Below, in pieces: positions 1 to 64,000 of a DNA stretch of 64,000 bases. Under the pieces are notes generated by a model. The model was not told the DNA's origin, made no database searches, and was given only the letters and a program-made list of their open reading frames with translations. Each line of letters begins with the position of its first letter. Positions within the stretch are counted from its first letter, which is position 1. The DNA comes from Candidatus Hecatella orcuttiae (lineage in GTDB: Archaea; Thermoproteota; Bathyarchaeia; Hecatellales; Hecatellaceae): the NCBI GenBank assembly GCA_002011035.2, contig MTLY02000002.1, forward strand, positions 64,001 to 128,000. Reading direction: 5' to 3'. Made by a program: the position numbers and the translations under genes.

Positions 1-73
1 TGAGGTTGACGATGTCCTCATCGGAGATCTCGCTTCTCTTGTAAGCGAAACCGACTAAGCGGCTGTTTTCCAT
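1..73 (-). CDS. Partial CDS (5' end, MENSRLVGFAYKRSEISDEDIVNL...), product unknown, runs off the window
   Basis: ATG at 73 (minus), open to the window edge; AT-rich TATA-like tract at ~103-111. Confidence 0.45.
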   Translation of the reverse strand, partial: MENSRLVGFAYKRSEISDEDIVNL

Positions 74-176
74 TTTCCAAAGAGAATTGGGCGGCTTCTC
101 CTTATTTAAATTTCACAGCACGGGTGAATAGGCTTATCGGGTGGGGCGTCTAAACAATTGTTTAGGGGACGTTATC

Positions 177-633
177 TTGGTTGAGGTAGGCGATATGGCT
201 CCGGACTTCACCCTCATGTCCGACAGCGGCAGGGAGGTTTCCTTAAGGATTACCGGGGAAAGAAAGTGGTCCTCTACTTTTACCCGAAGGACGGAACTCC
301 CGGATGCACCCAAGAAGCTAAGGAGTTCAGGGATTTAGGTGAGAAGTTTGAGGAGGAAGACGTGGTCATCTTGGGAGTGAGCAAAGACAGCGTTGAGTCT
401 CACCGGAAATTTAAGGAGAAAAACCGTCTGCCCTCCCCCTTCTAAGCGACCCGGAGGGGAATGTTCTGGACCTCTACGGGGTTTGGAAGCGGAAAAGTCT
501 TTACGGCAGAAGTTTTCTAGGCGTGGAGAGAACCACCTTTCTCATCGACGAGGAAGGGAAGGTGGTGAAAATCTATCGGCAGGTTAAGGTGAAGGATCAT
601 GCGAAAACCTGTCTCCTTGACCTCGCAGGTTGA
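177..633 (+). pseudogene. bcp: Peroxiredoxin BCP/PrxQ with two single-base frameshifts (true pseudogene or sequencing error)
   Basis: Three frames join into [12 protein letters not shown]...[27 protein letters not shown]...[13 protein letters not shown]...LP/LLSDPEG...ERTTFLIDEEG; shifts near 245 and 434. Confidence 0.85.
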
Positions 634-640
634 GCGACGG

Positions 641-1687
641 CTACCCCGTAGGTTTTGCCCGTCCTCCAGCTGGCTTTCCTAGGCTTGACTTCGGTGAAAC
701 CCGAATGGGCAGCCGGCTTTTCCGCCGAGTTTTCTCCCATTCCTTGTAGGAGGTAATGTTCAGCCTCCTGATTTCAGCTTCAAAATCCAGCTCCGTGAAG
801 ACTCCCCTCCGGTGTAGGGCTTCGTTGGCTTCCCAGAGGGATTTGGAGCCTTGAATCCTCTGAGCTAAGGGGCTTAGGCTGAACAAGGTTTTTGCATCGA
901 GGTAGAAGGTGAGGGTTGAAAGAATCGATACGTGAACCTTCCTCGTTCCCTCCCTTATGCGTGTTAGGCCTCTGAATCCCCTGGCGGCCATGAGGGGAAT
1001 GTTGCTGGCCTCGGTGAAAACCATCTGCGAAATTTTTTCCATGAGTTTTACATCCTCAGCGGTCATTCCCCAAGCTCCGAGATAACCCCCCGCCCTCGCC
1101 ACCTCAGAAAGCCGGCTTAAAATCTGTCCTCCGGAGAGTTCCCCGTCGCTTCCAAACCCGAAGACGCCGATGACCGGTGAGCCCCCCAGCTGGGCTAGGG
1201 CTGAAAGCATCATGGCGTCGGCTAATGGGGAGCGCAGGCCTTTTTCGCTCCCTTTCGCCAAGACATCTCCTCCGCTGTCGATGCCGAAGACTAAGTTCAC
1301 GCCCAGCTTCTTCAAAGCCTCTTTCAGGCCCGTACATAGGCCTTCAACTCCCAAGGTCAAGTCCAGGAGGAGAACTTTTTCACCCGTAGCCTCTGCGAAC
1401 CTAGCTGCTTGGAAGACGACGCCTTTCCTGCTCTTAGTCTTCTTCCCCGCCAAGGCAACGGTTTCGGAAAGAGGGTAAATGTTTTCCATTTCTTTTAGAG
1501 GACGAGGCCCCGGCTCAGAGTCCACCACAAACCTTTCCCAAGGGACGGTTCCGAAAAACACCTCCCAACCGGCATGCTTGAGGAGATTGGCTGTAGGGAC
1601 AGTGGCGAGAATGTCTCCTCCGCCTCCTATTCCCGCCACCAAACACCGCCCACCCTCAGCTTTACCGAGAACTTTCTCCAAGAACAT
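641..1687 (-). CDS. DUF1152-family protein
   Basis: GIGGGGD, PWERFVVD.PGPR, DSGGDVLA.G.E..LRSPLADA, GSDGEL, TEAS motifs; likely start MFLEK. Confidence 0.75.
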   Translation of the reverse strand: MFLEKVLGKAEGGRCLVAGIGGGGDILATVPTANLLKHAGWEVFFGTVPWERFVVDSEPGPRPLKEMENIYPLSETVALAGKKTKSRKGVVFQAARFAEATGEKVLLLDLTLGVEGLCTGLKEALKKLGVNLVFGIDSGGDVLAKGSEKGLRSPLADAMMLSALAQLGGSPVIGVFGFGSDGELSGGQILSRLSEVARAGGYLGAWGMTAEDVKLMEKISQMVFTEASNIPLMAARGFRGLTRIREGTRKVHVSILSTLTFYLDAKTLFSLSPLAQRIQGSKSLWEANEALHRRGVFTELDFEAEIRRLNITSYKEWEKTRRKSRLPIRVSPKSSLGKPAGGRAKPTG

Positions 1688-1745
1688 GGGGTGAACCCCC
1701 GGAGTCTGTTTTTCGGGGTGGTTGAAGCTGAGCCTAGGCGGCCTT

Positions 1746-1931
1746 TCAGTCTGGCTCTGGGAAATACACAGCCTTACGGGTGATTTCCAGAGAGCAGGCG
1801 TTATGGGTTGAGCAGTGCCGCTGGCATGCTTGAGCGGTTTCCTCATCGGAGTAACCCAACCCGCATAGTTCGCAGGTGTAAACGTCTTTCCCGTCCTTCC
1901 TTATCTTTTTAACCAAAGTGCCACCATCCAT
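1746..1931 (-). CDS. Small Cys/His zinc-binding protein
   Basis: YTCELCGLGY...ACQRHC..H.ACSLEIT. Confidence 0.65.
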   Translation of the reverse strand: MDGGTLVKKIRKDGKDVYTCELCGLGYSDEETAQACQRHCSTHNACSLEITRKAVYFPEPD

Positions 1932-1994
1932 CGAAAGCCTTAAAGAAGTAAAGTCCGCCTCTTTTTAAAGGTTTAAAACCTTTCCCACCCCAAG

Positions 1995-2456
1995 ATGGGC
2001 GGAGGAGAAGGGGAAATAATACCTCGTCTAGCGGCAGTAGGCTTGGCCTTAAGCGCGGCCGGAGCTGCCTTAGATTTCACCTCAGGAACCCTCATGCTTC
2101 AAAGGACTTTCATGCCCACAATGCCCGGCATGGGAATGGGGATGAGGATGGCCGCTTTCCCCGCCTACGCTGCTTGGTGGGCTTTTCTGCTGTATGCCCT
2201 CGGAAGCCTGCTCATAGTCACGGGAATCCTCGGAGCCACAAGGATGAGTATGGGAAGGATGCATGTCTTCGGAGCTCTGATGGCAACTTACGGGGTTATC
2301 ATGCTGGCCGTCGGAGCCCTGATGCTCTCGGGAGTTACACCCATGATGCAAGGGGCCGTCTTCTCCGGCTTGGGGATGCTCGCCGTAGGGGCAGGTATGA
2401 CAGTTAACGGGCTGCTAATGGTCGCCAGCCAAAAGGTCATGAAGCCCAGCACCTAA
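1995..2456 (+). CDS. Met/Gly-rich 4-TM membrane protein of unknown function
   Basis: Four hydrophobic segments; loop MPTMPGMGMGMRM. Confidence 0.65.
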   Translation: MGGGEGEIIPRLAAVGLALSAAGAALDFTSGTLMLQRTFMPTMPGMGMGMRMAAFPAYAAWWAFLLYALGSLLIVTGILGATRMSMGRMHVFGALMATYGVIMLAVGALMLSGVTPMMQGAVFSGLGMLAVGAGMTVNGLLMVASQKVMKPST

Positions 2457-2632
2457 GCCGCAACAGAAGATGTCGTTCCTCCCCACCGTGCTAAAGGGGA
2501 TTGGGGGAATTTGGAGTTTAACCATTATGCTGAAAATCCGCAGGCTAATACGCAGGGATGGGAAATGAACCTACGTCTTCTATTAAACATGAAGAAACTC
2601 CCCCTTCCAGCCTCCTTCCTCAAAAAGAGAGG

Positions 2633-2717
2633 TGGAGGGGGTGGGATTTGAACCCACGAGGGCCTACGCCACGGGATCTTGAGTCCCGCCCGTTTAACCT
2701 GGCTTCGGTACCCCTCC
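2633..2717 (-). tRNA. tRNA-Leu(CAA)
   Basis: Reverse complement folds as a cloverleaf: GGAGGGG acceptor, CGGGA-CT-CAA-GA-TCCCG anticodon arm, long variable arm, GGTTCAAATCC T-loop. Confidence 0.95.
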
Positions 2718-2878
2718 TTTGAGGCTATGAGGTTGGTAGCTTCAGGACCCTAAAATATCTTCACTCTTTCGGAAGACTTGTAGTTTGGTAAGCGCTAGGT
2801 ATAATAAACCTAGCTTCCATCCCTCCCTTGAAGGCTTCTACTCAAACGGACGCTTTCAGACTCTTCAAGGGAATAACA

Positions 2879-3370
2879 ATGGATCGAGAGTGGTATCGAA
2901 AGAAGGTTAGGGAAAGCCAGGATTTCGGAGACCTCTTCGAAGTAGTCAAGAAATCCGTTCTAGAAGTGCTGGGCCACCAGAGAGCTGGGCTGATGCTTTA
3001 CCTAGCTGACTTACCGCTTTACGTGGGCGCCTATCATGGAGTGAACTCCAACACCATCGTCGTCAACCGGGCTTTGCTCAGGCTGGTACGCGAGGAGACA
3101 GAGTCAGCGGAGGAAATGAACTCCTTCGTCTACGTCCTCCTCCTCCACGAGTACCTCCATTCTTTAGGGTTTGTGGACGAAACTCAGGTCAAAAACCTAG
3201 CCAGACGTGTGGCCTTGGAGACCCTCGGAGAGGAGCACCCAGCGGCTAAGGCCTCTCAAGACCCTTACTCCTTGCTGAAGCGCAGGATCCCCTTGGACAC
3301 CCCCTTTGCCATGGACGCGCCGGAGCTCGTCAAGGATTTTGATAGGCAAGCTCAACGCTACTTCGTCTAG
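2879..3370 (+). CDS. Zincin-like (HExxH) hypothetical protein
   Basis: LLHEYLHSLG motif. Confidence 0.7.
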   Translation: MDREWYRKKVRESQDFGDLFEVVKKSVLEVLGHQRAGLMLYLADLPLYVGAYHGVNSNTIVVNRALLRLVREETESAEEMNSFVYVLLLHEYLHSLGFVDETQVKNLARRVALETLGEEHPAAKASQDPYSLLKRRIPLDTPFAMDAPELVKDFDRQAQRYFV

Positions 3371-4087
3371 TCACAGGGCCACTCTGATGCGGCCTATTAA
3401 CTCCAATTCTCGCCCTGTAAACCGGGCTGAGTACGCATAGACTTCCAGTCCGCCCAAGGCGGCCTCCCTCAGGGAAGCTGCAAACCTAGGGTCCGCAGCG
3501 GAGTTGGCAGTGAAAACTTCAGCATCCTCCCTCTGCACCACGAAAACTAAGCAAGCCCGATGACCCATTTCCAAGGTTTCCGTTAGCTCTTTAACATGTC
3601 TTCGACCCCGCTCCGTGGGGGCGTCTGGAAAGAGGGCAACTCTTTCCCTCACCAGCGTGCAGGATTTCACCTCTACCCAACACTCGCCACCCGAAGAATC
3701 GGCGAGGAGGAAATCGAAACGGCTTCCCCTGAACCTGGGTTCAGAGCGGATGATCCGATAGCCCCTGAACTCCTCTAAAAGGCCCCGGCTCAGAGCCTCC
3801 GCCACAACTTGGTTAGGCAGCCTAGCGTCCACGGAAACCTTAACCCCTCCGGGGAGAACAACCCCTACAAGGGTGTAACGGGTTTTTCTTCCCTTCGAAC
3901 AGGCTGCTTCGGCGAGGATGACTCTGCGTCCCGGCTTCAAAAGCTCCTCCAGCCTTCCAGAATTTGGGAGAAAGCAGACTTCCTTCCGGTGGTTTACTTC
4001 AAGTTTAACTGCGGCTGAAAACCGGGTAAGCCTTTTGAGGAAAAGGCCCTCCCTCAGCCGGCCTTGGAGAGGGATGGTGCACTTCAA
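3371..4087 (-). CDS. sfsA: SfsA DNA/RNA nuclease
   Basis: PNSGRLEELL, SRFDFLL, WVEVKSCTLV, ALFPDAPTERGRRH. Confidence 0.92.
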   Translation of the reverse strand: MKCTIPLQGRLREGLFLKRLTRFSAAVKLEVNHRKEVCFLPNSGRLEELLKPGRRVILAEAACSKGRKTRYTLVGVVLPGGVKVSVDARLPNQVVAEALSRGLLEEFRGYRIIRSEPRFRGSRFDFLLADSSGGECWVEVKSCTLVRERVALFPDAPTERGRRHVKELTETLEMGHRACLVFVVQREDAEVFTANSAADPRFAASLREAALGGLEVYAYSARFTGRELELIGRIRVAL

Positions 4088-4336
4088 AGTTGGAGCTCCT
4101 TAAAGGTGAACCGTGACAGAGGGTGATCAATTTCCTCTTTTCTGCTTTCCATATCAATCCTATGTTCTATCAGACGCTGCCGAGGGTTTCTAGAATCTTG
4201 AGGGGGATACATTCATCCTCTTACTTTCGTGAGAGCACGAGGGCAGAGAAAAAGGTTATGCTCGCGACTCCCCCAAGGGTTTGGAGGGATAACTCTCCAT
4301 GGCTTACCGAAGTTTATTGAGTTGCTTTGTTTTTCT

Positions 4337-5185
4337 TTAAAAAGGCGTCATTTTGATGTCTAAGGCTGTTTGAAACCAGCGGGGTCCTGTTGACCTGACA
4401 ATCCGTCCGTTAGAGATGGTGAATTTCCCTTCGAGTCTGCGGGCAACCTTCTCCACTGTTTTAACTACCGGGTCTTCTCCCTTGGCAGCGTGGACAAAGT
4501 CATAGTAGTGGATCCAGCCTTCTCCGCCGGGTTTTAGACATTGCACAGCGTAGGGAAGGTACTCGTAGGCTTTGGCTGGGAGGGGCATGAGGACTCTGTC
4601 GGCGGTTCCTCGGAGCCTTTGGGCGGCTTCTTTGGCGTCGGCGAGGATGGGCTCCACCACGCTTTCCACTCTGTTCAATCGGATGTTTTCCTCCAGGTAT
4701 CGAACTGCATCAGGGTTAATGTCGATGGAGTAGACCTTAGCCGGCTTGGCTATCTTGGCTATCACCATACTGAAGCTTCCCACCCCAGCGAACATGTTTA
4801 CCACAACCTCCCAAGGCTCTACCATCTCCGCTATCCTCCTTCTCTCGAATTGAAGCTTGGGTGAAAAATAGGCTTTGGAAACGTCCACCTTCAGAAGGCA
4901 GCCGTGCTCCCTGTGCACGGTTTCGGTTCTATTTTCACCGTAGATAAGCTGGAGCCCCCGGGTTCTGAAGCCGCCTTCCACCGGGCCTATCTGCTTGAAA
5001 ACGGACTTAACCTGCTTGTTCAACATCGCCACCGCCTCGCCTAAAAGCCTCTCTTGGGCAGCTGAGAGTGCCGGAAGCTTGAGGATAGCAATGTCCCCTA
5101 TTATCTCCAAGGAGGAATGTAGGTCTAACTTCTCCCCGCCAGGGAAGACCTTCTTCAGGTAGTCTTTGAAGCTTCTTCCCCGCAT
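4337..5185 (-). CDS. trm5: tRNA (guanine37-N1) methyltransferase, Trm5/TYW2 family
   Basis: IIGDIA, HREHG...VDVSKAYFSP, MFAGVGSF, DINPDA, ADRVLMPLP. Confidence 0.85.
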   Translation of the reverse strand: MRGRSFKDYLKKVFPGGEKLDLHSSLEIIGDIAILKLPALSAAQERLLGEAVAMLNKQVKSVFKQIGPVEGGFRTRGLQLIYGENRTETVHREHGCLLKVDVSKAYFSPKLQFERRRIAEMVEPWEVVVNMFAGVGSFSMVIAKIAKPAKVYSIDINPDAVRYLEENIRLNRVESVVEPILADAKEAAQRLRGTADRVLMPLPAKAYEYLPYAVQCLKPGGEGWIHYYDFVHAAKGEDPVVKTVEKVARRLEGKFTISNGRIVRSTGPRWFQTALDIKMTPF

Positions 5186-5420
5186 GTTCAGAGCTCCTTG
5201 AAGAAGGTTTATTAGGCCTGTGAACTAAAAATGCTAGTCTTCAGGAGGACCTTCAACCCATGGCCGGAGAAAAAAGTGGGATCCAGTATCAGTGTTTCCG
5301 ATGTGGAAAGAAGGTGTACTATGAAGAGTTGACAGCCATGCCTGAACTTAAGTGCCCTGAGTGCGGATATAAGATCCTGAAAAAAGTTAGGCCGCCTATC
5401 GTAAAACACGTTAAGGCCCG

Positions 5421-7037
5421 CTAGCCACGTAGCCCTCGGACAGCCTCCTCTAAGCTTTTCTTCAAGCCTTGGAGAGACCCTTCAGCCCAAGCTCTTTTCC
5501 TGCCGTTGTTCACCCGGATGCCTGCTTTTTCCTTCAACTGCCGGACATGCGCCCTGTCGAGCAGGCGCGAGTCCCTGTGGAGGATCACCTTTGAGTAATT
5601 TTGGGTTTTTACATACTCGACGATGTAGGCTGCTAGATTTCTTTTCATCTCCAGACTGTAGGGTTGAGCAGCTTCAAACTGAGACAGCGGATATACCTCA
5701 TCCAGTTCTAGGGGGACAATTCCTAGGGCAGGGCTGTAGAAGCAGAAATGCACCGCTTTTCCCCCGGCTGGAATCGCTTCTAGAATTTTTTTGATCTTCC
5801 CTGAGGAGGATAGGTGGAAAGGCTTGGAATCAGGCTCAGGTAGGAGGACAAGCAGTTTTGAGGAAGGGGGCTTTTCATAGGACTTCAGCATTTTCCACCT
5901 ATGCCGGAGGATTTCAGGCCTTCTGAGGCTGTGCTCACCGTAGATGAGGAGGCCTCTGGGCTTGATGGAGGGAGTAAACTTCTCCATCCACTCCGCGTAT
6001 TTGGCAATTCTCTGGAAAGCTTGGGAGAGGGATGGGTGAGCCTTAGCCCTCAGTTCTAAAAGCTCCCAAAGCCTACCTTCGACGATGCTCTGCTTAACGC
6101 GTTGAACTTCAGCCTGGGAGGCGTAGAGGTTGTGGCTTAAAAGAAAACGGTAGACCTGGGCTTTTCCTTCCTGCTTCAGCTTTTCAGGCGTGGTGCTCTT
6201 ACAAGCGGGACAAGAGCAGGGAAAATATTCCAGCCTCTCAAGCCTGAGGGTGCCGTTTTCTGTAATGTATCGGCCATCTCTGGCGTAGAGGGCGTAGGCA
6301 GCGGAGTCGAAAAGGTCGCAGCCTAGAGCCACGGCGAATGAAAACATGAAAGGATGTCCGGCTCCGAAGAGATGGAAGGGTTTTTGGATGGGGAGATTAG
6401 CCTTAGCGGCGGCTATCATGTCCACTAAGACGTCGAAGAGGTAGCGCTCCATGACCTCCGTGGGGCTTCCTAGGGCGTAGAGGTCGAAGGGAAGACGGCC
6501 TATCTCACGCGCAGACCACGCCACCAGATCCAAATGCTCGCCCCCCTGCACGGGGCCCATCCATAGGGGATCGTCCTCTTCGAAGAACTTCACAGCCTCT
6601 TTGGCCCTTTCTAAGGTTGTCAACACCGTGGATTTGGCGTAGGCCCTCCCCGTCCTCCAGCCGGTGGGGATGTCCAAGATGATGGCTATGTCCGGCTTGA
6701 TCCTCTTCTGGAACTCTATGATCTGTCGAGACGTGACAGCGACTCCTCCGTACCGGAGAACCTGATAACCTCCCGAATCCGTCATCACAACTCCTTCGAA
6801 GTCTAGGAAGCGGTGAACTCCTTTCTCCGTAACCTGAGCTTCAAAATGCTTCTTCAGAAGATAGGCGTTAGTCATCAGCCCCCCGTAGCCGAATTCCTCC
6901 CGAAGCTGCTTTGGCGCTATGTCTAAAACCCTAGGATTGAGCACTGGAAGAAGGGCAGGGGTCTCCAAGATTCCGCTTCTGGTCTTCAGCCGGCCTATTC
7001 TTCCTAGAAGGTCTTTATCCCTAACCTCGAAGCTCAA
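5421..7037 (-). CDS. tgtA: Archaeosine tRNA-guanine(15) transglycosylase (no C-terminal PUA domain)
   Basis: ETPALLPV, MTDSGGYQ, LDIPTG, HLFGAGHP, GCDLFDSAAY, CSCPAC..H zinc site. Confidence 0.93.
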   Translation of the reverse strand: MSFEVRDKDLLGRIGRLKTRSGILETPALLPVLNPRVLDIAPKQLREEFGYGGLMTNAYLLKKHFEAQVTEKGVHRFLDFEGVVMTDSGGYQVLRYGGVAVTSRQIIEFQKRIKPDIAIILDIPTGWRTGRAYAKSTVLTTLERAKEAVKFFEEDDPLWMGPVQGGEHLDLVAWSAREIGRLPFDLYALGSPTEVMERYLFDVLVDMIAAAKANLPIQKPFHLFGAGHPFMFSFAVALGCDLFDSAAYALYARDGRYITENGTLRLERLEYFPCSCPACKSTTPEKLKQEGKAQVYRFLLSHNLYASQAEVQRVKQSIVEGRLWELLELRAKAHPSLSQAFQRIAKYAEWMEKFTPSIKPRGLLIYGEHSLRRPEILRHRWKMLKSYEKPPSSKLLVLLPEPDSKPFHLSSSGKIKKILEAIPAGGKAVHFCFYSPALGIVPLELDEVYPLSQFEAAQPYSLEMKRNLAAYIVEYVKTQNYSKVILHRDSRLLDRAHVRQLKEKAGIRVNNGRKRAWAEGSLQGLKKSLEEAVRGLRG

Positions 7038-7174
7038 ACACTCAAACCTCCTCAGGAGATTCCCTCACCCAAGAGGTGGGAAGCTGAAATCTCCTTTTCC
7101 ACTTCCACGGACAAAAAATTTCCAGAACGCCCTAAAAGGAGGGACAACAATGGAGGGCTGGAGGGTTTCCTGGG

Positions 7175-7528
7175 CTACCTCATCATAGCCTTGGCTATTT
7201 CTTCTTTGAGCTCAGCTTCGGTTTTGCCCTCTGTTTCTATGCCCAGTTCTTTGGCGATTTTTATGAGCTTATCCAATTCTTCCTCAGAACTGGTGGAGGG
7301 GGATTGAGAAGGAGGGGTGGATGATAATTGTTTTATGCTTTGGAGTTCTTTCTCTATTTCGCTCTTCCCTTTTTGATATTCCCCTGTTGCCCTCCCTAGA
7401 CTTCTGGCTAACTCCGGAAGTTTCTTCGCTCCAAACAGGAGGACTACCACAACAACTATGAGGATGACCCATTCCATTCCGTGAATTGTTGGAACAAAGC
7501 CCAGATGCTCTATTCCGAAATTCAGCAT
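7175..7528 (-). CDS. tatA: Twin-arginine translocase TatA/E
   Basis: LLFGAKKLPELARSLGRA after a TM helix. Confidence 0.92.
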   Translation of the reverse strand: MLNFGIEHLGFVPTIHGMEWVILIVVVVVLLFGAKKLPELARSLGRATGEYQKGKSEIEKELQSIKQLSSTPPSQSPSTSSEEELDKLIKIAKELGIETEGKTEAELKEEIAKAMMR

Positions 7529-7542
7529 AGTTACTCAGCCCT

Positions 7543-8343
7543 TTAAGATAATGGCCCGATCCCTATTTTAACCTTATGGTAGGTTGTAAGAAGATAGCCC
7601 GCGGCATAGAGAACCAACATGGGCCCTGCGACCAGGAACATTGTGATACCGCTTCCGTCCGGAGTTATCAACGCGCCAAAGATTAGCATACCTACCGCGG
7701 CGTAGTTGAAGTTTCTTTTCCAGAAATCCGACTCCACAACTCCCACGGAGGTTAAGCCTACCATGATGATGGGCATCTGGAAGGCTAAACCGAAGGCCAG
7801 GAGAAACATCAAAACAAAAGACACGAAGCTGGTGATGGTGAGGAAAGTGGTCAGATTAACGGACAGGGCATACCGAAAAAGAAAGTTCAGAGTGAAGGGT
7901 ATGACGTAAAAATAGGCAAAAATCGCCCCACCGATGAAAAGCGCAGCGGAGGGGATAGCCATCCTCAAGATCAGTCTTTTTTCATGAGGGTAAAGCCCAG
8001 GAGCCACAAACTTGCCCAACTGGTAGACTATCATGGGCATGCCGAGGGCGATTCCCAAGAAAATGGAAACATAGAAAAGAGAAAAGATGGCTTCTCCGGG
8101 AGTCGTGACGATAACCCTCACGTATTCGGGAACGAGATCCTCCTGAAGCTTTTGCAGAAACTGGGCGGCTATGTTGTGGAAAGGATCTGGAAACAGGTAG
8201 TACACCGTGAAGCCGCCGACGTCGCTGTTTCGGAGGGAAAAGGCGAAACTTCCCGCGGAGATGGCCATCACTGTTATGATGGCGCGTATAACCCTAGCCC
8301 TCAGCTCCGCGAAATGCTCCATCAGACTCATTTCTTTGGACAT
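7543..8343 (-). CDS. tatC: Twin-arginine translocase TatC
   Basis: MSLMEHFAELR, FVAPGLYPHEK, FGLAFQMP, ITPD. Confidence 0.93.
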   Translation of the reverse strand: MSKEMSLMEHFAELRARVIRAIITVMAISAGSFAFSLRNSDVGGFTVYYLFPDPFHNIAAQFLQKLQEDLVPEYVRVIVTTPGEAIFSLFYVSIFLGIALGMPMIVYQLGKFVAPGLYPHEKRLILRMAIPSAALFIGGAIFAYFYVIPFTLNFLFRYALSVNLTTFLTITSFVSFVLMFLLAFGLAFQMPIIMVGLTSVGVVESDFWKRNFNYAAVGMLIFGALITPDGSGITMFLVAGPMLVLYAAGYLLTTYHKVKIGIGPLS

Positions 8344-8467
8344 GGATCCACCAAGACGGCGGCTGGGCCATTATATTTAACGGAAAATGCCCCTCAAAAA
8401 CCTTCCCTTCTAAGAATAAGAATGCCCCTTGAAGAGCTTTCAGTGGAAGATCCCCGGGGAAGGAACC

Positions 8468-9004
8468 TTATGTCTTGCGGCTTGGCTTAGAGCTTAGTGC
8501 GCTGATTATTTCTCGGCAAAAGTAGGGCAAGTCTGCGGGGGACCTTGACGTAATCAGGTTTCCATCCCGCACTACTGGGGTGTCTGAATATCTTGCCCCA
8601 GCGTTTACCACATCGTCTTTTATGGCTGCGAAGCAGGTGATATGTCTACCTTGGAGGAGTTTAGCTGAAATCAAAACTTGGGCGCCGTGGCATATGGCTG
8701 CTAAGATTTTGCCTTGCCGGTGCGCAGTCTTTACAAGTTTCAAGACTTCCTTATGCCGCCTCAACCTGTCGGGAGACCATCCTCCGGGGATGATGAGACC
8801 GTCGAAATCTTCAGCCCGGGATTCTTTCGCCGTCAAGTCAGGCTTTACGGACAGGCCGCGTTTGCCTTTCACTGTTTTCCTGTCCGGGGCTAAAACTTTA
8901 ACCTCGGCTCCTTCCTCCATCAGTCGGATGTGAGGGTAATGGAGTTCCAAGTCCTCGTAGTCAGGGCCGGCTAAGATTCCGATTCTTTTACCCTTCAGCA
9001 TCAT
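8468..9004 (-). CDS. pfpI: PfpI/DJ-1 family protease/deglycase
   Basis: YEDLE, IIPGGWSPD, AICHG, DGNLITSR.P.DL. Confidence 0.9.
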   Translation of the reverse strand: MMLKGKRIGILAGPDYEDLELHYPHIRLMEEGAEVKVLAPDRKTVKGKRGLSVKPDLTAKESRAEDFDGLIIPGGWSPDRLRRHKEVLKLVKTAHRQGKILAAICHGAQVLISAKLLQGRHITCFAAIKDDVVNAGARYSDTPVVRDGNLITSRSPADLPYFCREIISALSSKPSRKT

Positions 9005-9062
9005 CTTTACTCCTATATAGAAGGCTGTGGTCTTTTTTATTGATATCGATGAGGGAGAGAGG

Positions 9063-10154
9063 CTAAATTATACCCATTTCTCGGCCCAATTCCATGAGAA
9101 GCTGCTTCTGGCGGCCGGTCAGCTTCGTCGGCACCCGCACCTGGATTCTCACAAACTCGTCTCCCCGCCCGAAACCTCTCAGTTTAGGCATCCCTTTTCC
9201 CTTTAACCGGAAAACAGTGCCAGGCTGGGTGCCCGGGGGGATTTTCAGCTTAGCCTTTCCATCTAAGGTGGGAACCTCCATCTCACCGCCCAACGCTGCG
9301 AGGACGAAGCTGACGGGAACCTCGCAGTAAAGGTTGGGGCCGTCTCTCTTGAAGATAGGATGAGGCTTCACATGGACTACCACATAGAGGTCTCCTGGGC
9401 GGCCTCCTTGAGCGCCTACGTCTCCTCCGCCGCTGATCCTCAAGCTGGTTTCACCTTCTATGCCTGGGGGGATTTTGACGCTTATCTTCCGCGTCCGCTG
9501 CACGTTTCCCGTGCCTCGACATTCGCTGCAGGGCGAGTCTATGATCGTTTTCTTCCCGTGGCACCGGTTGCATGTTAGGATTTGCACAAACCGAGCGAAG
9601 CCTGAGGTTTGGACATATTGAATCTGGCCCGTTCCATGGCATTCAGGGCATTTCCTCGGCTGGGTGCCAGGCTTAGCGCCGCTTCCTCCACAAACATGGC
9701 ATGTTTCAATGCGGGGGACTTCGACTTCCGTTCTTAAACCGGAGGCAGCCTGTTCGAGAGTGATGTCTAAATCGTATCGAAGGTCTGCGCCTCTTTGAGG
9801 TTCGTATCTCGGGCGGGCTCCGCCGAAGAACAGGTCGAAGATTCTTTCAAAGCCTCCGAAGCCGAAGCCTAGGTCTCGGAAGATTTCGTCAAAGTCAACG
9901 CCTCGGAATATGTCCTCCGGAGTATATCTGTCGCCTATTCCAGCATGGCCGAACATGTCATATTGGCGGCGCTTCTCATCGTCGGAAAGGACTGCGTAGG
10001 CTTCGGATATTTCCTTGAATTTTTCTTCAGCGTCGGGAGATTTATTCCGGTCTGGGTGGTACTGCATGGCCAGCTTTCGGTAGGCGTTCTTTATTTCCTC
10101 CTTGGTAGCATTTCTGGGCACGTTGAGAACTTCGTAGTAGTCCCGCTTACTCAT
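9063..10154 (-). CDS. dnaJ: Chaperone DnaJ
   Basis: J domain with HPD; four CxxCxGxG-type repeats. Confidence 0.97.
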
Positions 10155-10321
10155 GCCTAGCCGTCCTCCCCACGGCTGGGGGTGGATGAAGCCCGCTTCT
10201 AGGAGGATGCAGCGTTCTTCAGTATGCTGTCAACTTTAACTCCGCCACATCCAAGTCGCTAAAATACAGAGAATACAATATTAGCTTTATCCCGTGGAAG
10301 CAGGGACGTTGAAAAGCCGGG

Positions 10322-12190
10322 TTACTTTTTCCCTTCATCAACTACCTCGTAGTCGGCATCCACAACCTTTCCTTCCCCCTGCTGGGAACCTTCCTTGGAG
10401 GGGGGAGGCGAACTGCTTCCCCCGCTGGGCGCCTGTTGCTGGGCGGCTTGCTGGTACACGGTGGCTCCTGCAGTTTGCAGCGCTTTGGCCAGTTCGTCGG
10501 TTTTAGCCTTAATCTTATCCACTTCCTTGCCTTTCAGAGCCTCTTTCAGTTCTCCAACGGCTTTTTGCACCCTGTCTTTCATGTCTTGGCTGAGTTTGTC
10601 TCCCAGTTCTCCTAGGGTTTTTTCCGCCGTGTAGATCATGGAGTCAGCGGCGTTTCGGATTTCAGCTTCCTCCTTTCTTTTCCGGTCTTGTTCTGCAAAC
10701 TGCTCCGCCTCCTTGATCATCCGCTGCTTTTCCTCCTCGGAAAGTTTTGTAGAGGCTGTGATGGTGATCTTCTGCTCCTTGTTGGTGGCCAAGTCCTTGG
10801 CGGAGACGTTAAGGATGCCGTTGGCGTCGATGTCGAAGGTGACCTCTATCTGAGGGACGCCTCTGGGGGCTGGGGGGATGCCAACAAGATTAAACCTACC
10901 CAAGGAAATGTTGTCGGAGGCCATAGGCCGCTCTCCCTGCAACACGTGGATGGTTACCGTGGTCTGGAAGTCGGCGGCTGTGGTGAAAATCTGGCTTTTC
11001 CTAGTGGGTATGGTGGTGTTCCGCTCGATGATCTTGGTGAAAATACCTCCTAAAGTCTCAACTCCGAGGGAGAGAGGGGTTACATCGAGAAGAAGAATGT
11101 CTTTAACCTCCCCCGCGAGGACACCTCCCTGGATGGCGGCTCCGATGGCCACGCATTCCATGGGGTCGATGCCTCGCTCCACCTTCTTGCCCATGAATTT
11201 CTCCACGAACATCTGAACTATCGGCATCCTCGTCGGGCCGCCTACGAGAATAATCCTATCAATGTCCTTTGGCTCCAATTTAGCGTCCTCCAAAGCCTGC
11301 CTCATGGGTCCCCGGCAACGCTCCACGATGGGAGCGATCAGTTCCTCCAGCTTCGCCCTCGTCAAGGTTATGTTCAAATGTTTGGGGCCGCTGGCGTCAG
11401 CGGCGATGAAGGGCAGGCTGATGTCGGAGGTCAGGGTGGTGGAGAGCTCTATTTTGGCTTTCTCCGCAGCCTCCCTCAGCCGCTGCATGGCAACTTTATC
11501 CTCTCTCAAGTCGATGCCTGTTTCTTTTTTAAATTCATGGACCAAGTAGTCGACGATGGCGTTGTCCATGTCCGTGCCTCCCAGCTGAGTGTCCCCGCTG
11601 GTGGCTTTGACTTCGAAGACGCCTCCGCCGAACTCCATTATGGTGACGTCGAGGGTTCCTCCGCCGAAGTCGAAGACCATGATCTTCTGCTCCTTTTCAG
11701 CCTTGTCTATACCGTAAGCTAGGGAGGCAGCCGTCGGCTCGTTGATTATCCTCACCACATCCAACCCGGCGATGATGCCGGCGTCCTTGGTCGCCTGCCT
11801 CTGGTTGTCGTTGAAGTAGGCTGGGACGGTGATCACGGCTTTCTCCACTTTTTCCCCGAGAAAAGCTTCCGCGTCTCGTTTGATCTTTTGCAGAATGAAG
11901 GCGGAAATCTGCTGAGGAGTGTATTCTTTTCCGAAGATCTTAACTTTATAGTCTGTGCCCATCTTGCGCTTTATGGCGGTGACTGTTCCCTCCGGATTGG
12001 AAATAGCCTGCCTTCTAGCCGGCTCACCCACCAACAGCTGACCGTCCTTGGTGAAGGCGACATAGGAGGGGAAAGCCTTCCCCGCGACAGTTAAGCCTTC
12101 AGCGCTAGGTATGATGGTGGGTCTTCCGCCTAACATAACCGCTGCCGCTGAGTTGCTTGTCCCCAAGTCTATGCCAATTATTTTAGCCAA
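10322..12190 (-). CDS. dnaK: Chaperone DnaK (Hsp70)
   Basis: [44 protein letters not shown]; likely TTG start. Confidence 0.98.
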
Positions 12191-12320
12191 AGGGAAAACC
12201 TCCTCCAAGTTTAGCTTATTTCTAACCTACCTGAAGCTTTGCTGTGCGCAGGAAGCTTAATTTTTTCATCCCATCGATGGAAACACCGTTTTATAAACTC
12301 ATCGGCAAACTTCACCAGCG

Positions 12321-12857
12321 CTACTTGACCTCGATTCTCACCCCTTCCTCTTTTGGCTTCGGCTCCTTCTTCGGCAGCTCGATTTCAAGGATTCCCTTAT
12401 CCATCTTCGCTTTCGCCTTGTCTGCAAGAACCTCTTCAGGCAGCGTTATCCGCCGGTGGAAAGCCCGGTAGGATCTTTCCCGGTGGAGGTAGGATTTTTC
12501 GTGCTCCTCCTTCACCTCGCGGTGCTCAGCTCTGATCTCCAAGGTATCTTTGTTCAACGTTAGGTCAACTTCCTCCTTACTGTATCCAGGAAGCTCAACA
12601 GTCACGACCAACCTGTCGCCCTTGTCCACCACATCCACATAAGGCGTCCGAACTGCTGGTTCAGGCAGCCGCGGCATGAAATCCCATGGTCTGAAGGGGA
12701 ATCTCCACGGTTGAAGTAATCCTTCGAAGCCCATCCTGAAATCTTCAAACAGCCTATCCAATTCGCGGATGAAGTTGGTGGGTCGCCACCATCTAGGGAT
12801 GATCGTTTCACGTTCTGATTTTTTGAGGTCTATGTCCTTTTCTACCATTTTTATCAC
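12321..12857 (-). CDS. Small heat shock protein Hsp20
   Basis: Alpha-crystallin domain (ELPG, ERSY..F.R.I.LP, GILEI.LPK) and C-terminal IEV motif. Confidence 0.93.
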   Translation of the reverse strand: MIKMVEKDIDLKKSERETIIPRWWRPTNFIRELDRLFEDFRMGFEGLLQPWRFPFRPWDFMPRLPEPAVRTPYVDVVDKGDRLVVTVELPGYSKEEVDLTLNKDTLEIRAEHREVKEEHEKSYLHRERSYRAFHRRITLPEEVLADKAKAKMDKGILEIELPKKEPKPKEEGVRIEVK

Positions 12858-12866
12858 CTTTAGTAA

Positions 12867-12881
12867 TTAACCTAAGGTTAG
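12867..12881. promoter_or_regulatory. Candidate heat-shock repressor operator TTAAC-N5-GTTAG
   Basis: Inverted repeat in the short divergent hsp20/regulator spacer; one mismatch to the CTAAC-N5-GTTAG site known for Archaeoglobus HSR1. Confidence 0.65.
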
Positions 12882-12920
12882 TAACTGGATGATAATATTT
12901 AAATATTTCGGTGGAATTTA

Positions 12921-13682
12921 TTGATTTGGGCGAGGATGTCCGTAGGTCAGGAAGACGCAGGTCTCCTGCTGGAGATCTTAGGCAACGAGACTAGGAGGAA
13001 GATTATTCAGCTTCTTGCCGACGAGCCGAAATACCTCCTTCAGTTAGCCAAGGAAGCAGATGTCAGTCAGCAGGCGGTGCTTAAGCACCTAGCCTTGTTG
13101 GAGAAATACGGCTATGTGACTTCTTACGAGGTTGAGAGCGAACTCGCTGCGCCGCCGAGAAAATACTACGAACTGGCTAGATCGTTCTATCTGTCTATAG
13201 GGTTGACTAAGGGTGCCTTCGACTTCATGATCCAGAAGATCCCTTCAGAGGAGGGGGGGGAAGAAGCAGAGTTTCCTAGACGGTTGAAAGAGTTGAGAAG
13301 GCAGCTCAGAAAATTTGAAAAAACCTCCGACCTCCCTCAAGCCTTATCGACGGCTGATGTTTTGCTGGATGAAATCAATCGCCAAGCCAAAGAGTTGACT
13401 GAGGCCAAGCTCTTCCTCTTGACGTTGAAGCAGAAGATAATGGGACGAGTCCGCGAAATGGTAAGACAGGTGACAGGCACGGTGGTGGAAAGGAGAGTCC
13501 TCCGTTCCCTCTTGGGCACCGGAGGCGTCGCCGACATCGAAGCTCTCTCGGAAGAGCTGGACGTTCGCGAAAAAGAAGTTGAAAGAGCGTTGGATTCGCT
13601 GCAACGGAAACTGGGTTTTTTGAGGAAAAGACCTAAGGCTTCAAGGAAGCCAGCTTACCGCCGTAGGGAACGAAACCGTTAG
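12921..13682 (+). CDS. ArsR-family heat-shock regulator (HSR1/Phr-like)
   Basis: ILGNETRRKIIQLL.EP.Y, SQQAVLKHL, RKYY, coiled coil, second HTH; divergent from hsp20. Confidence 0.8.
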   Translation: MIWARMSVGQEDAGLLLEILGNETRRKIIQLLADEPKYLLQLAKEADVSQQAVLKHLALLEKYGYVTSYEVESELAAPPRKYYELARSFYLSIGLTKGAFDFMIQKIPSEEGGEEAEFPRRLKELRRQLRKFEKTSDLPQALSTADVLLDEINRQAKELTEAKLFLLTLKQKIMGRVREMVRQVTGTVVERRVLRSLLGTGGVADIEALSEELDVREKEVERALDSLQRKLGFLRKRPKASRKPAYRRRERNR

Positions 13683-13696
13683 AGGGGAAGGAAGTC

Positions 13697-14167
13697 GTGT
13701 TCGCACCTCATCTGCTGGCTTGGAGGCAGGTGAAGAACTGGAGATGTCTGGGCTGCGGGGACTGCTGCAGAAGGTCTGTAGTCATGGTCAGCCGCGGGGA
13801 GGCCTCCAAGTTTCTCCAGAAATATCCCTGGTCTCTAGAGAGCCTAGGCGCCAAGAGCATTATCAAACATAACCCTTGGGGGAGATGCGTCTTCCAAGTG
13901 GGAAACCTCTGCAGCATCCAGCACGACAAGCCTCTGGCCTGCAGGCTTTGGCCTTTCCACCCTCGGCTTAAGCCGTTGAGGACGGAGGATGCCGGTGAAG
14001 CTGAATACTCTCACCAAGGCCAACGCTACTACATCTATGTGGACAGAAGATGCGTCGGCCTAGGGAAGGGGCCGCCCATAACTTTAGCCCTAGCTGAGGT
14101 TGTGAGAATGGTGGAGGGAATCCCCACCCAGCCGAAGTACACTACCATTCCCCTCCAGCTGCTTTAA
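13697..14167 (+). CDS. YkgJ/UPF0153 Cys-cluster protein
   Basis: CLGCGDCC...CVF...CSI...KP..CRLWPF. Confidence 0.85.
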   Translation: MFAPHLLAWRQVKNWRCLGCGDCCRRSVVMVSRGEASKFLQKYPWSLESLGAKSIIKHNPWGRCVFQVGNLCSIQHDKPLACRLWPFHPRLKPLRTEDAGEAEYSHQGQRYYIYVDRRCVGLGKGPPITLALAEVVRMVEGIPTQPKYTTIPLQLL

Positions 14168-14268
14168 AGCTGAACGCATAGCTTCGCCTACAAATCCCAG
14201 CTGAAACGTGTAAAAAGATTATGCCGTATATGACATGAGGTTTTTGGCGGGCGCCTATACCAGCCGCT

Positions 14269-14299
14269 GAGATGGTGGGATGTTTCCCGCATCTCTTTT
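14269..14299 (+). terminator. Hairpin followed by a T-run between convergent genes
   Basis: GAGATGGTGGGA-tgtt-TCCCGCATCTC then TTTT. Confidence 0.35.
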
Positions 14300-14305
14300 C
14301 CGAGT

Positions 14306-14767
14306 TTAGATCTCGGCTGCAGCGAACTCCACGTGGGTGAGCTGCTGGAAGTAAGGTGAACTTCTGCCGAAGGCTCGGGGAATATACTTCCTTATCTTCA
14401 TCGCCCTTTGGGCTGCTGCATGCACTATTCTCAGCCTTTCCGGGTCAAGCCCTTTCTCCACAGCGTTGGCTTCCAAAGCCTTCAGAACCCTCAGGAGTTC
14501 CCGGGAGGCTTTCTGAGGGTAGCGCCCTGCATGCCAGCCTTGGAGGCCGCGGCGGTGGGGAACCTCCTTCTTATGTCGCTTGTAGGGCACAGCCCTCTTC
14601 CCTTGGATGACTTCTTCGAGAAACTTCTTGGCGTGCTCCAGCCGCATTTTTCTGATGGAGGCGCATATTTCCCTAGCGGCTTTAGGGGAGATTCTCAAGT
14701 CTCTTCCGCTGGCTATAGCCGTCTTGGCCTTGTCCAGTTCTTTAATGGAGTACCCCCAGCTGGGCAT
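14306..14767 (-). CDS. rpl22: 50S ribosomal protein uL22
   Basis: LRISPKAAREIC, GRYPQKA, NAVEKGLD, PRAFGR, THVE. Confidence 0.95.
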   Translation of the reverse strand: MPSWGYSIKELDKAKTAIASGRDLRISPKAAREICASIRKMRLEHAKKFLEEVIQGKRAVPYKRHKKEVPHRRGLQGWHAGRYPQKASRELLRVLKALEANAVEKGLDPERLRIVHAAAQRAMKIRKYIPRAFGRSSPYFQQLTHVEFAAAEI

Positions 14768-14910
14768 CGGCTTTCCAATCCTCGGAATTTGGGGAAATAT
14801 CAAAGCTTTAAGCTCTAATAAAGTTTCTTGAAAACCCGACTAAAACACTGGAGAGGGCAAACCTTTAGTTTCCCTCCTTCCCCTGAGGAGAAGAGGAGAC
14901 TGACTGAACT

Positions 14911-15507
14911 GTGCCCCACATCTTCGACGCAAGCAGAAAAGACCTTTTAGAAGACCCTGAGCGCTGGAAGGGAACCAGCATCAGCACTATGCTCAGAAAG
15001 GCGGGGTTAAGAAGGGGAAAAAACATGGTCGATATGGGATGTGGAACAGGTTTTTTCTCTCTACCAGCCTCGGAGATAGTGGGATTCCGAGGCTTAGTCT
15101 GCTCTATAGACCTTCAATTGAAGATGCTGGGTTTCTTGAAGTCGAAGCTTAAGACATCGGCCGGTGTCAATGTGGAGCCCGTGCTTTCCAGCATTTTAGA
15201 CGCTCCCCTCCACACAGCATCCGTGGACCTAGTCCTCTTGGTGGACACGCTCCATGAAGTGGAGCGGAAGAACGCCCTCCTCAAGGAAGCCTGGCGGATC
15301 CTGAAGCCCAAGGGCCGAATTGCCGTGGTAGACTGGAAAAAGGCCAGGATGGATATCGGGCCTCCGTGGGAGGAGAGGCTGAGCTTGGACGAGGTACTCC
15401 ATCTTCTAGCCCAAGCCGGCTTTGGAAAGCCCTCCGCCTTCCAAGCGGGTCATTACCACTACGGGGTTACGGCCGTGAAGCCAGATTCTTCCTCTCCCCA
15501 AGGTTAG
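14911..15507 (+). CDS. Class I SAM-dependent methyltransferase
   Basis: DMGCGTGFF, LHEV, RILKPKG, DWKK....GPP. Confidence 0.85.
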   Translation: MPHIFDASRKDLLEDPERWKGTSISTMLRKAGLRRGKNMVDMGCGTGFFSLPASEIVGFRGLVCSIDLQLKMLGFLKSKLKTSAGVNVEPVLSSILDAPLHTASVDLVLLVDTLHEVERKNALLKEAWRILKPKGRIAVVDWKKARMDIGPPWEERLSLDEVLHLLAQAGFGKPSAFQAGHYHYGVTAVKPDSSSPQG

Positions 15508-16408
15508 ATGTTTTGGAGGCAGAGGTGGTTCGGCTTCCACCGCTCTTATAGAGCTCAAGCCTGCTGGCTTCCAGCATCTCCACTTTTCTCCCCAAGAACT
15601 CAGCGGCAGTGAGGACTTGAACCCCTCGGCGTTCAGCGGCTTCACAGAGGGGAGAAGCCAGCTTCCTGTAATTGAGGTCCCTCATGAAATGGTGTTCCAG
15701 CAGAATTGTTTTAACCGGAGTCTTCTCCACGATCTTAGCTAGGTTTTCCATGGAAGTCTCCAAACTGGCTTGGCTGTACCGGTAGCCCAGCATGTAGGTC
15801 AGGGGGCCGTCGACGATGAGGAAGCTGGGCTTCTCATCGAGAATGAACCGAGCTTGCTCAGGGAGGGAGGGCCCTTCCACATCGGAGGTGTAGACCAGCT
15901 TCTCTCCCCCCACCCCAATGCTGACCTCCACCACATAGCCCAGCTGAGTGTCGGTTCCGTGGGCGACGGCTTTGGAAAACCTCAGGGAAGTCCTGCCGAA
16001 AACCTTATGCACTCCGTCGGCGTAGTCTAGGGTCTTGGGGAGGCCTCGGATGGCTTGGAGAAAGCGAGGCGCCCTCTCTGCTCTTTGGCTGTAGTTGATG
16101 TTTTCCCGAGGATGCTTCACAAAGACCTTTTTACCTGTGTAAATGGAGGTGGGGATAAGTCCGCCTAGGTCGTGGTGGTCGTAGTGGTAGTGGGTTACGA
16201 TGAGGATGTCGGAGGCCTCAGCGTGGCTCTGCACAGCCTTGGCACATTCCTTCTGCCTAGCCAGCTCCAAGGGATGCGTAGGAAGCCCGAATCTTCGGGG
16301 AGCCAAAGAGACCCCAGGGTCTATGGTGATCTTGACATCCTCCGTCTCCACGTAGGTAGCCATGGACCTGACGCCGAAGCTGTCGAAGGCCAGAGGCTTA
16401 ATCAACAT
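15467..16408 (-). CDS. Metallo-beta-lactamase-fold hydrolase (UPF0282)
   Basis: DSFGVRSMAT, IDPGVSLAP.R, THYHYDHH, SDVEGP, EHHFMRD. Confidence 0.88.
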   Translation of the reverse strand: MLIKPLAFDSFGVRSMATYVETEDVKITIDPGVSLAPRRFGLPTHPLELARQKECAKAVQSHAEASDILIVTHYHYDHHDLGGLIPTSIYTGKKVFVKHPRENINYSQRAERAPRFLQAIRGLPKTLDYADGVHKVFGRTSLRFSKAVAHGTDTQLGYVVEVSIGVGGEKLVYTSDVEGPSLPEQARFILDEKPSFLIVDGPLTYMLGYRYSQASLETSMENLAKIVEKTPVKTILLEHHFMRDLNYRKLASPLCEAAERRGVQVLTAAEFLGRKVEMLEASRLELYKSGGSRTTSASKTSNLGERKNLASRP

Positions 16409-16620
16409 TGCCCCAAACCTACAGTGCTTTGCCTAAATAGAAGCTTTCTAGCTAAAAAAACTTCTAACAAAAATAAAAAAAGATACTGGAGCGGTAGACC
16501 GTGTTAAAATATCGTCGAAATTTACGGCCAAATGCAGACGCTGAATTTTAAGCCAGCATGTTTTCGTGACCTGTTCGCCGGCTTATATCTTGGAAGCAGC
16601 GAGCTTCGGCTGGTTTCAGG

Positions 16621-17757
16621 TCAGCGGTAGACTCCGTATTCTCTCGCAGCCTTCACTAGGGCTTTAAAGTTCTCCGAGGGGGTATCGGGATTGGTGTCGC
16701 AGCCCGGCATCACTATGAAACCTCCCCCCTCTGCTGCGTAGTCTATGTTCCTTTTTACCGTTGCTCTAACCTGATCCGGAGTGCCCTCCAGCATGACAGA
16801 AATGGGGTCTATGTTGCCGCATACGCAGACCCTGTCGCCGACCATTTTCTTCACCGCTTTAAGCATGATGCTGTAAGGGTCGTCCGGGTCAAGGGCTACG
16901 GATTCGCCGACCACTTCCTTCAGGAATTTCAAGCTTAGCGGCCTTGTCTTCACATCTCCATAGTTGGCATGGATAGCGCCTGGAGATCCTTTCGGTATTA
17001 CATCCGCCGCCATCTGCAGAATTCCCGTTGTGTCTCCGCAGGGATGGTTAATGGGTATCATTCCAGCTTTGGCTATGGCATCGCAGTCTCTTGCTAAATA
17101 GGGTTTCACAAATTTTTCATGCTGCTTTGGAGACGTAGCCTCGGTGGACGCTACAGGGTCAAGAAGAGCCACGGCATGTGCACGGCCTTTAAAGGCGGTA
17201 TGGTATTTGATGGAATAATCGGTTATCTTGTCTAGCAGTGAATGGACTTTTTCAGGTTCCTTCACCATGGCCCTGAACATGGATTCATGTCCCATAAGAT
17301 TACAGGCTGTGCTGTAGGGCCCTGATACGATGACAGCGACTGCTATATGGTCTCCAACTTTATCCATCAGAATTCCCGCCTCTTCGATAACAGTTCTCAT
17401 CCTGGGATGCTCCTCTGGAGCCGGGAAGGTTAGGTTGTCCACATCCTCCCATGACTTTATTACCCTGTAACGAGTGTCCACGATGGGCATGTGCTTGCTC
17501 CAGTAGTTTTTAGCCCCCATGGCCTTTGCTTCAACGAAGCAGCCGTCGATGCCTGCGACGACGATATCGTCACCGAAATTTTCATTGGCAGCAATCTTTG
17601 CCTTCGCCATCTTTTCAGCATCATCGATGGCTGTTTGGGGTCTTTCCCCAATCTCCCAAAGGGCTCTCGTGATGGCTAGGGTGGCTACCGGCACTTGGTC
17701 TGGCTGTCCTCTCTGCAACGCTGTGGCAACCCTTTCAAGACTGGTCATTTTAGCCAT
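16621..17757 (-). CDS. MtaA/CmuA-type methylcobalamin:thiol (CoM) methyltransferase, URO-D superfamily
   Basis: ERV..AL..G.PD.VP, VEAKAMG, zinc ligands HPC and PGC, GNIDP; downstream of a corrinoid gene. Confidence 0.82.
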   Translation of the reverse strand: MAKMTSLERVATALQRGQPDQVPVATLAITRALWEIGERPQTAIDDAEKMAKAKIAANENFGDDIVVAGIDGCFVEAKAMGAKNYWSKHMPIVDTRYRVIKSWEDVDNLTFPAPEEHPRMRTVIEEAGILMDKVGDHIAVAVIVSGPYSTACNLMGHESMFRAMVKEPEKVHSLLDKITDYSIKYHTAFKGRAHAVALLDPVASTEATSPKQHEKFVKPYLARDCDAIAKAGMIPINHPCGDTTGILQMAADVIPKGSPGAIHANYGDVKTRPLSLKFLKEVVGESVALDPDDPYSIMLKAVKKMVGDRVCVCGNIDPISVMLEGTPDQVRATVKRNIDYAAEGGGFIVMPGCDTNPDTPSENFKALVKAAREYGVYR

Positions 17758-17774
17758 GATCTTCACCCTCCTCT

Positions 17775-18440
17775 CTATCCTCCACGCCCCACTAGGCTTC
17801 GAGCTGCTTCCACTGCCCCAGGGCCGTCGGCCGCCCACTTGTCACATCCTATCTGCCCCGCCCATTTTTCATTGGTCGACCTTCCTCCGACTAAAATTTT
17901 AAAGTCTTTTCGAAGCCCTCTTTTCTCCAGTTCTTCCACCACGTCTTTCACGTGGTCCCTAGTCACACTCATAAGGCAGGAGAGGGCTATGATGTCCGCT
18001 TTGACATCGACCGCCTTATCGATTATTTTGCCAGCCGGCATATCAACTCCCATGTCTTCGACGGTAAAGCCTGAGCCCTGCAAAAACAACCTCACGATGT
18101 TTTTTCCAATATCGTGGATGTCTCCCTCCACGGTTGCCAGCACAATCTTTCCGATTTCTTCTTCTTTTTTCCCAACTTCTTTTCCTAGATGTTCCAGTAT
18201 AGGTTTCATCACAGCTTGCAATGTTTCTCCGCAGAGGACGAGTTCTGAAAGGAAATACTCGCCTGTTTCATATTTTTCACCTATAATCTTGGTAGCCGGC
18301 AATATCGCCTCCGATATCAAAAACCTTGCAGATGCACCTTCGCTCAGCGCCTTATCCGTCAATTCCACGGCTTTCTCCGTATCGTACTCTACCAATGTCT
18401 GTTTCAGATTTTCAATATATTTGATCAATCTTGGCACCAT
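17775..18440 (-). CDS. Methyltransferase corrinoid protein (MtaC/MttC-type)
   Basis: Cap domain (IGEKYE.GEYFLSEL) plus B12-binding GDIHDIGKNIV, S.LM, GG. Confidence 0.93.
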   Translation of the reverse strand: MVPRLIKYIENLKQTLVEYDTEKAVELTDKALSEGASARFLISEAILPATKIIGEKYETGEYFLSELVLCGETLQAVMKPILEHLGKEVGKKEEEIGKIVLATVEGDIHDIGKNIVRLFLQGSGFTVEDMGVDMPAGKIIDKAVDVKADIIALSCLMSVTRDHVKDVVEELEKRGLRKDFKILVGGRSTNEKWAGQIGCDKWAADGPGAVEAARSLVGRGG

Positions 18441-18629
18441 TATTCTACGTGAGGAAATCTTATATAAGTTTTATTTGCATAAATTTTATGAAGCTTTCAT
18501 CCAACATCTTCGCAAGCCTTTTGAATCATCATCGGACCTTTTTCCAAAACACGGCTTTAGGAAACCCTATGATTTTTAGCTCCATCAAGGAAAAGTTTTT
18601 ATCCCCTTCCAGCTTTAACCCTTTCCGCT

Positions 18630-18755
18630 GGAGGTTTACGGCCACAGCTTCCGGGGTAAGACCCGATCCCGTCCGATCTCGGAAGTGAATCCCGGAGGCG
18701 CCGCTCAATACTGCTCTCCGAAAGGGGGCGGGAAAGGGCGGTGCCGTGAACCTCC
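18630..18755 (+). rRNA. rrf: 5S rRNA (stand-alone)
   Basis: 126 nt; termini GGAGGTTTACGGC/GCCGTGAACCTCC pair (helix I); ACCCGATCCCGTCCGATCTCGGAAGTGAA loop B/C; TACTG...GAAA...GGGAAA loop E/D; TTTTTAT TATA-like box ~30 nt upstream. Confidence 0.9.
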
Positions 18756-18909
18756 CTTCTTCTGTGAACTTTTTAGAGGAATATCCACCTTACCTTTAGA
18801 GTTTACGCGTTTAGATTCCTCCAGGTTCACCCCCTTGTAGGAGGAAAATCTGGGGGATCCGGTTTTCTTCAGCATTATTTATTTAAGCCAATTGATCCAC
18901 TAGGCTTTG

Positions 18910-20148
18910 TCAATCGAGAGACTTTTGACGTTTTAACAAGTAAGCTAACAGCACAGCACCCACGGTGATGAACAAACAGAAAATCAAACCCGGCCGGTAG
19001 CTGCCTGTAACGTCAAAAGCATACCCCAGTAGGATGGGCCCTAGGATGCCGCCAACTCCGAAGGTGGTGGTCAGTGCCCCCAAGTTCAAACCTATCTTAT
19101 CCGGTCCAAAGGTTTCTTCCACAAGAGGCGCTACCAAAGCCCAAACACCAGCGGCGCTGAACCCGAATACGACCGCGAACACATACAGCATCCAAACATC
19201 GTCCACCCAGAGGAGCCCGACGAAGACAACCGCCTGAGCGGCTAAACATGCAACCAGCATGTTCTCTTTGCCGACTTTGTCGGAAACTGCCCCCACAGCA
19301 GGCGAGCCGGCGATGGTGCTACCGCCCATCAGCCCTAAAGCCAAAGCAGCCATGACGCTTGATATCCCAGCGTCCGTAGCAAAGGGGACAAGATGCACAA
19401 GCAAAGAAGTGAAGCAGAGACTTCCAAAAAAATAGATCCCGTAGAGTATCAAGAAAGACCTTGTAAAGACAGCTTGCTTTGTAGACAAGCTTACTTGCAA
19501 AGGATCCTGCTTCCTCGCTCGGACTTTTAGCCCATCCGAGTTTGCATGGTTTTTCATCAGAAAAGCCGCGAAGGTGATAATTCCGAGGAGTGCGAATCCC
19601 AAGGTTACTAAAGCTCCCCGCCATCCGTAGGTTGAAGTTAGGATTGCGGCTATAGGCGCCATGGAGAGAATGCCCAGCCCGTATCCGGAATTGGCAACAC
19701 CTACGGCTAGCCCCTTCTTTTCTTCAAACCACTTGACCACAGTCGAAATAGGCGGCACCCAAAGGCCGCTGGAGCCGAAGGAGGCTATACCCCAGAAAAG
19801 ATACAGATGCCAGACAGATTCTACGGAGGAAGACAGAATCAGCCCGAGGCCCACGAGAATACCTCCAAACATGATAACCTTCCTCGACCCGTGTTTGTCG
19901 CTTAGATGCCCCATGAGGACGGCTGAAAAACTGTGCGATATGGCATACAGCGAGAAGACAGAAGAGGCCACAGCCCTGCTCCAGCCGAACTCTTCCATCA
20001 AAGGTTTGAAGAACACACCGTAAACCTCGAAAACGCTGAAGGTGAAGAGGCACAGCGTCGTGGCCGCAACCACTACCCATCCGTAGAAAAAATTGGCCCT
20101 CAAAGAGCGTGAACTCCAAACTTCTGCTGAAGACTCAAAACTGTACAA
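18910..20148 (-). CDS. MFS transporter (OFA/monocarboxylate type)
   Basis: FYGWVVV, YGVFFKPL..EFGWSR, G.LSDKHG.R, KWF..KKGLAVG; about 12 TMs. Confidence 0.9.
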   Translation of the reverse strand: MYSFESSAEVWSSRSLRANFFYGWVVVAATTLCLFTFSVFEVYGVFFKPLMEEFGWSRAVASSVFSLYAISHSFSAVLMGHLSDKHGSRKVIMFGGILVGLGLILSSSVESVWHLYLFWGIASFGSSGLWVPPISTVVKWFEEKKGLAVGVANSGYGLGILSMAPIAAILTSTYGWRGALVTLGFALLGIITFAAFLMKNHANSDGLKVRARKQDPLQVSLSTKQAVFTRSFLILYGIYFFGSLCFTSLLVHLVPFATDAGISSVMAALALGLMGGSTIAGSPAVGAVSDKVGKENMLVACLAAQAVVFVGLLWVDDVWMLYVFAVVFGFSAAGVWALVAPLVEETFGPDKIGLNLGALTTTFGVGGILGPILLGYAFDVTGSYRPGLIFCLFITVGAVLLAYLLKRQKSLD

Positions 20149-20157
20149 AGAGGCTTA

Positions 20158-20841
20158 TTATATTTTCGGGAGAATCTTTGAGTATTTCTCCATCCTCATT
20201 TTCCTTCCTTCAGGCTGAATGAGCCAAGTCATCCAGCAGAGTTCGATGGGTCTATACCCACAAGTCAGAGCAAGCTCCTCAGCTTTTTTCACAAACTCGA
20301 GGTCGTCGTTCACAGGCTCTAAGCCGGCTTTCACCATGATCTCGTTCACCACTCTTTTGACTATTTTATCAGGCATCACCGTGTCCACACCGCCCATCAT
20401 CCTAAGATACTGAAATGTATTCACACCTACACCTTTGATCCTTCCAACGGGGTCCTCCCTCCATTTTTGGAGGTCGGCGCTTCTAGCCCAAGTCCTGAGG
20501 GCTTCCCTATCATCGCCCAGCGCTGAAAGGTGGGAAGCTATGGCCTTGGCCATAGCCCATGAGCGCCTGTTTCGCCACACTGCCTTCAGTTCCTCCACGT
20601 TCGCCTCAGATAGATCTTTGAGGTTTTTTATTTTACCACTTTCCACAAACTTCTCGCGGAACTCCTCCACCTTCGGAACAACGGCGGTGAAGTAGTTTAG
20701 ACCGATGGAGGTGAACGCGGCGTCCACCACCATCAAAACCACGCTTCCACCCCACCTCTCTGTTCTGAGACATCTACTGCAATGCTCCTTTATCCCGGAA
20801 ACTTTTTGCATGTAACCGTCAACAATTCTCTTCAGCAACAT
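20158..20841 (-). CDS. Hypothetical protein with a helix-hairpin-helix motif (HhH-GPD-like)
   Basis: IKGVGVNTFQYLRM.GG.DTVMPD. Confidence 0.6.
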   Translation of the reverse strand: MLLKRIVDGYMQKVSGIKEHCSRCLRTERWGGSVVLMVVDAAFTSIGLNYFTAVVPKVEEFREKFVESGKIKNLKDLSEANVEELKAVWRNRRSWAMAKAIASHLSALGDDREALRTWARSADLQKWREDPVGRIKGVGVNTFQYLRMMGGVDTVMPDKIVKRVVNEIMVKAGLEPVNDDLEFVKKAEELALTCGYRPIELCWMTWLIQPEGRKMRMEKYSKILPKI

Positions 20842-21000
20842 CGGGCACTCCTCGGACGAGAAAACCGTCTACTATGAGGGAGATATTTCTCCATTTTAAG
20901 TTGAAAAATTATATTTAAAACCTACAGCCGACAGTTACGAACGCATTTCATGGTGTGGGGGCTCGGGAAGCATTTGGAAGCCAGCTTGATACTTAGCTTA

Positions 21001-21774
21001 TTAGCTTACTCTCCTCCCACCCCATTCCTGCCTGTAATGGCACTCATAGCAGTTTTCACCGAATCTTTCCGCCCATTCCTCATGGCAATTGATACACACA
21101 TCAACACGGGGTTTTATCTTCTCAAAGCCGCCTTCAGTGTGGCAAAGATCACAGTCGATTTTAGAGTGAGGCGTTTCTGTGTGGAGATACGTGATCACAT
21201 GACATCGGTCACATTCGGCGAAGTTTAAGTTGCCATATTCATCAGGCAAATGCCCTATAGGTGAACCCCAATCTTCCCGAGGATGGCATTTGTAACAATT
21301 GGTGTCCATCATGTATTCTGGAAGATCCTCATGGCAGTGTATGCAAACATCCACGGTAGGCACCTCGATTCCAGGTCCATGCATACCATGGCATTGTCTG
21401 CAGGCGATCTCCGAATGAGCCTTAACCTCGTGAAGACTGTTTCGGAGATGACATTCTTCGCAGATGGCTGATATCTGAGGATTGGTAAAGTTTATGAGAA
21501 CAGGAACCTCGTATATGCCTAGAACATATCTTCCTACCATGATCACCGACTGGGGTCCGCTTTCATGGCACAGATGACACTCGACGAAACTTTGTCCGTG
21601 AACTGATATCTCCCAGTCCTGAACAAAAGGCTCCATTATATGACATGCGCTGCAGTAGCGTGGATTTGAGATGATGCCGGTCCCTATCTGGTAAGTTAAA
21701 ACCGTAAAAGTGAGAAAGCTGAAAACTAGAATCATAACTAGGGCAGTGATCCCTATTTTCGCCACTCGACGCAA
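21001..21774 (-). CDS. Membrane-anchored decaheme c-type cytochrome, NapC/NrfH-like N-terminus
   Basis: N-terminal TM; 10 CxxCH; first site CSACHIM followed by W..S.H. Confidence 0.88.
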   Translation of the reverse strand: MRRVAKIGITALVMILVFSFLTFTVLTYQIGTGIISNPRYCSACHIMEPFVQDWEISVHGQSFVECHLCHESGPQSVIMVGRYVLGIYEVPVLINFTNPQISAICEECHLRNSLHEVKAHSEIACRQCHGMHGPGIEVPTVDVCIHCHEDLPEYMMDTNCYKCHPREDWGSPIGHLPDEYGNLNFAECDRCHVITYLHTETPHSKIDCDLCHTEGGFEKIKPRVDVCINCHEEWAERFGENCYECHYRQEWGGRRVS

Positions 21775-21787
21775 TTGAACCCCCCGG

Positions 21788-22495
21788 TTACAATTTCTTC
21801 AATACTGTTGTGCAACATCTATCTCCGTCGATAATGCAGTCTTCGAGTTTTACGTCATAGTTTCCAAGGCATCTACTAATGGATCGAAAATAGGCAGCGT
21901 GACCTTCGCAGAGGGTCTTGGGGCTGAGCTTCGAGATTTCGTAGAAGATGCAGTTGAAAATTTTTATCACCAAGTCCCCCTCAGGCGTTCTAGTTATCGA
22001 AGGATAACAACCCATTTTTTCCAGTTCGCTGAGCACATGAGTGCAGAATTTCTCCTCGTTCCATTGCTGAATTCGATGCTGAAGGCTAAGGTTTCTCATC
22101 ATGTTCTCCCCCATTTTTTCTCCAATCTCCCGGAGGAGAGTCGCTGCATATTTTTCACCTTTCTTATCAATAAGACTTTCCAGCAATAATTGAGCCAGCA
22201 GTTGGTACTGACGCTGGGGGAAACCTAGATTCATATATCTGTTTGCAATTTTATAATACTGTTTGGGTCTGCCTGGGCTGCCTCTTTCCTCCAAAAAGGA
22301 CTCTACTAAACCTGCGTTTTCCAAGATTCTCATATGGTGGCGGAGGGTTATGGTTTTGAGGTTAGTCTTTCTCGAAAGTTCATCCAAGTCTAAAGGTCCA
22401 CAAGTTACAAGAAGGTCTAATATAAATCTTCTAGGTTTGATGGAAAGAGCCTTATAGGCTTCTTCGTCTTTCAGGTTTGAATTTGTTGAGAACAA
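21788..22495 (-). CDS. ArsR-type wHTH regulator with Cys-containing C-terminal sensor domain
   Basis: TLRHHMRILENAGLV, GSPGRP..YY, P.RQYQLLA, NC..., LC, C..DGDRCC. Confidence 0.8.
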   Translation of the reverse strand: MFSTNSNLKDEEAYKALSIKPRRFILDLLVTCGPLDLDELSRKTNLKTITLRHHMRILENAGLVESFLEERGSPGRPKQYYKIANRYMNLGFPQRQYQLLAQLLLESLIDKKGEKYAATLLREIGEKMGENMMRNLSLQHRIQQWNEEKFCTHVLSELEKMGCYPSITRTPEGDLVIKIFNCIFYEISKLSPKTLCEGHAAYFRSISRCLGNYDVKLEDCIIDGDRCCTTVLKKL

Positions 22496-22755
22496 ATACT
22501 CACAACATATTCTATTGAAGCCTGCTTCTTTTATTTTTTTCTCTTTAATTATATATATGGATAATATAATATTTATTTAAATTACAAATGAAAGAAAAAT
22601 AATTATTAAGCGGAAATATCAAGTTCACCTCGAGCTTAACTCCCGTGCCTCAGAGGATACGGTAGGTTTAAGTTGTTTTCGAAGATAGCAATAGAATATA
22701 TCAACACATGAGTTGAGAACAAAATCTTTAGAGACTAAGGGAACAGTGTTTTCCA

Positions 22756-23475
22756 TTGAAAGAACACACACCAGTTGTTATCGAGCACCTCGCCAAGCGC
22801 TACGGCTTTAGATATGCGCTCCTAGATGTTACGTTGAGCGTGGGCCGGGGAGAAGTTTTTGGCCTCCTCGGTCCCAACGGCGCAGGCAAAAGCACACTTT
22901 TGAAAGTGCTTGCCACACTGGTGTCTCCATCCGGCGGCTCTGTACTAATAGACGGCCTCAGCTTGAAGGATAGGAAGGTGGAACTCCGGAGGAGGATAGG
23001 CTACCTAGGCCACGAGCCTCTTCTTTACAGGGACCTAACAGGTGAGGAGAATTTGAAGTTCTACTATAAGTTCTACCATTCTTCGCCTCCAGAGTACGTT
23101 CAGGAAAAATTGGATGAGGTATTTGAGCTTTTGAGGATAGGGGGCTGGCGGCATGAACCTGTCAGAAACCTTTCCAGAGGATTTAAGAAGAGGTTCGACT
23201 TTGCCAGAGCCATCATTCATGATCCTGAACTTCTGCTTTTCGACGAACCTTTTTCAGGCCTTGACATGGAAAGCCTAGAGGTCGCCCGTGAATTTGTGCG
23301 AAGCATGGAAGGGGAAAAGACTATCATCATCTCCACCCATAACATCGAAGAAGCCAAGGAGCTTTGCAACAAGGCAGCACTCCTAGCAAAAGGGCGACTT
23401 ATCCGCTTGTTGGAGGCCGGCGATATAGACGAGGTAAGCCTCAAAGACGCCTTTAAGGGAGGAGCCGCCCGTTGA
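22756..23475 (+). CDS. ccmA: Heme ABC exporter ATPase CcmA
   Basis: GPNGAGKST, GYLGHEPLLY.DLT.EENL, LLLFDEPF; within the ccm cluster. Confidence 0.88.
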   Translation: MKEHTPVVIEHLAKRYGFRYALLDVTLSVGRGEVFGLLGPNGAGKSTLLKVLATLVSPSGGSVLIDGLSLKDRKVELRRRIGYLGHEPLLYRDLTGEENLKFYYKFYHSSPPEYVQEKLDEVFELLRIGGWRHEPVRNLSRGFKKRFDFARAIIHDPELLLFDEPFSGLDMESLEVAREFVRSMEGEKTIIISTHNIEEAKELCNKAALLAKGRLIRLLEAGDIDEVSLKDAFKGGAAR

Positions 23476-24164
23476 CAAGCCAAACTCTCCATGAGTTAAA
23501 ATGCGCCATCTACGTTGCATCCAAGGATCTTCTGGCTGAGTTGAGGAGGAAGTATGAAGTTTTTTCCATGCTCACTTTTGCCCTGATCTCTATCATAATA
23601 TTCAACTTCGCCTTCGGGATTTTCTCTGCCGCAGTGCACCAAGCGGTTCCCGCCATAATATGGATAATAATTTTGTTCGCAGGAATGTTCGGTTTTTCCA
23701 CGGTGTTCACGCGGGAAAGCGATCAAGGCACGCTCGACGGCTTGAGAATGCTTCCCATCTCCTCCCAGTCCATATTCTTGGGGAAAGTGGTCTACGGCTT
23801 CCTTCTGATGGGAGTCATCGAGGTGATTTTTGTTCCTTTGAGTATGGTGCTTTACAGCTACACCTTCACTTCCAGTTTCCTATTAACAGGATTGGTTTTC
23901 GTCCTAGGAACGTTGGACCTCGCTGTTGTGGGAGCTTTGGTCTCGGGTTTGACGATGTATACGGAGTCAAGGGCTCTGCTGATTCCTCTGTTGATGTTTC
24001 CGCTGGTGCTGCCGGTAGTTATCCCCCTCGTCATTCTGACCCAGAAACTCATCCTTGGAGTAGAGTTCTATTCTGTGCTGCCTGAGCTGAGGATGGTGGC
24101 TCTCACTTTGGCGGCGCTGGCAGCCGCCGCTCTCCTGCTTTTCGACTATGTCCTCCAAGATTGA
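23472..24164 (+). CDS. ccmB: Heme exporter permease CcmB
   Basis: KDL.AE.R, F.RE.D.GTL.GL, IFLGK, L.PLL.FPL..P. Confidence 0.88.
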   Translation: MTSQTLHELKCAIYVASKDLLAELRRKYEVFSMLTFALISIIIFNFAFGIFSAAVHQAVPAIIWIIILFAGMFGFSTVFTRESDQGTLDGLRMLPISSQSIFLGKVVYGFLLMGVIEVIFVPLSMVLYSYTFTSSFLLTGLVFVLGTLDLAVVGALVSGLTMYTESRALLIPLLMFPLVLPVVIPLVILTQKLILGVEFYSVLPELRMVALTLAALAAAALLLFDYVLQD

Positions 24165-24204
24165 AGCTGAAAGTTTCCACTGGAGAGACAGTTGGCGAGA
24201 CGGT

Positions 24205-24339
24205 TTATTCCCCTTGCTCTTTCAGAGTGTGTAAGACCTTTCTGAGAGATGAAACTTTGCGGTCTAACCATAAGACATACAGGAAGATAACACCCCAGAA
24301 GATCATGGACATCGTCAGTAAGGTTTCTAAAAGCCCCAT
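24205..24339 (-). CDS. ccmD: CcmD-like small membrane protein (44 aa)
   Basis: MGLLETLLTMSMIFWGVIFLYVLWLDRKVSSLRK...; starts 2 nt after the ccmC stop; single TM plus charged tail. Confidence 0.65.
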   Translation of the reverse strand: MGLLETLLTMSMIFWGVIFLYVLWLDRKVSSLRKVLHTLKEQGE

Positions 24340-24341
24340 TT

Positions 24342-25037
24342 TCACACCTCCTTTCCATATTTTACGGCCTCTGTTCTCTCCTCCATCCGAAGCAAGTCTA
24401 GGGTGATCCGGAAAAGCAAAACGTAGATCAACGTGACCGCAGCGAGGGCCACCATCAATGTGGCAACCATCGACCCTGTTATGAGTAAGCCCGTTGGTTT
24501 TATGACCACGGGGTGAAGCGTAAACCAGAGATGAACCGATAGATAGCTTAATGGCACAGTTATGAAGGCTACGATCCCCAACACAGCCGAAAGCCTCGCC
24601 CGCTTCTCCCTGTCTTCCACGGCCAGCCGAAAGGAAAGGTAAGCAACATAGACCAGCCAGAGGATAAGAGTGGTCGTCTCCCGTGGGTCCCAGTGCCAGT
24701 AGACCCCCCAAGCTGAACCAGCCCATAGAGACCCAAGTATCAAGGCCAGCCCACAGAAGACAACCCCCAACCTAGCTGAGGCGTCGGCGCAGAGGTCCCA
24801 GCCGCTTCGCCCGGTGCGCAGAAACATGAGACTTCCAACAAACGTAACCCCGAAGGCTAGGTAAGAAACCCACGCTGCTGGAACGTGAAGATAGAAAACT
24901 CTATAGAGCTCCCCCAACGTAGCCTCTGGAGGTGCGTAAAAATATGTGAGATAAATAGATAAAGCATTGAAGATAAAAACTAGGGGAAGGAATCCGTAGC
25001 GCCACAGAGCTTGACGGCGTTCTGAAACCACAACCAC
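24342..25037 (-). CDS. ccmC: Heme exporter/chaperone loader CcmC
   Basis: YLHVPAAW, GSLWAGSAWGVYWHWDPRETT (WWD domain), TLHP. Confidence 0.93.
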   Translation of the reverse strand: MVVVSERRQALWRYGFLPLVFIFNALSIYLTYFYAPPEATLGELYRVFYLHVPAAWVSYLAFGVTFVGSLMFLRTGRSGWDLCADASARLGVVFCGLALILGSLWAGSAWGVYWHWDPRETTTLILWLVYVAYLSFRLAVEDREKRARLSAVLGIVAFITVPLSYLSVHLWFTLHPVVIKPTGLLITGSMVATLMVALAAVTLIYVLLFRITLDLLRMEERTEAVKYGKEV

Positions 25038-25039
25038 TT

Positions 25040-26275
25040 TTATCCACTCCTCTTCTTCTGAGAATTATCTTCCTTTCCTCTCTTCAGTTTATTCAATTTT
25101 TTCTGAGCCTCCGTCTTACGGCTCTCATATCTGCGTATAAGCTGGACGTATACTTCTGGGGAGATAACTCCTAGCCTATAGTCAGACTCCAATCTACGGA
25201 GAGTAGCCTCGGAAGCCTGTAGCTCTCCTTCCAGTTGCATGATAGTTGAAACAGCCGATTTTACTCCCCCCTTTTTCCTTAGCATATTCAGATAAAGGGC
25301 AGCCACGCCTATAATAGCGATGACTCCCGACATCCAGAGAACAGAGTTGGCGATAAATCGAAGCTGAGATAAACCTGAAACCTTGACGATTATCTGGGAG
25401 CCGGCTTCCATCTTAGAGCCTAAAAGTGCTTGGTATACCTTGCCGTTCAACGTAGTTTCACCAGCGTTCTCCAACCCCTCCGCTTCCACTTCCACGCCCG
25501 GCTTCTTCTCCACCAGCACGTGGACTAGTTGGGTGGGATAGACTAGCTGTTTGGTGAAGACGCGCTCAGAGCGTTGGAGAGGGAGCTCGTATTCCACCCA
25601 TAACCTGTACTGACTGCCGGGATAAAGAGGTCCCATGGGGTCGAAGGTTACGGAGTCTTCGGAAGGAAACAGACAACAGTCCATCACGGGAGAGGTGAAG
25701 TTGTAGCGATCTGGGGGAACGTTTAGTCGTAGAGTACTGTTGGCGAAGACCAGCTCGCCCACGTTTTGGTAGACGAGAAGCTCGTAGACTCCTAAACGTT
25801 TCTCAAGGGGAGTTAGCAGTATGTAGTGGACGAGCACCCCAATGTCTTCGTCGCTGGATGTAACTTCGTAGACTATAAAGTCAGCCTGCACTGGCTCTTG
25901 GCCGTCTAACTTCACCATCTGAAAGTAGGGAACACCTTGATAAACAACCTCGATAACGAAAGTTTTGTTTACTGGCAAGGTTTCGAATTTATATTCACCC
26001 TCCCTGCCGGTAACCGTATCCGCAACGGTGATGAACTCGTCTCCGCGCAACTCTTTGAGTGAAACCTTTAAACCGGGAAGCGGGCCTGCTGAAGATGTTA
26101 CTTTCCCGACGATTACGCCGCTTTCCTCAGCGCCTTTTGCAACCTTTATGCCACTAAGACCGACGGCCATGATGGAGACCAGAAAAATAACCACTAACAA
26201 CTTGCTTAACCTGTTTGATGAGGAAACCGATCCCCAGAGACAAAGAGATGCCACCAAATCGTTTGTGAGACTCAT
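25040..26275 (-). CDS. Membrane-anchored beta-sandwich (carboxypeptidase-regulatory-like) protein with a CcmI-like C-terminal coiled coil
   Basis: Signal/TM, T...GEYKF..LP, Y.GVPY, second TM, LRRLESDYRLG.IS.E.Y..L..RY; inside the ccm operon. Confidence 0.65.
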   Translation of the reverse strand: MSLTNDLVASLCLWGSVSSSNRLSKLLVVIFLVSIMAVGLSGIKVAKGAEESGVIVGKVTSSAGPLPGLKVSLKELRGDEFITVADTVTGREGEYKFETLPVNKTFVIEVVYQGVPYFQMVKLDGQEPVQADFIVYEVTSSDEDIGVLVHYILLTPLEKRLGVYELLVYQNVGELVFANSTLRLNVPPDRYNFTSPVMDCCLFPSEDSVTFDPMGPLYPGSQYRLWVEYELPLQRSERVFTKQLVYPTQLVHVLVEKKPGVEVEAEGLENAGETTLNGKVYQALLGSKMEAGSQIIVKVSGLSQLRFIANSVLWMSGVIAIIGVAALYLNMLRKKGGVKSAVSTIMQLEGELQASEATLRRLESDYRLGVISPEVYVQLIRRYESRKTEAQKKLNKLKRGKEDNSQKKRSG

Positions 26276-26775
26276 TTTTTCGCAACTCTTTCCCTAAACT
26301 TTTGGTATTCTTTCTCAAATATCTCATCGTACTTTGCCATGGCCGTCAGTAATTCCTCACTCTCATATTCTTCTTCCTCCAACTCCACATCGGAAGGTTT
26401 TCTATATGCTAAACGGTAAATTATGGCGGTTCCGCCGACAGCAGCTGCGATGGGAAGCACCCACAGCATTAGTTCTAAGCCGCTTTTCTGCGGGGTTGCC
26501 AGTATATTTTCCCCGTATATCATTTGAAGCTCGAAGATTATTTCCTCCTTCGTTTTCCCTTGACTTATCATCTGCTCTATCTGAGTACGCACCTTATAGG
26601 CGGTTTCACATTCACAGTCCGATAGAAGCATGGTACAGCCGCAGGGACACCATACACTGCGGGAAACCTCCTCCACTGTCGTTTTTACCTCTGAGGCTTG
26701 AACCGAGATCGGAAGCAACAGCAACCCGAATATGAAGACAAAGACTGCTATTTTTCTGGCGTTTTTCATCTTCAT
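26272..26775 (-). CDS. ccmH: Cytochrome c biogenesis protein CcmH/CycL
   Basis: CPCGC...C.C, GKTKEEII....YGENILATP, LWVLP; ATGA overlap with ccmF. Confidence 0.82.
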   Translation of the reverse strand: MKMKNARKIAVFVFIFGLLLLPISVQASEVKTTVEEVSRSVWCPCGCTMLLSDCECETAYKVRTQIEQMISQGKTKEEIIFELQMIYGENILATPQKSGLELMLWVLPIAAAVGGTAIIYRLAYRKPSDVELEEEEYESEELLTAMAKYDEIFEKEYQKFRERVAKK

Positions 26776-28739
26776 CGACCATTTCCCTTCAGGTCTTGGT
26801 TTTTCAGCACTGCTTTCTCGGAGCTGGTCATAGCAAATACTGTTGAAGCAAGCATCAGAAAAGCCCCGATCCATATGAGGTTCACAAATGGGAGTATTTT
26901 GACTTTAAAGGTGGCGTTATCCTCCCACACTTCTAAGGGGATAACGTAGAGATCCTTCAAGCCTACGGTATGGATGTGCACGCGTGTTATATATTGCTCC
27001 ATTTTTTCATAATATTCTATGGAAGGTGTTGCTTCATGTATCACCCGACCGTCTTTTAAAACTAGAAGAGAAACAGTGAAAACAGCCCGGTCGGCTTTCT
27101 CGCTCACTTTAACACCTTCGAAGGATAATGTGTACCCTTCTATGCTGTAGGTCTCTCCCCGACTGAGAGTAAACATACGCGAACTGTCATACACTGAGGA
27201 GGCTGTTATACCGACGAGTATGATTACGATGGAAATATGGACAAGGTATCCTCCGTAACGCCTTCGATTTTTCTGGACAGCACGCCAAAGATTTCTCACA
27301 TAACCGAAACCCTTGGTTTTACCCTCTGCCTTAATTCCCCTCCAAAACTCCAGCCCGTGAGAGGCTACCACGAATACGCATATAAACACCATAAGTAAAC
27401 CTACAAAATCCCGAATGCCGAGAAGAGGCGAGATAATCAAGCCTACCATGGATGCTACAATCGGCCAAGTGAAACTTCTTTTGAGACTGGCTATGTTTGC
27501 CCTCCTCCAAGCTATGGAGGGACATATCCCCATAAGGAAAATGAGGACCAAGCCTAAAGGCACAGTAACCTCATTGTAATATTCGGCTCCTATGGTCACT
27601 TGGAAACCTCGGAGGGCTTGGGAAATGAGGGGGAAAGTGGTTCCCACCAATATTACGACGGTTAAGACGACGAATAGGAGGTTGTTGAAGAGAAAGCTGA
27701 CTTCTTTTGAAAGAGACGCCTCAAAGATATTTCTGCTCCTGTAAACCTCATACTTGCTAACAAACAATCCCAGCGATGCAATTAGAGTGAGAACAATGAA
27801 AGTTGAGAAAAAGATCCCAATAGGCGACTCAGCGAAAGAATGAACCGAGGAGAGAATACCGCTTCTCGTCAAGAATGTTGCGTATATCACTAATATGAAG
27901 GTGAATGTTATAAGCAGAAAGTTCCATCTTTTCATGCCTCTTCTCTTTTCTTGTATCATAACCGAGTGGAGAAAAGCTGTGCCTACAAGCCAGGGCATCA
28001 AGGAAGCGTTTTCCACAGGATCCCAAGCCCAGTAGCCTCCCCAACCCAAAACACGATAAGCCCACCAGCCTCCTAAGACGATGCCTACACTCAAGAAAAT
28101 CCAAGCAGATAACGCCCATTTCCTAGAACGGTATATCCAGTGCTCATTTCCGGTTGCCAACCCTGCCATAGCATAGGCGAAGGGAATGGTGAAACCTGCA
28201 TAGCCTATGAGCAAAGTAGGCGGGTGGAAAATCATTCCAGGACTCCGAAGCAGAGGATTAAGGCCTAAGCCATCTACAGGCTTAAAGGAAAGCCTCTGAA
28301 AAGGGTTCGCCGCAAACATCAACGTAAATAGGAAAAAGAGCAGAGTTGCTGCTAGCGTGAGGGATTTGTAAATTGCGAATTCATCGTTTTTCTTATCCAC
28401 AAAAAGGGTTACCGCTGTGAACAGGGAAAGCGCCCAAGCCCACAGAAGAAGTGAACCCTCCTGTCCAGCCCAGAAGGCTGAGAGCGTGTATACCAAAGGC
28501 AGAGCTCTATTGGTGTGAGAAGCCACATACATGCTCTGGAAATCGCGAGTTACAAGTAAATAGAATAACCACAAGGCGGCTATGGTGATGAACACGCTGG
28601 CTAAGAGCAGAGCTCCCCTTCCAAACCTGATTAAACCCGGATGATTTTTTTTCAGGGATACACTAAACAGAATAATAGCGCAGAAGGTTGACAGGAAAGC
28701 CGATATCAGGCTTACGTATCCTATCATCCCTTTGCACAT
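26772..28739 (-). CDS. ccmF: Heme lyase CcmF
   Basis: WAGQEGSLLLW, GLNPLL, HPP, WGGYWAWDPVENASL, TRSG.L.SVHSF. Confidence 0.96.
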   Translation of the reverse strand: MCKGMIGYVSLISAFLSTFCAIILFSVSLKKNHPGLIRFGRGALLLASVFITIAALWLFYLLVTRDFQSMYVASHTNRALPLVYTLSAFWAGQEGSLLLWAWALSLFTAVTLFVDKKNDEFAIYKSLTLAATLLFFLFTLMFAANPFQRLSFKPVDGLGLNPLLRSPGMIFHPPTLLIGYAGFTIPFAYAMAGLATGNEHWIYRSRKWALSAWIFLSVGIVLGGWWAYRVLGWGGYWAWDPVENASLMPWLVGTAFLHSVMIQEKRRGMKRWNFLLITFTFILVIYATFLTRSGILSSVHSFAESPIGIFFSTFIVLTLIASLGLFVSKYEVYRSRNIFEASLSKEVSFLFNNLLFVVLTVVILVGTTFPLISQALRGFQVTIGAEYYNEVTVPLGLVLIFLMGICPSIAWRRANIASLKRSFTWPIVASMVGLIISPLLGIRDFVGLLMVFICVFVVASHGLEFWRGIKAEGKTKGFGYVRNLWRAVQKNRRRYGGYLVHISIVIILVGITASSVYDSSRMFTLSRGETYSIEGYTLSFEGVKVSEKADRAVFTVSLLVLKDGRVIHEATPSIEYYEKMEQYITRVHIHTVGLKDLYVIPLEVWEDNATFKVKILPFVNLIWIGAFLMLASTVFAMTSSEKAVLKNQDLKGNGR

Positions 28740-28751
28740 CCATCTACTAGC

Positions 28752-29141
28752 TTATTCCGAGGCCTCCGGAAGTTCTTCATATTTAGAAGGACACTTAACC
28801 AGCACTTTCTCAGCTTGGAGAACTGAATCTTGAAGGGTGCCGATCACCACAACTTCATTACCTTCTTGAAATCCTGAAGGATAAACTCCGAAATAGGTTA
28901 CCTCGATGGATGAGCGGTTGTCTGCAAGGATAAAAGTAAGAGTAGCTCCTACCCTCTCCACAGAGCCCTCCTTCACTATTCCTGTTACCTGAACCTGCCG
29001 CCCGTAATATTCGCTAGGCTTCTCCATCAGTTCAGAAACAGGGGTATAGGGTGTGATAGAACTTGTAAGCTGCTCATAAACTACGTAGCTACCTATTACC
29101 GCCAAGATAAGACAAAGCGCCACTATCCTCCGGGTCCTCAA
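28752..29141 (-). CDS. ccmE: Heme chaperone CcmE (CxxxY variant)
   Basis: N-terminal TM, OB fold, KCPSKY. Confidence 0.92.
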   Translation of the reverse strand: MRTRRIVALCLILAVIGSYVVYEQLTSSITPYTPVSELMEKPSEYYGRQVQVTGIVKEGSVERVGATLTFILADNRSSIEVTYFGVYPSGFQEGNEVVVIGTLQDSVLQAEKVLVKCPSKYEELPEASE

Positions 29142-29323
29142 GCTCGATACCCTACTTGTTTTAACATCGATATAATAGATATGAAAGTTCTTTTATAAAT
29201 ATTTAATAATCATATTTATTAAAATTTTTAATAATATTATTTATATATATATGTGCATAGAAAATTTTTTATCTTAATATTTAATAGTTATTAATTAAAT
29301 TAATTTAAAATCGAAGAAGAACC

Positions 29324-30415
29324 ATGCAACGCAAACTGAAAATCATTCAAATATCTACCGTATTCTTCATTCTTAACATATGCTTTTACCTTCTTTACAC
29401 CCTAGTCTTACGACCCTTCATGAACGCCCTTCCGATGGTGAGTAGAATCATTGCTTCAAACTTCCCCTTCTCAGCGAATCTTCCCTCAGCCTATTCACTT
29501 CAATTCTATGTGATAGCCTTCTACTTTTTCCTCATCACTGTTTTAGTACTGCTTTTCGCAGTGCATGTGCTTCTCGACACCGTGAAGAGGTGGAGGGAAG
29601 CCGAAAGTTTTCCCATAGAAACATCGAAAGCCAAGTTTGAGCGATTCTCCCTTAACCAGAGGCTTCAACACATCGTACTGATAGTGACCTTCACCATATG
29701 CGCTGTCACAGGCTTCGCTTTGAGATACTTCGACTCTTGGGGGGCCTTTGTGATTTACTTCCTAGGCGGACTTGAAGCGAGGCGGATAGTCCATATAGTC
29801 TCTGGCTTCACCATGGGCGGTCTAGCGATATACCACATGATCTATTACGGCCGCACCTTTTTCACCACGCACAAAAGGCGAGTTGAGATCATGTTTACCA
29901 AGAAAGATCTATCCAACTTAATAGCCAACATCAAATATCTCCTAAACTTAGCCAAAGAGAAGCCTAAATTTGGGCGATATAATTATATTCAAAAACTCGA
30001 TTATTGGGGTGTTGTATGGGGCATAGTGATTTTTGGTGCAAGCGGCATAGCCTTACTCTTTTTCAGGTCACCTTTTGGAGTGGGGATAGGGGCTCCTGAG
30101 CCTTATCTCCTCGTCGCCCTTCTGTTCCATGAAAGAGAAGCTGTTTTAGCCGTCTTAACTTTGCTGGTGCTCCATTTCTATTACTCCCACCTCAACGCTG
30201 ATGTTTTCCCCATGGATCGGGTGTGGATTACCGGAAGCGTGCCGGAAGAGATTATGCGCAGCGAGCATCCCTTAGAATTGGAGGGGATAAAAAAAGGTAA
30301 GGTAGAGCCGCCTCTTCCCCCTGTACCTTGGCAGTCCATATTTCTTACTTCCCTCATTCTGCTGTTCATCACCGTCATGATACTTTCATATTCGTATGCG
30401 CGGGGGTTGATATGA
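29324..30415 (+). CDS. Di-heme cytochrome b (FdnI/HydC/CbcL-type) quinone-interacting membrane protein
   Basis: RFS..QR.QH, H..SG, H, P.FGRYNY.QK.DYW, H..EA.LA...HFY, FPM...W.TG, EHPLE. Confidence 0.87.
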   Translation: MQRKLKIIQISTVFFILNICFYLLYTLVLRPFMNALPMVSRIIASNFPFSANLPSAYSLQFYVIAFYFFLITVLVLLFAVHVLLDTVKRWREAESFPIETSKAKFERFSLNQRLQHIVLIVTFTICAVTGFALRYFDSWGAFVIYFLGGLEARRIVHIVSGFTMGGLAIYHMIYYGRTFFTTHKRRVEIMFTKKDLSNLIANIKYLLNLAKEKPKFGRYNYIQKLDYWGVVWGIVIFGASGIALLFFRSPFGVGIGAPEPYLLVALLFHEREAVLAVLTLLVLHFYYSHLNADVFPMDRVWITGSVPEEIMRSEHPLELEGIKKGKVEPPLPPVPWQSIFLTSLILLFITVMILSYSYARGLI

Positions 30416-32112
30416 GAAATCTTAAGCATCTGACAGCAGGGCCAAAGATAAATAAGAGAGCGATGGCGGCTTTCTCGATCATTATTATTCTTTCTATCGC
30501 TTTTAACACAGCCTTCGCCTCAAAACCTTCTTTCCCCTCCCAATCTACCGCAGCTCCTCCCATGCCGGAAGACCATGAGGGACGTACCGTCTGTAAGGGC
30601 TGTCATGAAACGGGTGTAGCTGATGCTCCTCTTCTCCCCCCATCGCCTGATCACACAGTTTTCCCTGATGATTACGTGATGTGCAGTGGATGCCATGAAC
30701 TAGTTTTGTCGCCTACACCGTCCCCTACCATCGCAGTTACACCTTCACTTCCCCTGCCACCAGAAGAGTGTGGAGTATGCCACGAAGAGTACGAAGGATG
30801 GCAGCAGTCTATCCATGCTGAGAAAGGCGTCAACTGTCTTGTTTGCCATTCCGGCGTTGAAACCGTGCCTCACGAGGAAGTCGTAGTAGATCTGGCCGTG
30901 TGCAGTCAGTGCCATGGGGGAAGGTTTCAACTGGAAGTCATCAGCATCACTTGTAACTCATGTCACGATCCCCATAGTCAGACTTTGGAGGTTGAAGTCG
31001 CTAAGCTATGCAGTCGCTGCCATTCAGAGGAGTACCAGCGATGGAGTGACTCTGCTCACGGTTTGGCGGGAGTGGCCTGCGAGAAATGCCACCGTCATGC
31101 AGAGGTGGGGCACGTGCACAGGTTGGTAGAGGTCAGTTCTGTCCTTTGTGGTAGTTGTCATGTCGAGCAGTACCGGCTTGAGATAAAGCACGACATCAAC
31201 TGTGCTGACTGCCATGAACCTCACAGCCAAGACTTGAGAAAGAAGGTGCCGGAGTTATGCGATAGATGCCATGACGACATATATCGAGATTGGAATATGT
31301 CCCCTCACAAAGTAGAAGGAGTCTCATGCGACGTATGTCATCCTCATGCAGAAAGCGGCCATGTTCACAGGTGGATCAACGCCTCCTCTGCCGCTTGCGG
31401 ACAGTGCCATAAAACCTTTGAAGAATTAAGCGAATCGAAAATGGCTGTGTATGATATCACATGCACCAACTGCCATAACCCCCACTCCCAGGAAATTAGG
31501 ACCCCCACTGTTTCCACCCTCTGCGGGCGCTGTCACAATCAGACCACAAGTCCAGAATACTATTTCTGGAATGCCAGCGTCCATAAGGCTGTGGGAGCAA
31601 GTTGTGAGACATGCCACATGTACTCTGAAGGAGAGCGGTTCAGGCATAACTTTACTCAACCTCTCTTAGAAGAAGCATGTGAGCAGTGTCACGCGATCCT
31701 ACCTTCGGGAGAGTTACATGCCCTTCAGTACAGGACTGAGTATGAGATCAAGAAGGCTGAGGAGAAAATAAGGGCGGCTGAAGGAGTTATCGCCAAGGCC
31801 AAATCTGTCTTCAAAGTAAGTGAAAAAGACCCTCTAATGGTGAAAGCTGAAAGCATGCTGGCTGAGGCTGAACACATACTGGAAATGGTGAAGAATGAGA
31901 AAAGTCGAGGGTTCCATGCACCCATACTTACTCACATGCTTATATCCCAAGCCTTTAACTTGGGAGAGCAATCTCAGCGCATAGCTTTGGAGCTGGCGGG
32001 GAGTAGGTCTCTCAGTTGGGAGATATCTCTGCTGATTGCTTTAGGCATAATAGCAGTCATGGAGTTAGTAGTGTTCTCTTACAAAATTAGAAAGGCTTCT
32101 GGTAAAATTTGA
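30412..32112 (+). CDS. 17-heme c-type cytochrome with C-terminal membrane anchor
   Basis: Signal peptide, 17 CxxCH, SRGFHAP helical domain, C-terminal TM; ATGA overlap with the cytochrome b gene. Confidence 0.9.
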   Translation: MRNLKHLTAGPKINKRAMAAFSIIIILSIAFNTAFASKPSFPSQSTAAPPMPEDHEGRTVCKGCHETGVADAPLLPPSPDHTVFPDDYVMCSGCHELVLSPTPSPTIAVTPSLPLPPEECGVCHEEYEGWQQSIHAEKGVNCLVCHSGVETVPHEEVVVDLAVCSQCHGGRFQLEVISITCNSCHDPHSQTLEVEVAKLCSRCHSEEYQRWSDSAHGLAGVACEKCHRHAEVGHVHRLVEVSSVLCGSCHVEQYRLEIKHDINCADCHEPHSQDLRKKVPELCDRCHDDIYRDWNMSPHKVEGVSCDVCHPHAESGHVHRWINASSAACGQCHKTFEELSESKMAVYDITCTNCHNPHSQEIRTPTVSTLCGRCHNQTTSPEYYFWNASVHKAVGASCETCHMYSEGERFRHNFTQPLLEEACEQCHAILPSGELHALQYRTEYEIKKAEEKIRAAEGVIAKAKSVFKVSEKDPLMVKAESMLAEAEHILEMVKNEKSRGFHAPILTHMLISQAFNLGEQSQRIALELAGSRSLSWEISLLIALGIIAVMELVVFSYKIRKASGKI

Positions 32113-32238
32113 TCGAAGATTTTTTTTATATATATAATAATTTATAAATTTAAATTATTGTGCAAAAATTTATATATCTAATAATAGTAATAAAAGAAAC
32201 GTTAGAAACCCTGCCAAAAAAGGAAGGGGGTATATACG

Positions 32239-34149
32239 ATTAAAAATAGACATCTTATTTATTTAATGGCTATCACCATAACCATCCTAGCCTTCGGTTC
32301 CATCGCAGGAGCATTGACGATCCAAGCAAACATACAGGCTTCCCAAGAAACATACGCCGCAGAGATCCCAAGCTACGTCGGTCCAGAGACATGTAAAATA
32401 TGCCACCCCGCTCAGTATGAAGAATGGAAAGACACAGGCCATGCTAACATGATACTCACCGCACAGCAAGCGCAGGAGGAAGGTTTCCCCCTGCCCGAGG
32501 GTATATCTTGGGATGATGTGGCGTACACCTTAGGAGGCATTTGGAAGATACGCTACATAAACACAAGCGGTTACTTTATAACTTGGCATTATGAGAATGG
32601 AGTCAAAACACCTGGGAAAAACCAATATAATATCGCCACAGGCGAATGGGTCGACTACCACGCTGGCGAAGTTAAAAAGTATACTTGCGGAAACTGTCAC
32701 ACTACAGGCTATGATGTAGAGGCCGCGTCCCCAGAGGGTATGCCTGGCATCGTAGGCAACTGGCAGTTCCTCGGCATCACCTGTGAGTCTTGCCATGGGC
32801 CTGGAGGAGACCACATCACGGGGCCCACGCAGAACAAAATGGTCATCGATGTGAGTGCGGAGGTCTGCGGGCAGTGCCATGTTAGGGGTAAGGACATCAC
32901 TTACCAGCTTGGAGACCCCGAATCCTTCAGCTACACCCACGGTGAAAAGCCTCATAAACATCACCAGCAGTATCATGACTGGATTCAGAGTGAACACAGC
33001 GAATCTTTAGAGCATCTTGTAGCTTTGCCCTACGCACAGGATTACTGTTTGAGCTGTATGAGTGCAGATAAAATCCTGAACACCGATCTCATCACCTTGT
33101 TCAAGGCTCCTGAAGTAACCGTCGAAAATGCCGTGAACCCTGTTACCTGCGTCAACTGCCACAATCCCCACTCTTCCGACCTGAGAATAACGAGGCCTGC
33201 CGTCAAAGGATACCCCGCCGTGGGAGAGGTTGGGTCGACTGCTGATAAATTAACTGTCTGTACGCAGTGCCACACTGGTGGAGCCACGGTGGAGGAGAAG
33301 GATAAGGAGAGATGGCATCATACCACAGGGGAAATATTCACCGCCATAGGTAGCGTACACTATGCTTCCGGTGTTACATGCGTTGACTGCCACATGGCTC
33401 TTGACACCAAGACGGCCATTGCCTATGATCTACGCAACCATACCATGACGGTTCAATCCTATGGGACATACGATTATACATGTGGTCAAGCTATAGGCTG
33501 CCACAAGGAACAAGGCGCAGAATGGGCTGAACAGCGCATATTAGATGCCCAGACTCTGTTCAGCGAATCGCTGGAGAAGGCAGAGGCAGCCATATCTTCA
33601 GCCGAAACTACTATCATCACGGCTAATGAAACCGCAGGAATTGATATGGCCACCCTCAAAGAAGCGGAAGAACTACTGCTGAAAGCTAAAAGTAGGTTTG
33701 CCTACGCAGAGGCAGATGGCAGTGAAGGTTTCCATAACCCAACCTACACCCAGATGCTTTTGGCAGCAGCTCTGGACTATGCTGCCAAGGCTGAATTGAC
33801 CGCGTCTAAAGCTATAGCCGACGCCACCATCGCCACTTTGGCTCCTGCAGAGCAAGTTGAAACCTTGCGGGCTGAGGTTTCCCGCTTGCAAGACGAAATC
33901 TCCGACCTCCAAAAACAGAACAATGCCTTAAAGAGCCAAAATGAAGACCTCCGAAAGTTAAACAGCGACCTTGAGAATCAAGTCAGCAGTTTGCAGGCGC
34001 AGGTTAGCAGTCTTCAAGACCGTGTGGCCGAGTTAGAAGCAGCGGCCCCGCCGAGGGTAGGAATGCTTTACGTTTACCTCGCCATAGGCGTAGTGGTCGG
34101 TATTATCATAGGAGCCGCCGTGATCTTCGCTGTGAAGAGGGGCAAGTAG
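32239..34149 (+). CDS. Multiheme cytochrome of the NrfA/c552/HAO-related superfamily (7 CxxCH + CxxCM + Cx5CH) with coiled-coil stalk and C-terminal anchor
   Basis: YVGPETCKICH..QY.EW..TGH, ITCESCHGPG..H, HHQQY.DW..S.H, DGSEGFHNP; first ATG is 32266, possible ATT start at 32239. Confidence 0.88.
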   Translation: MKNRHLIYLMAITITILAFGSIAGALTIQANIQASQETYAAEIPSYVGPETCKICHPAQYEEWKDTGHANMILTAQQAQEEGFPLPEGISWDDVAYTLGGIWKIRYINTSGYFITWHYENGVKTPGKNQYNIATGEWVDYHAGEVKKYTCGNCHTTGYDVEAASPEGMPGIVGNWQFLGITCESCHGPGGDHITGPTQNKMVIDVSAEVCGQCHVRGKDITYQLGDPESFSYTHGEKPHKHHQQYHDWIQSEHSESLEHLVALPYAQDYCLSCMSADKILNTDLITLFKAPEVTVENAVNPVTCVNCHNPHSSDLRITRPAVKGYPAVGEVGSTADKLTVCTQCHTGGATVEEKDKERWHHTTGEIFTAIGSVHYASGVTCVDCHMALDTKTAIAYDLRNHTMTVQSYGTYDYTCGQAIGCHKEQGAEWAEQRILDAQTLFSESLEKAEAAISSAETTIITANETAGIDMATLKEAEELLLKAKSRFAYAEADGSEGFHNPTYTQMLLAAALDYAAKAELTASKAIADATIATLAPAEQVETLRAEVSRLQDEISDLQKQNNALKSQNEDLRKLNSDLENQVSSLQAQVSSLQDRVAELEAAAPPRVGMLYVYLAIGVVVGIIIGAAVIFAVKRGK

Positions 34150-34218
34150 AAGCGCCCCCCGTCCACATTTTTTGGGATCGGGATTCGTTTAGAAGTGTTT
34201 GCCATAAGGGAGGATGGT

Positions 34219-35544
34219 GTGAGCGGCTTGAGAATCTTTAACTTGAGGGCCACTTACAAGAAGGTTTCCATCCCTCTGCTGGAGAAGCTAACTTTCAAGA
34301 GCCCCCCGAAGGCTTTGAGGAGTTTACAGAATGCGGAAAACATCAGGGAATGCCTAATTCTGCAGACATGTAACAGGGTAGAAATCTTCGCAGTAACCTT
34401 AACCCAGGAAGACGAAGAGAGAGTGGCAGAGTGGTGGAGGAAAGAAACAGGTTTCAACTCAGAGAAATTTTACAGCCTTATCGAAGTGTCCCGTGACGTG
34501 GAAGCTGTGGGCCACCTTTTCCGGCTGGCTTCAGGCCTTGAGTCCATGGTAGTCGGGGAAGCTCAGATCCTCGGCCAGATCAGGAAGGCTTTCGAAGAGG
34601 CTAAAGCCTGCGGCACGGTAGGCCCTCTGCTCGAGAAAGTTTTCACCAAGGCGATCAAGACGGGGGGTCGAGTTCGCCTTGAAACAGACATCGGCAAGGG
34701 CGCTGCATCGGTGGGTTCGGTGGCCGTAGACTTGGCTGAGGAGGTCCTCGGTGGGCTGGAAGGGAGGAGAATCCTCATCCTAGGAGCTGGGGAAACCGGC
34801 ACATTGGTGGGGAAAGCTCTTGCAGCCAGACGGCAGGCCGCGGTCTTCGTGGCCAATCGCACATATCCCAGAGCCCTTAGGCTGGCTCGGATGCTGGGCG
34901 GCCGAGCTGTGTCCTTCAGTCAGCTGGGGAAATTTCTGGCTGAAGCCGACGTGGTGGTGGTCGCCACCTCAGCGCCCCACCCAGTGTTGAAGTTGAGCGA
35001 GGTGGGGAAGGCTTTGGAGGAAAGGGGAGGAAAGCCCATGCTCATCATTGACCTTTCCCAGCCTAGGAACGTGGACGCCGAGGTAGCCCGCCTTAGGGGG
35101 GTTCAACTCCACAACATCGACGACCTCCAAAAGCTGAGCCAGCTAAACCTTAAAATGCGCGCCGCAGAGGTGGAAAAGGTTGAAAAAATCGTGGAAAAAG
35201 AAGTAGGGCGGCTGGAGTTGATGTTGAAGAGGGAAACCGCGGAACCTGTTATCTCAGCCATGCTGCAGAGGGCCGAGAAGATCAGGAGGAAAGAAGTGGA
35301 GAGATTTCTCAGCATGCTGGGCCGGGTGGATGGAACTTTGCGGAAACTCATCGAAGATATGTCCTATGAACTCGTCGAAAGAATCTTCCACCATCCAATC
35401 CAAAACCTGAGAAAAGCCGCGGAAAAGGATCAAACCTCCCTAGTTCTGGCAGCCAGAAAGCTGTTTAACATCGAAGCTGAAAGGGAGCCCCAAGATTTTC
35501 CTGAGAGCTTGCAATATGGAATACCCATGAAAGAGGCATGCTAA
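34219..35544 (+). CDS. hemA: Glutamyl-tRNA reductase
   Basis: LQTCNRVE, HLFRLASGLESMVVGEAQILGQ, GAGETG, IDLSQPRNV. Confidence 0.95.
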   Translation: MSGLRIFNLRATYKKVSIPLLEKLTFKSPPKALRSLQNAENIRECLILQTCNRVEIFAVTLTQEDEERVAEWWRKETGFNSEKFYSLIEVSRDVEAVGHLFRLASGLESMVVGEAQILGQIRKAFEEAKACGTVGPLLEKVFTKAIKTGGRVRLETDIGKGAASVGSVAVDLAEEVLGGLEGRRILILGAGETGTLVGKALAARRQAAVFVANRTYPRALRLARMLGGRAVSFSQLGKFLAEADVVVVATSAPHPVLKLSEVGKALEERGGKPMLIIDLSQPRNVDAEVARLRGVQLHNIDDLQKLSQLNLKMRAAEVEKVEKIVEKEVGRLELMLKRETAEPVISAMLQRAEKIRRKEVERFLSMLGRVDGTLRKLIEDMSYELVERIFHHPIQNLRKAAEKDQTSLVLAARKLFNIEAEREPQDFPESLQYGIPMKEAC

Positions 35545-35870
35545 TCAGTATTCTGACAGCCTTCGCTTCCGAAAGGCCTGACCTTTTCCCTTAACTTGCT
35601 TAGTCACCGCTAATAGGAGCAATAGCTGCCAAAGCGTGAGCTCTCGGATAGGGGTGTTCCCCCTCCCTCACATTGGTTACTCTCGTCTCTTCCAAGGCTT
35701 GGCGTCGCCATTGAGCCTTAGCAATCTTCATCGATGCCTTTCGAAGCTGTTGTAATATTATTCTGCTTCCCTGCTTGTTGTGGCATATTTTTCTACCGCT
35801 TCCTAAGAGAGGCTAACGTCTACAAGGGTTCAAATTGGAGGCTACAGTAAATTATTACCACTGACTACGG

Positions 35871-35974
35871 TGGCGGGCCCGGGGGGATTTGAACCCCCGA
35901 CCTCCGGCTCCGCAGGCCGGCGCCCTAGTCCTGATTTTCCGGGATGACGATGAGTCCCTCTAGACGACGGGCCC
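35871..35974 (-). tRNA. tRNA-Arg(GCG) with encoded CCA and a 25-nt D-loop intron
   Basis: GGGCCCG acceptor, CCGGC-CT-GCG-GA-GCCGG anticodon arm, GGTTCAAATCC; extra 25 nt after G15 folding into a relaxed bulge-helix-bulge/loop. Confidence 0.9.
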
Positions 35975-36096
35975 TTCTTCAGCGGTGTTAGGGTTCCCGG
36001 AGGTCACCGTCAATATTATATCTGTCTCCAATTATACGGTTTACGGTTTCGACTGCTTCCCCTTCGCAGTCTTAGATCGGATGGCGGGGATTAAGT

Positions 36097-37743
36097 TTGG
36101 CGGGAAAAATAGGGCGGCTGGAAGGCCATTGGATTGACCGGGTGGTCAGGGAACTGGAGCTCAGAGGAGATGAGCAGCTGGTCTTCAGCACCGCCAAGAC
36201 CCCCAGCGGGCCTATCCACGTCGGTGTAGGTCGGGAGCTGGTGTACTGCAGCGCCTTCGAGACCCTGCTGAGGGAGAGAGGCTTCCCCACCGCCTTCTAC
36301 TTTTTCGTCGACGACTTTGACTCCCTGAAAACCTTCCCCCCGGCTACGCCTAAGGACTTCGCATCACGCAGGGAGTACCTTGGAAGACCCATGTGGGCGG
36401 TGCCCTGCCCCTACGGGCACTGCGAAAGCTGGGGGCGCCATTACGCTCAGGAGCTCATCGAAACCTTCCCAACTTTCGGCTTCCACCCCCAGATCGTCTG
36501 GTCCCACCGTCTTTACCAGACCCCGGAGATGAAAAACCTCATCCGCAAGGCCTTAGAAAAGGTGGGCGAGTTAAAGGCCATCCTCCGCCGGGTGGTTACA
36601 CCCACGCTTCAGGGAGAGAAGCTTGAGGCCTTCCAAAAAGAGCTGGAAGACTGGTATCCCTGCTTGGTGGTCTGCGAAGCCTGCGGCCGCCTCATGACCA
36701 CGAAGGTTCAAGCCTACGACTCCCAAGGTGACCTTCTGACCTACAGCTGCAAGGCCTGCGGCCGGAGGGGGCAGGTAAAGATAGCGGACCACCCGGTTAA
36801 ACTCCGGTGGAGGATCGACTGGCCTGCCAAGTGGGCCTTGTTCAAGGTAAGCTGCGAACCAGCCGGCAAAGACCACTGCGTGAAGGGCGGAGCCTACGAC
36901 ACGGGGGAGCATATCGTCAGCCGGGTCTTCGGTTGGAAGCCGCCTTACCGCATTCCCTACGAGTGGATACTTTTGGGGGCGAAGGCCATGAAAACCCACA
37001 AGGGGATTTCCTTCACCTTCGCAGAATGGTCGGCTTCCGCCCCCCCGGAAGTCTACCGCTTCATGGTCCTCAGAGAAGAACCCCGCAAGCACATCAACTT
37101 CTCCCCCGAGCGGCTCCCCCAGCTCATCGACGAATTTGAAAGAGCTGAAAAAATCTACTTCAACCTAGAAAAGGCCTCAACCCCGGAGGAGGAAGCCGCT
37201 GTCCGGAGGGTTTACCCCCTCAGCCTGCCTGAGGGGCCCCCCGCCTCTCCTCCCCTCAGACTTCCTTTCAGGTTCGCCATAGTCCTATGCCAGCTGACGC
37301 CCCTCCTAGGGGAGGAGGGGGTGAAATCCAAGGTTCGAGAAGTCTTAGAGAAACTGGGGGGAGGAAAAAAAGTGGGAGAGGAGGTGATTTCCTCAGCCCA
37401 AGACAGGCTGAAGAAGGCGCAATACTGGGTCGTCCACTACGCTGGGGAAGACCTCCGATTCAACATAGCCGAAACCCTCCCCGCGCAGGTTCGAGAAATG
37501 TTAGACAGCCGACAAAGGGAAGGACTGAAGAGGCTGGCTGAAATGCTGGAGGAAAAAGACTGGGATGAGGCGGAACTTCAATACCAAGTCTTCGAGCTGG
37601 GGAAAAGCTTGGGGATAGGCCCTAAGATCTTTGAAGCGGTTTATCTGGTTTTCTTGGGGAAAAAATTCGGCCCTAGGCTGGCTCCTTTTCTCCTATCCTT
37701 AGATAAGGAGTTCGCCGTCAAAAGGTTGAGGGAGACCTCCTAG
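36097..37743 (+). CDS. lysS: Lysyl-tRNA synthetase, class I
   Basis: TPSGPIHVG, DDFD, KLRWRIDWP, EPAGKDH, GPRL. Confidence 0.95.
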   Translation: MAGKIGRLEGHWIDRVVRELELRGDEQLVFSTAKTPSGPIHVGVGRELVYCSAFETLLRERGFPTAFYFFVDDFDSLKTFPPATPKDFASRREYLGRPMWAVPCPYGHCESWGRHYAQELIETFPTFGFHPQIVWSHRLYQTPEMKNLIRKALEKVGELKAILRRVVTPTLQGEKLEAFQKELEDWYPCLVVCEACGRLMTTKVQAYDSQGDLLTYSCKACGRRGQVKIADHPVKLRWRIDWPAKWALFKVSCEPAGKDHCVKGGAYDTGEHIVSRVFGWKPPYRIPYEWILLGAKAMKTHKGISFTFAEWSASAPPEVYRFMVLREEPRKHINFSPERLPQLIDEFERAEKIYFNLEKASTPEEEAAVRRVYPLSLPEGPPASPPLRLPFRFAIVLCQLTPLLGEEGVKSKVREVLEKLGGGKKVGEEVISSAQDRLKKAQYWVVHYAGEDLRFNIAETLPAQVREMLDSRQREGLKRLAEMLEEKDWDEAELQYQVFELGKSLGIGPKIFEAVYLVFLGKKFGPRLAPFLLSLDKEFAVKRLRETS

Positions 37744-37779
37744 AAGCTGGAAGCTGCTGTGAAAAGCCGAAAACGATGT

Positions 37780-38652
37780 TCAATCGCTGATGGGGAAACC
37801 GTTCCACCGGTTTTGGAGCACATCCCGGAAAAACTCATCCAAACTGACTTCCAAGGTTCTTAGACGGCTGGAGAGGGAGGGTATGGGCTTGGCGAAAACC
37901 CCGCCTTTACAGGTTTCTATACGAGTTAGTTTAGCCACATGAGCCAAGGTTTCCCGGTCCACCTTCTCCAAGAAAATCCCCAAACCCGGGTAGGGGCAAA
38001 GCCCGCAGTCGTAGGTGCAAAACTCGCAGAGGCTGTAGAGGGTAGTCAGAATCTTAAGCCCATTAGCATCCTCCAGCGTCCTGATTTCGCTTTCCTTAGC
38101 CTCCAGAGTCTTTTCTATCCTTCTTCCAAATAGGTTTCTTTCAAGCTTCCGAGCAGCCTTGTAGACCTCGCTTCGGGTTTTCGCCCCCGTCAACACCGCC
38201 TTTCCATTGGAGAAAAGAAGGGCCACTGTTCGAGGTTCGTCGATGCGGCAGATGAGGCCGGGAAACTGCTCAGGCTCGTAGATGGTGGAAACCAGCTGGT
38301 GGGAGACTCTTTCTAGGCTTATGTTTCTCCCGAAGTTCACCAAGGCTACGATGTTCTGAACTTTGACCTCCGGCTTCCCCTCCAGTCTGACGCCTCTGCG
38401 CTTCAGCTCCGCGGCCACCTTTCTGACTGTTTTCGGAACCTCCAACTCGGAGCTTAAACCTGTGCAGATCATTTTTCCAGTCCTAAAAACCAGATTGGCT
38501 GTCTTAGGGTTTTTTAACCTCATAACAAGCCCTGGAAAATGCTTTTTACGCCGAAAAAGAGTTGGATAAGTCTTAAGAAGATTAGATAGGGCTATTTTTC
38601 GGCCAAAATCTACTGAAACGACTATGTTGCAGATTTTAATTTTCACCGTCAT
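37780..38652 (-). CDS. tbp: TATA-binding protein paralog with a C-terminal Cys-rich extension
   Basis: Two TBP repeats (NIV...FPGL...F.TGKMICTG; QNIV...YEPEQFPGL...LFSNGK.VLTGAK) plus ~100 extra residues containing CEFCTYDCGLC. Confidence 0.88.
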   Translation of the reverse strand: MTVKIKICNIVVSVDFGRKIALSNLLKTYPTLFRRKKHFPGLVMRLKNPKTANLVFRTGKMICTGLSSELEVPKTVRKVAAELKRRGVRLEGKPEVKVQNIVALVNFGRNISLERVSHQLVSTIYEPEQFPGLICRIDEPRTVALLFSNGKAVLTGAKTRSEVYKAARKLERNLFGRRIEKTLEAKESEIRTLEDANGLKILTTLYSLCEFCTYDCGLCPYPGLGIFLEKVDRETLAHVAKLTRIETCKGGVFAKPIPSLSSRLRTLEVSLDEFFRDVLQNRWNGFPISD

Positions 38653-38739
38653 CTCAGCCAAAGCCCGGTGTTTCTTAAAAAGACGGGGTTTAGAATCCCT
38701 CATTATATATGTTCAAAAAGCCTTAAAACACTATCGTTT

Positions 38740-40683
38740 TTACATCCGAAATGGCGCTTTTATGCCCAAAAGCCTCAGAGAGTTCCCCAACACCACCTGC
38801 ACAGCCTTCACCAGCCACATGCGGCTTTTCTTGGCGGTCTTACTTTCAGCCTTCAAAACAGGCAGCTCATCGTAGAAGGCGTTGAAGCTGTCAGCTACTT
38901 CGTTAGCATATTCAGCCAAGATTTCAGGTTTAAGGGAGTCCGCAGCCTCCGAGAAAACTTCAGGAAGCCTAGCCAGCTTAACCAGTAGCTGCTTTTCTAG
39001 GGGATTATCCAAAAGCAAGCTGTCCCTCGGGGGAGGAGGGGGAAGGGCTCCTGCCTTTCTCAAAATGCTGCAAGCTCGGGCGTGGGCGTATTGAATATAG
39101 GGGCCGCTGTTGGCTTCGAGGTTCAGAACCCGGTCCCAGCTGAAGGTGACAACTTTCAGGGGGGAAACGCTGAGCATGGCGTATTTGATAGCCCCTAGAC
39201 CCACCGCCTTGGCGGTCTCCTTTTTTCTCCTTTCACTCATATCGGGTGAACGTTTTTCCACTTCCTTGTAGGCCATGGCGAAAGCCTCCCTCATAACCTC
39301 GTCGAAGGTGACATAGCGGCCTCTCCTCCTCGACATCTTATACCCGGGAAGGGTGACCAACTCGTAGGCGCAGTGAATGAGGGAATCCGCAGCTTTGCTG
39401 ACCTTCAAGGCTAGGAGGGCAAGCTTGAGTTGAAGCTGAGCCAGCTTCTGGTCGACGCCTATGACGTTGACCGCCCTGTCCGCCCAAGAAAACTTCTTCA
39501 AATGGTAGGCGATGTCTCTCGTCGTGTAGAGGGTGGTGCCGTCGCCTCGAACTAAGACCAGCGGAGAAACCTCCGGCAGCCCTTCTTGGGATGTAAGGGT
39601 GGCAGCTCCAAGAGTCTCAGCAGCTAAACGTGCGTCGAAGGTTAAGGCGCCTCTCTGAAGTTTCACGTAGGGGGTTTTCTTCAGTTTTTCCAGAACTTCT
39701 TTAACTTCGCCGCTCCACACTAGGTTGCTTTCCCAGTCCCAAGCATCAAATTTTATGCCTGCGGTTTTCAGGGTTTTTCTAAAGCCTCTGAGGCAGAGGT
39801 TAACTATTCTCCGGATAAGCTTCACAGTCCGCGGGTCTCCGTCCTCGTAGAGTTTGAGAATTTTCTCGATGCTTTTCTCCGGATCAGAGTCAGCGTTTAC
39901 AGCTTCCAAGAGTCTGTCGAAGACTTCTTTCCGCTGGGATTCCAGCTCCGAGGCTATGGCTACAAGCTCACCCAGCTGTCTCTTCAGTTTTTCAGCCTCC
40001 ACCCGTTCTTTGACCGCTCCCATCCTTTTTTTCAAACTTGTAATTTCCACAAGAGTGTGAACGGCCGTGTAGAGAAAGCCCAGCCACTCGTCGGGTTTTC
40101 CTTCCACCTTCGGTTTTCCCAAGAGCATAAAACCATAGGCCACCGTAGCAACCTGTCTACCCATGTCGTTGACGTAGAAATGCCGCCTCACCACATGGCC
40201 TCGCCCTTCCAAAAGCCTAGCCAAAGCGTCTCCCAGGATGGCGTTTCTGGCGGTGCCTATGTGAAGAGGCCCGCTGGGGTTGGCGCTGGTATGTTCCACC
40301 AAGATTTTCTCAGAGGAGGCTGCGGTGACAAGCCCATAGGAGCGGCCCAGTTCCTTCACAGCTTCAAACGTTAAACTAGCCAGTTGGGGGATGTCGGCGA
40401 AGAAGTTTAGATAACCTCCCACAGCTTCCACTTTGGCAACTAAATTGAAACTCAGCTTACTAAGCTCCACGCGGAGGTTTTCGGCGATGACGGAGGACTT
40501 CAGCCCTGTCTTTTGGGAAAGCTCAAAGCATAGGCTGGAGGAAAGCTCCCCGAACTGAGGTGAAGAAGGAATCGTGGTCAAGTATTTTGGAGCTTCAAAG
40601 TCGGGGTAAACCTTTCCGAGAACCGCCAAGAGGGCGTTTTCGCATTCCTCTCGAAAGAAGCCGAAAGGATTAGGGTTCACCAC
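38740..40683 (-). CDS. argS: Arginyl-tRNA synthetase
   Basis: VEHTSANPSGPLHIG, DGTTLYTTRD.AY, KMS, GPYIQYAHAR. Confidence 0.96.
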   Translation of the reverse strand: MVNPNPFGFFREECENALLAVLGKVYPDFEAPKYLTTIPSSPQFGELSSSLCFELSQKTGLKSSVIAENLRVELSKLSFNLVAKVEAVGGYLNFFADIPQLASLTFEAVKELGRSYGLVTAASSEKILVEHTSANPSGPLHIGTARNAILGDALARLLEGRGHVVRRHFYVNDMGRQVATVAYGFMLLGKPKVEGKPDEWLGFLYTAVHTLVEITSLKKRMGAVKERVEAEKLKRQLGELVAIASELESQRKEVFDRLLEAVNADSDPEKSIEKILKLYEDGDPRTVKLIRRIVNLCLRGFRKTLKTAGIKFDAWDWESNLVWSGEVKEVLEKLKKTPYVKLQRGALTFDARLAAETLGAATLTSQEGLPEVSPLVLVRGDGTTLYTTRDIAYHLKKFSWADRAVNVIGVDQKLAQLQLKLALLALKVSKAADSLIHCAYELVTLPGYKMSRRRGRYVTFDEVMREAFAMAYKEVEKRSPDMSERRKKETAKAVGLGAIKYAMLSVSPLKVVTFSWDRVLNLEANSGPYIQYAHARACSILRKAGALPPPPPRDSLLLDNPLEKQLLVKLARLPEVFSEAADSLKPEILAEYANEVADSFNAFYDELPVLKAESKTAKKSRMWLVKAVQVVLGNSLRLLGIKAPFRM

Positions 40684-40853
40684 GAGTTTTCACCGAATTC
40701 TCAGCTGGACGGCCTGCCTCCAGCCTTCTTCCCGTCGGACTTTAAGGCTCTTGGAAATGGATGAGGTGCAGGGACGTATTAAAGTTGTGGACAGCCATCG
40801 CTCTATCCGTAGGCTTTGAAACGAGCCTTAAACCTCTCCGGAGGCCGAATTGT

Positions 40854-42068
40854 CTAACCGGAGGTGTAGCTTTCGGCAATTTCGTAGAAGGCATCCTTAA
40901 CCTTTTTGAGCTGATCCCAGCTTAGGCTGTAGGTTGAGAGCTTGATGTGCTTGCTCATACCTCTGTGGATGCCTGTGATCCCCCTCCTGTTCAGCTCCTC
41001 CGCCAAGAAGAAACCTTTCCTCTTATGACGTTTGGATATCTCCCAGAAAACAGGGGTTTCAAAATGCATCAGATGATGTCGGTGAGGCCTATCCCCAATG
41101 AGCATGACGTCATCTAGTTTCTCCATTTCCCCGATAAACCAGCGGACTTTTTCCAGCTCTTCATTCCAATTTCTAACTCGCTCCACTACGTAGGGAAATG
41201 AAAGCATGGCGGAAACTAGGGGCACAGCGCCTACGCTACACCCGAAAAGGCTGGGAATCTTCTTCCCAAAAGCCCGGCCGCTCCAGTGGGTCACCATAGT
41301 GGAGCTTTCAAACGTTCGTTTAGCCCATTCAAAGTTGGTGACTAGAAAACCCAGAGGGCCTAGGGAGGCCATGGATTTGTGGGCTGAAACCGTCAGGAAG
41401 TCGGCTTTCATCTCCTTCATGTTCACCGGCATGACCCCGGCTGTGTACGCGGCGTTGACCATGTAGGGGATGTCATATTCCCTTGCAATCTCCCCCACCT
41501 CCTTCACAGGATTCAGGTTACCGTAGTAGGGGTCCGCATGGGTGACCACTATCAACGCGGGAAGCTTCCCCTTCTCCTTTTTAACCCGCTCTATTCTCTC
41601 AGCGAAATTTTTCGCCTCCACCCTGTACTCAGGATAGCCTCTGTGAACTGCCTCTTCCAATTCGAAGCCCGCCATCTCAGCGGCTATGACGGTTGTGTAG
41701 TGGCAGAGGGGATCGGTGACGATGACTTTGGCATATTCCCTCGACCCGTTTTCCGCTACATAGTCAGCCAAGGTTTTCATGACGGCGAATTGGGCTCCCC
41801 GGCAGCCGAAGGTATGCTCAGCCACGTCTCCCCCGAAGAACTCCGCCACATCGGCTTGGAAGTCTTTAACGGGAGGCTTGCCTATGAGGCTGGATCTCCC
41901 GTCTAGACAGTCAAAGCAGATGGCGTAGCCGGCTTTAGTCCAGCCTTCTTCCAGAAGCCTCTTCTGAACTTCTTGAGGGAGAATGCCCCCGGTCATGATG
42001 GGGTGGATGATAAGATATCCTTTGTGGGAGTTGCTGAGACGCCTATACCTTTGAAGATCTACCGTCGT
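40854..42068 (-). CDS. pscS: O-phosphoseryl-tRNA:Cys-tRNA synthase (SepCysS)-like PLP enzyme
   Basis: GY.IC..C, KPP, HYT, D..YGN, N.AY..G, SAHKSM...GP.G (PLP Lys), L.GC; conserved N-terminus lies upstream of the first ATG (41996). Confidence 0.85.
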   Translation of the reverse strand, partial: TTVDLQRYRRLSNSHKGYLIIHPIMTGGILPQEVQKRLLEEGWTKAGYAICFDCLDGRSSLIGKPPVKDFQADVAEFFGGDVAEHTFGCRGAQFAVMKTLADYVAENGSREYAKVIVTDPLCHYTTVIAAEMAGFELEEAVHRGYPEYRVEAKNFAERIERVKKEKGKLPALIVVTHADPYYGNLNPVKEVGEIAREYDIPYMVNAAYTAGVMPVNMKEMKADFLTVSAHKSMASLGPLGFLVTNFEWAKRTFESSTMVTHWSGRAFGKKIPSLFGCSVGAVPLVSAMLSFPYVVERVRNWNEELEKVRWFIGEMEKLDDVMLIGDRPHRHHLMHFETPVFWEISKRHKRKGFFLAEELNRRGITGIHRGMSKHIKLSTYSLSWDQLKKVKDAFYEIAESYTSG

Positions 42069-42071
42069 CCC

Positions 42072-43094
42072 TTATCCCTCATGTCCTATTTTCTGCAGGT
42101 GCCGCCTAACGTCACCTACGATCGACTTGAGAAGTCTCTCCAGGTTCTCCCCAGAGTAAAGGTCCACTCCCAGTTCATCTTCGCTGGCTGTGAGAATGAA
42201 GTCTATCCAAGGACCTCGTTGAACCACTTCATACGGTCTGATGGTTTCGGAAAGCCTTTCCACCGCTTCTTTAGCCTTTTCCTCCGAAGCCATTTTCAGG
42301 GGGATGCGAATGGTAAGCAGTTTAAATCTGCCCCTCAAATCCTTGTTGAGGTAGACCCTGACGTTGGTGCCATCGAATTTTCCAAGAAAATAATCGGTTC
42401 CCTTGGACAGGCCGATTTTTTCAAGTTCTTGAACGAGGTCCTTGGGTAGGTCGCTGGCCCGGCATCCGCAGAGGGGGCCTCCGCTTTTCATAACCTCCGA
42501 TATGGCTTCAGCTGCCTGCACATATACTTCAGGAGGAGCTCCGAAGATGACTTCGTCCTCTCGAAAATCAGCCAGTAGCCGGGCTCCTTTGCAGAGGAAA
42601 GACACATTGGGCTTACGGTCCAAGTAAGGTTTGGCAGTGAAATCGCTGCAAGCCTTCTCCCCTTTAAAGTCCGCGGCTAGGCTTTCGACCCCCGCACCTT
42701 TCAGGATACTGGTTAGCTCCATCATTTGTCTCGGAGTCAAAATCGCATGGACGACGTCGGGCTCTTCCTCCATCCGGCTGAGGGGAGCAACCTGTATGCC
42801 TTTCGTGTCCGCTGGCTTAACCCTAGGCTCAACCCCGGATAGCTTCGGCTCCCTGAAACCTAGGACGAAATGGGCTGTGGAGCAGGCTTCGTCGTCTTTC
42901 CCGTAAAGAAAAACCCTGTTTTCCATGGAAGCCAAGCGGAGCGTCTTACAGTACTCCATGGGTCTCTCAGGTTTGAGAGCCTCAGTTCCATGAGCGTCTT
43001 CCTTGAGAAGTTTCACTCCGACGAGGGAGTATTTTAAGCCGAGATAGCTTCTTATCGTTTCATCGATTTCCTTCCAGTTTCTTGGTTTCACCAT
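42072..43094 (-). CDS. DUF169-family protein with C-terminal extension
   Basis: L.Y..VGVK, YC, AC....LGF, APL....PDVV, AC, NVSFLC.GAR. Confidence 0.8.
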   Translation of the reverse strand: MVKPRNWKEIDETIRSYLGLKYSLVGVKLLKEDAHGTEALKPERPMEYCKTLRLASMENRVFLYGKDDEACSTAHFVLGFREPKLSGVEPRVKPADTKGIQVAPLSRMEEEPDVVHAILTPRQMMELTSILKGAGVESLAADFKGEKACSDFTAKPYLDRKPNVSFLCKGARLLADFREDEVIFGAPPEVYVQAAEAISEVMKSGGPLCGCRASDLPKDLVQELEKIGLSKGTDYFLGKFDGTNVRVYLNKDLRGRFKLLTIRIPLKMASEEKAKEAVERLSETIRPYEVVQRGPWIDFILTASEDELGVDLYSGENLERLLKSIVGDVRRHLQKIGHEG

Positions 43095-43352
43095 AAGGTC
43101 ACTTCCTTTCCCAGCGTTGACTTTCTGAGGAGAATAGTCTCGTAGCGCAGGTTAAGCTTTCCTCCCAATCACATATATGCTTTAAAAATTTTTCATGATG
43201 CGGCAGGGGAAAATTAACCCGCTTTCTTAAGAAAGCCAATCCGGCTGGAAACCTAAAAGCTGAGGAGAGAAGACTACCCTCTATCTGAAGCCTTTCCGCA
43301 AAGCTTTGGGATGTTTTCGGAGAGGCAAACAAAAACCCTCCGCAACTTCTCT

Positions 43353-43367
43353 CACCGTATAACGGTG
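43353..43367. promoter_or_regulatory. Inverted repeat CACCGT-ATA-ACGGTG directly upstream of a TATA-like tract ahead of the mtr operon
   Basis: Perfect 6-bp arms; TTTAAATATATATAAA begins ~8 nt downstream. Confidence 0.4.
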
Positions 43368-43550
43368 TTATGAATTTAAATATATATAAAGATATTTCCT
43401 TACAGGCTGCAACCTACAAACAAGCCCGGAATAGGAGGTGGAGGGAGTTCGTTTTTTAGGACTCTCAACTATCCGCTTTCTTTGAAGCAAGAAGGGGGAT
43501 GCCAAAAAAATATATAGTGAGAGACTTTTAACTAGCAATAATGGTCGGCC

Positions 43551-44456
43551 ATGGAGTTCTTAACCGCCGCCATCGTCCTCGGTGTTTTCGCCTTTATTGT
43601 AAGCTTAGGAGCTATCATCGGCTGGTTTGAAGACCTAGAATCCGACACAGGCTCACAGTCAAATCCCAATTCCCAAGTTCAACTAGCCCCTCAGATGGGA
43701 GTGCGTCATCGAATCTACAACAAGGCGATTTCCGGGGAACCCATATCCAACGGGCTGTGGGGAGCGACGGCGGGAACTGTGTTCACCGTGTTATGGTACA
43801 GTTTCCAGGTTCACCCCCTCATCGCCTTAGCCGTCGCTTCATCTTTCACCACGTTGGTTCACATTTCTCTAGCGGTTTCCTCTCATCTGGGGAGAACGGC
43901 CAGCGTGAACATCTTCAAGCAACCCCTTTACTTGGATGTTGTTACAAGCCATCTTCCCCTCATCGCCTCCCACGGCTTCATCGTCAGCACGGCGCTGGTT
44001 GCCTTAGCCTACATTTTCTACAATGTTTTCTTCAGCTTGGAGGGGCTGCTCGGCTACCCTATGCCCATACCCTTCCTCAGCTTTCTGCTGGGAATAATGG
44101 CGGGAGCCGTGGGCTCTTCGACAGGGGACATTCACTACGGTGCAGAGAGGCAGTTTCAGCATTTTCCCTTCGGGGAAGGGGTTCCCAGCAAAAACTTCGG
44201 GCAGATAACCACCAAGGCGGAGGTAGGCTGGAGAACCAGCATAGATGTGACCTATTTCTGCGCCAAATACGGCGGCCCCATGGCCGGCTTCTGCTACGCG
44301 TTGATACTGCTGGTGGATAACCTACGCCTTTTGATAGGAAACTTCACCGTAATCCTGTTAAGCCTCATCACAGGGCTGATAATCTTAGCTGCGCTCATCG
44401 GTTTCAACCGGTATTTGGAGGTTTGGGCTCGGAAAAAGTTCGGTCCCTATGCTTGA
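43551..44456 (+). CDS. mtrE: H4MPT S-methyltransferase subunit E
   Basis: EDLESD.GSQSNPNSQVQLAPQMG..HRIYNKAISGEP, STGDIHYGAER, FCAKYGGP. Confidence 0.96.
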   Translation: MEFLTAAIVLGVFAFIVSLGAIIGWFEDLESDTGSQSNPNSQVQLAPQMGVRHRIYNKAISGEPISNGLWGATAGTVFTVLWYSFQVHPLIALAVASSFTTLVHISLAVSSHLGRTASVNIFKQPLYLDVVTSHLPLIASHGFIVSTALVALAYIFYNVFFSLEGLLGYPMPIPFLSFLLGIMAGAVGSSTGDIHYGAERQFQHFPFGEGVPSKNFGQITTKAEVGWRTSIDVTYFCAKYGGPMAGFCYALILLVDNLRLLIGNFTVILLSLITGLIILAALIGFNRYLEVWARKKFGPYA

Positions 44457-44470
44457 GAAGGTGTCTTCCC

Positions 44471-45211
44471 ATGATCGATGTAATGTTGCTGGTCCTGTTC
44501 ATGATAGGGCTTGGAGGAATCCTAGTTTGCGTAGGCGTCTTCCTCATTCCCATAGGCGGCGCCCCAGCGGCCATGTCTACAGCGACAGGCGTTGCCACGG
44601 GATGCGAAATGATAACCATGGGCGCTGGTGTAACCGGCCTGTTTTTGGCGGCAGCCTTCTACACCAAAAGTCTCATGTTCGTGATCATCACCGCCGGCGT
44701 AAGCTCCGCCCTCATGCTGGCGATCACCATGCTCTTCACCAACCTCATCGTCATCTTCGGCAAAGGAGTTCCCCCTGCCTTCGCCACCAAAGAGCGAGAC
44801 CCCATAACAGGGGACCCGATAAAACCCTACGTGACCCCGGGAACCGTCGGCCACGGTGTCCCCACCGCCCCCTATCTGGGCGGGGTGCTGGGTAGCTTTC
44901 TGGCTGGAGCGGGGGGAGCCTTGGCCTTCACAGCCATGTACCGGTTCAGCAGCGGTGCGACGTTGGCGGAGTTTGTAGGAGTCCTTCCCCAACCTGCCCC
45001 CCAAGTGGCAGCCATGGCTCTTTCCGTGATAACGGCGGTGGGTCTATACCTCATCAACGCTAACATAGCAGCTTACAGCATCCGAGGCGTCATCGAGTCT
45101 TGGCTGGATCCGAAATTTTCCAAGCTGCCCAGAGTTATCGCCGCCTGCTTCTCAGCTTCGATTCTTTTCGGAGTTCTCATCTTGTTGGTTTCAATAGGGG
45201 GTGTTGGATGA
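44471..45211 (+). CDS. mtrD: H4MPT S-methyltransferase subunit D
   Basis: P.GGAPAAM.TATGV.TG, G.G.TGL, DPITG...PYV.PGT.GHG.PT, DPKF. Confidence 0.94.
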   Translation: MIDVMLLVLFMIGLGGILVCVGVFLIPIGGAPAAMSTATGVATGCEMITMGAGVTGLFLAAAFYTKSLMFVIITAGVSSALMLAITMLFTNLIVIFGKGVPPAFATKERDPITGDPIKPYVTPGTVGHGVPTAPYLGGVLGSFLAGAGGALAFTAMYRFSSGATLAEFVGVLPQPAPQVAAMALSVITAVGLYLINANIAAYSIRGVIESWLDPKFSKLPRVIAACFSASILFGVLILLVSIGGVG

Positions 45212-45215
45212 AAAC

Positions 45216-46019
45216 ATGGGCCATGTGACGAAAGGGGCTCCTAAGAAGCCTACCATAAATCCGAAATACTTAGCCATCATCGGAGTCGCCGTAGGGTTAC
45301 CCGGTGTCTATCTGGGGAAGTTTTCCCCCCTAATCCCCGCAGCGCTGGCCGTGCCCGCCCTTGTTTGGGCAGCAGACGCCATTCGCCGCATAGCCGGCTA
45401 CGGGTTAGGCACCGGAGTGCCCTCCATAGGTAATCTGGCCATAGGGATGGGTGTCCTCACAGCGCTGGTGGGGCTGAGATATGAGCCTGCGTTGGGCGTG
45501 GCTTTAGCGGCTCTCTGGGGCATTATGTACGGGGTTATCATCGGCAGATTGAAGATTTTGGAGATCCCTGTCTTCACCCGCTGCATAACCGAGCTGTCTG
45601 TAGGGGCCTCCGTGGGTTTGATGGCTCTCCTCAGCGCTGCTGCAGGAGGGTATACGGTGGATTTCTTCCAAGGGAGGCTTATGCCCATGATATTCTTGAC
45701 AGGGTTCGTCGTCGCCGTGTTTTGGGCCACCAGCATGACCATCTTCCACCCCTTCAACGCCTGTCTGGGGCCTGGGGAAAAGCAGACTCGAACCTTAAAG
45801 CTAGCCGTTGGTGTGGCGGGAATAGACGTAACTCTCGCCGGGATCTCCGCCCTAGGAGTGGCGGGGTTGAATCCTTCTATCATGACGTTGGAAGCGGCTG
45901 TGGGCATTATCTTCCTAGGGGCAGCGGTGTGGATTGGTGGATACTATGCTTTCATAAAGGCGGCCATAAAAGAATCAGCTTCGGTGATGTGGACAGGTTT
46001 TCCGGAGGCAAAGAAGTAG
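45216..46019 (+). CDS. mtrC: H4MPT S-methyltransferase subunit C
   Basis: W.ADA.R..A.YGLGTGVPSIG, HPFNACLGP.E...RTL. Confidence 0.95.
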   Translation: MGHVTKGAPKKPTINPKYLAIIGVAVGLPGVYLGKFSPLIPAALAVPALVWAADAIRRIAGYGLGTGVPSIGNLAIGMGVLTALVGLRYEPALGVALAALWGIMYGVIIGRLKILEIPVFTRCITELSVGASVGLMALLSAAAGGYTVDFFQGRLMPMIFLTGFVVAVFWATSMTIFHPFNACLGPGEKQTRTLKLAVGVAGIDVTLAGISALGVAGLNPSIMTLEAAVGIIFLGAAVWIGGYYAFIKAAIKESASVMWTGFPEAKK

Positions 46020-46029
46020 AGGGAGAGCT

Positions 46030-46368
46030 ATGGCGGCTGAAATATCTAAAGAATACGACGTGATCTTAGACGCTGAAAACGGCCTCGTGGGAGAAGCTCG
46101 GATGGATGTGGTCACTCTTGACATCATGCCCTTGGAAAAAAGTTTGAGGGAACTGGAAAAGTTGGCGGAGGAGCTTCTCTCCAGCCTCAACCCAGCTTCA
46201 GAGCCTCTGTTTTCAAGGCCTCTCCGAGGAGGCATATACAGGAGAGCGGGGCTTCTGACCAATATCTTCCTAGGCTTTCTCATCGGCTGCCTGTTCTTCG
46301 CCATTATAATATTCACCTACTTGGCGGTTACGAGCCCTGAAGCCTTGAAGGCTGTGGGAGGAGGATAG
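46030..46368 (+). CDS. mtrB: H4MPT S-methyltransferase subunit B
   Basis: LE..AE.L..SL.P, R.G.Y..AG.LTN...GF..G. Confidence 0.9.
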   Translation: MAAEISKEYDVILDAENGLVGEARMDVVTLDIMPLEKSLRELEKLAEELLSSLNPASEPLFSRPLRGGIYRRAGLLTNIFLGFLIGCLFFAIIIFTYLAVTSPEALKAVGGG

Positions 46369-46372
46369 TTCC

Positions 46373-47155
46373 ATGGGCCAAAAAGAAGGGGGCGAGACCG
46401 CGGAGCCCAAGCCTAAGGTGAATAAGGTTCCAGTGTCAGAGTGGCCTGTGGCTCCCGGAGACTATTACGTAGGCAACCCGGAGGGATGCGTGGCTGTGGT
46501 AACCCTTGCCTCCGCAGCCTTGATTAAACCCCTCCTCGAAAACCGGAACGTGGCTCTCTGTGGGGAATGTAAAACGGAAAACGTTGGGATTGAGAAGGTT
46601 ATCTTGAACACCATCTCCAACCCCAATATTCGATTTGTAGTGGTGTGCGGAACCGAGGTTGCAGGCCACGTGACCGGGGGATGCTTCAAGGCCCTGTGGG
46701 AATTCGGCGTTGACCCTGAAACCAAAAAGATCATAAAGGCTCCGGGGGCCATTCCCTACATTGAAGCCGTACCTCCTGAAGGCGTGGAGAGGTTCAGAAA
46801 ACAGGTTCAAATGGCAGCCATGGTGGATGTGGAAGACCTAGGAGTCATCCTAGCGAAAATAGAGGAGCTGGCAGCCCAAGACCCCGGCGCCTTCGGAGAG
46901 CCTCCGATGATCATTAAGATAGCGGAGAAGGTGGAGGAAAAAGCCGCTGTGAGAATTCCCCTGATGGTTTCCCTTCCCCCAGCCGTCGACTCTATGAGAA
47001 AAGTCGTCGGGGATGTGGAATACAAGGTAAGGCTTCTGACAAGGGAGAGAAGACTGACCATGGGTGTGTACTCCACGAGGCATTTAGGTTTCGCTCTGGG
47101 CTTTTTCGCTGCCTTAGGTACCTTGTTTCTGCTCCTCTTAGCTGGATTGGGGTGA
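46373..47155 (+). CDS. mtrA: MtrA corrinoid domain fused to an MtrF-like stalk/anchor
   Basis: WP..PGDY.VG.P..CVAVVTLAS, KTEN.GIEK, ISNPNIRF, EV.GH.TG; C-terminus DVEYKVRLLTRERRL..GV...GFA.GF is MtrF-like. Confidence 0.9.
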   Translation: MGQKEGGETAEPKPKVNKVPVSEWPVAPGDYYVGNPEGCVAVVTLASAALIKPLLENRNVALCGECKTENVGIEKVILNTISNPNIRFVVVCGTEVAGHVTGGCFKALWEFGVDPETKKIIKAPGAIPYIEAVPPEGVERFRKQVQMAAMVDVEDLGVILAKIEELAAQDPGAFGEPPMIIKIAEKVEEKAAVRIPLMVSLPPAVDSMRKVVGDVEYKVRLLTRERRLTMGVYSTRHLGFALGFFAALGTLFLLLLAGLG

Positions 47156-47156
47156 G

Positions 47157-47378
47157 ATGGTGGAGAAAGCCAAACGTAGGGCTGTAGAAACCTTGTACAC
47201 GCCGGAAATGGCTCTCATTGAGGCTCGGATACATGACCTGAAGACAAGGTTGCTTCTCATCGGAAGAGAGAACCGTTTTGCTGCAGGTTTTTACGGAGGC
47301 TTGGTTAAAGGATTCATGTGGGGCATGATCATCTCCCTGCTACTGTTCGGAGTTATATTCGCGTATTTCATACCGTGA
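47157..47378 (+). CDS. Mtr stalk subunit resembling the isolated MtrA C-terminal anchor (occupies the mtrF position)
   Basis: PEMALIEARI...IGRENRFAAGFYGG.VKG...G. Confidence 0.75.
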   Translation: MVEKAKRRAVETLYTPEMALIEARIHDLKTRLLLIGRENRFAAGFYGGLVKGFMWGMIISLLLFGVIFAYFIP

Positions 47379-47389
47379 GGAGATACTGA

Positions 47390-47623
47390 ATGGTCGGTAA
47401 ACCGGACGGGGAAGAAGTAGTGGTTCCGACGGTAGTTACACCACCGGAGATAAAGGAGTTCCATGATAGACTGGACGCCGTCGATGAGAAGATCGAGTTC
47501 GTCCTCGGGGAGGTTGCCTTGAGGAGAGGTCTAACCGCTGGAACGTGGATGGGTTTCCTCTACGGCCTAGCGCTAGGCCTCACCATCATCACCTTCCTAA
47601 AATACGTGTTACATTGGATGTAG
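47390..47623 (+). CDS. mtrG: H4MPT S-methyltransferase subunit G
   Basis: VP.V, RLD..DEKIEF..GE...R.G...G...G.LYG. Confidence 0.9.
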   Translation: MVGKPDGEEVVVPTVVTPPEIKEFHDRLDAVDEKIEFVLGEVALRRGLTAGTWMGFLYGLALGLTIITFLKYVLHWM

Positions 47624-47632
47624 GTGATATGC

Positions 47633-48574
47633 ATGTTCAGGTTTGAAAGGGAACAAACCATAGTGGAAGTTGGAAAAGTGAAGTTCGGAGGACAGCCAGG
47701 CGAGCTGCCCACGCCCTTGGCGGGCACAATTTTCTACAAAGGGCATAAAATCATCACCGACCCGAAAAGCGGAGAATTCGACAGAGCTGCGGCTGAAGCC
47801 CTGTTGAAAAAGCAGGAAGAGCTTTCAGAACTCACAGGAGTTCCGCAGGTGGTTCAGGTTTTTGCGGAGGCCCCTGAAGTCATGATCAAGTATCTTGATT
47901 TCGTTTCAAACTTCACCGATGCCCCCCTCCTCATAGACTCCACAGACGCCACCACCCGGCTTCAAGGGGCTAAACATGCAGCGGAAGTGGGGCTACAAGA
48001 TAGGGCGATCTTCAACTCCATCAATGTTTCCATCACCGAACAGGAGATGGCTGTGCTCAGAGAAACCAGCCTGCCTGCTATTGTCTTAGCTTTTAACCCT
48101 AAGGATCAGACAACGGTAAAAGGGCGGATGGAAGTGATGACTACTGGAGCGGGTTTAATGGAAAAAGGCCTCCTAGACATTGCGAAAGAACTCACTGAAA
48201 AAATCCTTATCGACGTGGCAGCTACGGCTTTAAGCTTAGGGGCAGGGCCTTCTGAGAGGGCAACGTACGTGATGAAGACTAAATTCGGGCTGCCGGTGGG
48301 CACAGGCATACACAACGCTGTTTCAGCTTGGACTTGGCTTAAAAAATACAAGAAACAAATCCCTGAAGGAAAAGACGTTTACAGAGTCTGCGATATCTCC
48401 AGCTCCGTTGTCCATGTCCTATGCGGAGGAGATTTCATCCTTTACGGGCCTATTGAAAACGCTCCCTACATCTTCCCAACCGTAGCCTTCGCCAACATCA
48501 TGGTGGCCGAGGCTGTTAAGGAGGGCTTGGGAACGAAGCCGGCTGAGGAGCATCCCGTCAACAAACTCTGCTAA
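47633..48574 (+). CDS. mtrH: H4MPT S-methyltransferase subunit H
   Basis: MFRFEREQ, GGQPGE.PT.L.GTIFY, LIDST, NSIN, G.G.HN..SAW.WL, GDF.LYGPIENA. Confidence 0.96.
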   Translation: MFRFEREQTIVEVGKVKFGGQPGELPTPLAGTIFYKGHKIITDPKSGEFDRAAAEALLKKQEELSELTGVPQVVQVFAEAPEVMIKYLDFVSNFTDAPLLIDSTDATTRLQGAKHAAEVGLQDRAIFNSINVSITEQEMAVLRETSLPAIVLAFNPKDQTTVKGRMEVMTTGAGLMEKGLLDIAKELTEKILIDVAATALSLGAGPSERATYVMKTKFGLPVGTGIHNAVSAWTWLKKYKKQIPEGKDVYRVCDISSSVVHVLCGGDFILYGPIENAPYIFPTVAFANIMVAEAVKEGLGTKPAEEHPVNKLC

Positions 48575-48656
48575 AGCTCTTTCCTCCTTTTTTGTTTACG
48601 GTTTTTCAGCTAGATTTATAACCCTTAGGCTGAAATAATAGCTCAGAACTTCTCAG

Positions 48657-49025
48657 GTGTTTTATATGAGTTGGAGAGTGGCCAGTGAAATAAGGCAGAG
48701 GACAGGGCACCGGTTCAACATAGTCATCCAAAGCCTGCCTGAAGACAGCGAAGCGGCCATGACCTTCGAGGAGCTTTTCAGAAGAGTGAAGGCCAAAGAG
48801 TTTCTCGGGGATGAAGCCGAACTTGCGGAGAATCTGGATGCTTTAGAAAAAAGAAGAGAAATAGGCGTGAAGACAGGACCCGACCAAGTCAAGAGATATT
48901 GGGCAACTCCTAGAGGAAAACTGGAGACTAGAAAAAGAAAAGCCCTCATAAAACTTCACACCCAAGAGCTTACGGAAAATGAAGTGGCTGCCTTAGAAAG
49001 AATGGCCTCTAAACCTAAAGCCTAG
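48657..49025 (+). CDS. Small winged-helix-like hypothetical protein
   Basis: L..L..LE....I.......RYWATPRG wing pattern. Confidence 0.55.
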   Translation: MFYMSWRVASEIRQRTGHRFNIVIQSLPEDSEAAMTFEELFRRVKAKEFLGDEAELAENLDALEKRREIGVKTGPDQVKRYWATPRGKLETRKRKALIKLHTQELTENEVAALERMASKPKA

Positions 49026-49129
49026 AAGCGCTAAACGGCTAGGCGAGCTTGAAGGGCCCTGTTCCGTAACTCTCACCGTTTCCGGTTTTTATTAAAATTT
49101 ATAGAAAGCCAAAGCCTCGGCGGCGTGAA

Positions 49130-50536
49130 ATGAAACCTCATTCAAACGCGGACAGCTTGAAAAAACCGCGGCTGGTGGTGGCGGGGGCTCAGAGCAGCTC
49201 AGGGAAGACCACAGTTACCTTAGGCCTCGCGGGGCTTCTCATGAAAAGAGGCTACCTAGTTCAGACCTTCAAAGTAGGCCCTGACTACATCGACCCCAGC
49301 TATCACACTGGCATCACCCGGAGGCCGTGCCGAAACCTCGATTCATGGATGGTTCCTCTGCCCCATCTGCTGGAGATATTCGCTCACGGCATGGAAGAAG
49401 CTGACATAGCCTTGGTGGAGGGTGTCATGGGCCTTTACGACGGTATCCACGGCGCAGGGGAGGCTGGAAGCACAGCGCAGGTAGCTAAAAGATTGAAGGC
49501 GCCTGTGATCCTTGTAGTTGACGCTCACAGCATGGCGAGGTCCGCTGGAGCTTTAGTTTTAGGCTACAAAAGCTTCGACCCCCAGCTCAGCCTCAGGGGG
49601 GTGATTCTGAACAGGGTCTCTTCCCTCTCCCACGCTCAATGGTGCAAGGAGGCGATCGAGAAAGCAGCTAAGATCCCCGTCGTAGGCGCTATACCCAAGA
49701 GCGGGGAAATAGAAATGCCTGAACGCCATTTGGGGTTGATCCCTGTAAAGGAAAAAGAAAGCCTAGGAGGTTATTTTTCAAAGATAATCTCCCACATGGA
49801 GTCCCACGTGGACTTGGCCATGATCTTGGACGTCGCTGCTTCAGCCCCAAAATTGCCTGAAGTGAAGAAGGTGCTTTTTCCGTCTACTTCTCTTCCTAAA
49901 AAAGTGAGGGTAGGCGTCGCCTTAGATGAAGCCTTCAATTTCTACTACCAAGAAAATTTGGACTTGTTGAGTCTCCACGGCGCTGAGCTTGTGCCCTTCA
50001 GCCCCATCCACCACCGGAAGCTTCCCGAGGTAGACGGCCTATACTTGGGAGGAGGATTCCCGGAAGTGCTTCCCAGAGAACTGGAAGCTAACAAGACCGT
50101 GAGAAACGAGATAAGGAAGGCGGCAGAGGACTCCATGCCTGTCTACGCGGAGTGCGGAGGCTTGATGTATCTCACGAGATCCATCACCGATTTCAACGGC
50201 CGCACGTATAGGATGGTGGGTATTTTCGACGGCAGGACCCTTATGACCAAGAAGCTCTGCCTAAACTACACTTTAGCCAAAGTGGTGAAAGGCCACCTGC
50301 TGGCTGGTCCGGGAGCGAAACTGAAGGGCCATGAGTTTCACTATTCAAAGATCGTGGAAATCCCCCGGGACGCCGTCTTCGCCTACAGCATGGAGAAAGG
50401 CTACGGCATCGACGGGAAACATGACGCTTGGAACCTGTATAATACCTACGCCTCCTACATGCATGTCCACTTCGCCCACAGCCTGAAATTGGTCAGAAAT
50501 TTTATTGCACACTGCCAGAAATACAGCAAACACTGA
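49130..50536 (+). CDS. cbiA: Cobyrinate a,c-diamide synthase (CbiA/CobB family)
   Basis: SSSGKTT, FKVGPDYIDP, EGVMGLYDG, ERHLGL, AECGGLMYL, GHEFHYS, Y.H.HF. Confidence 0.9.
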   Translation: MKPHSNADSLKKPRLVVAGAQSSSGKTTVTLGLAGLLMKRGYLVQTFKVGPDYIDPSYHTGITRRPCRNLDSWMVPLPHLLEIFAHGMEEADIALVEGVMGLYDGIHGAGEAGSTAQVAKRLKAPVILVVDAHSMARSAGALVLGYKSFDPQLSLRGVILNRVSSLSHAQWCKEAIEKAAKIPVVGAIPKSGEIEMPERHLGLIPVKEKESLGGYFSKIISHMESHVDLAMILDVAASAPKLPEVKKVLFPSTSLPKKVRVGVALDEAFNFYYQENLDLLSLHGAELVPFSPIHHRKLPEVDGLYLGGGFPEVLPRELEANKTVRNEIRKAAEDSMPVYAECGGLMYLTRSITDFNGRTYRMVGIFDGRTLMTKKLCLNYTLAKVVKGHLLAGPGAKLKGHEFHYSKIVEIPRDAVFAYSMEKGYGIDGKHDAWNLYNTYASYMHVHFAHSLKLVRNFIAHCQKYSKH

Positions 50537-50544
50537 AGGGAGGA

Positions 50545-51984
50545 CTGAAGGCTTCGGGGTTAAAAATATATAACACGCTGACAGGCCGGGAGGAGGAGTT
50601 TAAACCCATAGAAAGCGGAAAGGTGAAAATCTACACCTGCGGCCCCACCGTGTACGACTACGCCCATATCGGGAACTTCAGAACCTTTGTGCTTCAAGAC
50701 GTTCTAAGGAGGTGGCTGAAATACAAAGGCTACGAGGTCTACCAAGTCATGAACCTAACCGACGTTGACGACAAGACCATCAGAGGCGCCAGAGAAACCG
50801 GTCTCTCCTTGAAGGAGTATACCGCCAAGTATACGGAGGCGTTTTTCGAGGACGCGGATAAACTTGGCATTGAAAGAGTTGAAGTCTACCCCAAAGCCAC
50901 CGAGCACATCCAGGAAATGGTAGAACTGGTCAAGAAGCTCATGGACAAAGGATTCGCCTACCGAGGGGAGGACGGTTCGGTGTATTTTGACATCTCAAAA
51001 TTTCGGGAATACGGCCAGCTGTCCAAGGTCAAGCTACGCCTTTTGAAGGCGAAAGGCCGAATCAAAGCTGACCAGTACTCTAAGGAGGAGGCAGAAGACT
51101 TCGCCCTCTGGAAGGCGTGGGACGAGGAAGATGGGGATGTTTTTTGGGAAACAGAGCTGGGGAAAGGTAGACCTGGATGGCATACCGAATGCGCAGCCTT
51201 GTCCATCAAATATCTGGGGGAAACCTTCGACATCCACGCCGGCGGAGTCGACCTCATGTTTCCTCACCACGAAAACGAGATAGCTCAGGCAGAAGCGGCG
51301 ACTGGTAGAAAATTCGTCAACTACTGGCTTCACTTCAACCACCTGATGGTGGAAGGGAGAAAAATGTCCAAGTCTCTGGGAAACTTCTACACCCTGCGGG
51401 ACTTACTTCAGAGAGGCTACCACCCTAAGGCCATAAGATACGTTCTGCTTTCAACCCATTACCGTAAGATATTAGACTTCTCCTTGAAGAATCTGGAGAA
51501 GGCATCTGATGTCGTCGGAAAACTAGAGGACTTTCTCCATCGACTAAAGGAAGCCAAGGGAAGGAAGGAAGAGGGAGAGAGAGAAGAAGCTGAAAAGCTG
51601 ATTTCTCAATGCAAAGAAAGCTTTGAAGCAGCCATGGACGACGACTTGAATGTAAGCATTGCTTTAGCCTCGGTGTTCAGACTTGTGAGAGAGGCCAACA
51701 GGCTTATCGACGAAAACAAGCTTGGAGAGAAGGAGGCGGAAGACATGGAAGGCTTCTTAAAAAACGTGAACAGAGTCCTCAACCTCGTCGAAGAAAAACC
51801 CAGACCGGAAAAGCTTCCCGAAGAACTGGAGAAACTTCTCATCAAAAGGGAAGAAGCCCGGAAGAATAGAGATTGGAAAACCGCCGACGCCCTTAGGGAA
51901 GAGCTGGAGAAGAAGGGGTTAAAAATAGAGGACACACCGAAAGGGGTGCGGTGGAAGTGGAAAATCAGTTCTCCAAGGAGTTAA
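50545..51984 (+). CDS. cysS: Cysteinyl-tRNA synthetase
   Basis: LKIYNTLT...F.P, YTCGPTVY..AHIGN, DFALWK, GRPGWH.EC, KMSKS; start uncertain (first canonical start GTG 50623). Confidence 0.95.
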   Translation: MKASGLKIYNTLTGREEEFKPIESGKVKIYTCGPTVYDYAHIGNFRTFVLQDVLRRWLKYKGYEVYQVMNLTDVDDKTIRGARETGLSLKEYTAKYTEAFFEDADKLGIERVEVYPKATEHIQEMVELVKKLMDKGFAYRGEDGSVYFDISKFREYGQLSKVKLRLLKAKGRIKADQYSKEEAEDFALWKAWDEEDGDVFWETELGKGRPGWHTECAALSIKYLGETFDIHAGGVDLMFPHHENEIAQAEAATGRKFVNYWLHFNHLMVEGRKMSKSLGNFYTLRDLLQRGYHPKAIRYVLLSTHYRKILDFSLKNLEKASDVVGKLEDFLHRLKEAKGRKEEGEREEAEKLISQCKESFEAAMDDDLNVSIALASVFRLVREANRLIDENKLGEKEAEDMEGFLKNVNRVLNLVEEKPRPEKLPEELEKLLIKREEARKNRDWKTADALREELEKKGLKIEDTPKGVRWKWKISSPRS

Positions 51985-52033
51985 GAAACTTTATTTGAAA
52001 GTTCACCGCATCTACTAGCCTAGGGATTGGGTT

Positions 52034-52213
52034 ATGCCTCAACTGGCTGTCTGTAAAGATTGCGGCCATCTTCTCTATAAGGGCGTCGACCTGAAGCCGG
52101 CTGAGGAGATCATCCAACTTAACGGTGGAACATGTCCTAAATGCGGACGGAAACTGGAATTCTTCATTGACAACGTGGAGATCTTTCCGGTGGAGGACTT
52201 GGAAAAAAGCTAA
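52034..52213 (+). CDS. Small zinc-ribbon protein (59 aa; below the ORF-track cutoff)
   Basis: MPQLAVCKDCGHLLYKGVDLKPAEEIIQLNGGTCPKCGRKLEF... Confidence 0.8.
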   Translation: MPQLAVCKDCGHLLYKGVDLKPAEEIIQLNGGTCPKCGRKLEFFIDNVEIFPVEDLEKS

Positions 52214-55200
52214 CTCCGAATTCTTTCCAGCAATATCTTTATTTTTTCCTCCCCCACCAGCCACTCTTTTAGGTAGGCACCTTCTCCGGCTGGTTTAACG
52301 TTTTCTATGTTCTTCAGCCTCAGGTTTCGGATTCTAACCTCGGTTTTGATGTAGTCTTCCATCTGCTTCAATATGGATAAAGTTTCCGAGCTGGCATACC
52401 CTAGGGTGGCGTCCACGTAGTCTTCGATGTTCAACTGCATGTCTTTCCTCATAAGCTGGGCTCTCCGAACTATTTCCCGGGCTGCGGATTCTGCCAGAAG
52501 CTCAGGGGTCTTAGCTGTATCCACATACACACGGCCGTGGTCAAAATTCTCCGCAACGATGCTACTCGGGTAGATTTCTTCAACCTTGAAGTCTTCTTTT
52601 TGAAGCTTGTAGGTTTCCCCCTCCACGGATACTTCGACTTCCCCCTTCTCTTGGAGCAACTGGAGGGCTGTTCCTTCTCCCATCTTCTCCAAGCCGGCCA
52701 ACACTTTGGGAAAGGCGGATTTAAACTTCAAACCCAAAGAGGCATGCTGAGGTTGAAGTTTAAGCTTTAGGAAGGGCGGCCGCTCTCCAGGGCGAAGAAT
52801 GAGTACTTCTTTGGCGTTGGCTTGGTTGAGGAGTATCTCCTTCCTTCTGGTAAAGGCTTCGTGAGCCGCTTGGTCTGAGGGGAGCAACGTGACCGTCCGC
52901 ACAGGCCATCGGAGTTTTATCCGCCCTTTTTGCCTCGCGGCAAGGACGGCTTTCAAGGCTTCTCTGCAGATTTGAATATCCCTTTCAAGAGTTTCGTCCA
53001 CCAATTCATTTTTTCTCTCAGGCCAACTGCAGAGGTGAATACTTTCAGGCTTCCCGGGGGATAGAGCTGAGTAAAGTTCCTCAGCCAAGTAGGGGGTGAA
53101 AGGGCTCATGAGCTTCAAGGCCTCTAAGAGCACCGTATAGAGGGCTGTGTAGGCGGTCATCTTCTCCACAGCCTCAGCTTCAATCCACGTTCTCCTCCTG
53201 ATCAACCTGAGGTAGAATCGGCTTACATCCTCGACCAAGAAGTCGAAGACTTCCCTTAAGGCTTTGTGAAGCCTGAAGTTCACGAGGTTCTCGGTGACCT
53301 TCCCTGTCATAGATTGGCATCGGGAAAGAAGCCATCTGTCTTCGTCTTTGAGCTGCTTCCAAATTTTTTCCAGAGGCCAATCCTCAGGATTGAACCTGTC
53401 CAACTGCATGTAGGTTACTGCAAAGGCGAAAACGTTCCAGACCACGTTTAAGACTCTTTTCACCTGGGAGAGTTCTTCAACGTCAAAAAGTAAGGTGTCC
53501 TCGGGGGCAGCCTTACCGAGAAGGTAAAACCGGGTTACGTCAGCCCCGTAGAGGTTTAGGATTTCCTCAGTCCAGATTACGTTGCCTTTAGACTTGGACA
53601 TTTTCTGGCCGTATTTGTCGAGGACATGGCCTTGGCATAAAACCTTCACGTAGGGGGTTTTATCGTAGAGGGTTACTCCCGTGGCTAGGAGGGAATAAAA
53701 CCACCCACGGGTCTGGTCCACTGCTTCGGTGATGAAATCATAGGGGTAAAGTCTCTGAAAAAGCTGAGGGTCTTCCAAGGCGTTTATGGATGCGGAATGA
53801 GCTACACCGGAATCCAGCCAGCAGTCGAGAACGAAGGGAACGCGGCTCATTTCCTCTCCGCAGCGAGGGCATTTTAACACTACCTCGTCTATCCATGGAC
53901 GGTGAAGTTCAAGGCGGCTGGGGAGTTTTTTGGCTTCTTTCACCAACTCCTCCCGGGTTCCGATAACTTTCAAGGCTTCGCATTTTCCACACTTCCACAC
54001 ATTGAGAGGGCTTCCCCAAACCCTTGTCCGCGAGATACACCAGTCTTCCGCGTTGCAAAGCCATTCCCCGAATCTGTTTCTCCCAGCCCACTCCGGAAAC
54101 CATTGGACTGAGCTGTTTTCCCCCAGCATCCTTTCCCTGAGAAGGGAGACTTGAAGAAACCATTGTTTGTCCGCCCGGTAGAGGAGGGGAGTGCCGCATC
54201 TCCAGCAAGTGGGGTATTCATGCTCAATTTCTCCAGACCAGACAAGCAGCTCCTTCCTTTTCAGGTCCTCCACTACTGCCTTATTTGCCTCTCGGAAGAA
54301 TATCCCCCCATATTTACCCGCCTCCCCGGTGAAGAGGCCCTTTTGGTCGACAGGGCAGAACACGGGTATTCCGTATCTTGCGCCAACCTCAAAATCTTCT
54401 GGGCCGTGGGCTGGAGCTGTGTGAACGCAGCCTGTTCCCTCTTCCATGGATACATGCTCCCCGCAGATGACGGCGTGGTCGTGAAGGTTGGAATGTCTTC
54501 TGTGAGCAGGAGTTTCTTCCATCAGCGGGTGAACATACTTGGCGCCTTCCAGTTTCCGACCGTTGAAAGAGTCAACTTTAACGTAGTCTTCCACTTTAAG
54601 CTGCTGGAAGACGCGGCTGCGAAGTTCTTCGGCGAGAATCCAAACTTCCTCCCCTACTTTAACCTTGACGTAGGTGTGATCCGGGTGAACTGACACAGCT
54701 TCGTTTCCCACCAGCGTCCAAGGGGTTGTCGTCCAGATTAAAATATACTCCCCGGGTTTATCCTCTAATTGAAACTTGACGATGATGGAAGGGTCTCGTA
54801 GGGTGGCGTAGCCCAGACTCACCTCATGGCTGGAGAGAGGTGTCTCGCAGCGGGGACAAGTGGGTACTACCTTGTAGTCTTCTTTAAGCAGTCCTTTTTC
54901 GTAGGCTTTCTTAATAAACCACCACACAAACTCAATGTACTTATCTTTCCTCGTCTCGTAGGCATGGTCGTAGTCCAGCCATAAGCCGAGTCTTTCAGAG
55001 TTTTTTCTCCAATGTTGAATGTAGAAATCCACCAGCCTACTGCATTCTTCAACAAACCGGCTTAGGCCTATCTTCTCTAAGTCTCCCTTGGATTTTATCC
55101 CTAGGTTTTTTTCAGCCTCGATCTCCACAGGCAGACCTTGACAGTCCCATCCGGCTTTCCGCCAGACGTTTTTCCCCCGCATAGCTTCGAAGCGTAAAAC

Positions 55201-55398
55201 AGCGTCCTTCATCGCCCTTCCGCGAGCATGGCCGATGTGCATGAAGCCGTTGGCCGTGGGGGGGCCTTCTAGGAACCTGAAAAGAGGCCCGGTCTCCCTT
55301 AGCTTGGAAAGCTTGTCTCGGATGCGGTTTTTAACCCACATTTCGGAGACTTTTCTCTCCACTTCAATAGGATCGTAGGAGGGCTTGAGATTTCTCAT
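52210..55398 (-). CDS. ileS: Isoleucyl-tRNA synthetase
   Basis: EGPPTANG.MHIGH, GWDCQGLP, WTTTPWTL, DWCISR, DQTRGWFY, KMSKS. Confidence 0.96.
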   Translation of the reverse strand: MRNLKPSYDPIEVERKVSEMWVKNRIRDKLSKLRETGPLFRFLEGPPTANGFMHIGHARGRAMKDAVLRFEAMRGKNVWRKAGWDCQGLPVEIEAEKNLGIKSKGDLEKIGLSRFVEECSRLVDFYIQHWRKNSERLGLWLDYDHAYETRKDKYIEFVWWFIKKAYEKGLLKEDYKVVPTCPRCETPLSSHEVSLGYATLRDPSIIVKFQLEDKPGEYILIWTTTPWTLVGNEAVSVHPDHTYVKVKVGEEVWILAEELRSRVFQQLKVEDYVKVDSFNGRKLEGAKYVHPLMEETPAHRRHSNLHDHAVICGEHVSMEEGTGCVHTAPAHGPEDFEVGARYGIPVFCPVDQKGLFTGEAGKYGGIFFREANKAVVEDLKRKELLVWSGEIEHEYPTCWRCGTPLLYRADKQWFLQVSLLRERMLGENSSVQWFPEWAGRNRFGEWLCNAEDWCISRTRVWGSPLNVWKCGKCEALKVIGTREELVKEAKKLPSRLELHRPWIDEVVLKCPRCGEEMSRVPFVLDCWLDSGVAHSASINALEDPQLFQRLYPYDFITEAVDQTRGWFYSLLATGVTLYDKTPYVKVLCQGHVLDKYGQKMSKSKGNVIWTEEILNLYGADVTRFYLLGKAAPEDTLLFDVEELSQVKRVLNVVWNVFAFAVTYMQLDRFNPEDWPLEKIWKQLKDEDRWLLSRCQSMTGKVTENLVNFRLHKALREVFDFLVEDVSRFYLRLIRRRTWIEAEAVEKMTAYTALYTVLLEALKLMSPFTPYLAEELYSALSPGKPESIHLCSWPERKNELVDETLERDIQICREALKAVLAARQKGRIKLRWPVRTVTLLPSDQAAHEAFTRRKEILLNQANAKEVLILRPGERPPFLKLKLQPQHASLGLKFKSAFPKVLAGLEKMGEGTALQLLQEKGEVEVSVEGETYKLQKEDFKVEEIYPSSIVAENFDHGRVYVDTAKTPELLAESAAREIVRRAQLMRKDMQLNIEDYVDATLGYASSETLSILKQMEDYIKTEVRIRNLRLKNIENVKPAGEGAYLKEWLVGEEKIKILLERIRS

Positions 55399-55590
55399 GA
55401 CATTACCACTGAAGGGGTGATCTGTCGCTTTTCCTTCTTAGATGCGTGTTCTAGAGATAGAAATTCAGCCTATAATAGTTTTTTACGCGATCCACGCGGC
55501 GAGATTTCAAAAAAATTGGGCCTATAAAACAAATTGAGGCGGCTGCTAAGGTTTAAAGCCTTTAAAGCTATTAAAAAACAGGGTTGTAGG

Positions 55591-57657
55591 ATGACGGCCA
55601 GAAAGCCGGTGAAAATGCTTTCGAAAGAAGCGCTCCGTTTCAGCCTTATGGATGAAGCTTCAAAAATCGCTTTCTCCGGATTCTTTCAAGCGGGTCTGCT
55701 GGCCCTCATCGCCGGCTTGGCCTTCACCGTGCGCATACTGCCCTTGCAGTGGGGAGCTTACCTCTCAGAGTTTGACCCTTATTGGCATTTTTACGTCAGC
55801 CAGCATATCGTGGAAGAGGGGCTAGGGTGGATTTTCAAGCCTGAAGGCTGGCGTGACTTCCAGACGTGGTATCCTTTTGGGAGAGACGTACCCTCCACAA
55901 CCCCCATGGGGTTGCCCCTAACAGCAGCTGCCTTCTTTTTCCTCTTGAAAGGCTTCGGCCTATCGCTACTGGATGTGGCTATTTTTCTTCCCCCAACTAT
56001 GGCTGCCGTCACCTGCGTGGCGATTTTCTTCCTAGGGAAGGAGGTGGGAGGCCGGGAGACAGGCTTACTTGCCAGCCTTTTCTTGGCTTTCAACAACGCT
56101 TACGCCAGCAGAACGGTCTTAGGGTTTTTCAAACATGAATCCGTAGGTATTCTCGCGATCGTCTCTATATCCCTTTTCTTTCTCAAAGCCTTGGACAGCT
56201 CCAAACCCCTCAGTCGGAGTGTTTTCTTCGCCGTGCTGGCGGGACTGGCTTTAGGCTACCTCAACATCTCTTGGGGGGCCTTCTACTACATGATGACGAT
56301 CCTTCCTCTCTTCCTTTTCGCAGCCATAATCTTTCGGGAATACAGTTCACGCCTGTTCATCGCCTACTACATCACTCTCAGCCTCGGCATCCTCATCGCC
56401 CTCCCTTTTCCCAGGCCTGGCTTGGGGGTCATAGCCTCGCTGGGAGGGTTAGCCGCTGTAGCCGGCTTTTTGGAGCTGGTGCTCTACGAAGGCCTGAGGC
56501 GGGTTAAGTCTCTCAAGAGCGGTTATTTGCCGACCATCCTCAGCTTGGTCGTGGTGGCTGTGGGAGCGTTGATTCTCAGCCAATTTATGGCAGGGCTTCC
56601 GGGAAAGGTTCTCACCGTCTTGGATCCCAGCCTCAGAGTCGCCACCCAGTCAGGGGTCATCATGGAGTCGGTGGCGGAGCATAGGCTTAACACGTGGGCT
56701 TCCTTTTACATGCAGTTTGGAAATCTGCTTATTCTCGCTCCCTTGGGCTTTTACTTCGCTTACAGAAGAAAAAGTCCATCAGACCTTTACTTGATCCTAT
56801 TCGGAGTCACAACTCTCTATGCTGCTGCTTCCCTCATTAGGCTGAACCTCATCCTAGCTCCGGCCTTCAGCCTCCTTTCAGCCTTCGGGGTTGTAAATCT
56901 GGCCAAGCCTGCTATTGCCGCCATAAAGAAAGTAGAGCTTAAACCGGTTAAGAAGGTGATATCAGCCGTCAATCCAAAGCTGGGATTGGCTCTGCTTCTG
57001 ATTCTGCTAGCGACGATGGCTCCTACCTTCTACAGGACCGTTGAAACCTCCGAAGCCCCAGCCACCATAGCTTCCAGCAGCGTTCCAATAAAAGAGTTTC
57101 GGGGAGACTGGTTGGAGGCCTTGGAGTGGATACGCGGCAACGTCCCTGAAAACACTCCCATCATCTCCTGGTGGGACTACGGCTACTGGATAGCCTTGGT
57201 GGGCAAACACCCCAGCGTGGCGGACAACGCCACCATAAACGTAACTCAGATAGCACACATAGGGCAGATTCTCCTCTCGGAGGAAGCTGTTGCCCTCGAC
57301 CTGTCAAGAGAGTACTTTGACACCGACTACATACTGATCTTCGTAACAACAGCCCCGATTGGAGCTCTTCAAATCAGCCATTTACCTTGGGGATATGGAG
57401 ATGAAGGCAAATGGGTCTGGATGGCCCGGATCGCTCAAGGAACCCACCCTGAGATAAGCGTGGAGAACGCTGATAGAAATGGGGACGGTCTACCGGATGA
57501 GCACACTCTCTTGGGCAAGGTGATCCTCTACTCCATCGGCCGCATTGCAGAGGAAGATTTTGAAAAATTCGAAGTAGCCTACGTTTCTCCGTCCCATTTC
57601 TGGATCGACCAGCCTAAAACAACCACGCAGGTGATAATTCTTAAAGGTAAGGCTTAA
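55591..57657 (+). CDS. aglB: Oligosaccharyltransferase AglB/STT3
   Basis: EFDPY, SVAEH, WWDYGYW, DN.T; multiple TMs. Confidence 0.93.
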   Translation: MTARKPVKMLSKEALRFSLMDEASKIAFSGFFQAGLLALIAGLAFTVRILPLQWGAYLSEFDPYWHFYVSQHIVEEGLGWIFKPEGWRDFQTWYPFGRDVPSTTPMGLPLTAAAFFFLLKGFGLSLLDVAIFLPPTMAAVTCVAIFFLGKEVGGRETGLLASLFLAFNNAYASRTVLGFFKHESVGILAIVSISLFFLKALDSSKPLSRSVFFAVLAGLALGYLNISWGAFYYMMTILPLFLFAAIIFREYSSRLFIAYYITLSLGILIALPFPRPGLGVIASLGGLAAVAGFLELVLYEGLRRVKSLKSGYLPTILSLVVVAVGALILSQFMAGLPGKVLTVLDPSLRVATQSGVIMESVAEHRLNTWASFYMQFGNLLILAPLGFYFAYRRKSPSDLYLILFGVTTLYAAASLIRLNLILAPAFSLLSAFGVVNLAKPAIAAIKKVELKPVKKVISAVNPKLGLALLLILLATMAPTFYRTVETSEAPATIASSSVPIKEFRGDWLEALEWIRGNVPENTPIISWWDYGYWIALVGKHPSVADNATINVTQIAHIGQILLSEEAVALDLSREYFDTDYILIFVTTAPIGALQISHLPWGYGDEGKWVWMARIAQGTHPEISVENADRNGDGLPDEHTLLGKVILYSIGRIAEEDFEKFEVAYVSPSHFWIDQPKTTTQVIILKGKA

Positions 57658-57845
57658 GCCGAGCTTTCCGCCGCCTGTTTTTGAGCTATTTTCTTCATAG
57701 CTCTTCGATATTTGCCGTACTTATCTTCCACTGAAAACTTAGGGGGAATGGGGGAATATATGGTTCCCCCGCACTTGGGGCATACAGTCTGACTTAAAGT
57801 GTAAACTCCGCAGTCACGGCATTTTCTAAGAAGGGACGGTGACAA
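57654..57845 (-). CDS. nop10: H/ACA RNP protein Nop10
   Basis: RKC..CG.YTL...CP.CG....P.PPKFS.EDKYGKYR. Confidence 0.92.
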   Translation of the reverse strand: MSPSLLRKCRDCGVYTLSQTVCPKCGGTIYSPIPPKFSVEDKYGKYRRAMKKIAQKQAAESSA

Positions 57846-57859
57846 GGGATAACCCCTTT

Positions 57860-58669
57860 TCAGCTTGTTCTTTTGAATGTTCCTTGACCACCCTGTCTTC
57901 GAATTTCGCTGAGGGCGCATTCTACGACTTCTTGAAGAGTCTTCTCCGCTTCCTTGTAGTTTCTAGCCACCACTTCCACGGCGTAGTTAGGCGCACCCAG
58001 AGTGTATATGTCGACATTGACCTTCGCCTTTTTTGCTTTCTTAGACCGGCATCCTAGAAGGACGTTTTTGATCACTTCTACCCCTCTAGCTTCGGGGCAG
58101 GCAAGCTGCAATACTCCTTTTATTTTCACCGTGGGTAATTTTATCCTCTGCCGAGCTACTTCCCTCAGAGCAGCAGCCCAATCTTTAGGTATCTTTAGCT
58201 TTTCAGCGAAGTCTTCTCCTTTCTCCAGTAGTTCCTCCAGACCGGCGTAGGCGTTTTCAAATTTCTCTTCCAGTTTGGCTGTTACTTCTCGAGAGAAGGA
58301 TTTTGGGTCCAGCTTTAGGTTTGCCGCGGCGATTTCCAAGATGGATTCGACTTTTTTCCCACGTTTCCATTCTAGAAGCTTGTCCTGTCTTTCTTTACCG
58401 CTGACTCTTCTCAGCGACAGGTCTATGTGCCTTTTTTCAGGGTCAACTCTTAAAACTTTCAGAACGACTTTTTCCTTTTCTCTGACGTAATCTCTGACGT
58501 TTCTAACCCATCCGGAGGAGACCTCTGAAATGTGAAGCAGCCCGTCCATGCCTTCGTACTCGTCCAGTTTCACGTAGGCGCCATATTGGGTTATCCGGTC
58601 GACTGTGGCTATGACCAGTTCTCCTACTTCAGGTAGCTCCTTTTGGCTTATCGAAACACCACCTTCCAA
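57860..58669 (-). CDS. Translation initiation factor aIF-2 alpha
   Basis: LPEVGELV.ATV, YGAYV.LDEY, LHISEVS.GW, IDLSLRRV, GAP.Y; exact start uncertain. Confidence 0.94.
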   Translation of the reverse strand: MEGGVSISQKELPEVGELVIATVDRITQYGAYVKLDEYEGMDGLLHISEVSSGWVRNVRDYVREKEKVVLKVLRVDPEKRHIDLSLRRVSGKERQDKLLEWKRGKKVESILEIAAANLKLDPKSFSREVTAKLEEKFENAYAGLEELLEKGEDFAEKLKIPKDWAAALREVARQRIKLPTVKIKGVLQLACPEARGVEVIKNVLLGCRSKKAKKAKVNVDIYTLGAPNYAVEVVARNYKEAEKTLQEVVECALSEIRRQGGQGTFKRTS

Positions 58670-58740
58670 CCGGCTCAAACTCCCATAATTGTTGTCTCTT
58701 CCAGAAAATACCATGCGCCCGAAACAGGCATTTCCGCTGT

Positions 58741-58953
58741 TCATCCCAATCTTTCCACGATTTCTCCCTTGAGGACTAGTTTCCCTCCCTTCGGCTCCCC
58801 CAAGACCGCTCCGCATACGTTGCAGTTCACCGTGATGGAGGCCTTGTTGAAAGTTATCTGCTCGTTGCCGCAGTCAGGGCATTTCACTTTCACAAAGAGA
58901 CTTTCAGGCTTAGGTATCAACTCGCCTCTTTTAACCACGAGCATTCCCCTCAT
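58741..58953 (-). CDS. rps27e: 30S ribosomal protein eS27
   Basis: F.KVKCPDCGNEQ..F...C..CG..L..P.GGK. Confidence 0.95.
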   Translation of the reverse strand: MRGMLVVKRGELIPKPESLFVKVKCPDCGNEQITFNKASITVNCNVCGAVLGEPKGGKLVLKGEIVERLG

Positions 58954-59225
58954 GTTACTTCAACTTTCCTCAGCCTTATGCCGCGTTTTTGAAGCGTATA
59001 GCCGCACTGCTTGCAGGTCAGTTTCACCACTGCCTTCTTGGTCGTTTTACTCGTTCTTTTGAGTTCGGGAAATTTCTGTCCACCGTAGCCGTGCTTATCT
59101 CTTTCATGATGTCTCGCCCCGGCGGAGAGGGCTCTTTCTTTCCCTTTCTTGTAAAGGGAGAGGGAATGAGCAGTGTGTTTTCTACATCGGGGGCAGTAAA
59201 CGTTCACGCTCTTCGGAAACCTCAT
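58950..59225 (-). CDS. rpl44e: 50S ribosomal protein eL42 (L44e)
   Basis: YCP.C.KHT.H, GYGGQ, K.TKK, C..CG. Confidence 0.95.
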   Translation of the reverse strand: MRFPKSVNVYCPRCRKHTAHSLSLYKKGKERALSAGARHHERDKHGYGGQKFPELKRTSKTTKKAVVKLTCKQCGYTLQKRGIRLRKVEVT

Positions 59226-59770
59226 GATAGTTCCACCCTTTTAGCTACTCCGTATTTAATTAATCCTTCTGCTATTTCCGGAGGAAGGCAGGCTACATCT
59301 TCAACCTCAAAGGGCCCGTAGGCCCTCAGGTCAGCCCCTACCAAAGCTGGGGACTCCTTAAGAAAACGGATAAAAACCCCTCCCCGTCCTTCTTCTGCCC
59401 TAGGAGAAATCTCTCCCTTTTCAAGAGTTGCTTTTAACCTAGAAAAAATCTTGGCAGCGTCCTGCAATTCCTCGTAAACGGCTTTTTCTTCTTCACCCAA
59501 AGGCGGCTTCAAGGTTTTTTTATCTGAAAGCAGAATCGATTCAGCCATTTTTTTTAGTCGGAGGTGAATTAGGTCTGAGGCTAGGAGGGTTGCTTTATTT
59601 TTTTCTTTTATTTTTAAGCGCGCTTTGAGAGACCCTTTGTCTAGGTCTTTGACTTCATCATCAAGCTTTTTCAAATAAGAGCTAAGTTTTGCGTAGAAAT
59701 CCGAATTCAACGGGCTGAGTTCTTCGGTTTCGCTTTCCTTACGCCATGCCTCGTAGAGGTCTTTAAACAT
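59222..59770 (-). CDS. DNA replication GINS-family protein (Gins51-like)
   Basis: E....EL..L..DFY, R.KK, EE...Y, VG.D...YGPF..ED. Confidence 0.82.
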   Translation of the reverse strand: MFKDLYEAWRKESETEELSPLNSDFYAKLSSYLKKLDDEVKDLDKGSLKARLKIKEKNKATLLASDLIHLRLKKMAESILLSDKKTLKPPLGEEEKAVYEELQDAAKIFSRLKATLEKGEISPRAEEGRGGVFIRFLKESPALVGADLRAYGPFEVEDVACLPPEIAEGLIKYGVAKRVELS

Positions 59771-59916
59771 TCAAACCGCCCGGGGGGATTGACATCCATA
59801 ATGCGCTTATTTTGAAACGCTAACCCCAAAATAAGGATTCTGTTCCGCGGACCTAGGTTTCACGCGCCATTTCTCTGTTGGGGTTAGAAAAGCTTAATTA
59901 TTTCAGATGAGACCTA

Positions 59917-60120
59917 TTGGCGGTTGAATTGAAGAAACCCAAAGTCGACCGGTCTAAGTGCGAAGGACACGCGGTATGTGTGGGGATAGCCCCTGAGGTT
60001 TTTGAACTGGACAGTGAAGGTAAGGCTTACGTAAAGAATCCTGAGGGCGCTGATGAGCAGAGCATCGAGGATGCCATAAACGGCTGCCCTGTGCAGGCCA
60101 TTTCTTGGGTAGAAGAGTAA
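59917..60120 (+). CDS. Single-cluster ferredoxin
   Basis: VDRSKCEGHAVC..IAPEVF...CPVQAI. Confidence 0.9.
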   Translation: MAVELKKPKVDRSKCEGHAVCVGIAPEVFELDSEGKAYVKNPEGADEQSIEDAINGCPVQAISWVEE

Positions 60121-60126
60121 CACCTT

Positions 60127-61368
60127 CTAAACCTTCGGAAACCCGTGTTTCCCGCCTTCATAGAAGGCGATGTCTGCCACCCTTCTTCCCATAACCCTAG
60201 CCTTTTCTAGGTCCTCCGAGAGAGGGCTGCCCCTCACCTCCAAGGGGTTTCCCACCAATCTAAAGCCTAAGGCATTAAGCCGTTCCACCAGTTTTTTAAC
60301 TCCTCCCCGAGACCAACCGAAACTTCCGAAGGCCCCTGCAACCCTTCCTGTCAGCTTCTTACTTTCCAGAAGGCGGAGAAAATGGGCGACGGGAGGGAAA
60401 AGGCCGTGTTCATAGGTGGGGGTGCCAACGATGAGAGCTGGAGCGTCTAATAGGGCTCCCAGCGTCTTTGCAGGAGCATCCTCAACCAGATTGCAGACTA
60501 CTGCTTCGCCGCCTGCTTCTTCGACGCCTTCTACCAGAGCTTCCACGAGTTTGAAAGTTGTCCCGTACATGGAGCCAACGGCTATGACCACTTTTCTGGC
60601 ATAGTCCGGTCTGCTCCAAGATGACCAGAGGCTTATAACCTCCTCTCTGTGAGCGGTGTAGACTGGGCCGTGGCTTGGCGCCAACACCTCGAACTCAAGC
60701 CCTAAAGCTTTGAACTTCTCCACAGCCTTCAGCACGTACTCCCTGTACCTGCTGATGACTCCTGCGAAATACTCCCTAGAGGCTTCCTGAATATACCGTT
60801 CAACATCTTGAATATCAGCATCTAAAATGGCTTTTTCAGGAAGACGCTTGAAGGATCCGAAAAGGTCGCAGCTGAAAAGGATTTTTTCCTCGGCGAGATA
60901 CGTGCTCATGGTCTCCGGCCAGTGGAGGAACGGTGTTGGAACGAACCTGAGAGATTTTCCTCCCAGATCGATTTGGGTGCTGTCTCCTCGGACGATGAGA
61001 GTTTGGGGCTCGAGATGGTAGAAGGCCTTGAGCATCGAAAAGGCCATGGGCGTGAGTACTACTTTGGCTTTCGGTGCCTTCTGCAAAAGTTTGGGCACAG
61101 CTTCCGTGTGGTCTTGCTCCATGTGGTTGAGGATGAGGTACTCTATCTCCGCTGGGTCGATAACTTGCTCTATTTTAGCCAGATGCTCTTCCTCGAACCT
61201 TGACCCCACCGAGTCGATTAACGCTATGTTCTTCGAACCTACCACTAAGTAAGAGTTGTAGGAGACACCTTCCGAAACGTCCCAGAGGCCTTCGAAAAGC
61301 CTCGTCACAGTGTCATTGACTCCTACCCAGTAGACGCTGGGGGCTATTTTCAACGTTTCAGTAACCAA
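60127..61368 (-). CDS. fprA: Flavodiiron protein (FprA family)
   Basis: YNSYL, NHMEQDH, HWPE, SCD.FG, PSHG, SMYG.T flavodoxin domain. Confidence 0.92.
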   Translation of the reverse strand: MVTETLKIAPSVYWVGVNDTVTRLFEGLWDVSEGVSYNSYLVVGSKNIALIDSVGSRFEEEHLAKIEQVIDPAEIEYLILNHMEQDHTEAVPKLLQKAPKAKVVLTPMAFSMLKAFYHLEPQTLIVRGDSTQIDLGGKSLRFVPTPFLHWPETMSTYLAEEKILFSCDLFGSFKRLPEKAILDADIQDVERYIQEASREYFAGVISRYREYVLKAVEKFKALGLEFEVLAPSHGPVYTAHREEVISLWSSWSRPDYARKVVIAVGSMYGTTFKLVEALVEGVEEAGGEAVVCNLVEDAPAKTLGALLDAPALIVGTPTYEHGLFPPVAHFLRLLESKKLTGRVAGAFGSFGWSRGGVKKLVERLNALGFRLVGNPLEVRGSPLSEDLEKARVMGRRVADIAFYEGGKHGFPKV

Positions 61369-61439
61369 TGCTACATCATCAAAAAGGCATCACTCCTTCC
61401 TAAAATTTAATTTTTAGCCCAATTCAAAACTATCCTTAT

Positions 61440-63185
61440 ATGGTTAAACAGGTGCAGGGAAACATGGTTGAGTTTAATTTCAGAGCCGGCGGAGCCGCCG
61501 GTCAGGGTGTTCAAACCGTCGGATATATTCTGGCGAAAACCTTGGCAAGGGGTGGCCTCTACGTGCACGCTTCTCAAGATTATGAGTCAAGGATCCGGGG
61601 AGGCCATAATTTCTTCCATATTCGCGTGTCTGAGAACCCAATCTACGGCACTTCCGAGAAAGTAGATTTGTTGATAGCCCTAGATAGTCGGACCGTCGAT
61701 CTACATTCAAAAGCTCTCACGGCGAAAGGAGTTGCGGTGTTCGACGGGGAAAAGACGGGAGTGGAGGCAAGGGAACCTTGCTTTTTCGACGTCCCTTTTG
61801 AGCATCTGGCCTCAGAGGCTGCTGGTAGAAGCATGTTCAGTAATACGGTGGCCATCGGCGCAGCCCTCAGTCTTGTCCGCTATGATTTCAGCATTTTGCG
61901 AGCTGTGTTGACGGAGGCTTTCCAAGCGAAGAGCAGGAAGATCGCGGAGGACAACGTTAGGGCTGCGGAGGCGGGCTACAAGTACGCAGAGGAAAATTTC
62001 AAAGGGAGCTTGGAGGTTGAATTGAAACCCACCCAACGTCCTCGAAGGATGCTGATCAACGGGGCTGAATCTGTGGCGTTGGGAGCGTTGGCTGCGGGAT
62101 GTAAATTCATGAGCGGCTACCCTATGACGCCTTCCACTGGGATACTCCAATACATGCAAAGTAAATCAGCTGTTCTCAAGCTTGTAGTGGAGCAGGCGGA
62201 AGATGAGATTGCCGCCCTCAACATGGCAGTGGGCGCTTCCTTCGCAGGAGTTAGAGCCATGACCGCTACCTCCGGGGGAGGCTTCTCCCTGATGGTGGAA
62301 GCCTTCGGTTTAGCCGGCATGACTGAAACCCCGGTGGTGGTGGTGCTGGGCCAACGGCCGGGTCCGGCTACAGGTTTTCCTACTAGGACGGAGCAGGGTG
62401 AGTTAGAGTTCGTCATCCACGCTGCGCAGGGGGAGTTCGCCCGAGCTGTTCTAGCTCCACGCGACGCTGAAGACGCCTTCTACCTCATGAGCAAGGCTTT
62501 CAACATAGCTGAGAGGTACCAGATTCCCGTGGTGGTGCTGACCGACCAGTATCTGGCGGACTCCTATTGGACGGTGGAACGCTTCGACCTTTCTAAGATA
62601 ACCATCGACAGAGGAGAGCTACTCTCAGAGGAGGAGGCTTCCAAGATTAAAGACTACGCTCGCCATAAGTTGACGGAGTCAGGGATCTCCCCCCGCGCTC
62701 TCCCCGGGTACCCAAGGGTGCTGGTGGTGACGGACAGCGACGAGCATACGGAAGACGGCCACATCACCGAGTCCGCCGAAGTCCGTGTTAAAATGGTTGA
62801 AAAGAGAGTTTGGAAGACGAGAGGACTAGAAAAGGAGATGACCCCTCTCACCTACGGTTCTGAGAAGGCGGGAACAGTTCTGCTGGGTTGGGGTTCCTCT
62901 TACGGTGCGATAAGGGAAGCTGTAGACCGTCTGAACGGTGAAGGGTTTGAGGTTAGGATGCTTCATTTCAACGGCCTCTGGCCTTTCCCAGCGGCTGCCA
63001 CCATGGAGGCGTTGAAGGGTGCGGAGAGGAGGATCATGGTTGAAAGCAATGCCACAAGCCAGTTGTCAAGAGTCATCAGAGCTGAAACAGGAATTCAGAT
63101 GACGGGTAAAATTCTCAGATATGACGGCCGGCCTCTCACAGCCAGCTTCATCGTGGAAGCTTTCAAAAGGGAGGTGGCATCCTAG
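61440..63185 (+). CDS. 2-oxoacid:ferredoxin oxidoreductase alpha subunit (gamma-alpha fused)
   Basis: GGAAGQG, YESRIRGGH, YPMTPS, EDEIAA, ATSG.GFSLM, QRPGPATG.PT. Confidence 0.94.
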   Translation: MVKQVQGNMVEFNFRAGGAAGQGVQTVGYILAKTLARGGLYVHASQDYESRIRGGHNFFHIRVSENPIYGTSEKVDLLIALDSRTVDLHSKALTAKGVAVFDGEKTGVEAREPCFFDVPFEHLASEAAGRSMFSNTVAIGAALSLVRYDFSILRAVLTEAFQAKSRKIAEDNVRAAEAGYKYAEENFKGSLEVELKPTQRPRRMLINGAESVALGALAAGCKFMSGYPMTPSTGILQYMQSKSAVLKLVVEQAEDEIAALNMAVGASFAGVRAMTATSGGGFSLMVEAFGLAGMTETPVVVVLGQRPGPATGFPTRTEQGELEFVIHAAQGEFARAVLAPRDAEDAFYLMSKAFNIAERYQIPVVVLTDQYLADSYWTVERFDLSKITIDRGELLSEEEASKIKDYARHKLTESGISPRALPGYPRVLVVTDSDEHTEDGHITESAEVRVKMVEKRVWKTRGLEKEMTPLTYGSEKAGTVLLGWGSSYGAIREAVDRLNGEGFEVRMLHFNGLWPFPAAATMEALKGAERRIMVESNATSQLSRVIRAETGIQMTGKILRYDGRPLTASFIVEAFKREVAS

Positions 63186-63186
63186 G

Positions 63187-64000
63187 ATGGTAAAGCTTGA
63201 AGACTACCGTGGAGGAGAGACCGCTTGGTGTCCGGGATGCGGCAACTTCGGAATACTCACCGCGTTAAAGAAGGCGCTTGTTGACCTTGGCATCGCTCCC
63301 TATGAAGTTCTGATAGTTTCAGGCATCGGACAGGCTGGGAAGCTGCCACATTACATGAAGTGTAATACCTTCAACGGTTTACACGGTAGAACCTTGCCAG
63401 TGGCCACCGCCGCCAAGCTGGCGAATCATAGGCTGCATGTCTTCGCTGTGGGGGGAGACGGAGACGGGTATGGAGAAGGCGGAAACCATCTCATCCACAC
63501 CATAAGGAGAAACGTGGGTGTGAAATATCTTGTGCACAACAACCAAATCTACGGGTTGACTAAAGGTCAGGCTTCGCCCACCAGCGACCTGGGATTCGTG
63601 ACGAAAACCACCCCCCGAGGGGTTGTCGCCCCTCCCCTGAATCCTATAGCACTGGCTTTGGCGTTGGGGGCAAGTTTTGTCGCCAGAAGCTTCTCAGGTG
63701 ACATCCCTCACCTTGTCCACGTGCTCAAAGAGGCAATCCGGCATCGAGGCTTCGCCTTAGTTGACATTCTCCAACCCTGTGTCACCTTCAACTACCTGAA
63801 CACCTTCGCTTGGTATAGGAAGAGAATCTACAAACTTGAGGAGGAGAAAACCTACGATTCCGCCGACAGGTTTAGCGCCTTCAAGAAAGCTCAAGAGTGG
63901 GGGGACAGGATCCCCGTAGGCGTATTTTACAAGGAAGGAAGACCGACTTTCGAAGAGCAATTCCCAGCCCTCAAGGACGGGCCGCTGGTAAAGCAGAAAA
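63187..64000 (+). CDS. 2-oxoacid:ferredoxin oxidoreductase beta subunit (partial, runs off the window)
   Basis: WCPGCGNFG, VSGIGQ, LHGR, GGDGDGY.EG, NNQIYGLTKGQASPT, QPCVTF. Confidence 0.94.
   Translation, partial: MVKLEDYRGGETAWCPGCGNFGILTALKKALVDLGIAPYEVLIVSGIGQAGKLPHYMKCNTFNGLHGRTLPVATAAKLANHRLHVFAVGGDGDGYGEGGNHLIHTIRRNVGVKYLVHNNQIYGLTKGQASPTSDLGFVTKTTPRGVVAPPLNPIALALALGASFVARSFSGDIPHLVHVLKEAIRHRGFALVDILQPCVTFNYLNTFAWYRKRIYKLEEEKTYDSADRFSAFKKAQEWGDRIPVGVFYKEGRPTFEEQFPALKDGPLVKQK

Follow-up and report, generated by a model that had tools for sequence, protein, structure and literature searches.

Possible methyl-group oxidation with cytochrome-based respiration in a Hecatellaceae archaeon without Mcr

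Does an archaeon that carries the methyl-transfer machinery of methanogens, without Mcr, oxidize methyl groups and respire the electrons through cytochromes? The question is raised by a 64-kb window (the whole stretch of DNA analyzed here) that holds a corrinoid/methyltransferase pair, a cytochrome island, an mtr operon, and cbiA. A sequence-only reading had proposed methyl oxidation through reverse Mtr and the H4MPT branch, passing electrons through quinone to cytochromes, in a non-euryarchaeal archaeon. The source genome (G000; 1.75 Mb, 3 contigs, 97% complete) was compared with 41 relatives, 401 sampled Bathyarchaeia genomes, and the 14 genomes of its GTDB family (G000 and 13 others), using Pfam and NCBIfam profiles, Rfam for 5S rRNA, and PDB matches for structures; what was observed is gene presence, intactness, and distribution. 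Every gene set named in that reading was found in its place by Pfam and NCBIfam. The phylogenetic placement held as well: G000 falls in one GTDB family with genomes whose records are titled Candidatus Hecatellales (this order belongs to the Bathyarchaeia), and the window's MtrE was 69 to 70% identical to such records from this family.

The mtr operon is complete, as claimed. The eight genes mtrEDCBAFGH occupy 43551-48574 on the plus strand (Pfam, NCBIfam): mtrE, D, C, B, and A (43551-47155; Pfam) are followed by mtrF (47157-47378; TIGR02507, 34.9 bits, cut-off 25), mtrG (47390-47623; TIGR01149, 52.6 bits, cut-off 50.65), and mtrH (47624-48574; TIGR01114, 406 bits, cut-off 271.4), the last three all exceeding their NCBIfam cut-offs. 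MtrA scored 240.1 bits, under its NCBIfam cut-off of 249.15. Gene order and the small genes were kept in G002, G010, and G012 at 46 to 74% identity, and a short contig of G013 carries just mtrE and mtrD. The claimed cbiA/cobB gene (cobyrinic acid a,c-diamide synthase) is present at 49130-50536 on the plus strand (TIGR00379, 520.9 bits, cut-off 261.4), with the qualification that its product scores almost as the F430 enzyme CfbB (NF033195, 539.4 bits, cut-off 560). The window contains no mcr, as the earlier reading had it, and McrA and McrB were likewise not found anywhere in G000 (0/1 each), whereas both methanogen controls were positive. Coenzyme M genes were found: cysteate synthase (537.5 bits, cut-off 324.9) adjoins ComDE, whose alpha subunit scored 184.9 bits (cut-off 147.95). 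The Mtr reaction is reversible.

Further analysis of the genome found 14 corrinoid-protein loci, that of the window among them, and six URO-D loci. A split (pyrrolysine-type) MttB, two MtbB, and MtmB are encoded, plus unsplit paralogues, along with PylC/D and RACo, and three MtaA/CmuA-family proteins outside the window exceeded subfamily cut-offs, one with 380 bits. The corrinoid/MT2 pair named earlier stood in part. A corrinoid protein with B12-binding and B12-binding_2 domains (17775-18440, minus strand; Pfam, NCBIfam) is encoded with its cognate MtaA-like methyltransferase of the URO-D/MtaA-CmuA superfamily (16621-17838, minus strand; Pfam URO-D, 197.6 bits). The latter probably starts at residue 28, giving 378 aa, retains the HxC...C zinc motif, and has MtaA 4AY7 as its best PDB match (88.5 bits). 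Its role as an MT2 to coenzyme M is improbable: every NCBIfam match was under cut-off (183 bits versus 235.4), and relatives at 58 to 84% identity include ones labeled Haloarculaceae and Halodesulfurarchaeum (haloarchaea) and Ardenticatenaceae (Chloroflexi). A 5S rRNA gene (18634-18752, plus strand; RF00001, 73.1 bits, gathering score 38) parts the pair from an MFS transporter gene of the oxalate/formate-lactate type (18910-20148, minus strand; MFS_1, 199 bits; SfMCT, 237 bits, under the cut-off of 320).

The proposed H4MPT branch was found except for one step. A single cluster, adjoining Mrp, encodes an FwdC-like (GXGXG)-Mch fusion, FwdA (813 bits), FwdB, FwdD, Mtd, and Ftr. Canonical Mer was not found in G000, where the only homologue is divergent (136 bits versus a cut-off of 348.7). 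The six best PDB matches of this Mer-like protein were all Mer (82 to 114 bits), and the next family reached at most 38 bits. Because it scores under the canonical cut-off and MetF is absent from G000, the protein is only presumed to have Mer activity. Within the family, canonical Mer occurred in 4/14 genomes and MtrE in 5/14, never together, and of the five MtrE genomes, among which is the Mcr-bearing G002, four had the Mer-like form.

The island of cytochrome b and multiheme cytochromes was confirmed and proved to be self-contained, with ccmABCEFH, hemA, and three multiheme cytochromes c, which are all that G000 encodes. First, a membrane-anchored, NrfH/NapC-like cytochrome with 10 CXXCH motifs (21001-21774, minus strand; TIGR03153 NrfH, 33.2 bits, under cut-off) is a candidate quinol dehydrogenase and adds a third multiheme gene to those noted earlier. 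Beside it lies a gene for an ArsR-type HTH regulator with a weakly MetOD1-like C terminus (21788-22495, minus strand; HTH_5, 29.5 bits; MetOD1, 20.7 bits, under cut-off). Second, cytochrome maturation genes comprise ccmA and ccmB (22756-24164, plus strand; ABC_tran, 109 bits; CcmB, 95.7 bits) and, on the minus strand, ccmC, a CarboxypepD_reg-like membrane protein gene, ccmH, ccmF, and ccmE (24342-29141; Pfam). This cluster, including the CarboxypepD_reg-like gene, recurs in other Bathyarchaeia genomes, with CcmF matches in G063, G248, and G212 (45 to 49% identity) and CarboxypepD_reg-like matches in G063 and G248 (28% identity). Third, a cytochrome b of the FdnI/HydC (Ni_hydr_CYTB) type (29324-30415, plus strand; PF01292, 50.1 bits; TIGR01583, 50.3 bits, under cut-off), which had no match in the PDB search, is encoded by a gene whose stop codon overlaps the start of the gene for a 17-CXXCH cytochrome c (30412-32112, plus strand). 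The latter protein carries Cytochrome_C7, Cytochrom_C552, and paired-CXXCH domains (Pfam), a C-terminal membrane anchor, and a helical tail that matches NrfA 2J7A (48 bits). Finally, a seven-CXXCH cytochrome of the NrfA family (32266-34149, plus strand) precedes hemA, the gene for glutamyl-tRNA reductase (34195-35544, plus strand; GlutR_N, 148.6 bits, and two further domains). NrfA-family matches were confined to these last two cytochromes, both under the NCBIfam NrfA cut-offs (Pfam, NCBIfam).

The best PDB match of the seven-CXXCH protein was 6I5B (125.1 bits, E 3e-35), the OcwA of Thermincola potens, described as a terminal reductase at the cell surface, active on nitrite and hydroxylamine as well (PMC6703420). 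This best solved relative and the predicted product both have a c554-like plus NrfA-like heme core and a C-terminal helical bundle, but OcwA has, in the cited part of that description, nine hemes, compared to seven CXXCH motifs in the predicted product, which adds a coiled-coil stalk (family matches at residues 512-593; Pfam) and a C-terminal membrane anchor. An assembly artifact was ruled out as the origin of the island: one Logan contig of run X1 covers 16001-34541 with zero differences, and contigs of run X2 bridge both island junctions (18424-22521 and 32253-34541) at even depth.

Where the earlier reading called for a quinone-reducing complex, an 11-subunit module of the complex I type was found (A, B, C, D, H, I, J, L, M, and N matched; NuoEFG lacking), together with a lone, unlinked FrhB/FpoF-like protein (173.5 bits versus the FpoF cut-off of 475). 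G000 also encodes a Nar/Nxr-like reductase (NarGHJ-like genes with cupredoxins, beside CdhAB) and a COX1-family gNOR-type oxidase. The quinone pathway itself failed to appear: MqnA/D were found in 0/41 genomes, a MenA-like protein was weak (127.6 bits versus 277), and a UbiE/MenG-family protein was the sole candidate over its cut-off.

Respiratory methylotrophy is a plausible reading of these genes, and we favor it tentatively, rating it a little short of an even chance: a Hecatellaceae archaeon without methanogenesis may use methanogen C1 machinery as a respiratory line for methyl intake and oxidation. The H4MPT and coenzyme M genes, complex I, and the absence of mcr partly support the proposed methyl oxidation to cytochromes; Mer, the quinone pathway, and the MT2 are its weak parts. 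The distribution of modules also favors it: CcmF occurred in G000 alone among the 41 relatives, MtrE and CcmF together in G000 alone among the 401 Bathyarchaeia genomes, and heme-copper oxidase in 1/14 family genomes, G000. The direction, carriers, and coupling of the pathway are what we infer. Substrate-specific methyltransferases (pyrrolysine-type MttB, MtbB, and MtmB and the many pyrrolysine-free paralogues) would charge corrinoid proteins, MtaA-type enzymes would use these to methylate coenzyme M, and Mtr, driven by a sodium gradient, would move the methyl group to H4MPT. A share of methyl-H4MPT would enter acetyl-CoA via CODH/ACS, and the remainder would be oxidized to CO2 by the divergent Mer and then Mtd, Mch, Ftr, and Fwd. 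F420H2 and reduced ferredoxin would be reoxidized by the 11-subunit complex-I-type pump, with the lone FrhB/FpoF-like protein as its input, and a putative membrane carrier would deliver electrons to the Nar/Nxr-like nitrate reductase, the gNOR-type oxidase, and the island. There, the cytochrome b and the NrfH-like cytochrome would act as quinol oxidases that supply both the 17-CXXCH cytochrome and the OcwA-like terminal reductase, held on its stalk outside the membrane, which would reduce extracellular acceptors or nitrite/hydroxylamine. The antiporter Mrp, encoded next to fwd, would use the proton gradient to build the sodium gradient on which reverse Mtr draws. The putative coupling would run through shared carriers only: no operon link between methyl-oxidation genes and cytochromes was found, and the island and mtr had no common promoter motif beyond AT-rich words.

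An unlikely but possible alternative is methylotrophic mixotrophy or acetogenesis, in which methyl groups undergo disproportionation through Mtr and the H4MPT branch, uncoupled from respiration. Most methyls would go to acetyl-CoA/acetate via CODH/ACS, for which G000 is complete (CdhABCDE homologues), and a minority would be oxidized for carbonyl electrons; the island, the Nar-like enzyme, and gNOR would serve aldehydes, purine-type compounds, or H2 or would detoxify nitrite/NO. An HdrABC-MvhADG cluster and several aldehyde:ferredoxin oxidoreductases and amidohydrolase/xanthine-dehydrogenase-type genes beside the methyltransferases are consistent with this; redox may be balanced acetogenically or through H2, or the donors may be organic. 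So are, as far as the cited portions go, the published reading of Ca. Hecatella, called a sister genus (PMC9635834), and the slow nitrite/hydroxylamine reduction by OcwA, for its authors a possible detoxification (PMC6703420). Against it, G000 has one PF00346 locus, whereas Mtr-bearing relatives have two to four, which are candidate membrane-bound hydrogenase-type complexes; Ccm, heme-copper oxidase, and multiheme cytochromes occur within the family in G000 alone; and reverse Mtr spends an ion gradient, for which a respiratory chain would be the simplest supply.

More doubtful still is a chance neighborhood, in which a heterotroph recently acquired the island as a means of reducing nitrogen oxides or of moving electrons out of the cell and Mtr is a little-used methanogen remnant, the term "remnant" being applied to Hecatellales Mtr in the cited part of Adam et al. 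(PMC9635834). CcmF is missing from the rest of the family (13 genomes), island G+C is lower (0.46 to 0.48 versus 0.49 to 0.54), and the 9.4 kb between island and mtr holds the housekeeping genes for LysRS, TBP, and ArgRS. The island, unique in the family and low in G+C, may be a recent gain serving other electron donors. An idle Mtr fits poorly with eight intact genes that keep their identity to relatives over the whole operon, and with retained coenzyme M synthesis; that a 1.75-Mb genome encodes 14 corrinoid proteins, together with RACo and pyrrolysine genes, argues for heavy methyl-transfer use. Methanosarcina acetivorans grown on CO makes methyl sulfides, and a reductive direction from CO2/CO to methyl-H4MPT, with forward Mtr as a sodium pump and MtaA/MtsA-like enzymes discharging methyl-CoM onto a thiol or other acceptor in the same manner, would draw on Mtr reversibility, CODH, and six MtaA-family paralogues (several without assigned specificity), but it is very improbable, since demethylating MttB, MtbB, and MtmB, accompanied by importers, dominate the methyltransferases and the Nar-like enzyme, gNOR, and cytochromes suit oxidative metabolism.

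Known systems resemble respiratory methylotrophy in parts. Ca. Methanoperedens and ANME-2 link reverse methanogenesis to nitrate or metals via cytochrome b and multiheme cytochromes, and homologues so labeled were 31 to 32% identical. They share the oxidative Mtr and H4MPT branch proposed here, an Fpo-type complex, a cytochrome b adjoining large multiheme cytochromes, and a noncanonical nitrate reductase; however, ANME start from methane and require Mcr, whereas G000 would start from methylated compounds. Archaeoglobus fulgidus, a nonmethanogen, grows on methoxylated aromatics with sulfate, oxidizing corrinoid-borne methyls via the H4MPT branch and anaerobic respiration as proposed here, but its route reportedly bypasses coenzyme M and Mtr, which would be central in G000. 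Methanosarcina acetivorans with Mcr inhibited grows on methanol plus AQDS and needs the multiheme cytochrome MmcA (Holmes et al. 2019, PMC6703419/bioRxiv 10.1101/590380). In such growth it uses corrinoid methyltransferases and coenzyme M, reverse Mtr, H4MPT-type oxidation, and a membrane multiheme cytochrome feeding an outside acceptor without methane, all proposed here from genes. It is a euryarchaeal methanogen with chemically blocked Mcr, methanophenazine, Rnf, and canonical Mer, whereas in G000, a member of the Thermoproteota, Mcr is genetically absent, the cytochrome architecture is unrelated, and nitrate- and NO-type reductases are present too.

The closest system is Ca. Hecatella orcuttiae/Hecatellales (Bathyarchaeia o__B25), with a complete, canonical Mtr and no Mcr, for which methanol/methylamine methyltransferases were proposed to supply an oxidative pathway via Mtr (Adam et al. 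2022, PMC9635834). G000 shares with it Mtr without Mcr, the H4MPT Wood-Ljungdahl pathway, methanol/methylamine methyltransferases, an Mrp antiporter syntenic with fwd, and an Hdr/Mvh-like complex. Mtr feeding an oxidative Wood-Ljungdahl pathway without Mcr is thus already proposed for Hecatellales, and the respiratory wiring looks new: the cited part of the Hecatella description derives membrane potential from hydrogenase and mentions neither cytochromes nor Ccm, nitrate reductase, or heme-copper oxidase, modules that G000 carries and that searches of the rest of its family (13 genomes) did not find. If the reading is true, an uncultured relative of methane makers that has their methyl machinery without Mcr may respire anaerobically on methyl compounds, oxidizing them to CO2.

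Profile scans (Pfam and NCBIfam) of the long open reading frames in the window recovered every element that the sequence-only reading had listed there and added some others. On the minus strand, genes for a URO-D/MtaA-like methyltransferase (16621-17838) and a corrinoid protein (17775-18440) are followed by an MFS transporter gene (18910-20148). Between the corrinoid protein and transporter genes lies an isolated 5S rRNA gene (18634-18752, plus strand; Rfam, 73.1 bits), on the opposite strand to its neighbors and with no 16S or 23S gene nearby in the window. An mtpCAP-like operon of the transporter, corrinoid protein, and methyltransferase genes was considered and dropped because the 5S rRNA gene intervenes. 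The compact cytochrome island comes next, with the gene for a 10-CXXCH, NrfH-like cytochrome anchored in the membrane (21001-21774), an ArsR-type regulator gene, ccmA, and ccmB, and further on ccmC, a gene for a CarboxypepD_reg-like membrane protein, ccmH, ccmF, and ccmE. Then there is an FdnI-type cytochrome b gene (29324-30415), which overlaps by its stop codon with the start of the next gene, for a 17-CXXCH cytochrome (30412-32112); a 7-CXXCH cytochrome gene of the NrfA family (32266-34149) and hemA follow. Genes for LysRS, TBP, ArgRS, a SepSecS/aminotransferase-type protein, and a DUF169 protein separate hemA from the mtr genes, which run mtrEDCBA, small MtrF and MtrG genes, and mtrH, with cbiA behind them. 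The promoter regions of the mtr, island, and methyltransferase genes had only AT-rich 11-mers in common, none of them regulator-like.

Three side observations concern the part of the window beyond the island. First, a tRNA-like stretch at about 35871-35974 (minus strand) has an acceptor stem, a T-arm, a CCA, and an apparent additional segment near the D-loop, and it may be an intron-containing tRNA. No tRNA was called in 14000-52000, this stretch included, by ARAGORN or by Rfam at the gathering threshold, and Logan contigs break there with loose ends. Second, the TBP reading frame (37780-38703, minus strand) is 307 amino acids long, and its two TBP repeats begin only at about residue 113, which points either to a long extension at the N terminus or to a start called too far upstream. 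Third, the SepSecS/aminotransferase-V-type gene near ArgRS (40854-41996, minus strand) is a possible SepCysS, and a normal CysRS is also encoded in the window (50623-51984, plus strand; Pfam); the organism may have two routes to Cys-tRNA.

All eight subunits of Mtr, MtrA to MtrH, are encoded together. The Pfam scores were 320 bits for MtrE, 222 for MtrD, 185 for MtrC, 80 for MtrB, 222 for MtrA, and 372 for MtrH. By NCBIfam, MtrF (34.9 bits; cut-off, 25), MtrG (52.6 bits; cut-off, 50.65), and MtrH (406 bits; cut-off, 271.4) exceeded their cut-offs, and MtrA, at 240.1 bits, fell slightly below 249.15. For coenzyme M, a cysteate synthase (TIGR03844, 537.5 bits; cut-off, 324.9) adjoins a fused ComDE, of which the alpha subunit scored 184.9 bits, above the 147.95 cut-off, and the beta subunit 213.6 bits, below 221.5. 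The two genes stand side by side on contig C3 (671331-673705) and resemble the Methanosarcina-type pathway. ComD exceeded its cut-off in one of the 14 family genomes, that of the studied organism, and was not found in G002, a family member that bears Mcr. ComA was found in none of the 14, which is uninformative, as the Methanosarcina control was also without it. The absence of mcr, which had been noted for the window, extends to the whole genome (1.75 Mb in 3 contigs, 97.12% complete): McrA and McrB (PF02249 and PF02241) were each not found there (0 of 1), and both methanogen controls were positive. The cbiA gene of the window (49130-50536, plus strand) scored 539.4 bits as CfbB, an F430 synthesis enzyme (cut-off, 560), and lower, 520.9 bits, as cobB; as the genome lacks Mcr, its product may be a leftover of F430 synthesis or just an ordinary enzyme of cobamide synthesis. 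In G002, some 24 kb separate McrA (C1:245172-245555, 212 bits) from an mtr operon that is complete (C1:267429-272461), making that genome a candidate Mtr-bearing, methane-metabolizing member of the Hecatellales.

The genes of the H4MPT branch, into which methyl groups were proposed to pass from Mtr, were found except at one step. FwdA (813 bits; cut-off, 392.75), Ftr (195.6 bits), Mch (393.7 bits), and Mtd (409.8 bits) are encoded in one cluster at C3:566-573 kb, which comprises a FwdC-like/Mch fusion, FwdA, FwdB/D-type genes, Mtd, and Ftr and adjoins an Mrp antiporter. Canonical Mer was not found in the genome, where the top match reached 136 of the 348.7 bits required (PRK02271, 164.9 against 276), and MetF was not found there as a substitute. 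This top match is nevertheless a Mer-like protein: Mer structures make up its six best matches in PDB (82 to 114 bits), compared to at most 38 bits for other F420 enzymes. Canonical Mer occurs in 4 of the 14 family genomes, all four without MtrE, and the divergent form in four of the five genomes with MtrE, including G002, which is 100% complete and bears McrA. Across the family, the two forms are thus complementary, and G002 has the divergent form only. We infer that the divergent protein is probably this lineage's working Mer. It is an enzymological lead, replacing canonical Mer in each Mtr-bearing family member in which any Mer was found, one of them with Mcr. Its gene is the first of two tandem luciferase-like genes, followed by one for a UbiX-like flavoprotein (C3:446229-448114), and the tandem arrangement was noted also in three Mtr-bearing relatives (G002, G010, and G013). 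Of the CODH/ACS genes, CdhC, CdhD, and CdhE are close to the H4MPT cluster, and CdhA and CdhB are on contig C2, directly beside a NarGHJ-like cluster that includes cupredoxins and a NapH-like protein.

The label MT2 given to the methyltransferase at 16621-17838 fared less well. Its product scored below the cut-offs of TIGR01463 (183.1 against 235.4 bits), MtaA (146.5 against 400), and MtbA (123.8 against 600). Aligned to MtaA (4AY7), it keeps the zinc-binding HxC...C motif, with an insertion of about 45 residues between the His-x-Cys and the downstream Cys. It has 31 relatives at 58 to 84% identity, and the three for which an organism is given are labeled Haloarculaceae, Halodesulfurarchaeum, and Ardenticatenaceae, groups not known to have coenzyme M. 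Because of the sub-cut-off score and the labels of these close relatives, an MT2 identity appears doubtful. Three URO-D paralogues elsewhere in the genome exceed the MtaA/CmuA or PRK06252 cut-offs (best, 380 bits) and are candidates for the true MT2 enzymes. The tblastn counts for the genome are 6 URO-D loci and 14 loci for corrinoid proteins; MtrA was found once, and there is a second gene resembling MtrH. A Pfam run on 145 ORFs around the methyl-transfer loci found one copy of MttB interrupted by an in-frame stop and three that are unsplit, two copies of MtbB, both split in this way, and MtmB as one split and seven unsplit ORFs, one of the latter cut at the locus edge; one more unsplit MtmB was seen in addition. 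PylC/PylD-type genes, RACo, DUF2114, and many linked transporters are found near these loci.

In the island, Pfam found all six of CcmA, CcmB, CcmC, CcmE, CcmF, and CcmH, and no CcmD was identified there. Only four ORFs in the whole genome have at least two CXXCH motifs, namely the three island cytochromes and DnaJ. Since all multihaem cytochromes of the genome lie in the island, the Ccm system serves the island. Within the ccm operon, the reading frame at 25040-26275 (minus strand) encodes the 411-aa CarboxypepD_reg-like membrane protein, which has a C-terminal coiled coil. In G063 and G248, both also genomes of Bathyarchaeia, homologues (28% identity) adjoin ccmF, and the protein may be a component of cytochrome c maturation that is particular to this lineage and new to description. 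The product of 32266-34149 matched the Pfam families Cytochrome_C554 and Cytochrom_C552. Its closest structure was OcwA (6I5B), matched in two stretches at 125 bits; matches to NrfA structures scored 33 to 55 bits over residues 352 to 530. Like OcwA, it has a c554-like and NrfA-like haem core and a C-terminal helical bundle; however, it has seven CXXCH motifs compared to the nine haem sites of OcwA, and unlike NrfA, with its CXXCK catalytic haem, it has no CXXCK. The protein also has a coiled coil and is anchored at its C terminus, which suggests a haem head standing off the membrane. OcwA of Thermincola potens is described as a cell-surface terminal reductase of extracellular electron transfer that reduces nitrite and hydroxylamine too (PMC6703420). 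The cytochrome b (29324-30415) had no relative among the solved structures in PDB.

The island has a G+C content of 0.46 to 0.48 over 20 to 32 kb, compared to 0.49 to 0.54 elsewhere, and the estimated contamination of the genome is 4.25%; its junctions were therefore checked in public sequencing runs. In one run (X1), a single 23.7-kb Logan contig spans 16001-34541 with zero differences. A second run (X2) bridges 18424-22521 and 32253-34541 by different contigs of even depth, and two more (X6 and X7) have Logan pieces throughout. X1 and X2 may be the source samples, so that what they show is a consistent assembly and not an independent replicate. For 40001-50000 of the window, none of the runs listed as carrying the DNA was an RNA run. 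The window itself sits within a 481-kb contig. The nearest labeled relatives of CcmF are from Bathyarchaeia (48 to 54%), followed by Hydrothermarchaeota, Halobacteriota, and Desulfobacterales (46 to 47%). Three other Bathyarchaeia genomes have the ccm cluster in common (CcmF, 45 to 49%), with different adjoining cytochromes, and neither comparison allowed a donor to be named.

Other respiratory modules are encoded outside the window. A complex-I cluster 21 kb upstream has NuoA, NuoB, NuoC, NuoD, NuoH, NuoI, and NuoJ, along with three subunits of antiporter type, and lacks NuoEFG. A lone gene for an FrhB/FpoF-like protein, unlinked to it (C2:210.7 kb), passes as an FrhB-family protein (PRK09325, 275.9 bits; cut-off, 269) and reaches only 173.5 bits against 475 as FpoF. 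A COX1-family gene lies 7.4 kb before the window, and an HdrCBA-MvhDGA cluster is kept in the genome. Over about 175 kb of C2, complex I (36.5-46.7 kb), the COX1-family oxidase (55-56.6 kb), the cytochrome island (85-98 kb), mtr (107-112.6 kb), CdhAB with the Nar-like genes (157-170 kb), and the FpoF-like gene (210.7 kb) make up a loose grouping of genes for energy metabolism. A respiratory reading is weakest at quinone synthesis: MqnA and MqnD of the futalosine pathway were found in none of 41 genomes; of four UbiA-family members in the studied genome, one is a haem O synthase and one a MenA-like gene below the cut-off; and a UbiE/MenG-family methyltransferase scored 198.8 bits, above 158.35.

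That the host is not a euryarchaeon was upheld by MtrE. A search with a four-sequence alignment found relatives in Candidatus Hecatellales records (69 to 70%), Nezhaarchaeota (60%), Methanomethylicia (54%), and euryarchaeal methanogens (44 to 51%). The two Hecatellales-labeled records are G013 and G012, both placed in the organism's own family; the organism therefore belongs to the Hecatellales family of Bathyarchaeia. Among 41 relatives, MtrA occurs in 10, McrA in one (G002), and CcmF in the studied genome only. In 401 sampled Bathyarchaeia, CcmF_C was found in 35 (28 over the cut-off), with the 13 other family members not among them; MtrE was found in five, all of this family, and MtrE together with CcmF in the studied genome only. 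The haem-copper oxidase is likewise confined to this genome among the 14 of the family. Its single PF00346 locus is of complex-I type, and four Mtr-bearing relatives (G002, G010, G012, and G013) have two to four PF00346 loci, several with hydrogenase-type N-termini.

The genes and their distribution are observed; the most economical way to join them takes four steps, and we hold this account tentatively, at somewhat less than an even chance. Methyl groups would be taken up, transferred to coenzyme M, and passed through Mtr in reverse to H4MPT, where methyl-H4MPT would be divided between acetyl-CoA synthesis and oxidation to CO2. A complex-I-type pump would re-oxidize F420H2 and ferredoxin; electrons would leave through the Nar-like enzyme, the COX1-family oxidase, and the cytochrome island; and Mrp would furnish the sodium gradient for Mtr. 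The direction of methyl flow, the carrier, and the coupling are what we infer beyond the genes. A complete Mtr without Mcr has been reported in Hecatellales by Adam et al. 2022 (PMC9635834), and in the passages drawn on here, methyl groups of methanol and methylamines are proposed to enter the oxidative Wood-Ljungdahl pathway through Mtr, with a Mbh/Mrp-like hydrogenase giving the membrane potential and an Mrp antiporter syntenic with fwd. Those passages name cytochromes and nitrate reductase for other organisms only, not for Hecatellales, and respiratory methylotrophy in Bathyarchaeia was not described in the titles and abstracts found. The nearest demonstrated physiology is the reported MmcA-dependent growth of Methanosarcina acetivorans on methanol and AQDS with methanogenesis inhibited (PMC6703419). 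In the main rival, methyl groups would be disproportionated to acetate, a reading already in print for the sister genus, and the respiratory modules would serve other donors or detoxification; we consider it unlikely, though a real contender.

A stronger form of the respiratory account, which we regard as possible but well short of probable, is that here, within the Thermoproteota, a methylotroph naturally free of Mcr lives by respiration. Its whole methyl line (corrinoid methyltransferases, coenzyme M, Mtr, and an H4MPT branch with a replacement Mer) would be oxidative only, and electrons would be passed to nitrate, nitric oxide, and extracellular acceptors by modules otherwise absent in the family. 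Methylated amines and related compounds are usually viewed as non-competitive substrates that end as methane. If this form is true, the organism would be an overlooked sink that takes methylamines before methanogens, and less carbon would end as methane in subsurface and marine sediments, since methylated compounds would be respired to CO2 on nitrate, nitric oxide, or minerals. It would be the natural counterpart of the laboratory Methanosarcina respiring methanol with Mcr blocked, and cytochrome-based respiration would extend to the Mtr-bearing branch of Bathyarchaeia. Finally, it would be a living intermediate between a methanogen-type lineage and an anaerobic respirer, and a test case for the loss of methanogenesis and its replacement by respiration in archaeal evolution.

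Follow-up and report, generated by a model that had tools for sequence, protein, structure and literature searches.

A gene block for multiheme cytochromes and cytochrome c maturation in a Bathyarchaeial genome

Layout, maturation genes and heme supply

The stretch of DNA analyzed here (the window; 64,000 nucleotides) belongs to a Bathyarchaeial genome of 1.75 Mb (G000). Sediment archaea of this type are commonly regarded as fermenters. A 14.5-kb block at positions 21001-35544 carries genes for the genome's only multiheme c-type cytochromes, MHC10, MHC17 and MHC9 (10, 17 and 7 CxxCH motifs), along with a PF01292 cytochrome b (CytB), ccmABCEFH, one conserved ccm-linked gene, an ArsR-type Cys-rich regulator and a second hemA gene (Table 1). 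The initial annotation had counted 34 canonical CxxCH motifs plus two atypical sites in these cytochromes, and the ORF translations bear this out. In a scan of all ORFs of at least 80 amino acids in the whole genome, these three alone have at least three CxxCH motifs; one ORF elsewhere, DnaJ, has two. Because no other ORF in the genome reaches three motifs, the clustering of the cytochromes is not due to chance. The sole ccmF and the sole PF01292 gene of the genome also lie in the block.

The genes appear to be arranged in four tightly packed transcription units: arsR-MHC10, ccmAB, ccmE-F-H-orf411-ccmC and cytB-MHC17-MHC9-hemA2. All ORFs are intact and closely packed, and ccm genes overlap or abut. 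The three spacers are indeed very AT-rich, as had been noted, when set against the GC content of the window (0.509), and an AT-rich repeat family, D1, is common to all of them.

Table 1. Features of the block, with positions in the window
Feature	Position	Strand	Evidence and remarks
MHC10, 257-aa decaheme c-type cytochrome, N-terminal membrane anchor	21001..21774	-	10 CxxCH
ArsR-type winged-helix regulator, Cys-rich C-terminal domain	21788..22495	-	HTH_5 29.5 bits (cut-off 22)
Divergent AT-rich intergenic region, arsR-MHC10 vs ccmAB	22496..22755	.	GC 0.296; presumed promoters
ccmA (ABC ATPase)	22756..23475	+	ABC_tran E 3.4e-31; 43% identity to ccmA of UBA233-type cluster
ccmB	23472..24164	+	PF03379 CcmB 95.7 bits; six hydrophobic segments; 4-nt overlap with ccmA
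ccmC	24342..25037	-	PF01578 120.4 bits; WGVYWHWDPRE motif in translation
411-aa membrane protein	25040..26275	-	between ccmH and ccmC; candidate Ccm accessory protein
ccmH	26272..26874	-	PF03918 CcmH 66.7 bits (cut-off 25)
ccmF, single copy in genome	26772..28739	-	CcmF_C 185.1 bits; Cytochrom_C_asm 134.3 bits
ccmE, Cys-type variant	28752..29141	-	PF03100 87.4 bits; C-P-S-K-Y replaces His motif
Divergent, extremely AT-rich intergenic region, ccmEFH-411-ccmC operon vs cytochrome operon	29142..29323	.	GC 0.159; presumed promoter
CytB, 363-aa membrane cytochrome b, FdnI/HybB (PF01292) family	29324..30415	+	50.1 bits (cut-off 30.1)
MHC17, 566-aa 17-heme cytochrome	30412..32112 (alternative start 30328)	+	17 CxxCH in translation
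AT-rich spacer 5' of MHC9	32113..32265	.	GC 0.196; possible internal promoter
MHC9, 627-aa OcwA-type nonaheme-pattern cytochrome	32266..34149	+	7 CxxCH plus two variant sites
hemA2, second glutamyl-tRNA reductase gene	34195..35544	+	GlutR_N, Shikimate_DH, GlutR_dimer

Eight ccm-type genes had been proposed; we recognize six, plus the conserved ccm-linked gene for the 411-aa membrane protein. An 81-aa ORF at 24161-24406 found no support. CcmF carries the GWGGYWAWDPVEN motif in its translation and is 45-49% identical over its full length to its counterparts in three other genomes (G063, G248 and G212). The likely start of ccmH is an internal ATG near 26775 that overlaps the end of ccmF, and its product is 32-39% identical to ORFs that follow ccmF in the same three genomes. 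The Cys-type ccmE is presumably of the 'variant System I' type, reportedly described by Allen et al. in 2006.

The 411-aa protein consists, in order, of an N-terminal hydrophobic segment (27-45), a CarboxypepD_reg-like beta domain (PF13620, 28.4 bits, below cut-off), a second segment (311-329) and a charged helical tail; it has no NCBIfam match. In G063 and G248, the gene immediately 5' of ccmF encodes a homologue (28% identity; E 9e-35 and 8e-43). In L051, a Chloroflexota locus, ccmF and ccmC flank a gene for a weak homologue.

The block had also been credited with its own heme supply. A hemA gene is present 45 nt downstream of MHC9, but it is a second copy, 71% identical to the hemA at C3:663617-664921, and the pathway itself is encoded on another contig. 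The order there is hemA-hemB-[429-aa ORF]-hemC-SUMT-hemD, adjoining ahbA, ahbB, two AhbC/D-like radical-SAM genes and one cysG-N-terminal-like gene. Matches for hemA, B, C, D, SUMT, AhbA and AhbB are above cut-offs; those for the last three genes are below. The host genome thus appears to hold a full siroheme-route heme pathway, with the AhbC/D-like steps assigned from sub-cut-off matches.

The three cytochromes and their partner genes

The N-terminus of MHC10 is hydrophobic, and the N-terminal part of the protein resembles the quinol dehydrogenases NrfH, NapC and TorC, with a weak match for TorC. MHC10 scores 33.2 bits over residues 13-129 against the NrfH model TIGR03153 (below the 134.2 cut-off) and E 3.6e-4 against the NrfH structure 2j7a_C, and it has no Pfam match. 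An exhaustive HMMER search of 1.84e9 representatives gave two non-self matches at E<=1e-10, neither of which reached E<=1e-30. One full-length but weak relative, a 12-heme protein of 24.6% identity, adjoins an MHC9-like gene in G103. The regulator gene precedes MHC10 on the same strand, with 13 nt between them. Its product, described earlier as a Cys-sensor regulator, is of the ArsR type and has eight Cys among its last 90 residues; sub-cut-off matches are to MetOD1 (20.7 bits) and SufR (TIGR02702, 32.6 bits). A homologue (35.7% identity) is found three genes away from an MHC9-like gene in G207.

The PF01292 match of CytB, which is above cut-off, fits the earlier label of a quinone-type cytochrome b, and the protein is presumed to be the entry point for quinol. 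It has about six hydrophobic segments, with His 116, 157, 171, 269, 284 and 289 in or near them, and its nearest versions (34-37% identity) are from Chloroflexota and Methanomassiliicoccales. The stop codon of cytB and the start codon of MHC17 overlap in the sequence ATGA. MHC17 is laid out as an N-terminal signal-like segment, three tetraheme repeats, an NrfA-like C-terminal module (three hemes plus helices) and a membrane anchor, with hydrophobic segments at 13-31 and 538-556. Pfam places Cytochrome_C7 in five stretches and Cytochrom_C552 at residues 408-551 (E 9e-20), and the C-terminal 150 residues match NrfA PDB chains (E 6e-12). The same type of module ends MHC9, to which MHC17 is 24% identical over 484 columns (E 2e-16). 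Among 5.8e9 proteins, the best non-self relative of MHC17 has 26% identity (E 1e-21).

In a natural fusion protein, P0213, a multiheme domain like that of MHC17 (32% identity over 199 aa) is combined with a cytochrome b of the CytB subfamily (29% identity over 251 aa, E 1e-18). In Geobacter, CbcL, a fusion of a b-type and a nine-heme cytochrome, and CbcBA have been shown genetically to be inner-membrane oxidoreductases for extracellular acceptors (10.1101/2021.04.15.440034). We count the gene overlap, the fusion and this precedent in favor of the electron route proposed below. As described for Geobacter sulfurreducens, CbcL and CbcBA likewise have a diheme-type cytochrome b paired or fused with a multiheme cytochrome (10.1101/2021.04.15.440034), whereas the partner here is a 17-heme protein anchored at its C-terminus, in an archaeal host that lacks an outer membrane.

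MHC9 is homologous over nearly its whole length to OcwA, the nonaheme outer-cell-wall cytochrome of Thermincola potens and its closest relative of solved structure, with nine heme sites in the same order. The two are about 25% identical and come from an archaeon and a Gram-positive bacterium, and the likeness is drawn from sequence (residues 32-519 against PDB 6I5B, 6i5b_A; E 3e-35) and from a low-confidence model (mean pLDDT 60), for which 6i5b is the best Foldseek match (E 9.8e-14; TM 0.44/0.54). The beta-sheet domain and C-terminal three-helix bundle described for OcwA (PMC6703420) are predicted for MHC9 as well. Helices in the model span 418-455, 461-484, 492-525, 528-593 and 599-626, and the predicted bundle would be followed by a helical stalk of 66 residues and then by a membrane anchor at the C-terminus, both of them additions relative to OcwA. 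The tail weakly matches the S-layer stalk protein SlaB (NF040788, E 1e-4), and its type recurs in other large ORFs of relatives.

Whereas OcwA has nine CxxCH motifs, the alignment places CLSCM (residues 261-265) at the heme 5 site of MHC9 and CX5CH (C-x5-CH; residues 406-413) at the heme 9 site. Heme 5 of OcwA is reported to superimpose on the catalytic heme of NrfA (PMC6703420). CxxCM at this position is conserved in nine Bathyarchaeial genomes, and the G207 protein has CLSCM, as does the host. MHC9 has nine orthologues (48-63% identity; 49% to the G129 protein), four of which have CxxCK at the variant site, the motif that marks the catalytic heme of NrfA. No example of a natural CxxCM heme site was found in the literature searched, and the CxxCM site of MHC9 is unusual and apparently undescribed. 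CLSCM and CX5CH are putative heme sites, as the host has a single CcmF and heme attachment in other systems is reported to depend on the His of CxxCH (PMC4158909). All orthologues retain a His pair (351-352), some 20 residues ahead of the following heme motif, which may resemble the distal His of NrfA.

A possible route for electrons

The observed gene content, gene order and homologies suggest that the block encodes a respiratory branch, complete in itself, of this archaeon's electron transport chain. CytB is predicted to lie in the membrane, MHC17 and MHC9 to start with a signal segment and to be anchored at the C-terminus, and MHC10 to be anchored at its N-terminus. The Ccm system I proteins would export heme and attach it outside the membrane, and the extra hemA gene, presumably co-regulated with the cytochromes with which it is in line, might raise tetrapyrrole supply for up to 36 heme sites per protein set. 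Quinone, made by a MenA-like prenyltransferase, would receive electrons from a complex I-like enzyme of 11 subunits, whose genes lie 18 kb upstream in a cluster in which Pfam recognizes NuoA, C, D, H, I and three antiporter-type subunits. Against the use of quinone, the menaquinone futalosine gene (PF02621) was not found in the host genome and the MenA-like match is below curated cut-offs. A heme o synthase gene is also present.

Reduced quinone would then be oxidized by the diheme-type CytB, and perhaps also by the NrfH-like MHC10. Electrons would enter MHC17, a 17-heme wire tethered by its C-terminal helix, and pass to MHC9, held about 10 nm off the membrane by its stalk according to the low-confidence model. 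Outside the cell, MHC9 might reduce humic quinones or minerals containing Fe(III) or Mn(IV), on the model of OcwA in Thermincola, with small N-oxides as a side or alternative activity. OcwA is described as the cell-surface terminal reductase of that organism, able to reduce iron oxides (PMC6703420, 10.1101/2022.02.24.481543).

A quinol-fed extracytoplasmic multiheme reductase chain is, in our judgment, quite probable. The full chain with an extracellular acceptor is more tentative, and we would put it slightly below an even chance. The initial annotation had proposed a complete quinol-to-surface conduit; all parts are present with the right predicted topology, but the step to the surface, across any S-layer, is an inference, and the family of the terminal protein also reduces nitrite and hydroxylamine (PMC6703420). 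As acceptors, extracellular Fe(III) or humics are slightly favored over nitrite or hydroxylamine. The N-oxide activity of OcwA, CxxCK in some orthologues and the NrfH-like MHC10 weigh against an extracellular acceptor. Metal reducers also usually carry dozens of multiheme cytochromes, and the host, with three, departs from that pattern.

The same genes could instead make up an Nrf-like N-oxide reductase system, a reading that we consider unlikely though worth weighing. MHC10 and/or CytB would oxidize quinol and MHC9 would be catalytic, reducing nitrite, hydroxylamine or NO in the pseudoperiplasm for respiration (DNRA) or detoxification, with MHC17 storing electrons or acting as an adaptor. MHC9, like MHC17, matches Cytochrom_C552 (E 1.2e-33), and its residues 352-530 match NrfA and octaheme nitrite reductase structures (E 4e-14 to 2e-8), but it falls far short of the curated NrfA models PRK11125 (58.6 bits; cut-off 595) and TIGR03152 (38.4 bits; cut-off 692.5). 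The variant motif sits at the catalytic position and the His pair is invariant, yet the host has CLSCM rather than CxxCK. The proximity of the MHC10-like and MHC9-like genes in G103 recalls nrfH/nrfA. Compared with NrfHA, the quinol-dependent ammonia-forming nitrite reductase known, for example, from Desulfovibrio (2J7A), MHC9 and MHC17 have the C-terminal heme/helix module of NrfA, and MHC10 starts like NrfH. However, NrfA and NrfH have five and four hemes, against nine and seventeen sites and ten sites here; all curated NrfA and NrfH models are far below cut-off; and MHC10 is not in the MHC9 operon. Nitrite turnover by OcwA in vitro, where hydroxylamine is also reduced, is reported as only 1 per minute (PMC6703420). 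A soluble substrate would also give no obvious need for a 17-heme partner or a 66-residue stalk.

Possible nitrate reduction bears on the same reading. Among the host's proteins is a type II enzyme of the DMSO-reductase family with a TAT signal, possibly a nitrate reductase, and narH plus nrfHA were announced in 2018 for another Bathyarchaeota MAG, BE326-BA-RLH (PMC6256629). The alpha subunit occurs in two of 401 class genomes (G000 and G063). The MHC9 profile matches 17 genomes, and G000 is the only one of them with this subunit, so that the enzyme and MHC9 are not generally coupled.

Multiheme chains are reversible in principle, and electrons might run inward. The donor to the stalked cytochrome would be Fe(II), a mineral, a surface acting like a cathode or a partner in syntrophy, and MHC17, which could buffer charge, would pass the electrons with CytB to the quinone pool and on to a heme-copper oxidase or the DMSO-reductase-family enzyme. 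Both sinks are possible, as the genome also has a COX1-type oxidase that is probably a quinol oxidase because its subunit II has no CuA ligands. We regard this direction as improbable; it has no specific support, the closest characterized relatives (OcwA, CbcL and CbcBA) work outward, and uphill transfer to quinone needs an energy input that nothing in the block provides.

Distribution and origin of the block

Similar gene neighborhoods in other lineages lend support to the outward, quinol-fed chain. A cytB homologue is found in 28 of 80 loci fetched by an MHC9 profile search of genome contigs. In the loci examined, MHC9-like, multiheme and cytB genes adjoin mostly in Anaerolineae/Chloroflexota, and in one Methanomassiliicoccales locus. 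ANME-2 archaea show a similar adjacency in Mco, where a VhtC-type cytochrome b neighbors a 7-11-heme cytochrome; oxidation of a membrane carrier for extracellular electron transfer has been proposed, and dedicated Ccm genes lie nearby (PMC9012536). That proposal uses methanophenazine and a VhtC relative, whereas CytB is nearer the Chloroflexota and Methanomassiliicoccales versions; the giant ANME-2 cytochromes carry S-layer domains (PMC9012536), whereas MHC9 is predicted to be stalked and is not fused to one.

Within Bathyarchaeia, clusters of ccm and OcwA/NrfA-like genes recur patchily. In some (G129/UBA233-type, G103, G207 and G230), ccmA, B, C, E and F adjoin a gene for a cytochrome of eight or nine sites that has a coiled-coil and is anchored at its C-terminus, but the cytB-MHC17 pair and hemA2 are absent. 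Among the other Bathyarchaeial clusters, those of the G063/G248 type alone have ccmH and the 411-aa gene. The block is not unique, but the cytB/MHC17 pair and MHC10 appear to have no close relatives. Its earlier description as the best candidate for an undescribed system holds in part: no characterized syntenic orthologous operon was found, but related clusters recur, an MHC9 orthologue is publicly annotated as 'ammonia-forming cytochrome c nitrite reductase' (relatives are also named nitrite reductase c552), and nrfHA had been announced. The accompanying view that c-type cytochrome respiration is poorly described in this lineage is fair in light of a 2015 survey, which reports c-type cytochromes as confined to a few archaeal orders (PMC4429474).

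The block might have arisen as an artefact of assembly or binning, or have been imported recently and do no work in this host; either seems very improbable to us. GC3 is below the genome mean in all 12 block genes but ccmB (z -0.3 to -1.7), but without extremes, the lowest gene being at the 6th percentile. CcmF, the MHC9 cytochrome domain and COX1 were found in none of 13 same-family genomes, yet the MHC9 tail type is common to other proteins of relatives, and a host that respires would be expected to have the heme pathway, complex I-like cluster and oxidase encoded outside the block. The intact, tightly packed genes lie in the interior of a 481-kb contig (genome 97% complete, three contigs). 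Chimerism at the borders was a concern; the left border shows no sign of it, being spanned without differences by a contig from an independent run (X5, 18500-22521) and also by X1 (18500-23604). The right junction (34541-35900), where there is a tRNA-like gene, is taken from the source assembly; in all four runs compared it is fragmented, with no single contig bridging it. No integrase or flanking direct repeat was seen around the block. The population is real, since the stretch is present in nine runs from eight studies labelled subsurface or marine metagenome. The block itself appears to be a mosaic, with a ccmF that is 48% identical to that of G063 and 26% to that of G129.

Composition and borders of the cytochrome island

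The Hecatella genome under study (G000; 1.75 Mb in three contigs, rated 97% complete) carries an island of 14 intact genes that are tightly packed into four units. In the first unit, 13 nt separate an ArsR-type regulator gene from the gene for the decaheme cytochrome MHC10 (257 aa), and in the second, ccmA and ccmB overlap by 4 nt. The genes of the third unit overlap or are at most 12 nt apart. In the fourth, the stop codon of cytB and the start codon of the gene for the 17-heme cytochrome MHC17 overlap as ATGA, a 153-nt spacer precedes the gene for the 627-aa cytochrome MHC9, and 45 nt lie between the latter and hemA. The GC fraction falls to 0.296 and 0.159 in the two divergent intergenic regions and to 0.196 in the MHC17/MHC9 spacer, against 0.509 for the window, and we infer that these stretches are promoter regions.

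The ORF translations of MHC10, MHC17 and MHC9 contain 10, 17 and 7 CxxCH motifs, respectively, and a whole-genome ORF scan found no ORF of at least 80 aa with more than two such motifs elsewhere in the genome. Both results bear out the proposal, made in the initial annotation, that this is a multiheme cytochrome island. The one ORF with two CxxCH motifs, to the left of the island, was rejected as a cytochrome because it encodes DnaJ.

Features of the window and of related loci (window positions unless a contig or locus is named)
Feature	Location	Strand	Remark
DnaJ	9063-10154		two CxxCH motifs
URO-D family protein	16621-17838	-	PF01208
Island	21001-35544		four units
MHC10	21001-21774	-	unit (i)
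ArsR-type regulator	21788-22495	-	unit (i)
ccmA-ccmB	22756-24164	+	unit (ii)
ccmE, ccmF, ccmH, 411-aa gene, ccmC	29141 down to 24342	-	unit (iii)
411-aa gene	25040-26275	-	unit (iii)
ccmH	26272-26874	-	unit (iii)
ccmE	28752-29141	-	unit (iii); Cys-type
cytB	29324-30415	+	unit (iv); PF01292
MHC17	30412-32112	+	unit (iv)
MHC9	32266-34149	+	unit (iv)
hemA	34195-35544	+	unit (iv)
tRNA-like gene	35871-35981	-	right of island
Class I LysRS	36097-37743		island flank
Complex I-like cluster	contig C2:36.5-46.7 kb		
Heme-copper oxidase subunit I	contig C2:54521-56587		locus L114
DMSO-reductase-family operon	contig C2:160979-168558		locus L223
411-aa family member	L225:7620-9275		Bathyarchaeial locus
411-aa family member	L226:7916-9586		Bathyarchaeial locus
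11-heme module	L228:13068-16305		Bathyarchaeial locus
11-heme module	L226:16646-19837		Bathyarchaeial locus

The island is flanked by the genes for TBP and class I LysRS. The stretch is present in nine sequencing runs from eight studies, and its left border is bridged in an independent sequencing run. On the right side, assembly breaks occur at 35185 and at 35871-35904, the latter within a tRNA-like gene. That the island is an artefact or an inert passenger nevertheless seems to us very improbable.

As read from the sequence, the tRNA-like gene has a CCA end, a GCG anticodon loop (Arg) and an apparent insertion of about 29 nt after the start of the D-arm. Its 3′ part scores 28.1 bits with the Rfam tRNA model, against a gathering score of 29, and appeared only at an E-value threshold. 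In window positions 19000-38000, no tRNA was found by ARAGORN and Rfam returned nothing at the gathering score. The 3′ half of this gene has matches of 32-64 nt to five other places in the genome, and the assemblies of all four runs compared branch there.

Cytochrome c maturation and heme supply

CcmA, CcmB, CcmC, CcmE and CcmF, as well as CcmH, all score above their Pfam cut-offs, and WWD motifs can be read in the translations of CcmC and CcmF (WGVYWHWDP and GWGGYWAWDP). Thus, of the eight ccm-type genes initially reported, six are recognised as such, but the remainder reduces to a single ccm-linked gene of unknown family. CcmD, CcmG and CcmI were not recognised within the island. CcmE is the Cys-type variant, in which a CPSKY motif carries Cys in place of the heme-binding His, and it coexists here with ccmH. 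In archaea, the 'variant System I' (Allen et al., 2006) reportedly lacks CcmH. A 2015 survey records CcmH in only one archaeon (PMC4429474).

The ccm-linked gene encodes a protein of 411 aa, whose homologues, 28% identical (E 9e-35 and 8e-43), lie directly upstream of ccmF in two other Bathyarchaeial genomes, G063 and G248. We infer that this protein is a candidate Ccm accessory protein. The family consists of membrane proteins that carry a CarboxypepD_reg-like domain; in three Bathyarchaeial genomes its genes always lie next to ccmF/ccmH, and a weak member occurs in one Chloroflexota locus. A search of Pfam and NCBIfam found no named family for these proteins.

The island hemA is the second of two copies, which are 71% identical; the first lies on contig C3 and belongs to the cluster hemA-hemB-[429-aa ORF]-hemC-SUMT-hemD. 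That cluster adjoins ahbA, ahbB, two radical-SAM genes and a cysG-N-terminal-like gene. HemA, B, C and D, SUMT, AhbA and AhbB score above their cut-offs, and the AhbC-/AhbD-like radical-SAM genes score below. The heme supply that had been ascribed to the island is therefore upheld only in part: the island supplies an extra first-step enzyme, presumably cotranscribed with the cytochromes, but the pathway itself resides on C3. A URO-D family protein (197.6 bits) is encoded 3 kb to the left of the island. Because this family also includes methyltransferases, the protein need not belong to heme synthesis.

A predicted electron path and its variant heme sites

The cytochrome b of the island, CytB, scores above the PF01292 cut-off and has about six hydrophobic segments with six His. 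Its gene is paired with that of MHC17 in the manner of bc-type systems, in which a membrane diheme-type cytochrome b is encoded together with a multiheme c-type cytochrome or fused to it. The same pairing logic is described in an account of Geobacter CbcL/CbcBA (10.1101/2021.04.15.440034) and in the ANME-2 Mco proposal (PMC9012536). Of 80 loci retrieved with the MHC9 profile, 28 also contain a cytB homologue, and in the Chloroflexota loci examined, cytB stands side by side with an MHC9-like gene and a further multiheme gene. Furthermore, in one database protein (P0213) the CytB subfamily is fused to an MHC17-like domain.

The N-terminus of MHC17 is signal-like and is followed by two hemes, three tetraheme repeats and an NrfA-like C-terminal module (three hemes plus helices), with a membrane anchor directly thereafter and no long stalk. 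With MHC9 it shares 24% identity (E 2e-16). Among 5.8 billion proteins there was no close relative of MHC17: identities over short stretches did not exceed 37%, and no relative scored better than E 1e-21. MHC10 carries an N-terminal anchor and resembles NrfH or TorC at its start. The curated NrfH model TIGR03153 gave 33.2 bits against a cut-off of 134.2, covering residues 13-129 only, and an identification as NrfH was rejected on this ground. The NrfH/NapC/NirT family is tetraheme, whereas MHC10 has ten hemes and its likeness does not extend beyond the N-terminal part. In an exhaustive HMMER search, MHC10 had only two non-self hits at E≤1e-10 among 1.84 billion representatives, and none at E≤1e-30.

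Among proteins of solved structure, MHC9 is best matched by OcwA (NrfA/c554/MccA superfamily), with homology to the PDB sequence 6i5b_A in two stretches (residues 32-228 and 228-519; E 3e-35). Foldseek likewise ranks 6I5B, 'Outer Cell Wall Cytochrome OcwA', first (E 9.8e-14), followed by the S-layer undecaheme OmhA, MccA, octaheme nitrite reductases and NrfA; since the AlphaFold2 model is of low confidence (mean pLDDT 60), this ranking serves only as agreement with the sequence search. According to its published description (PMC6703420), OcwA is a nonaheme terminal reductase on the Thermincola cell surface. Two of its hemes, 2 and 5, are high-spin and have an open distal site. When hemes 5-9 are superimposed on the core of NrfA, heme 5 falls where NrfA has its catalytic heme. 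OcwA is also able to reduce hydroxylamine and nitrite, the latter with a kcat of 1 per minute. All nine sites of OcwA align in the same order with nine putative heme sites of MHC9, but two of the latter are non-canonical: CLSCM aligns with CLKCH of OcwA (heme 5), and CX5CH with the last site.

Toward its C-terminus, MHC9 is predicted to form a three-helix bundle (418-455, 461-484 and 492-525; pLDDT 82-94), and Pfam Cytochrom_C552 matches residues 352-558. Past the NrfA-like bundle, residues 528-593 are modelled as a single continuous helix of 66 residues, which at 0.15 nm per residue would make a stalk of about 10 nm, and a hydrophobic helix is predicted at the C-terminus (599-626). Together with a signal-like N-terminus, the putative stalk and anchor are the predicted localisation features of the protein. 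In 40 relatives, MHC9 matches are confined to the tail and lie within other large ORFs, and the tail has a weak likeness to the S-layer stalk protein SlaB (E 1e-4, below the cut-off). Given these tail matches, the heme domain seems to be mounted on a lineage-typical surface anchor. Perhaps MHC9 (345-528) and MHC17 (360-535) dock through their NrfA-like C-terminal modules, although this is a guess.

The anatomy of the island fits a quinol-fed chain. As predicted from sequence, electrons would enter at CytB, and perhaps also at MHC10, and would pass to MHC17 near the membrane, then to MHC9 on its stalk and finally to an acceptor. Because of the OcwA homology, the 17-heme wire and the stalk, we lean tentatively, at somewhat short of even chances, toward an extracellular acceptor. 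Reduction of nitrite or hydroxylamine by the chain is rather unlikely, but has several points in its favor: the NrfA-like active-site position, orthologues with CxxCK at that place, the NrfH-like start of MHC10 and the small number of cytochromes. Against it, MHC9 falls far below the curated NrfA models (58.6 bits against 595 for NF008339 and 38.4 against 692.5 for TIGR03152) and has CLSCM in place of the catalytic CxxCK of NrfA. Because both tests fail, we rejected the assignment of MHC9 as NrfA, and it should not be filed under that name. Inward electron uptake through the same components appears improbable.

At the heme 5 site, five of the nine close orthologues of MHC9 (48-63% identity) have CxxCH and the other four (P0003-P0006) have CxxCK, whereas G000 has CxxCM. 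CX5CH is found in nine of the ten proteins formed by MHC9 and these orthologues, with CxxCH in P0010 instead. A shorter subfamily (460-540 aa, eight CxxCH, coiled-coil plus anchor, 29-37% identical to MHC9) occurs in eight other genomes of the class (G103, G207, G230, G099, G251, G203, G272 and G233). Each of them has C-x-x-C-M at the corresponding alignment position, as C-x-H-C-M in seven and as CLSCM in G207. In more distant relatives (P0011, P0013, P0016 and P0018), the heme 5 segment is missing altogether. A tree of 21 proteins, rooted only at its midpoint, separates long and short groups with 100/100 support, and MHC9 of G000 belongs to the long one, together with forms that have His or Lys. 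Because G000 thus groups apart from the short CxxCM proteins, Met at this site would either be ancestral or have arisen more than once.

Our search of the literature on 'CXXCM' and heme found no natural CxxCM heme site, the sole example being an artificial variant of mitochondrial cytochrome c, and no literature on CX5CH in cytochromes was found. For the mitochondrial-type system, the report on that variant states that the synthase does not attach heme once the motif His is gone (PMC4158909). The ccmF gene is single-copy in G000. A conserved CxxCM at the catalytic-heme position bears on whether Ccm attaches heme without the motif His and on what a Met-ligated reactive heme c does. It is conceivable, though we consider it unlikely as a whole, that Bathyarchaeia possess a class of OcwA-type cytochromes, stalked and anchored in the membrane, in which Cys-x-x-Cys-Met holds the reactive heme. 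Their maturation would fall to an archaeal Ccm variant that includes the 411-aa protein as an accessory protein not recognised before. In G000, three proteins with 36 hemes in all would form a conduit for respiring extracellular acceptors, with such a cytochrome at its outer end. If this is true, Cys-x-x-Cys-Met would be a type of heme c attachment and ligation not known from nature.

Distribution, origin and respiratory setting

The closest named orthologue of MHC9 is P0010, from 'Candidatus Bathyarchaeia archaeon', and among 185,579 species genomes the sole close locus is that of 'Candidatus Bathyarchaeota archaeon UBA233' (L009; 48% identity), with the next best at 32%. Both results agree with the assignment of G000 to Bathyarchaeia. 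A profile search of metagenome contigs gave no close orthologue among the matches listed (best 30% identity). Within the class, the MHC9 profile matched 17 of 401 genomes, with a full orthologue only in the UBA233-type genome G129, shorter or other cytochromes in ten and the tail only in five. CcmF_C occurs in 35 of the 401 (28 over the cut-off), concentrated in two families, and homologues of cytB in four. In the 13 genomes of G000's own family, neither CcmF_C nor COX1 was found, and hemA matched in two, one of them weakly. Clusters of ccm with OcwA/NrfA-like genes recur in G129, G103, G207 and G230, next to a 12-heme MHC10-like gene in G103 and an ArsR-like gene in G207.

On identity comparisons, the G000 island is a mosaic. 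Its ccmF, ccmH and 411-aa gene resemble those of G063 and G248 (48%, 32-36% and 28% identity, respectively), and MHC9 resembles that of G129 (49%), whose ccmF is just 26% identical to the island copy. Identities of the island genes to other-family genomes equal or exceed those of three aminoacyl-tRNA synthetases, for which G000 shows 26-27% (LysRS), 34-41% (IleRS) and 45-50% (ArgRS) to other families, compared with 62%, 61% and 52% to the same-family genome G002. This comparison, which fits transfer or loss, hints at an exchange of island genes within the class. Recent import from bacteria was rejected because the ccm genes and MHC9 are closest to those of other Bathyarchaeia; any transfer would therefore have been within the class. 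GC3 of the island genes is mildly low (z -0.3 to -1.7). The hallmarks of a mobile genomic island (integrase, flanking repeats and tRNA target) were not seen: there is no integrase ORF among the named island genes, no flanking direct repeat was found, and the end of the tRNA-like gene has no copy at the left border. The low identity of the flanking LysRS was observed with three other Bathyarchaeial families, and there may be two LysRS lineages within the class.

Elsewhere, G000 encodes a complex I-like cluster, in which no NuoEFG-type genes were seen, and a heme-copper oxidase subunit I that is a divergent COX1 (212 bits). Subunit II (153 aa, SoxA-like) is without Cys and hence has no CuA. The enzyme is predicted to reduce oxygen or NO, and it stands in a class regarded as strictly anaerobic. 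A heme o synthase gene is present, a MenA-like prenyltransferase hit is below the cut-off, and PF02621 (futalosine route) was not detected in this genome. A type II DMSO-reductase-family operon, adjoining cdhA, encodes an alpha subunit with a TAT signal (1154 aa), a beta subunit and a chaperone. A 133-aa cupredoxin (CuA-type C-x3-C-x3-H-x2-M) and a 486-aa NapH-like membrane protein replace the heme b gamma subunit. A general link between the island and this nitrate-reductase-like enzyme was rejected because its alpha subunit occurs in only two of the 401 class genomes.

The cytochrome b/multiheme chain, the OcwA-like terminal protein and the Ccm genes are all of known kinds. What appears to be new, within the reach of these searches, is their combination in Bathyarchaeia, together with the predicted stalked architecture of MHC9, the two orphan proteins with 17 and 10 hemes, the 411-aa gene linked to ccm and the conserved CxxCM and CX5CH sites. 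In the literature examined on multiheme proteins, EET, nrfA and c-type cytochromes, no analysis of such a cluster in Bathyarchaea was found. Bathyarchaeia are among the most abundant archaea of anoxic sediments and the subsurface and are mostly modelled as fermenters or acetogens. The sole cultivated strain is without cytochromes, quinones and terminal reductases (PMC10477458), and 'nrfHA' was announced in one sentence for one Bathyarchaeota MAG (PMC6256629). One near-complete genome of the class now combines a cytochrome b/multiheme chain and its maturation genes with a complex I-like cluster, a heme-copper oxidase and a DMSO-reductase-family enzyme, and this gene set suggests that some Bathyarchaeia may respire. 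If so, their role in iron, nitrogen and carbon turnover would be budgeted differently. With 14 genes and only three cytochromes, the compact island is a tractable unit for heterologous expression.

Lastly, G230 and G248 each have an 11-heme cytochrome gene near the ccm cluster, with two conserved genes (273/292 aa and 426/421 aa) after it, and this set forms a distinct Bathyarchaeial multiheme module.
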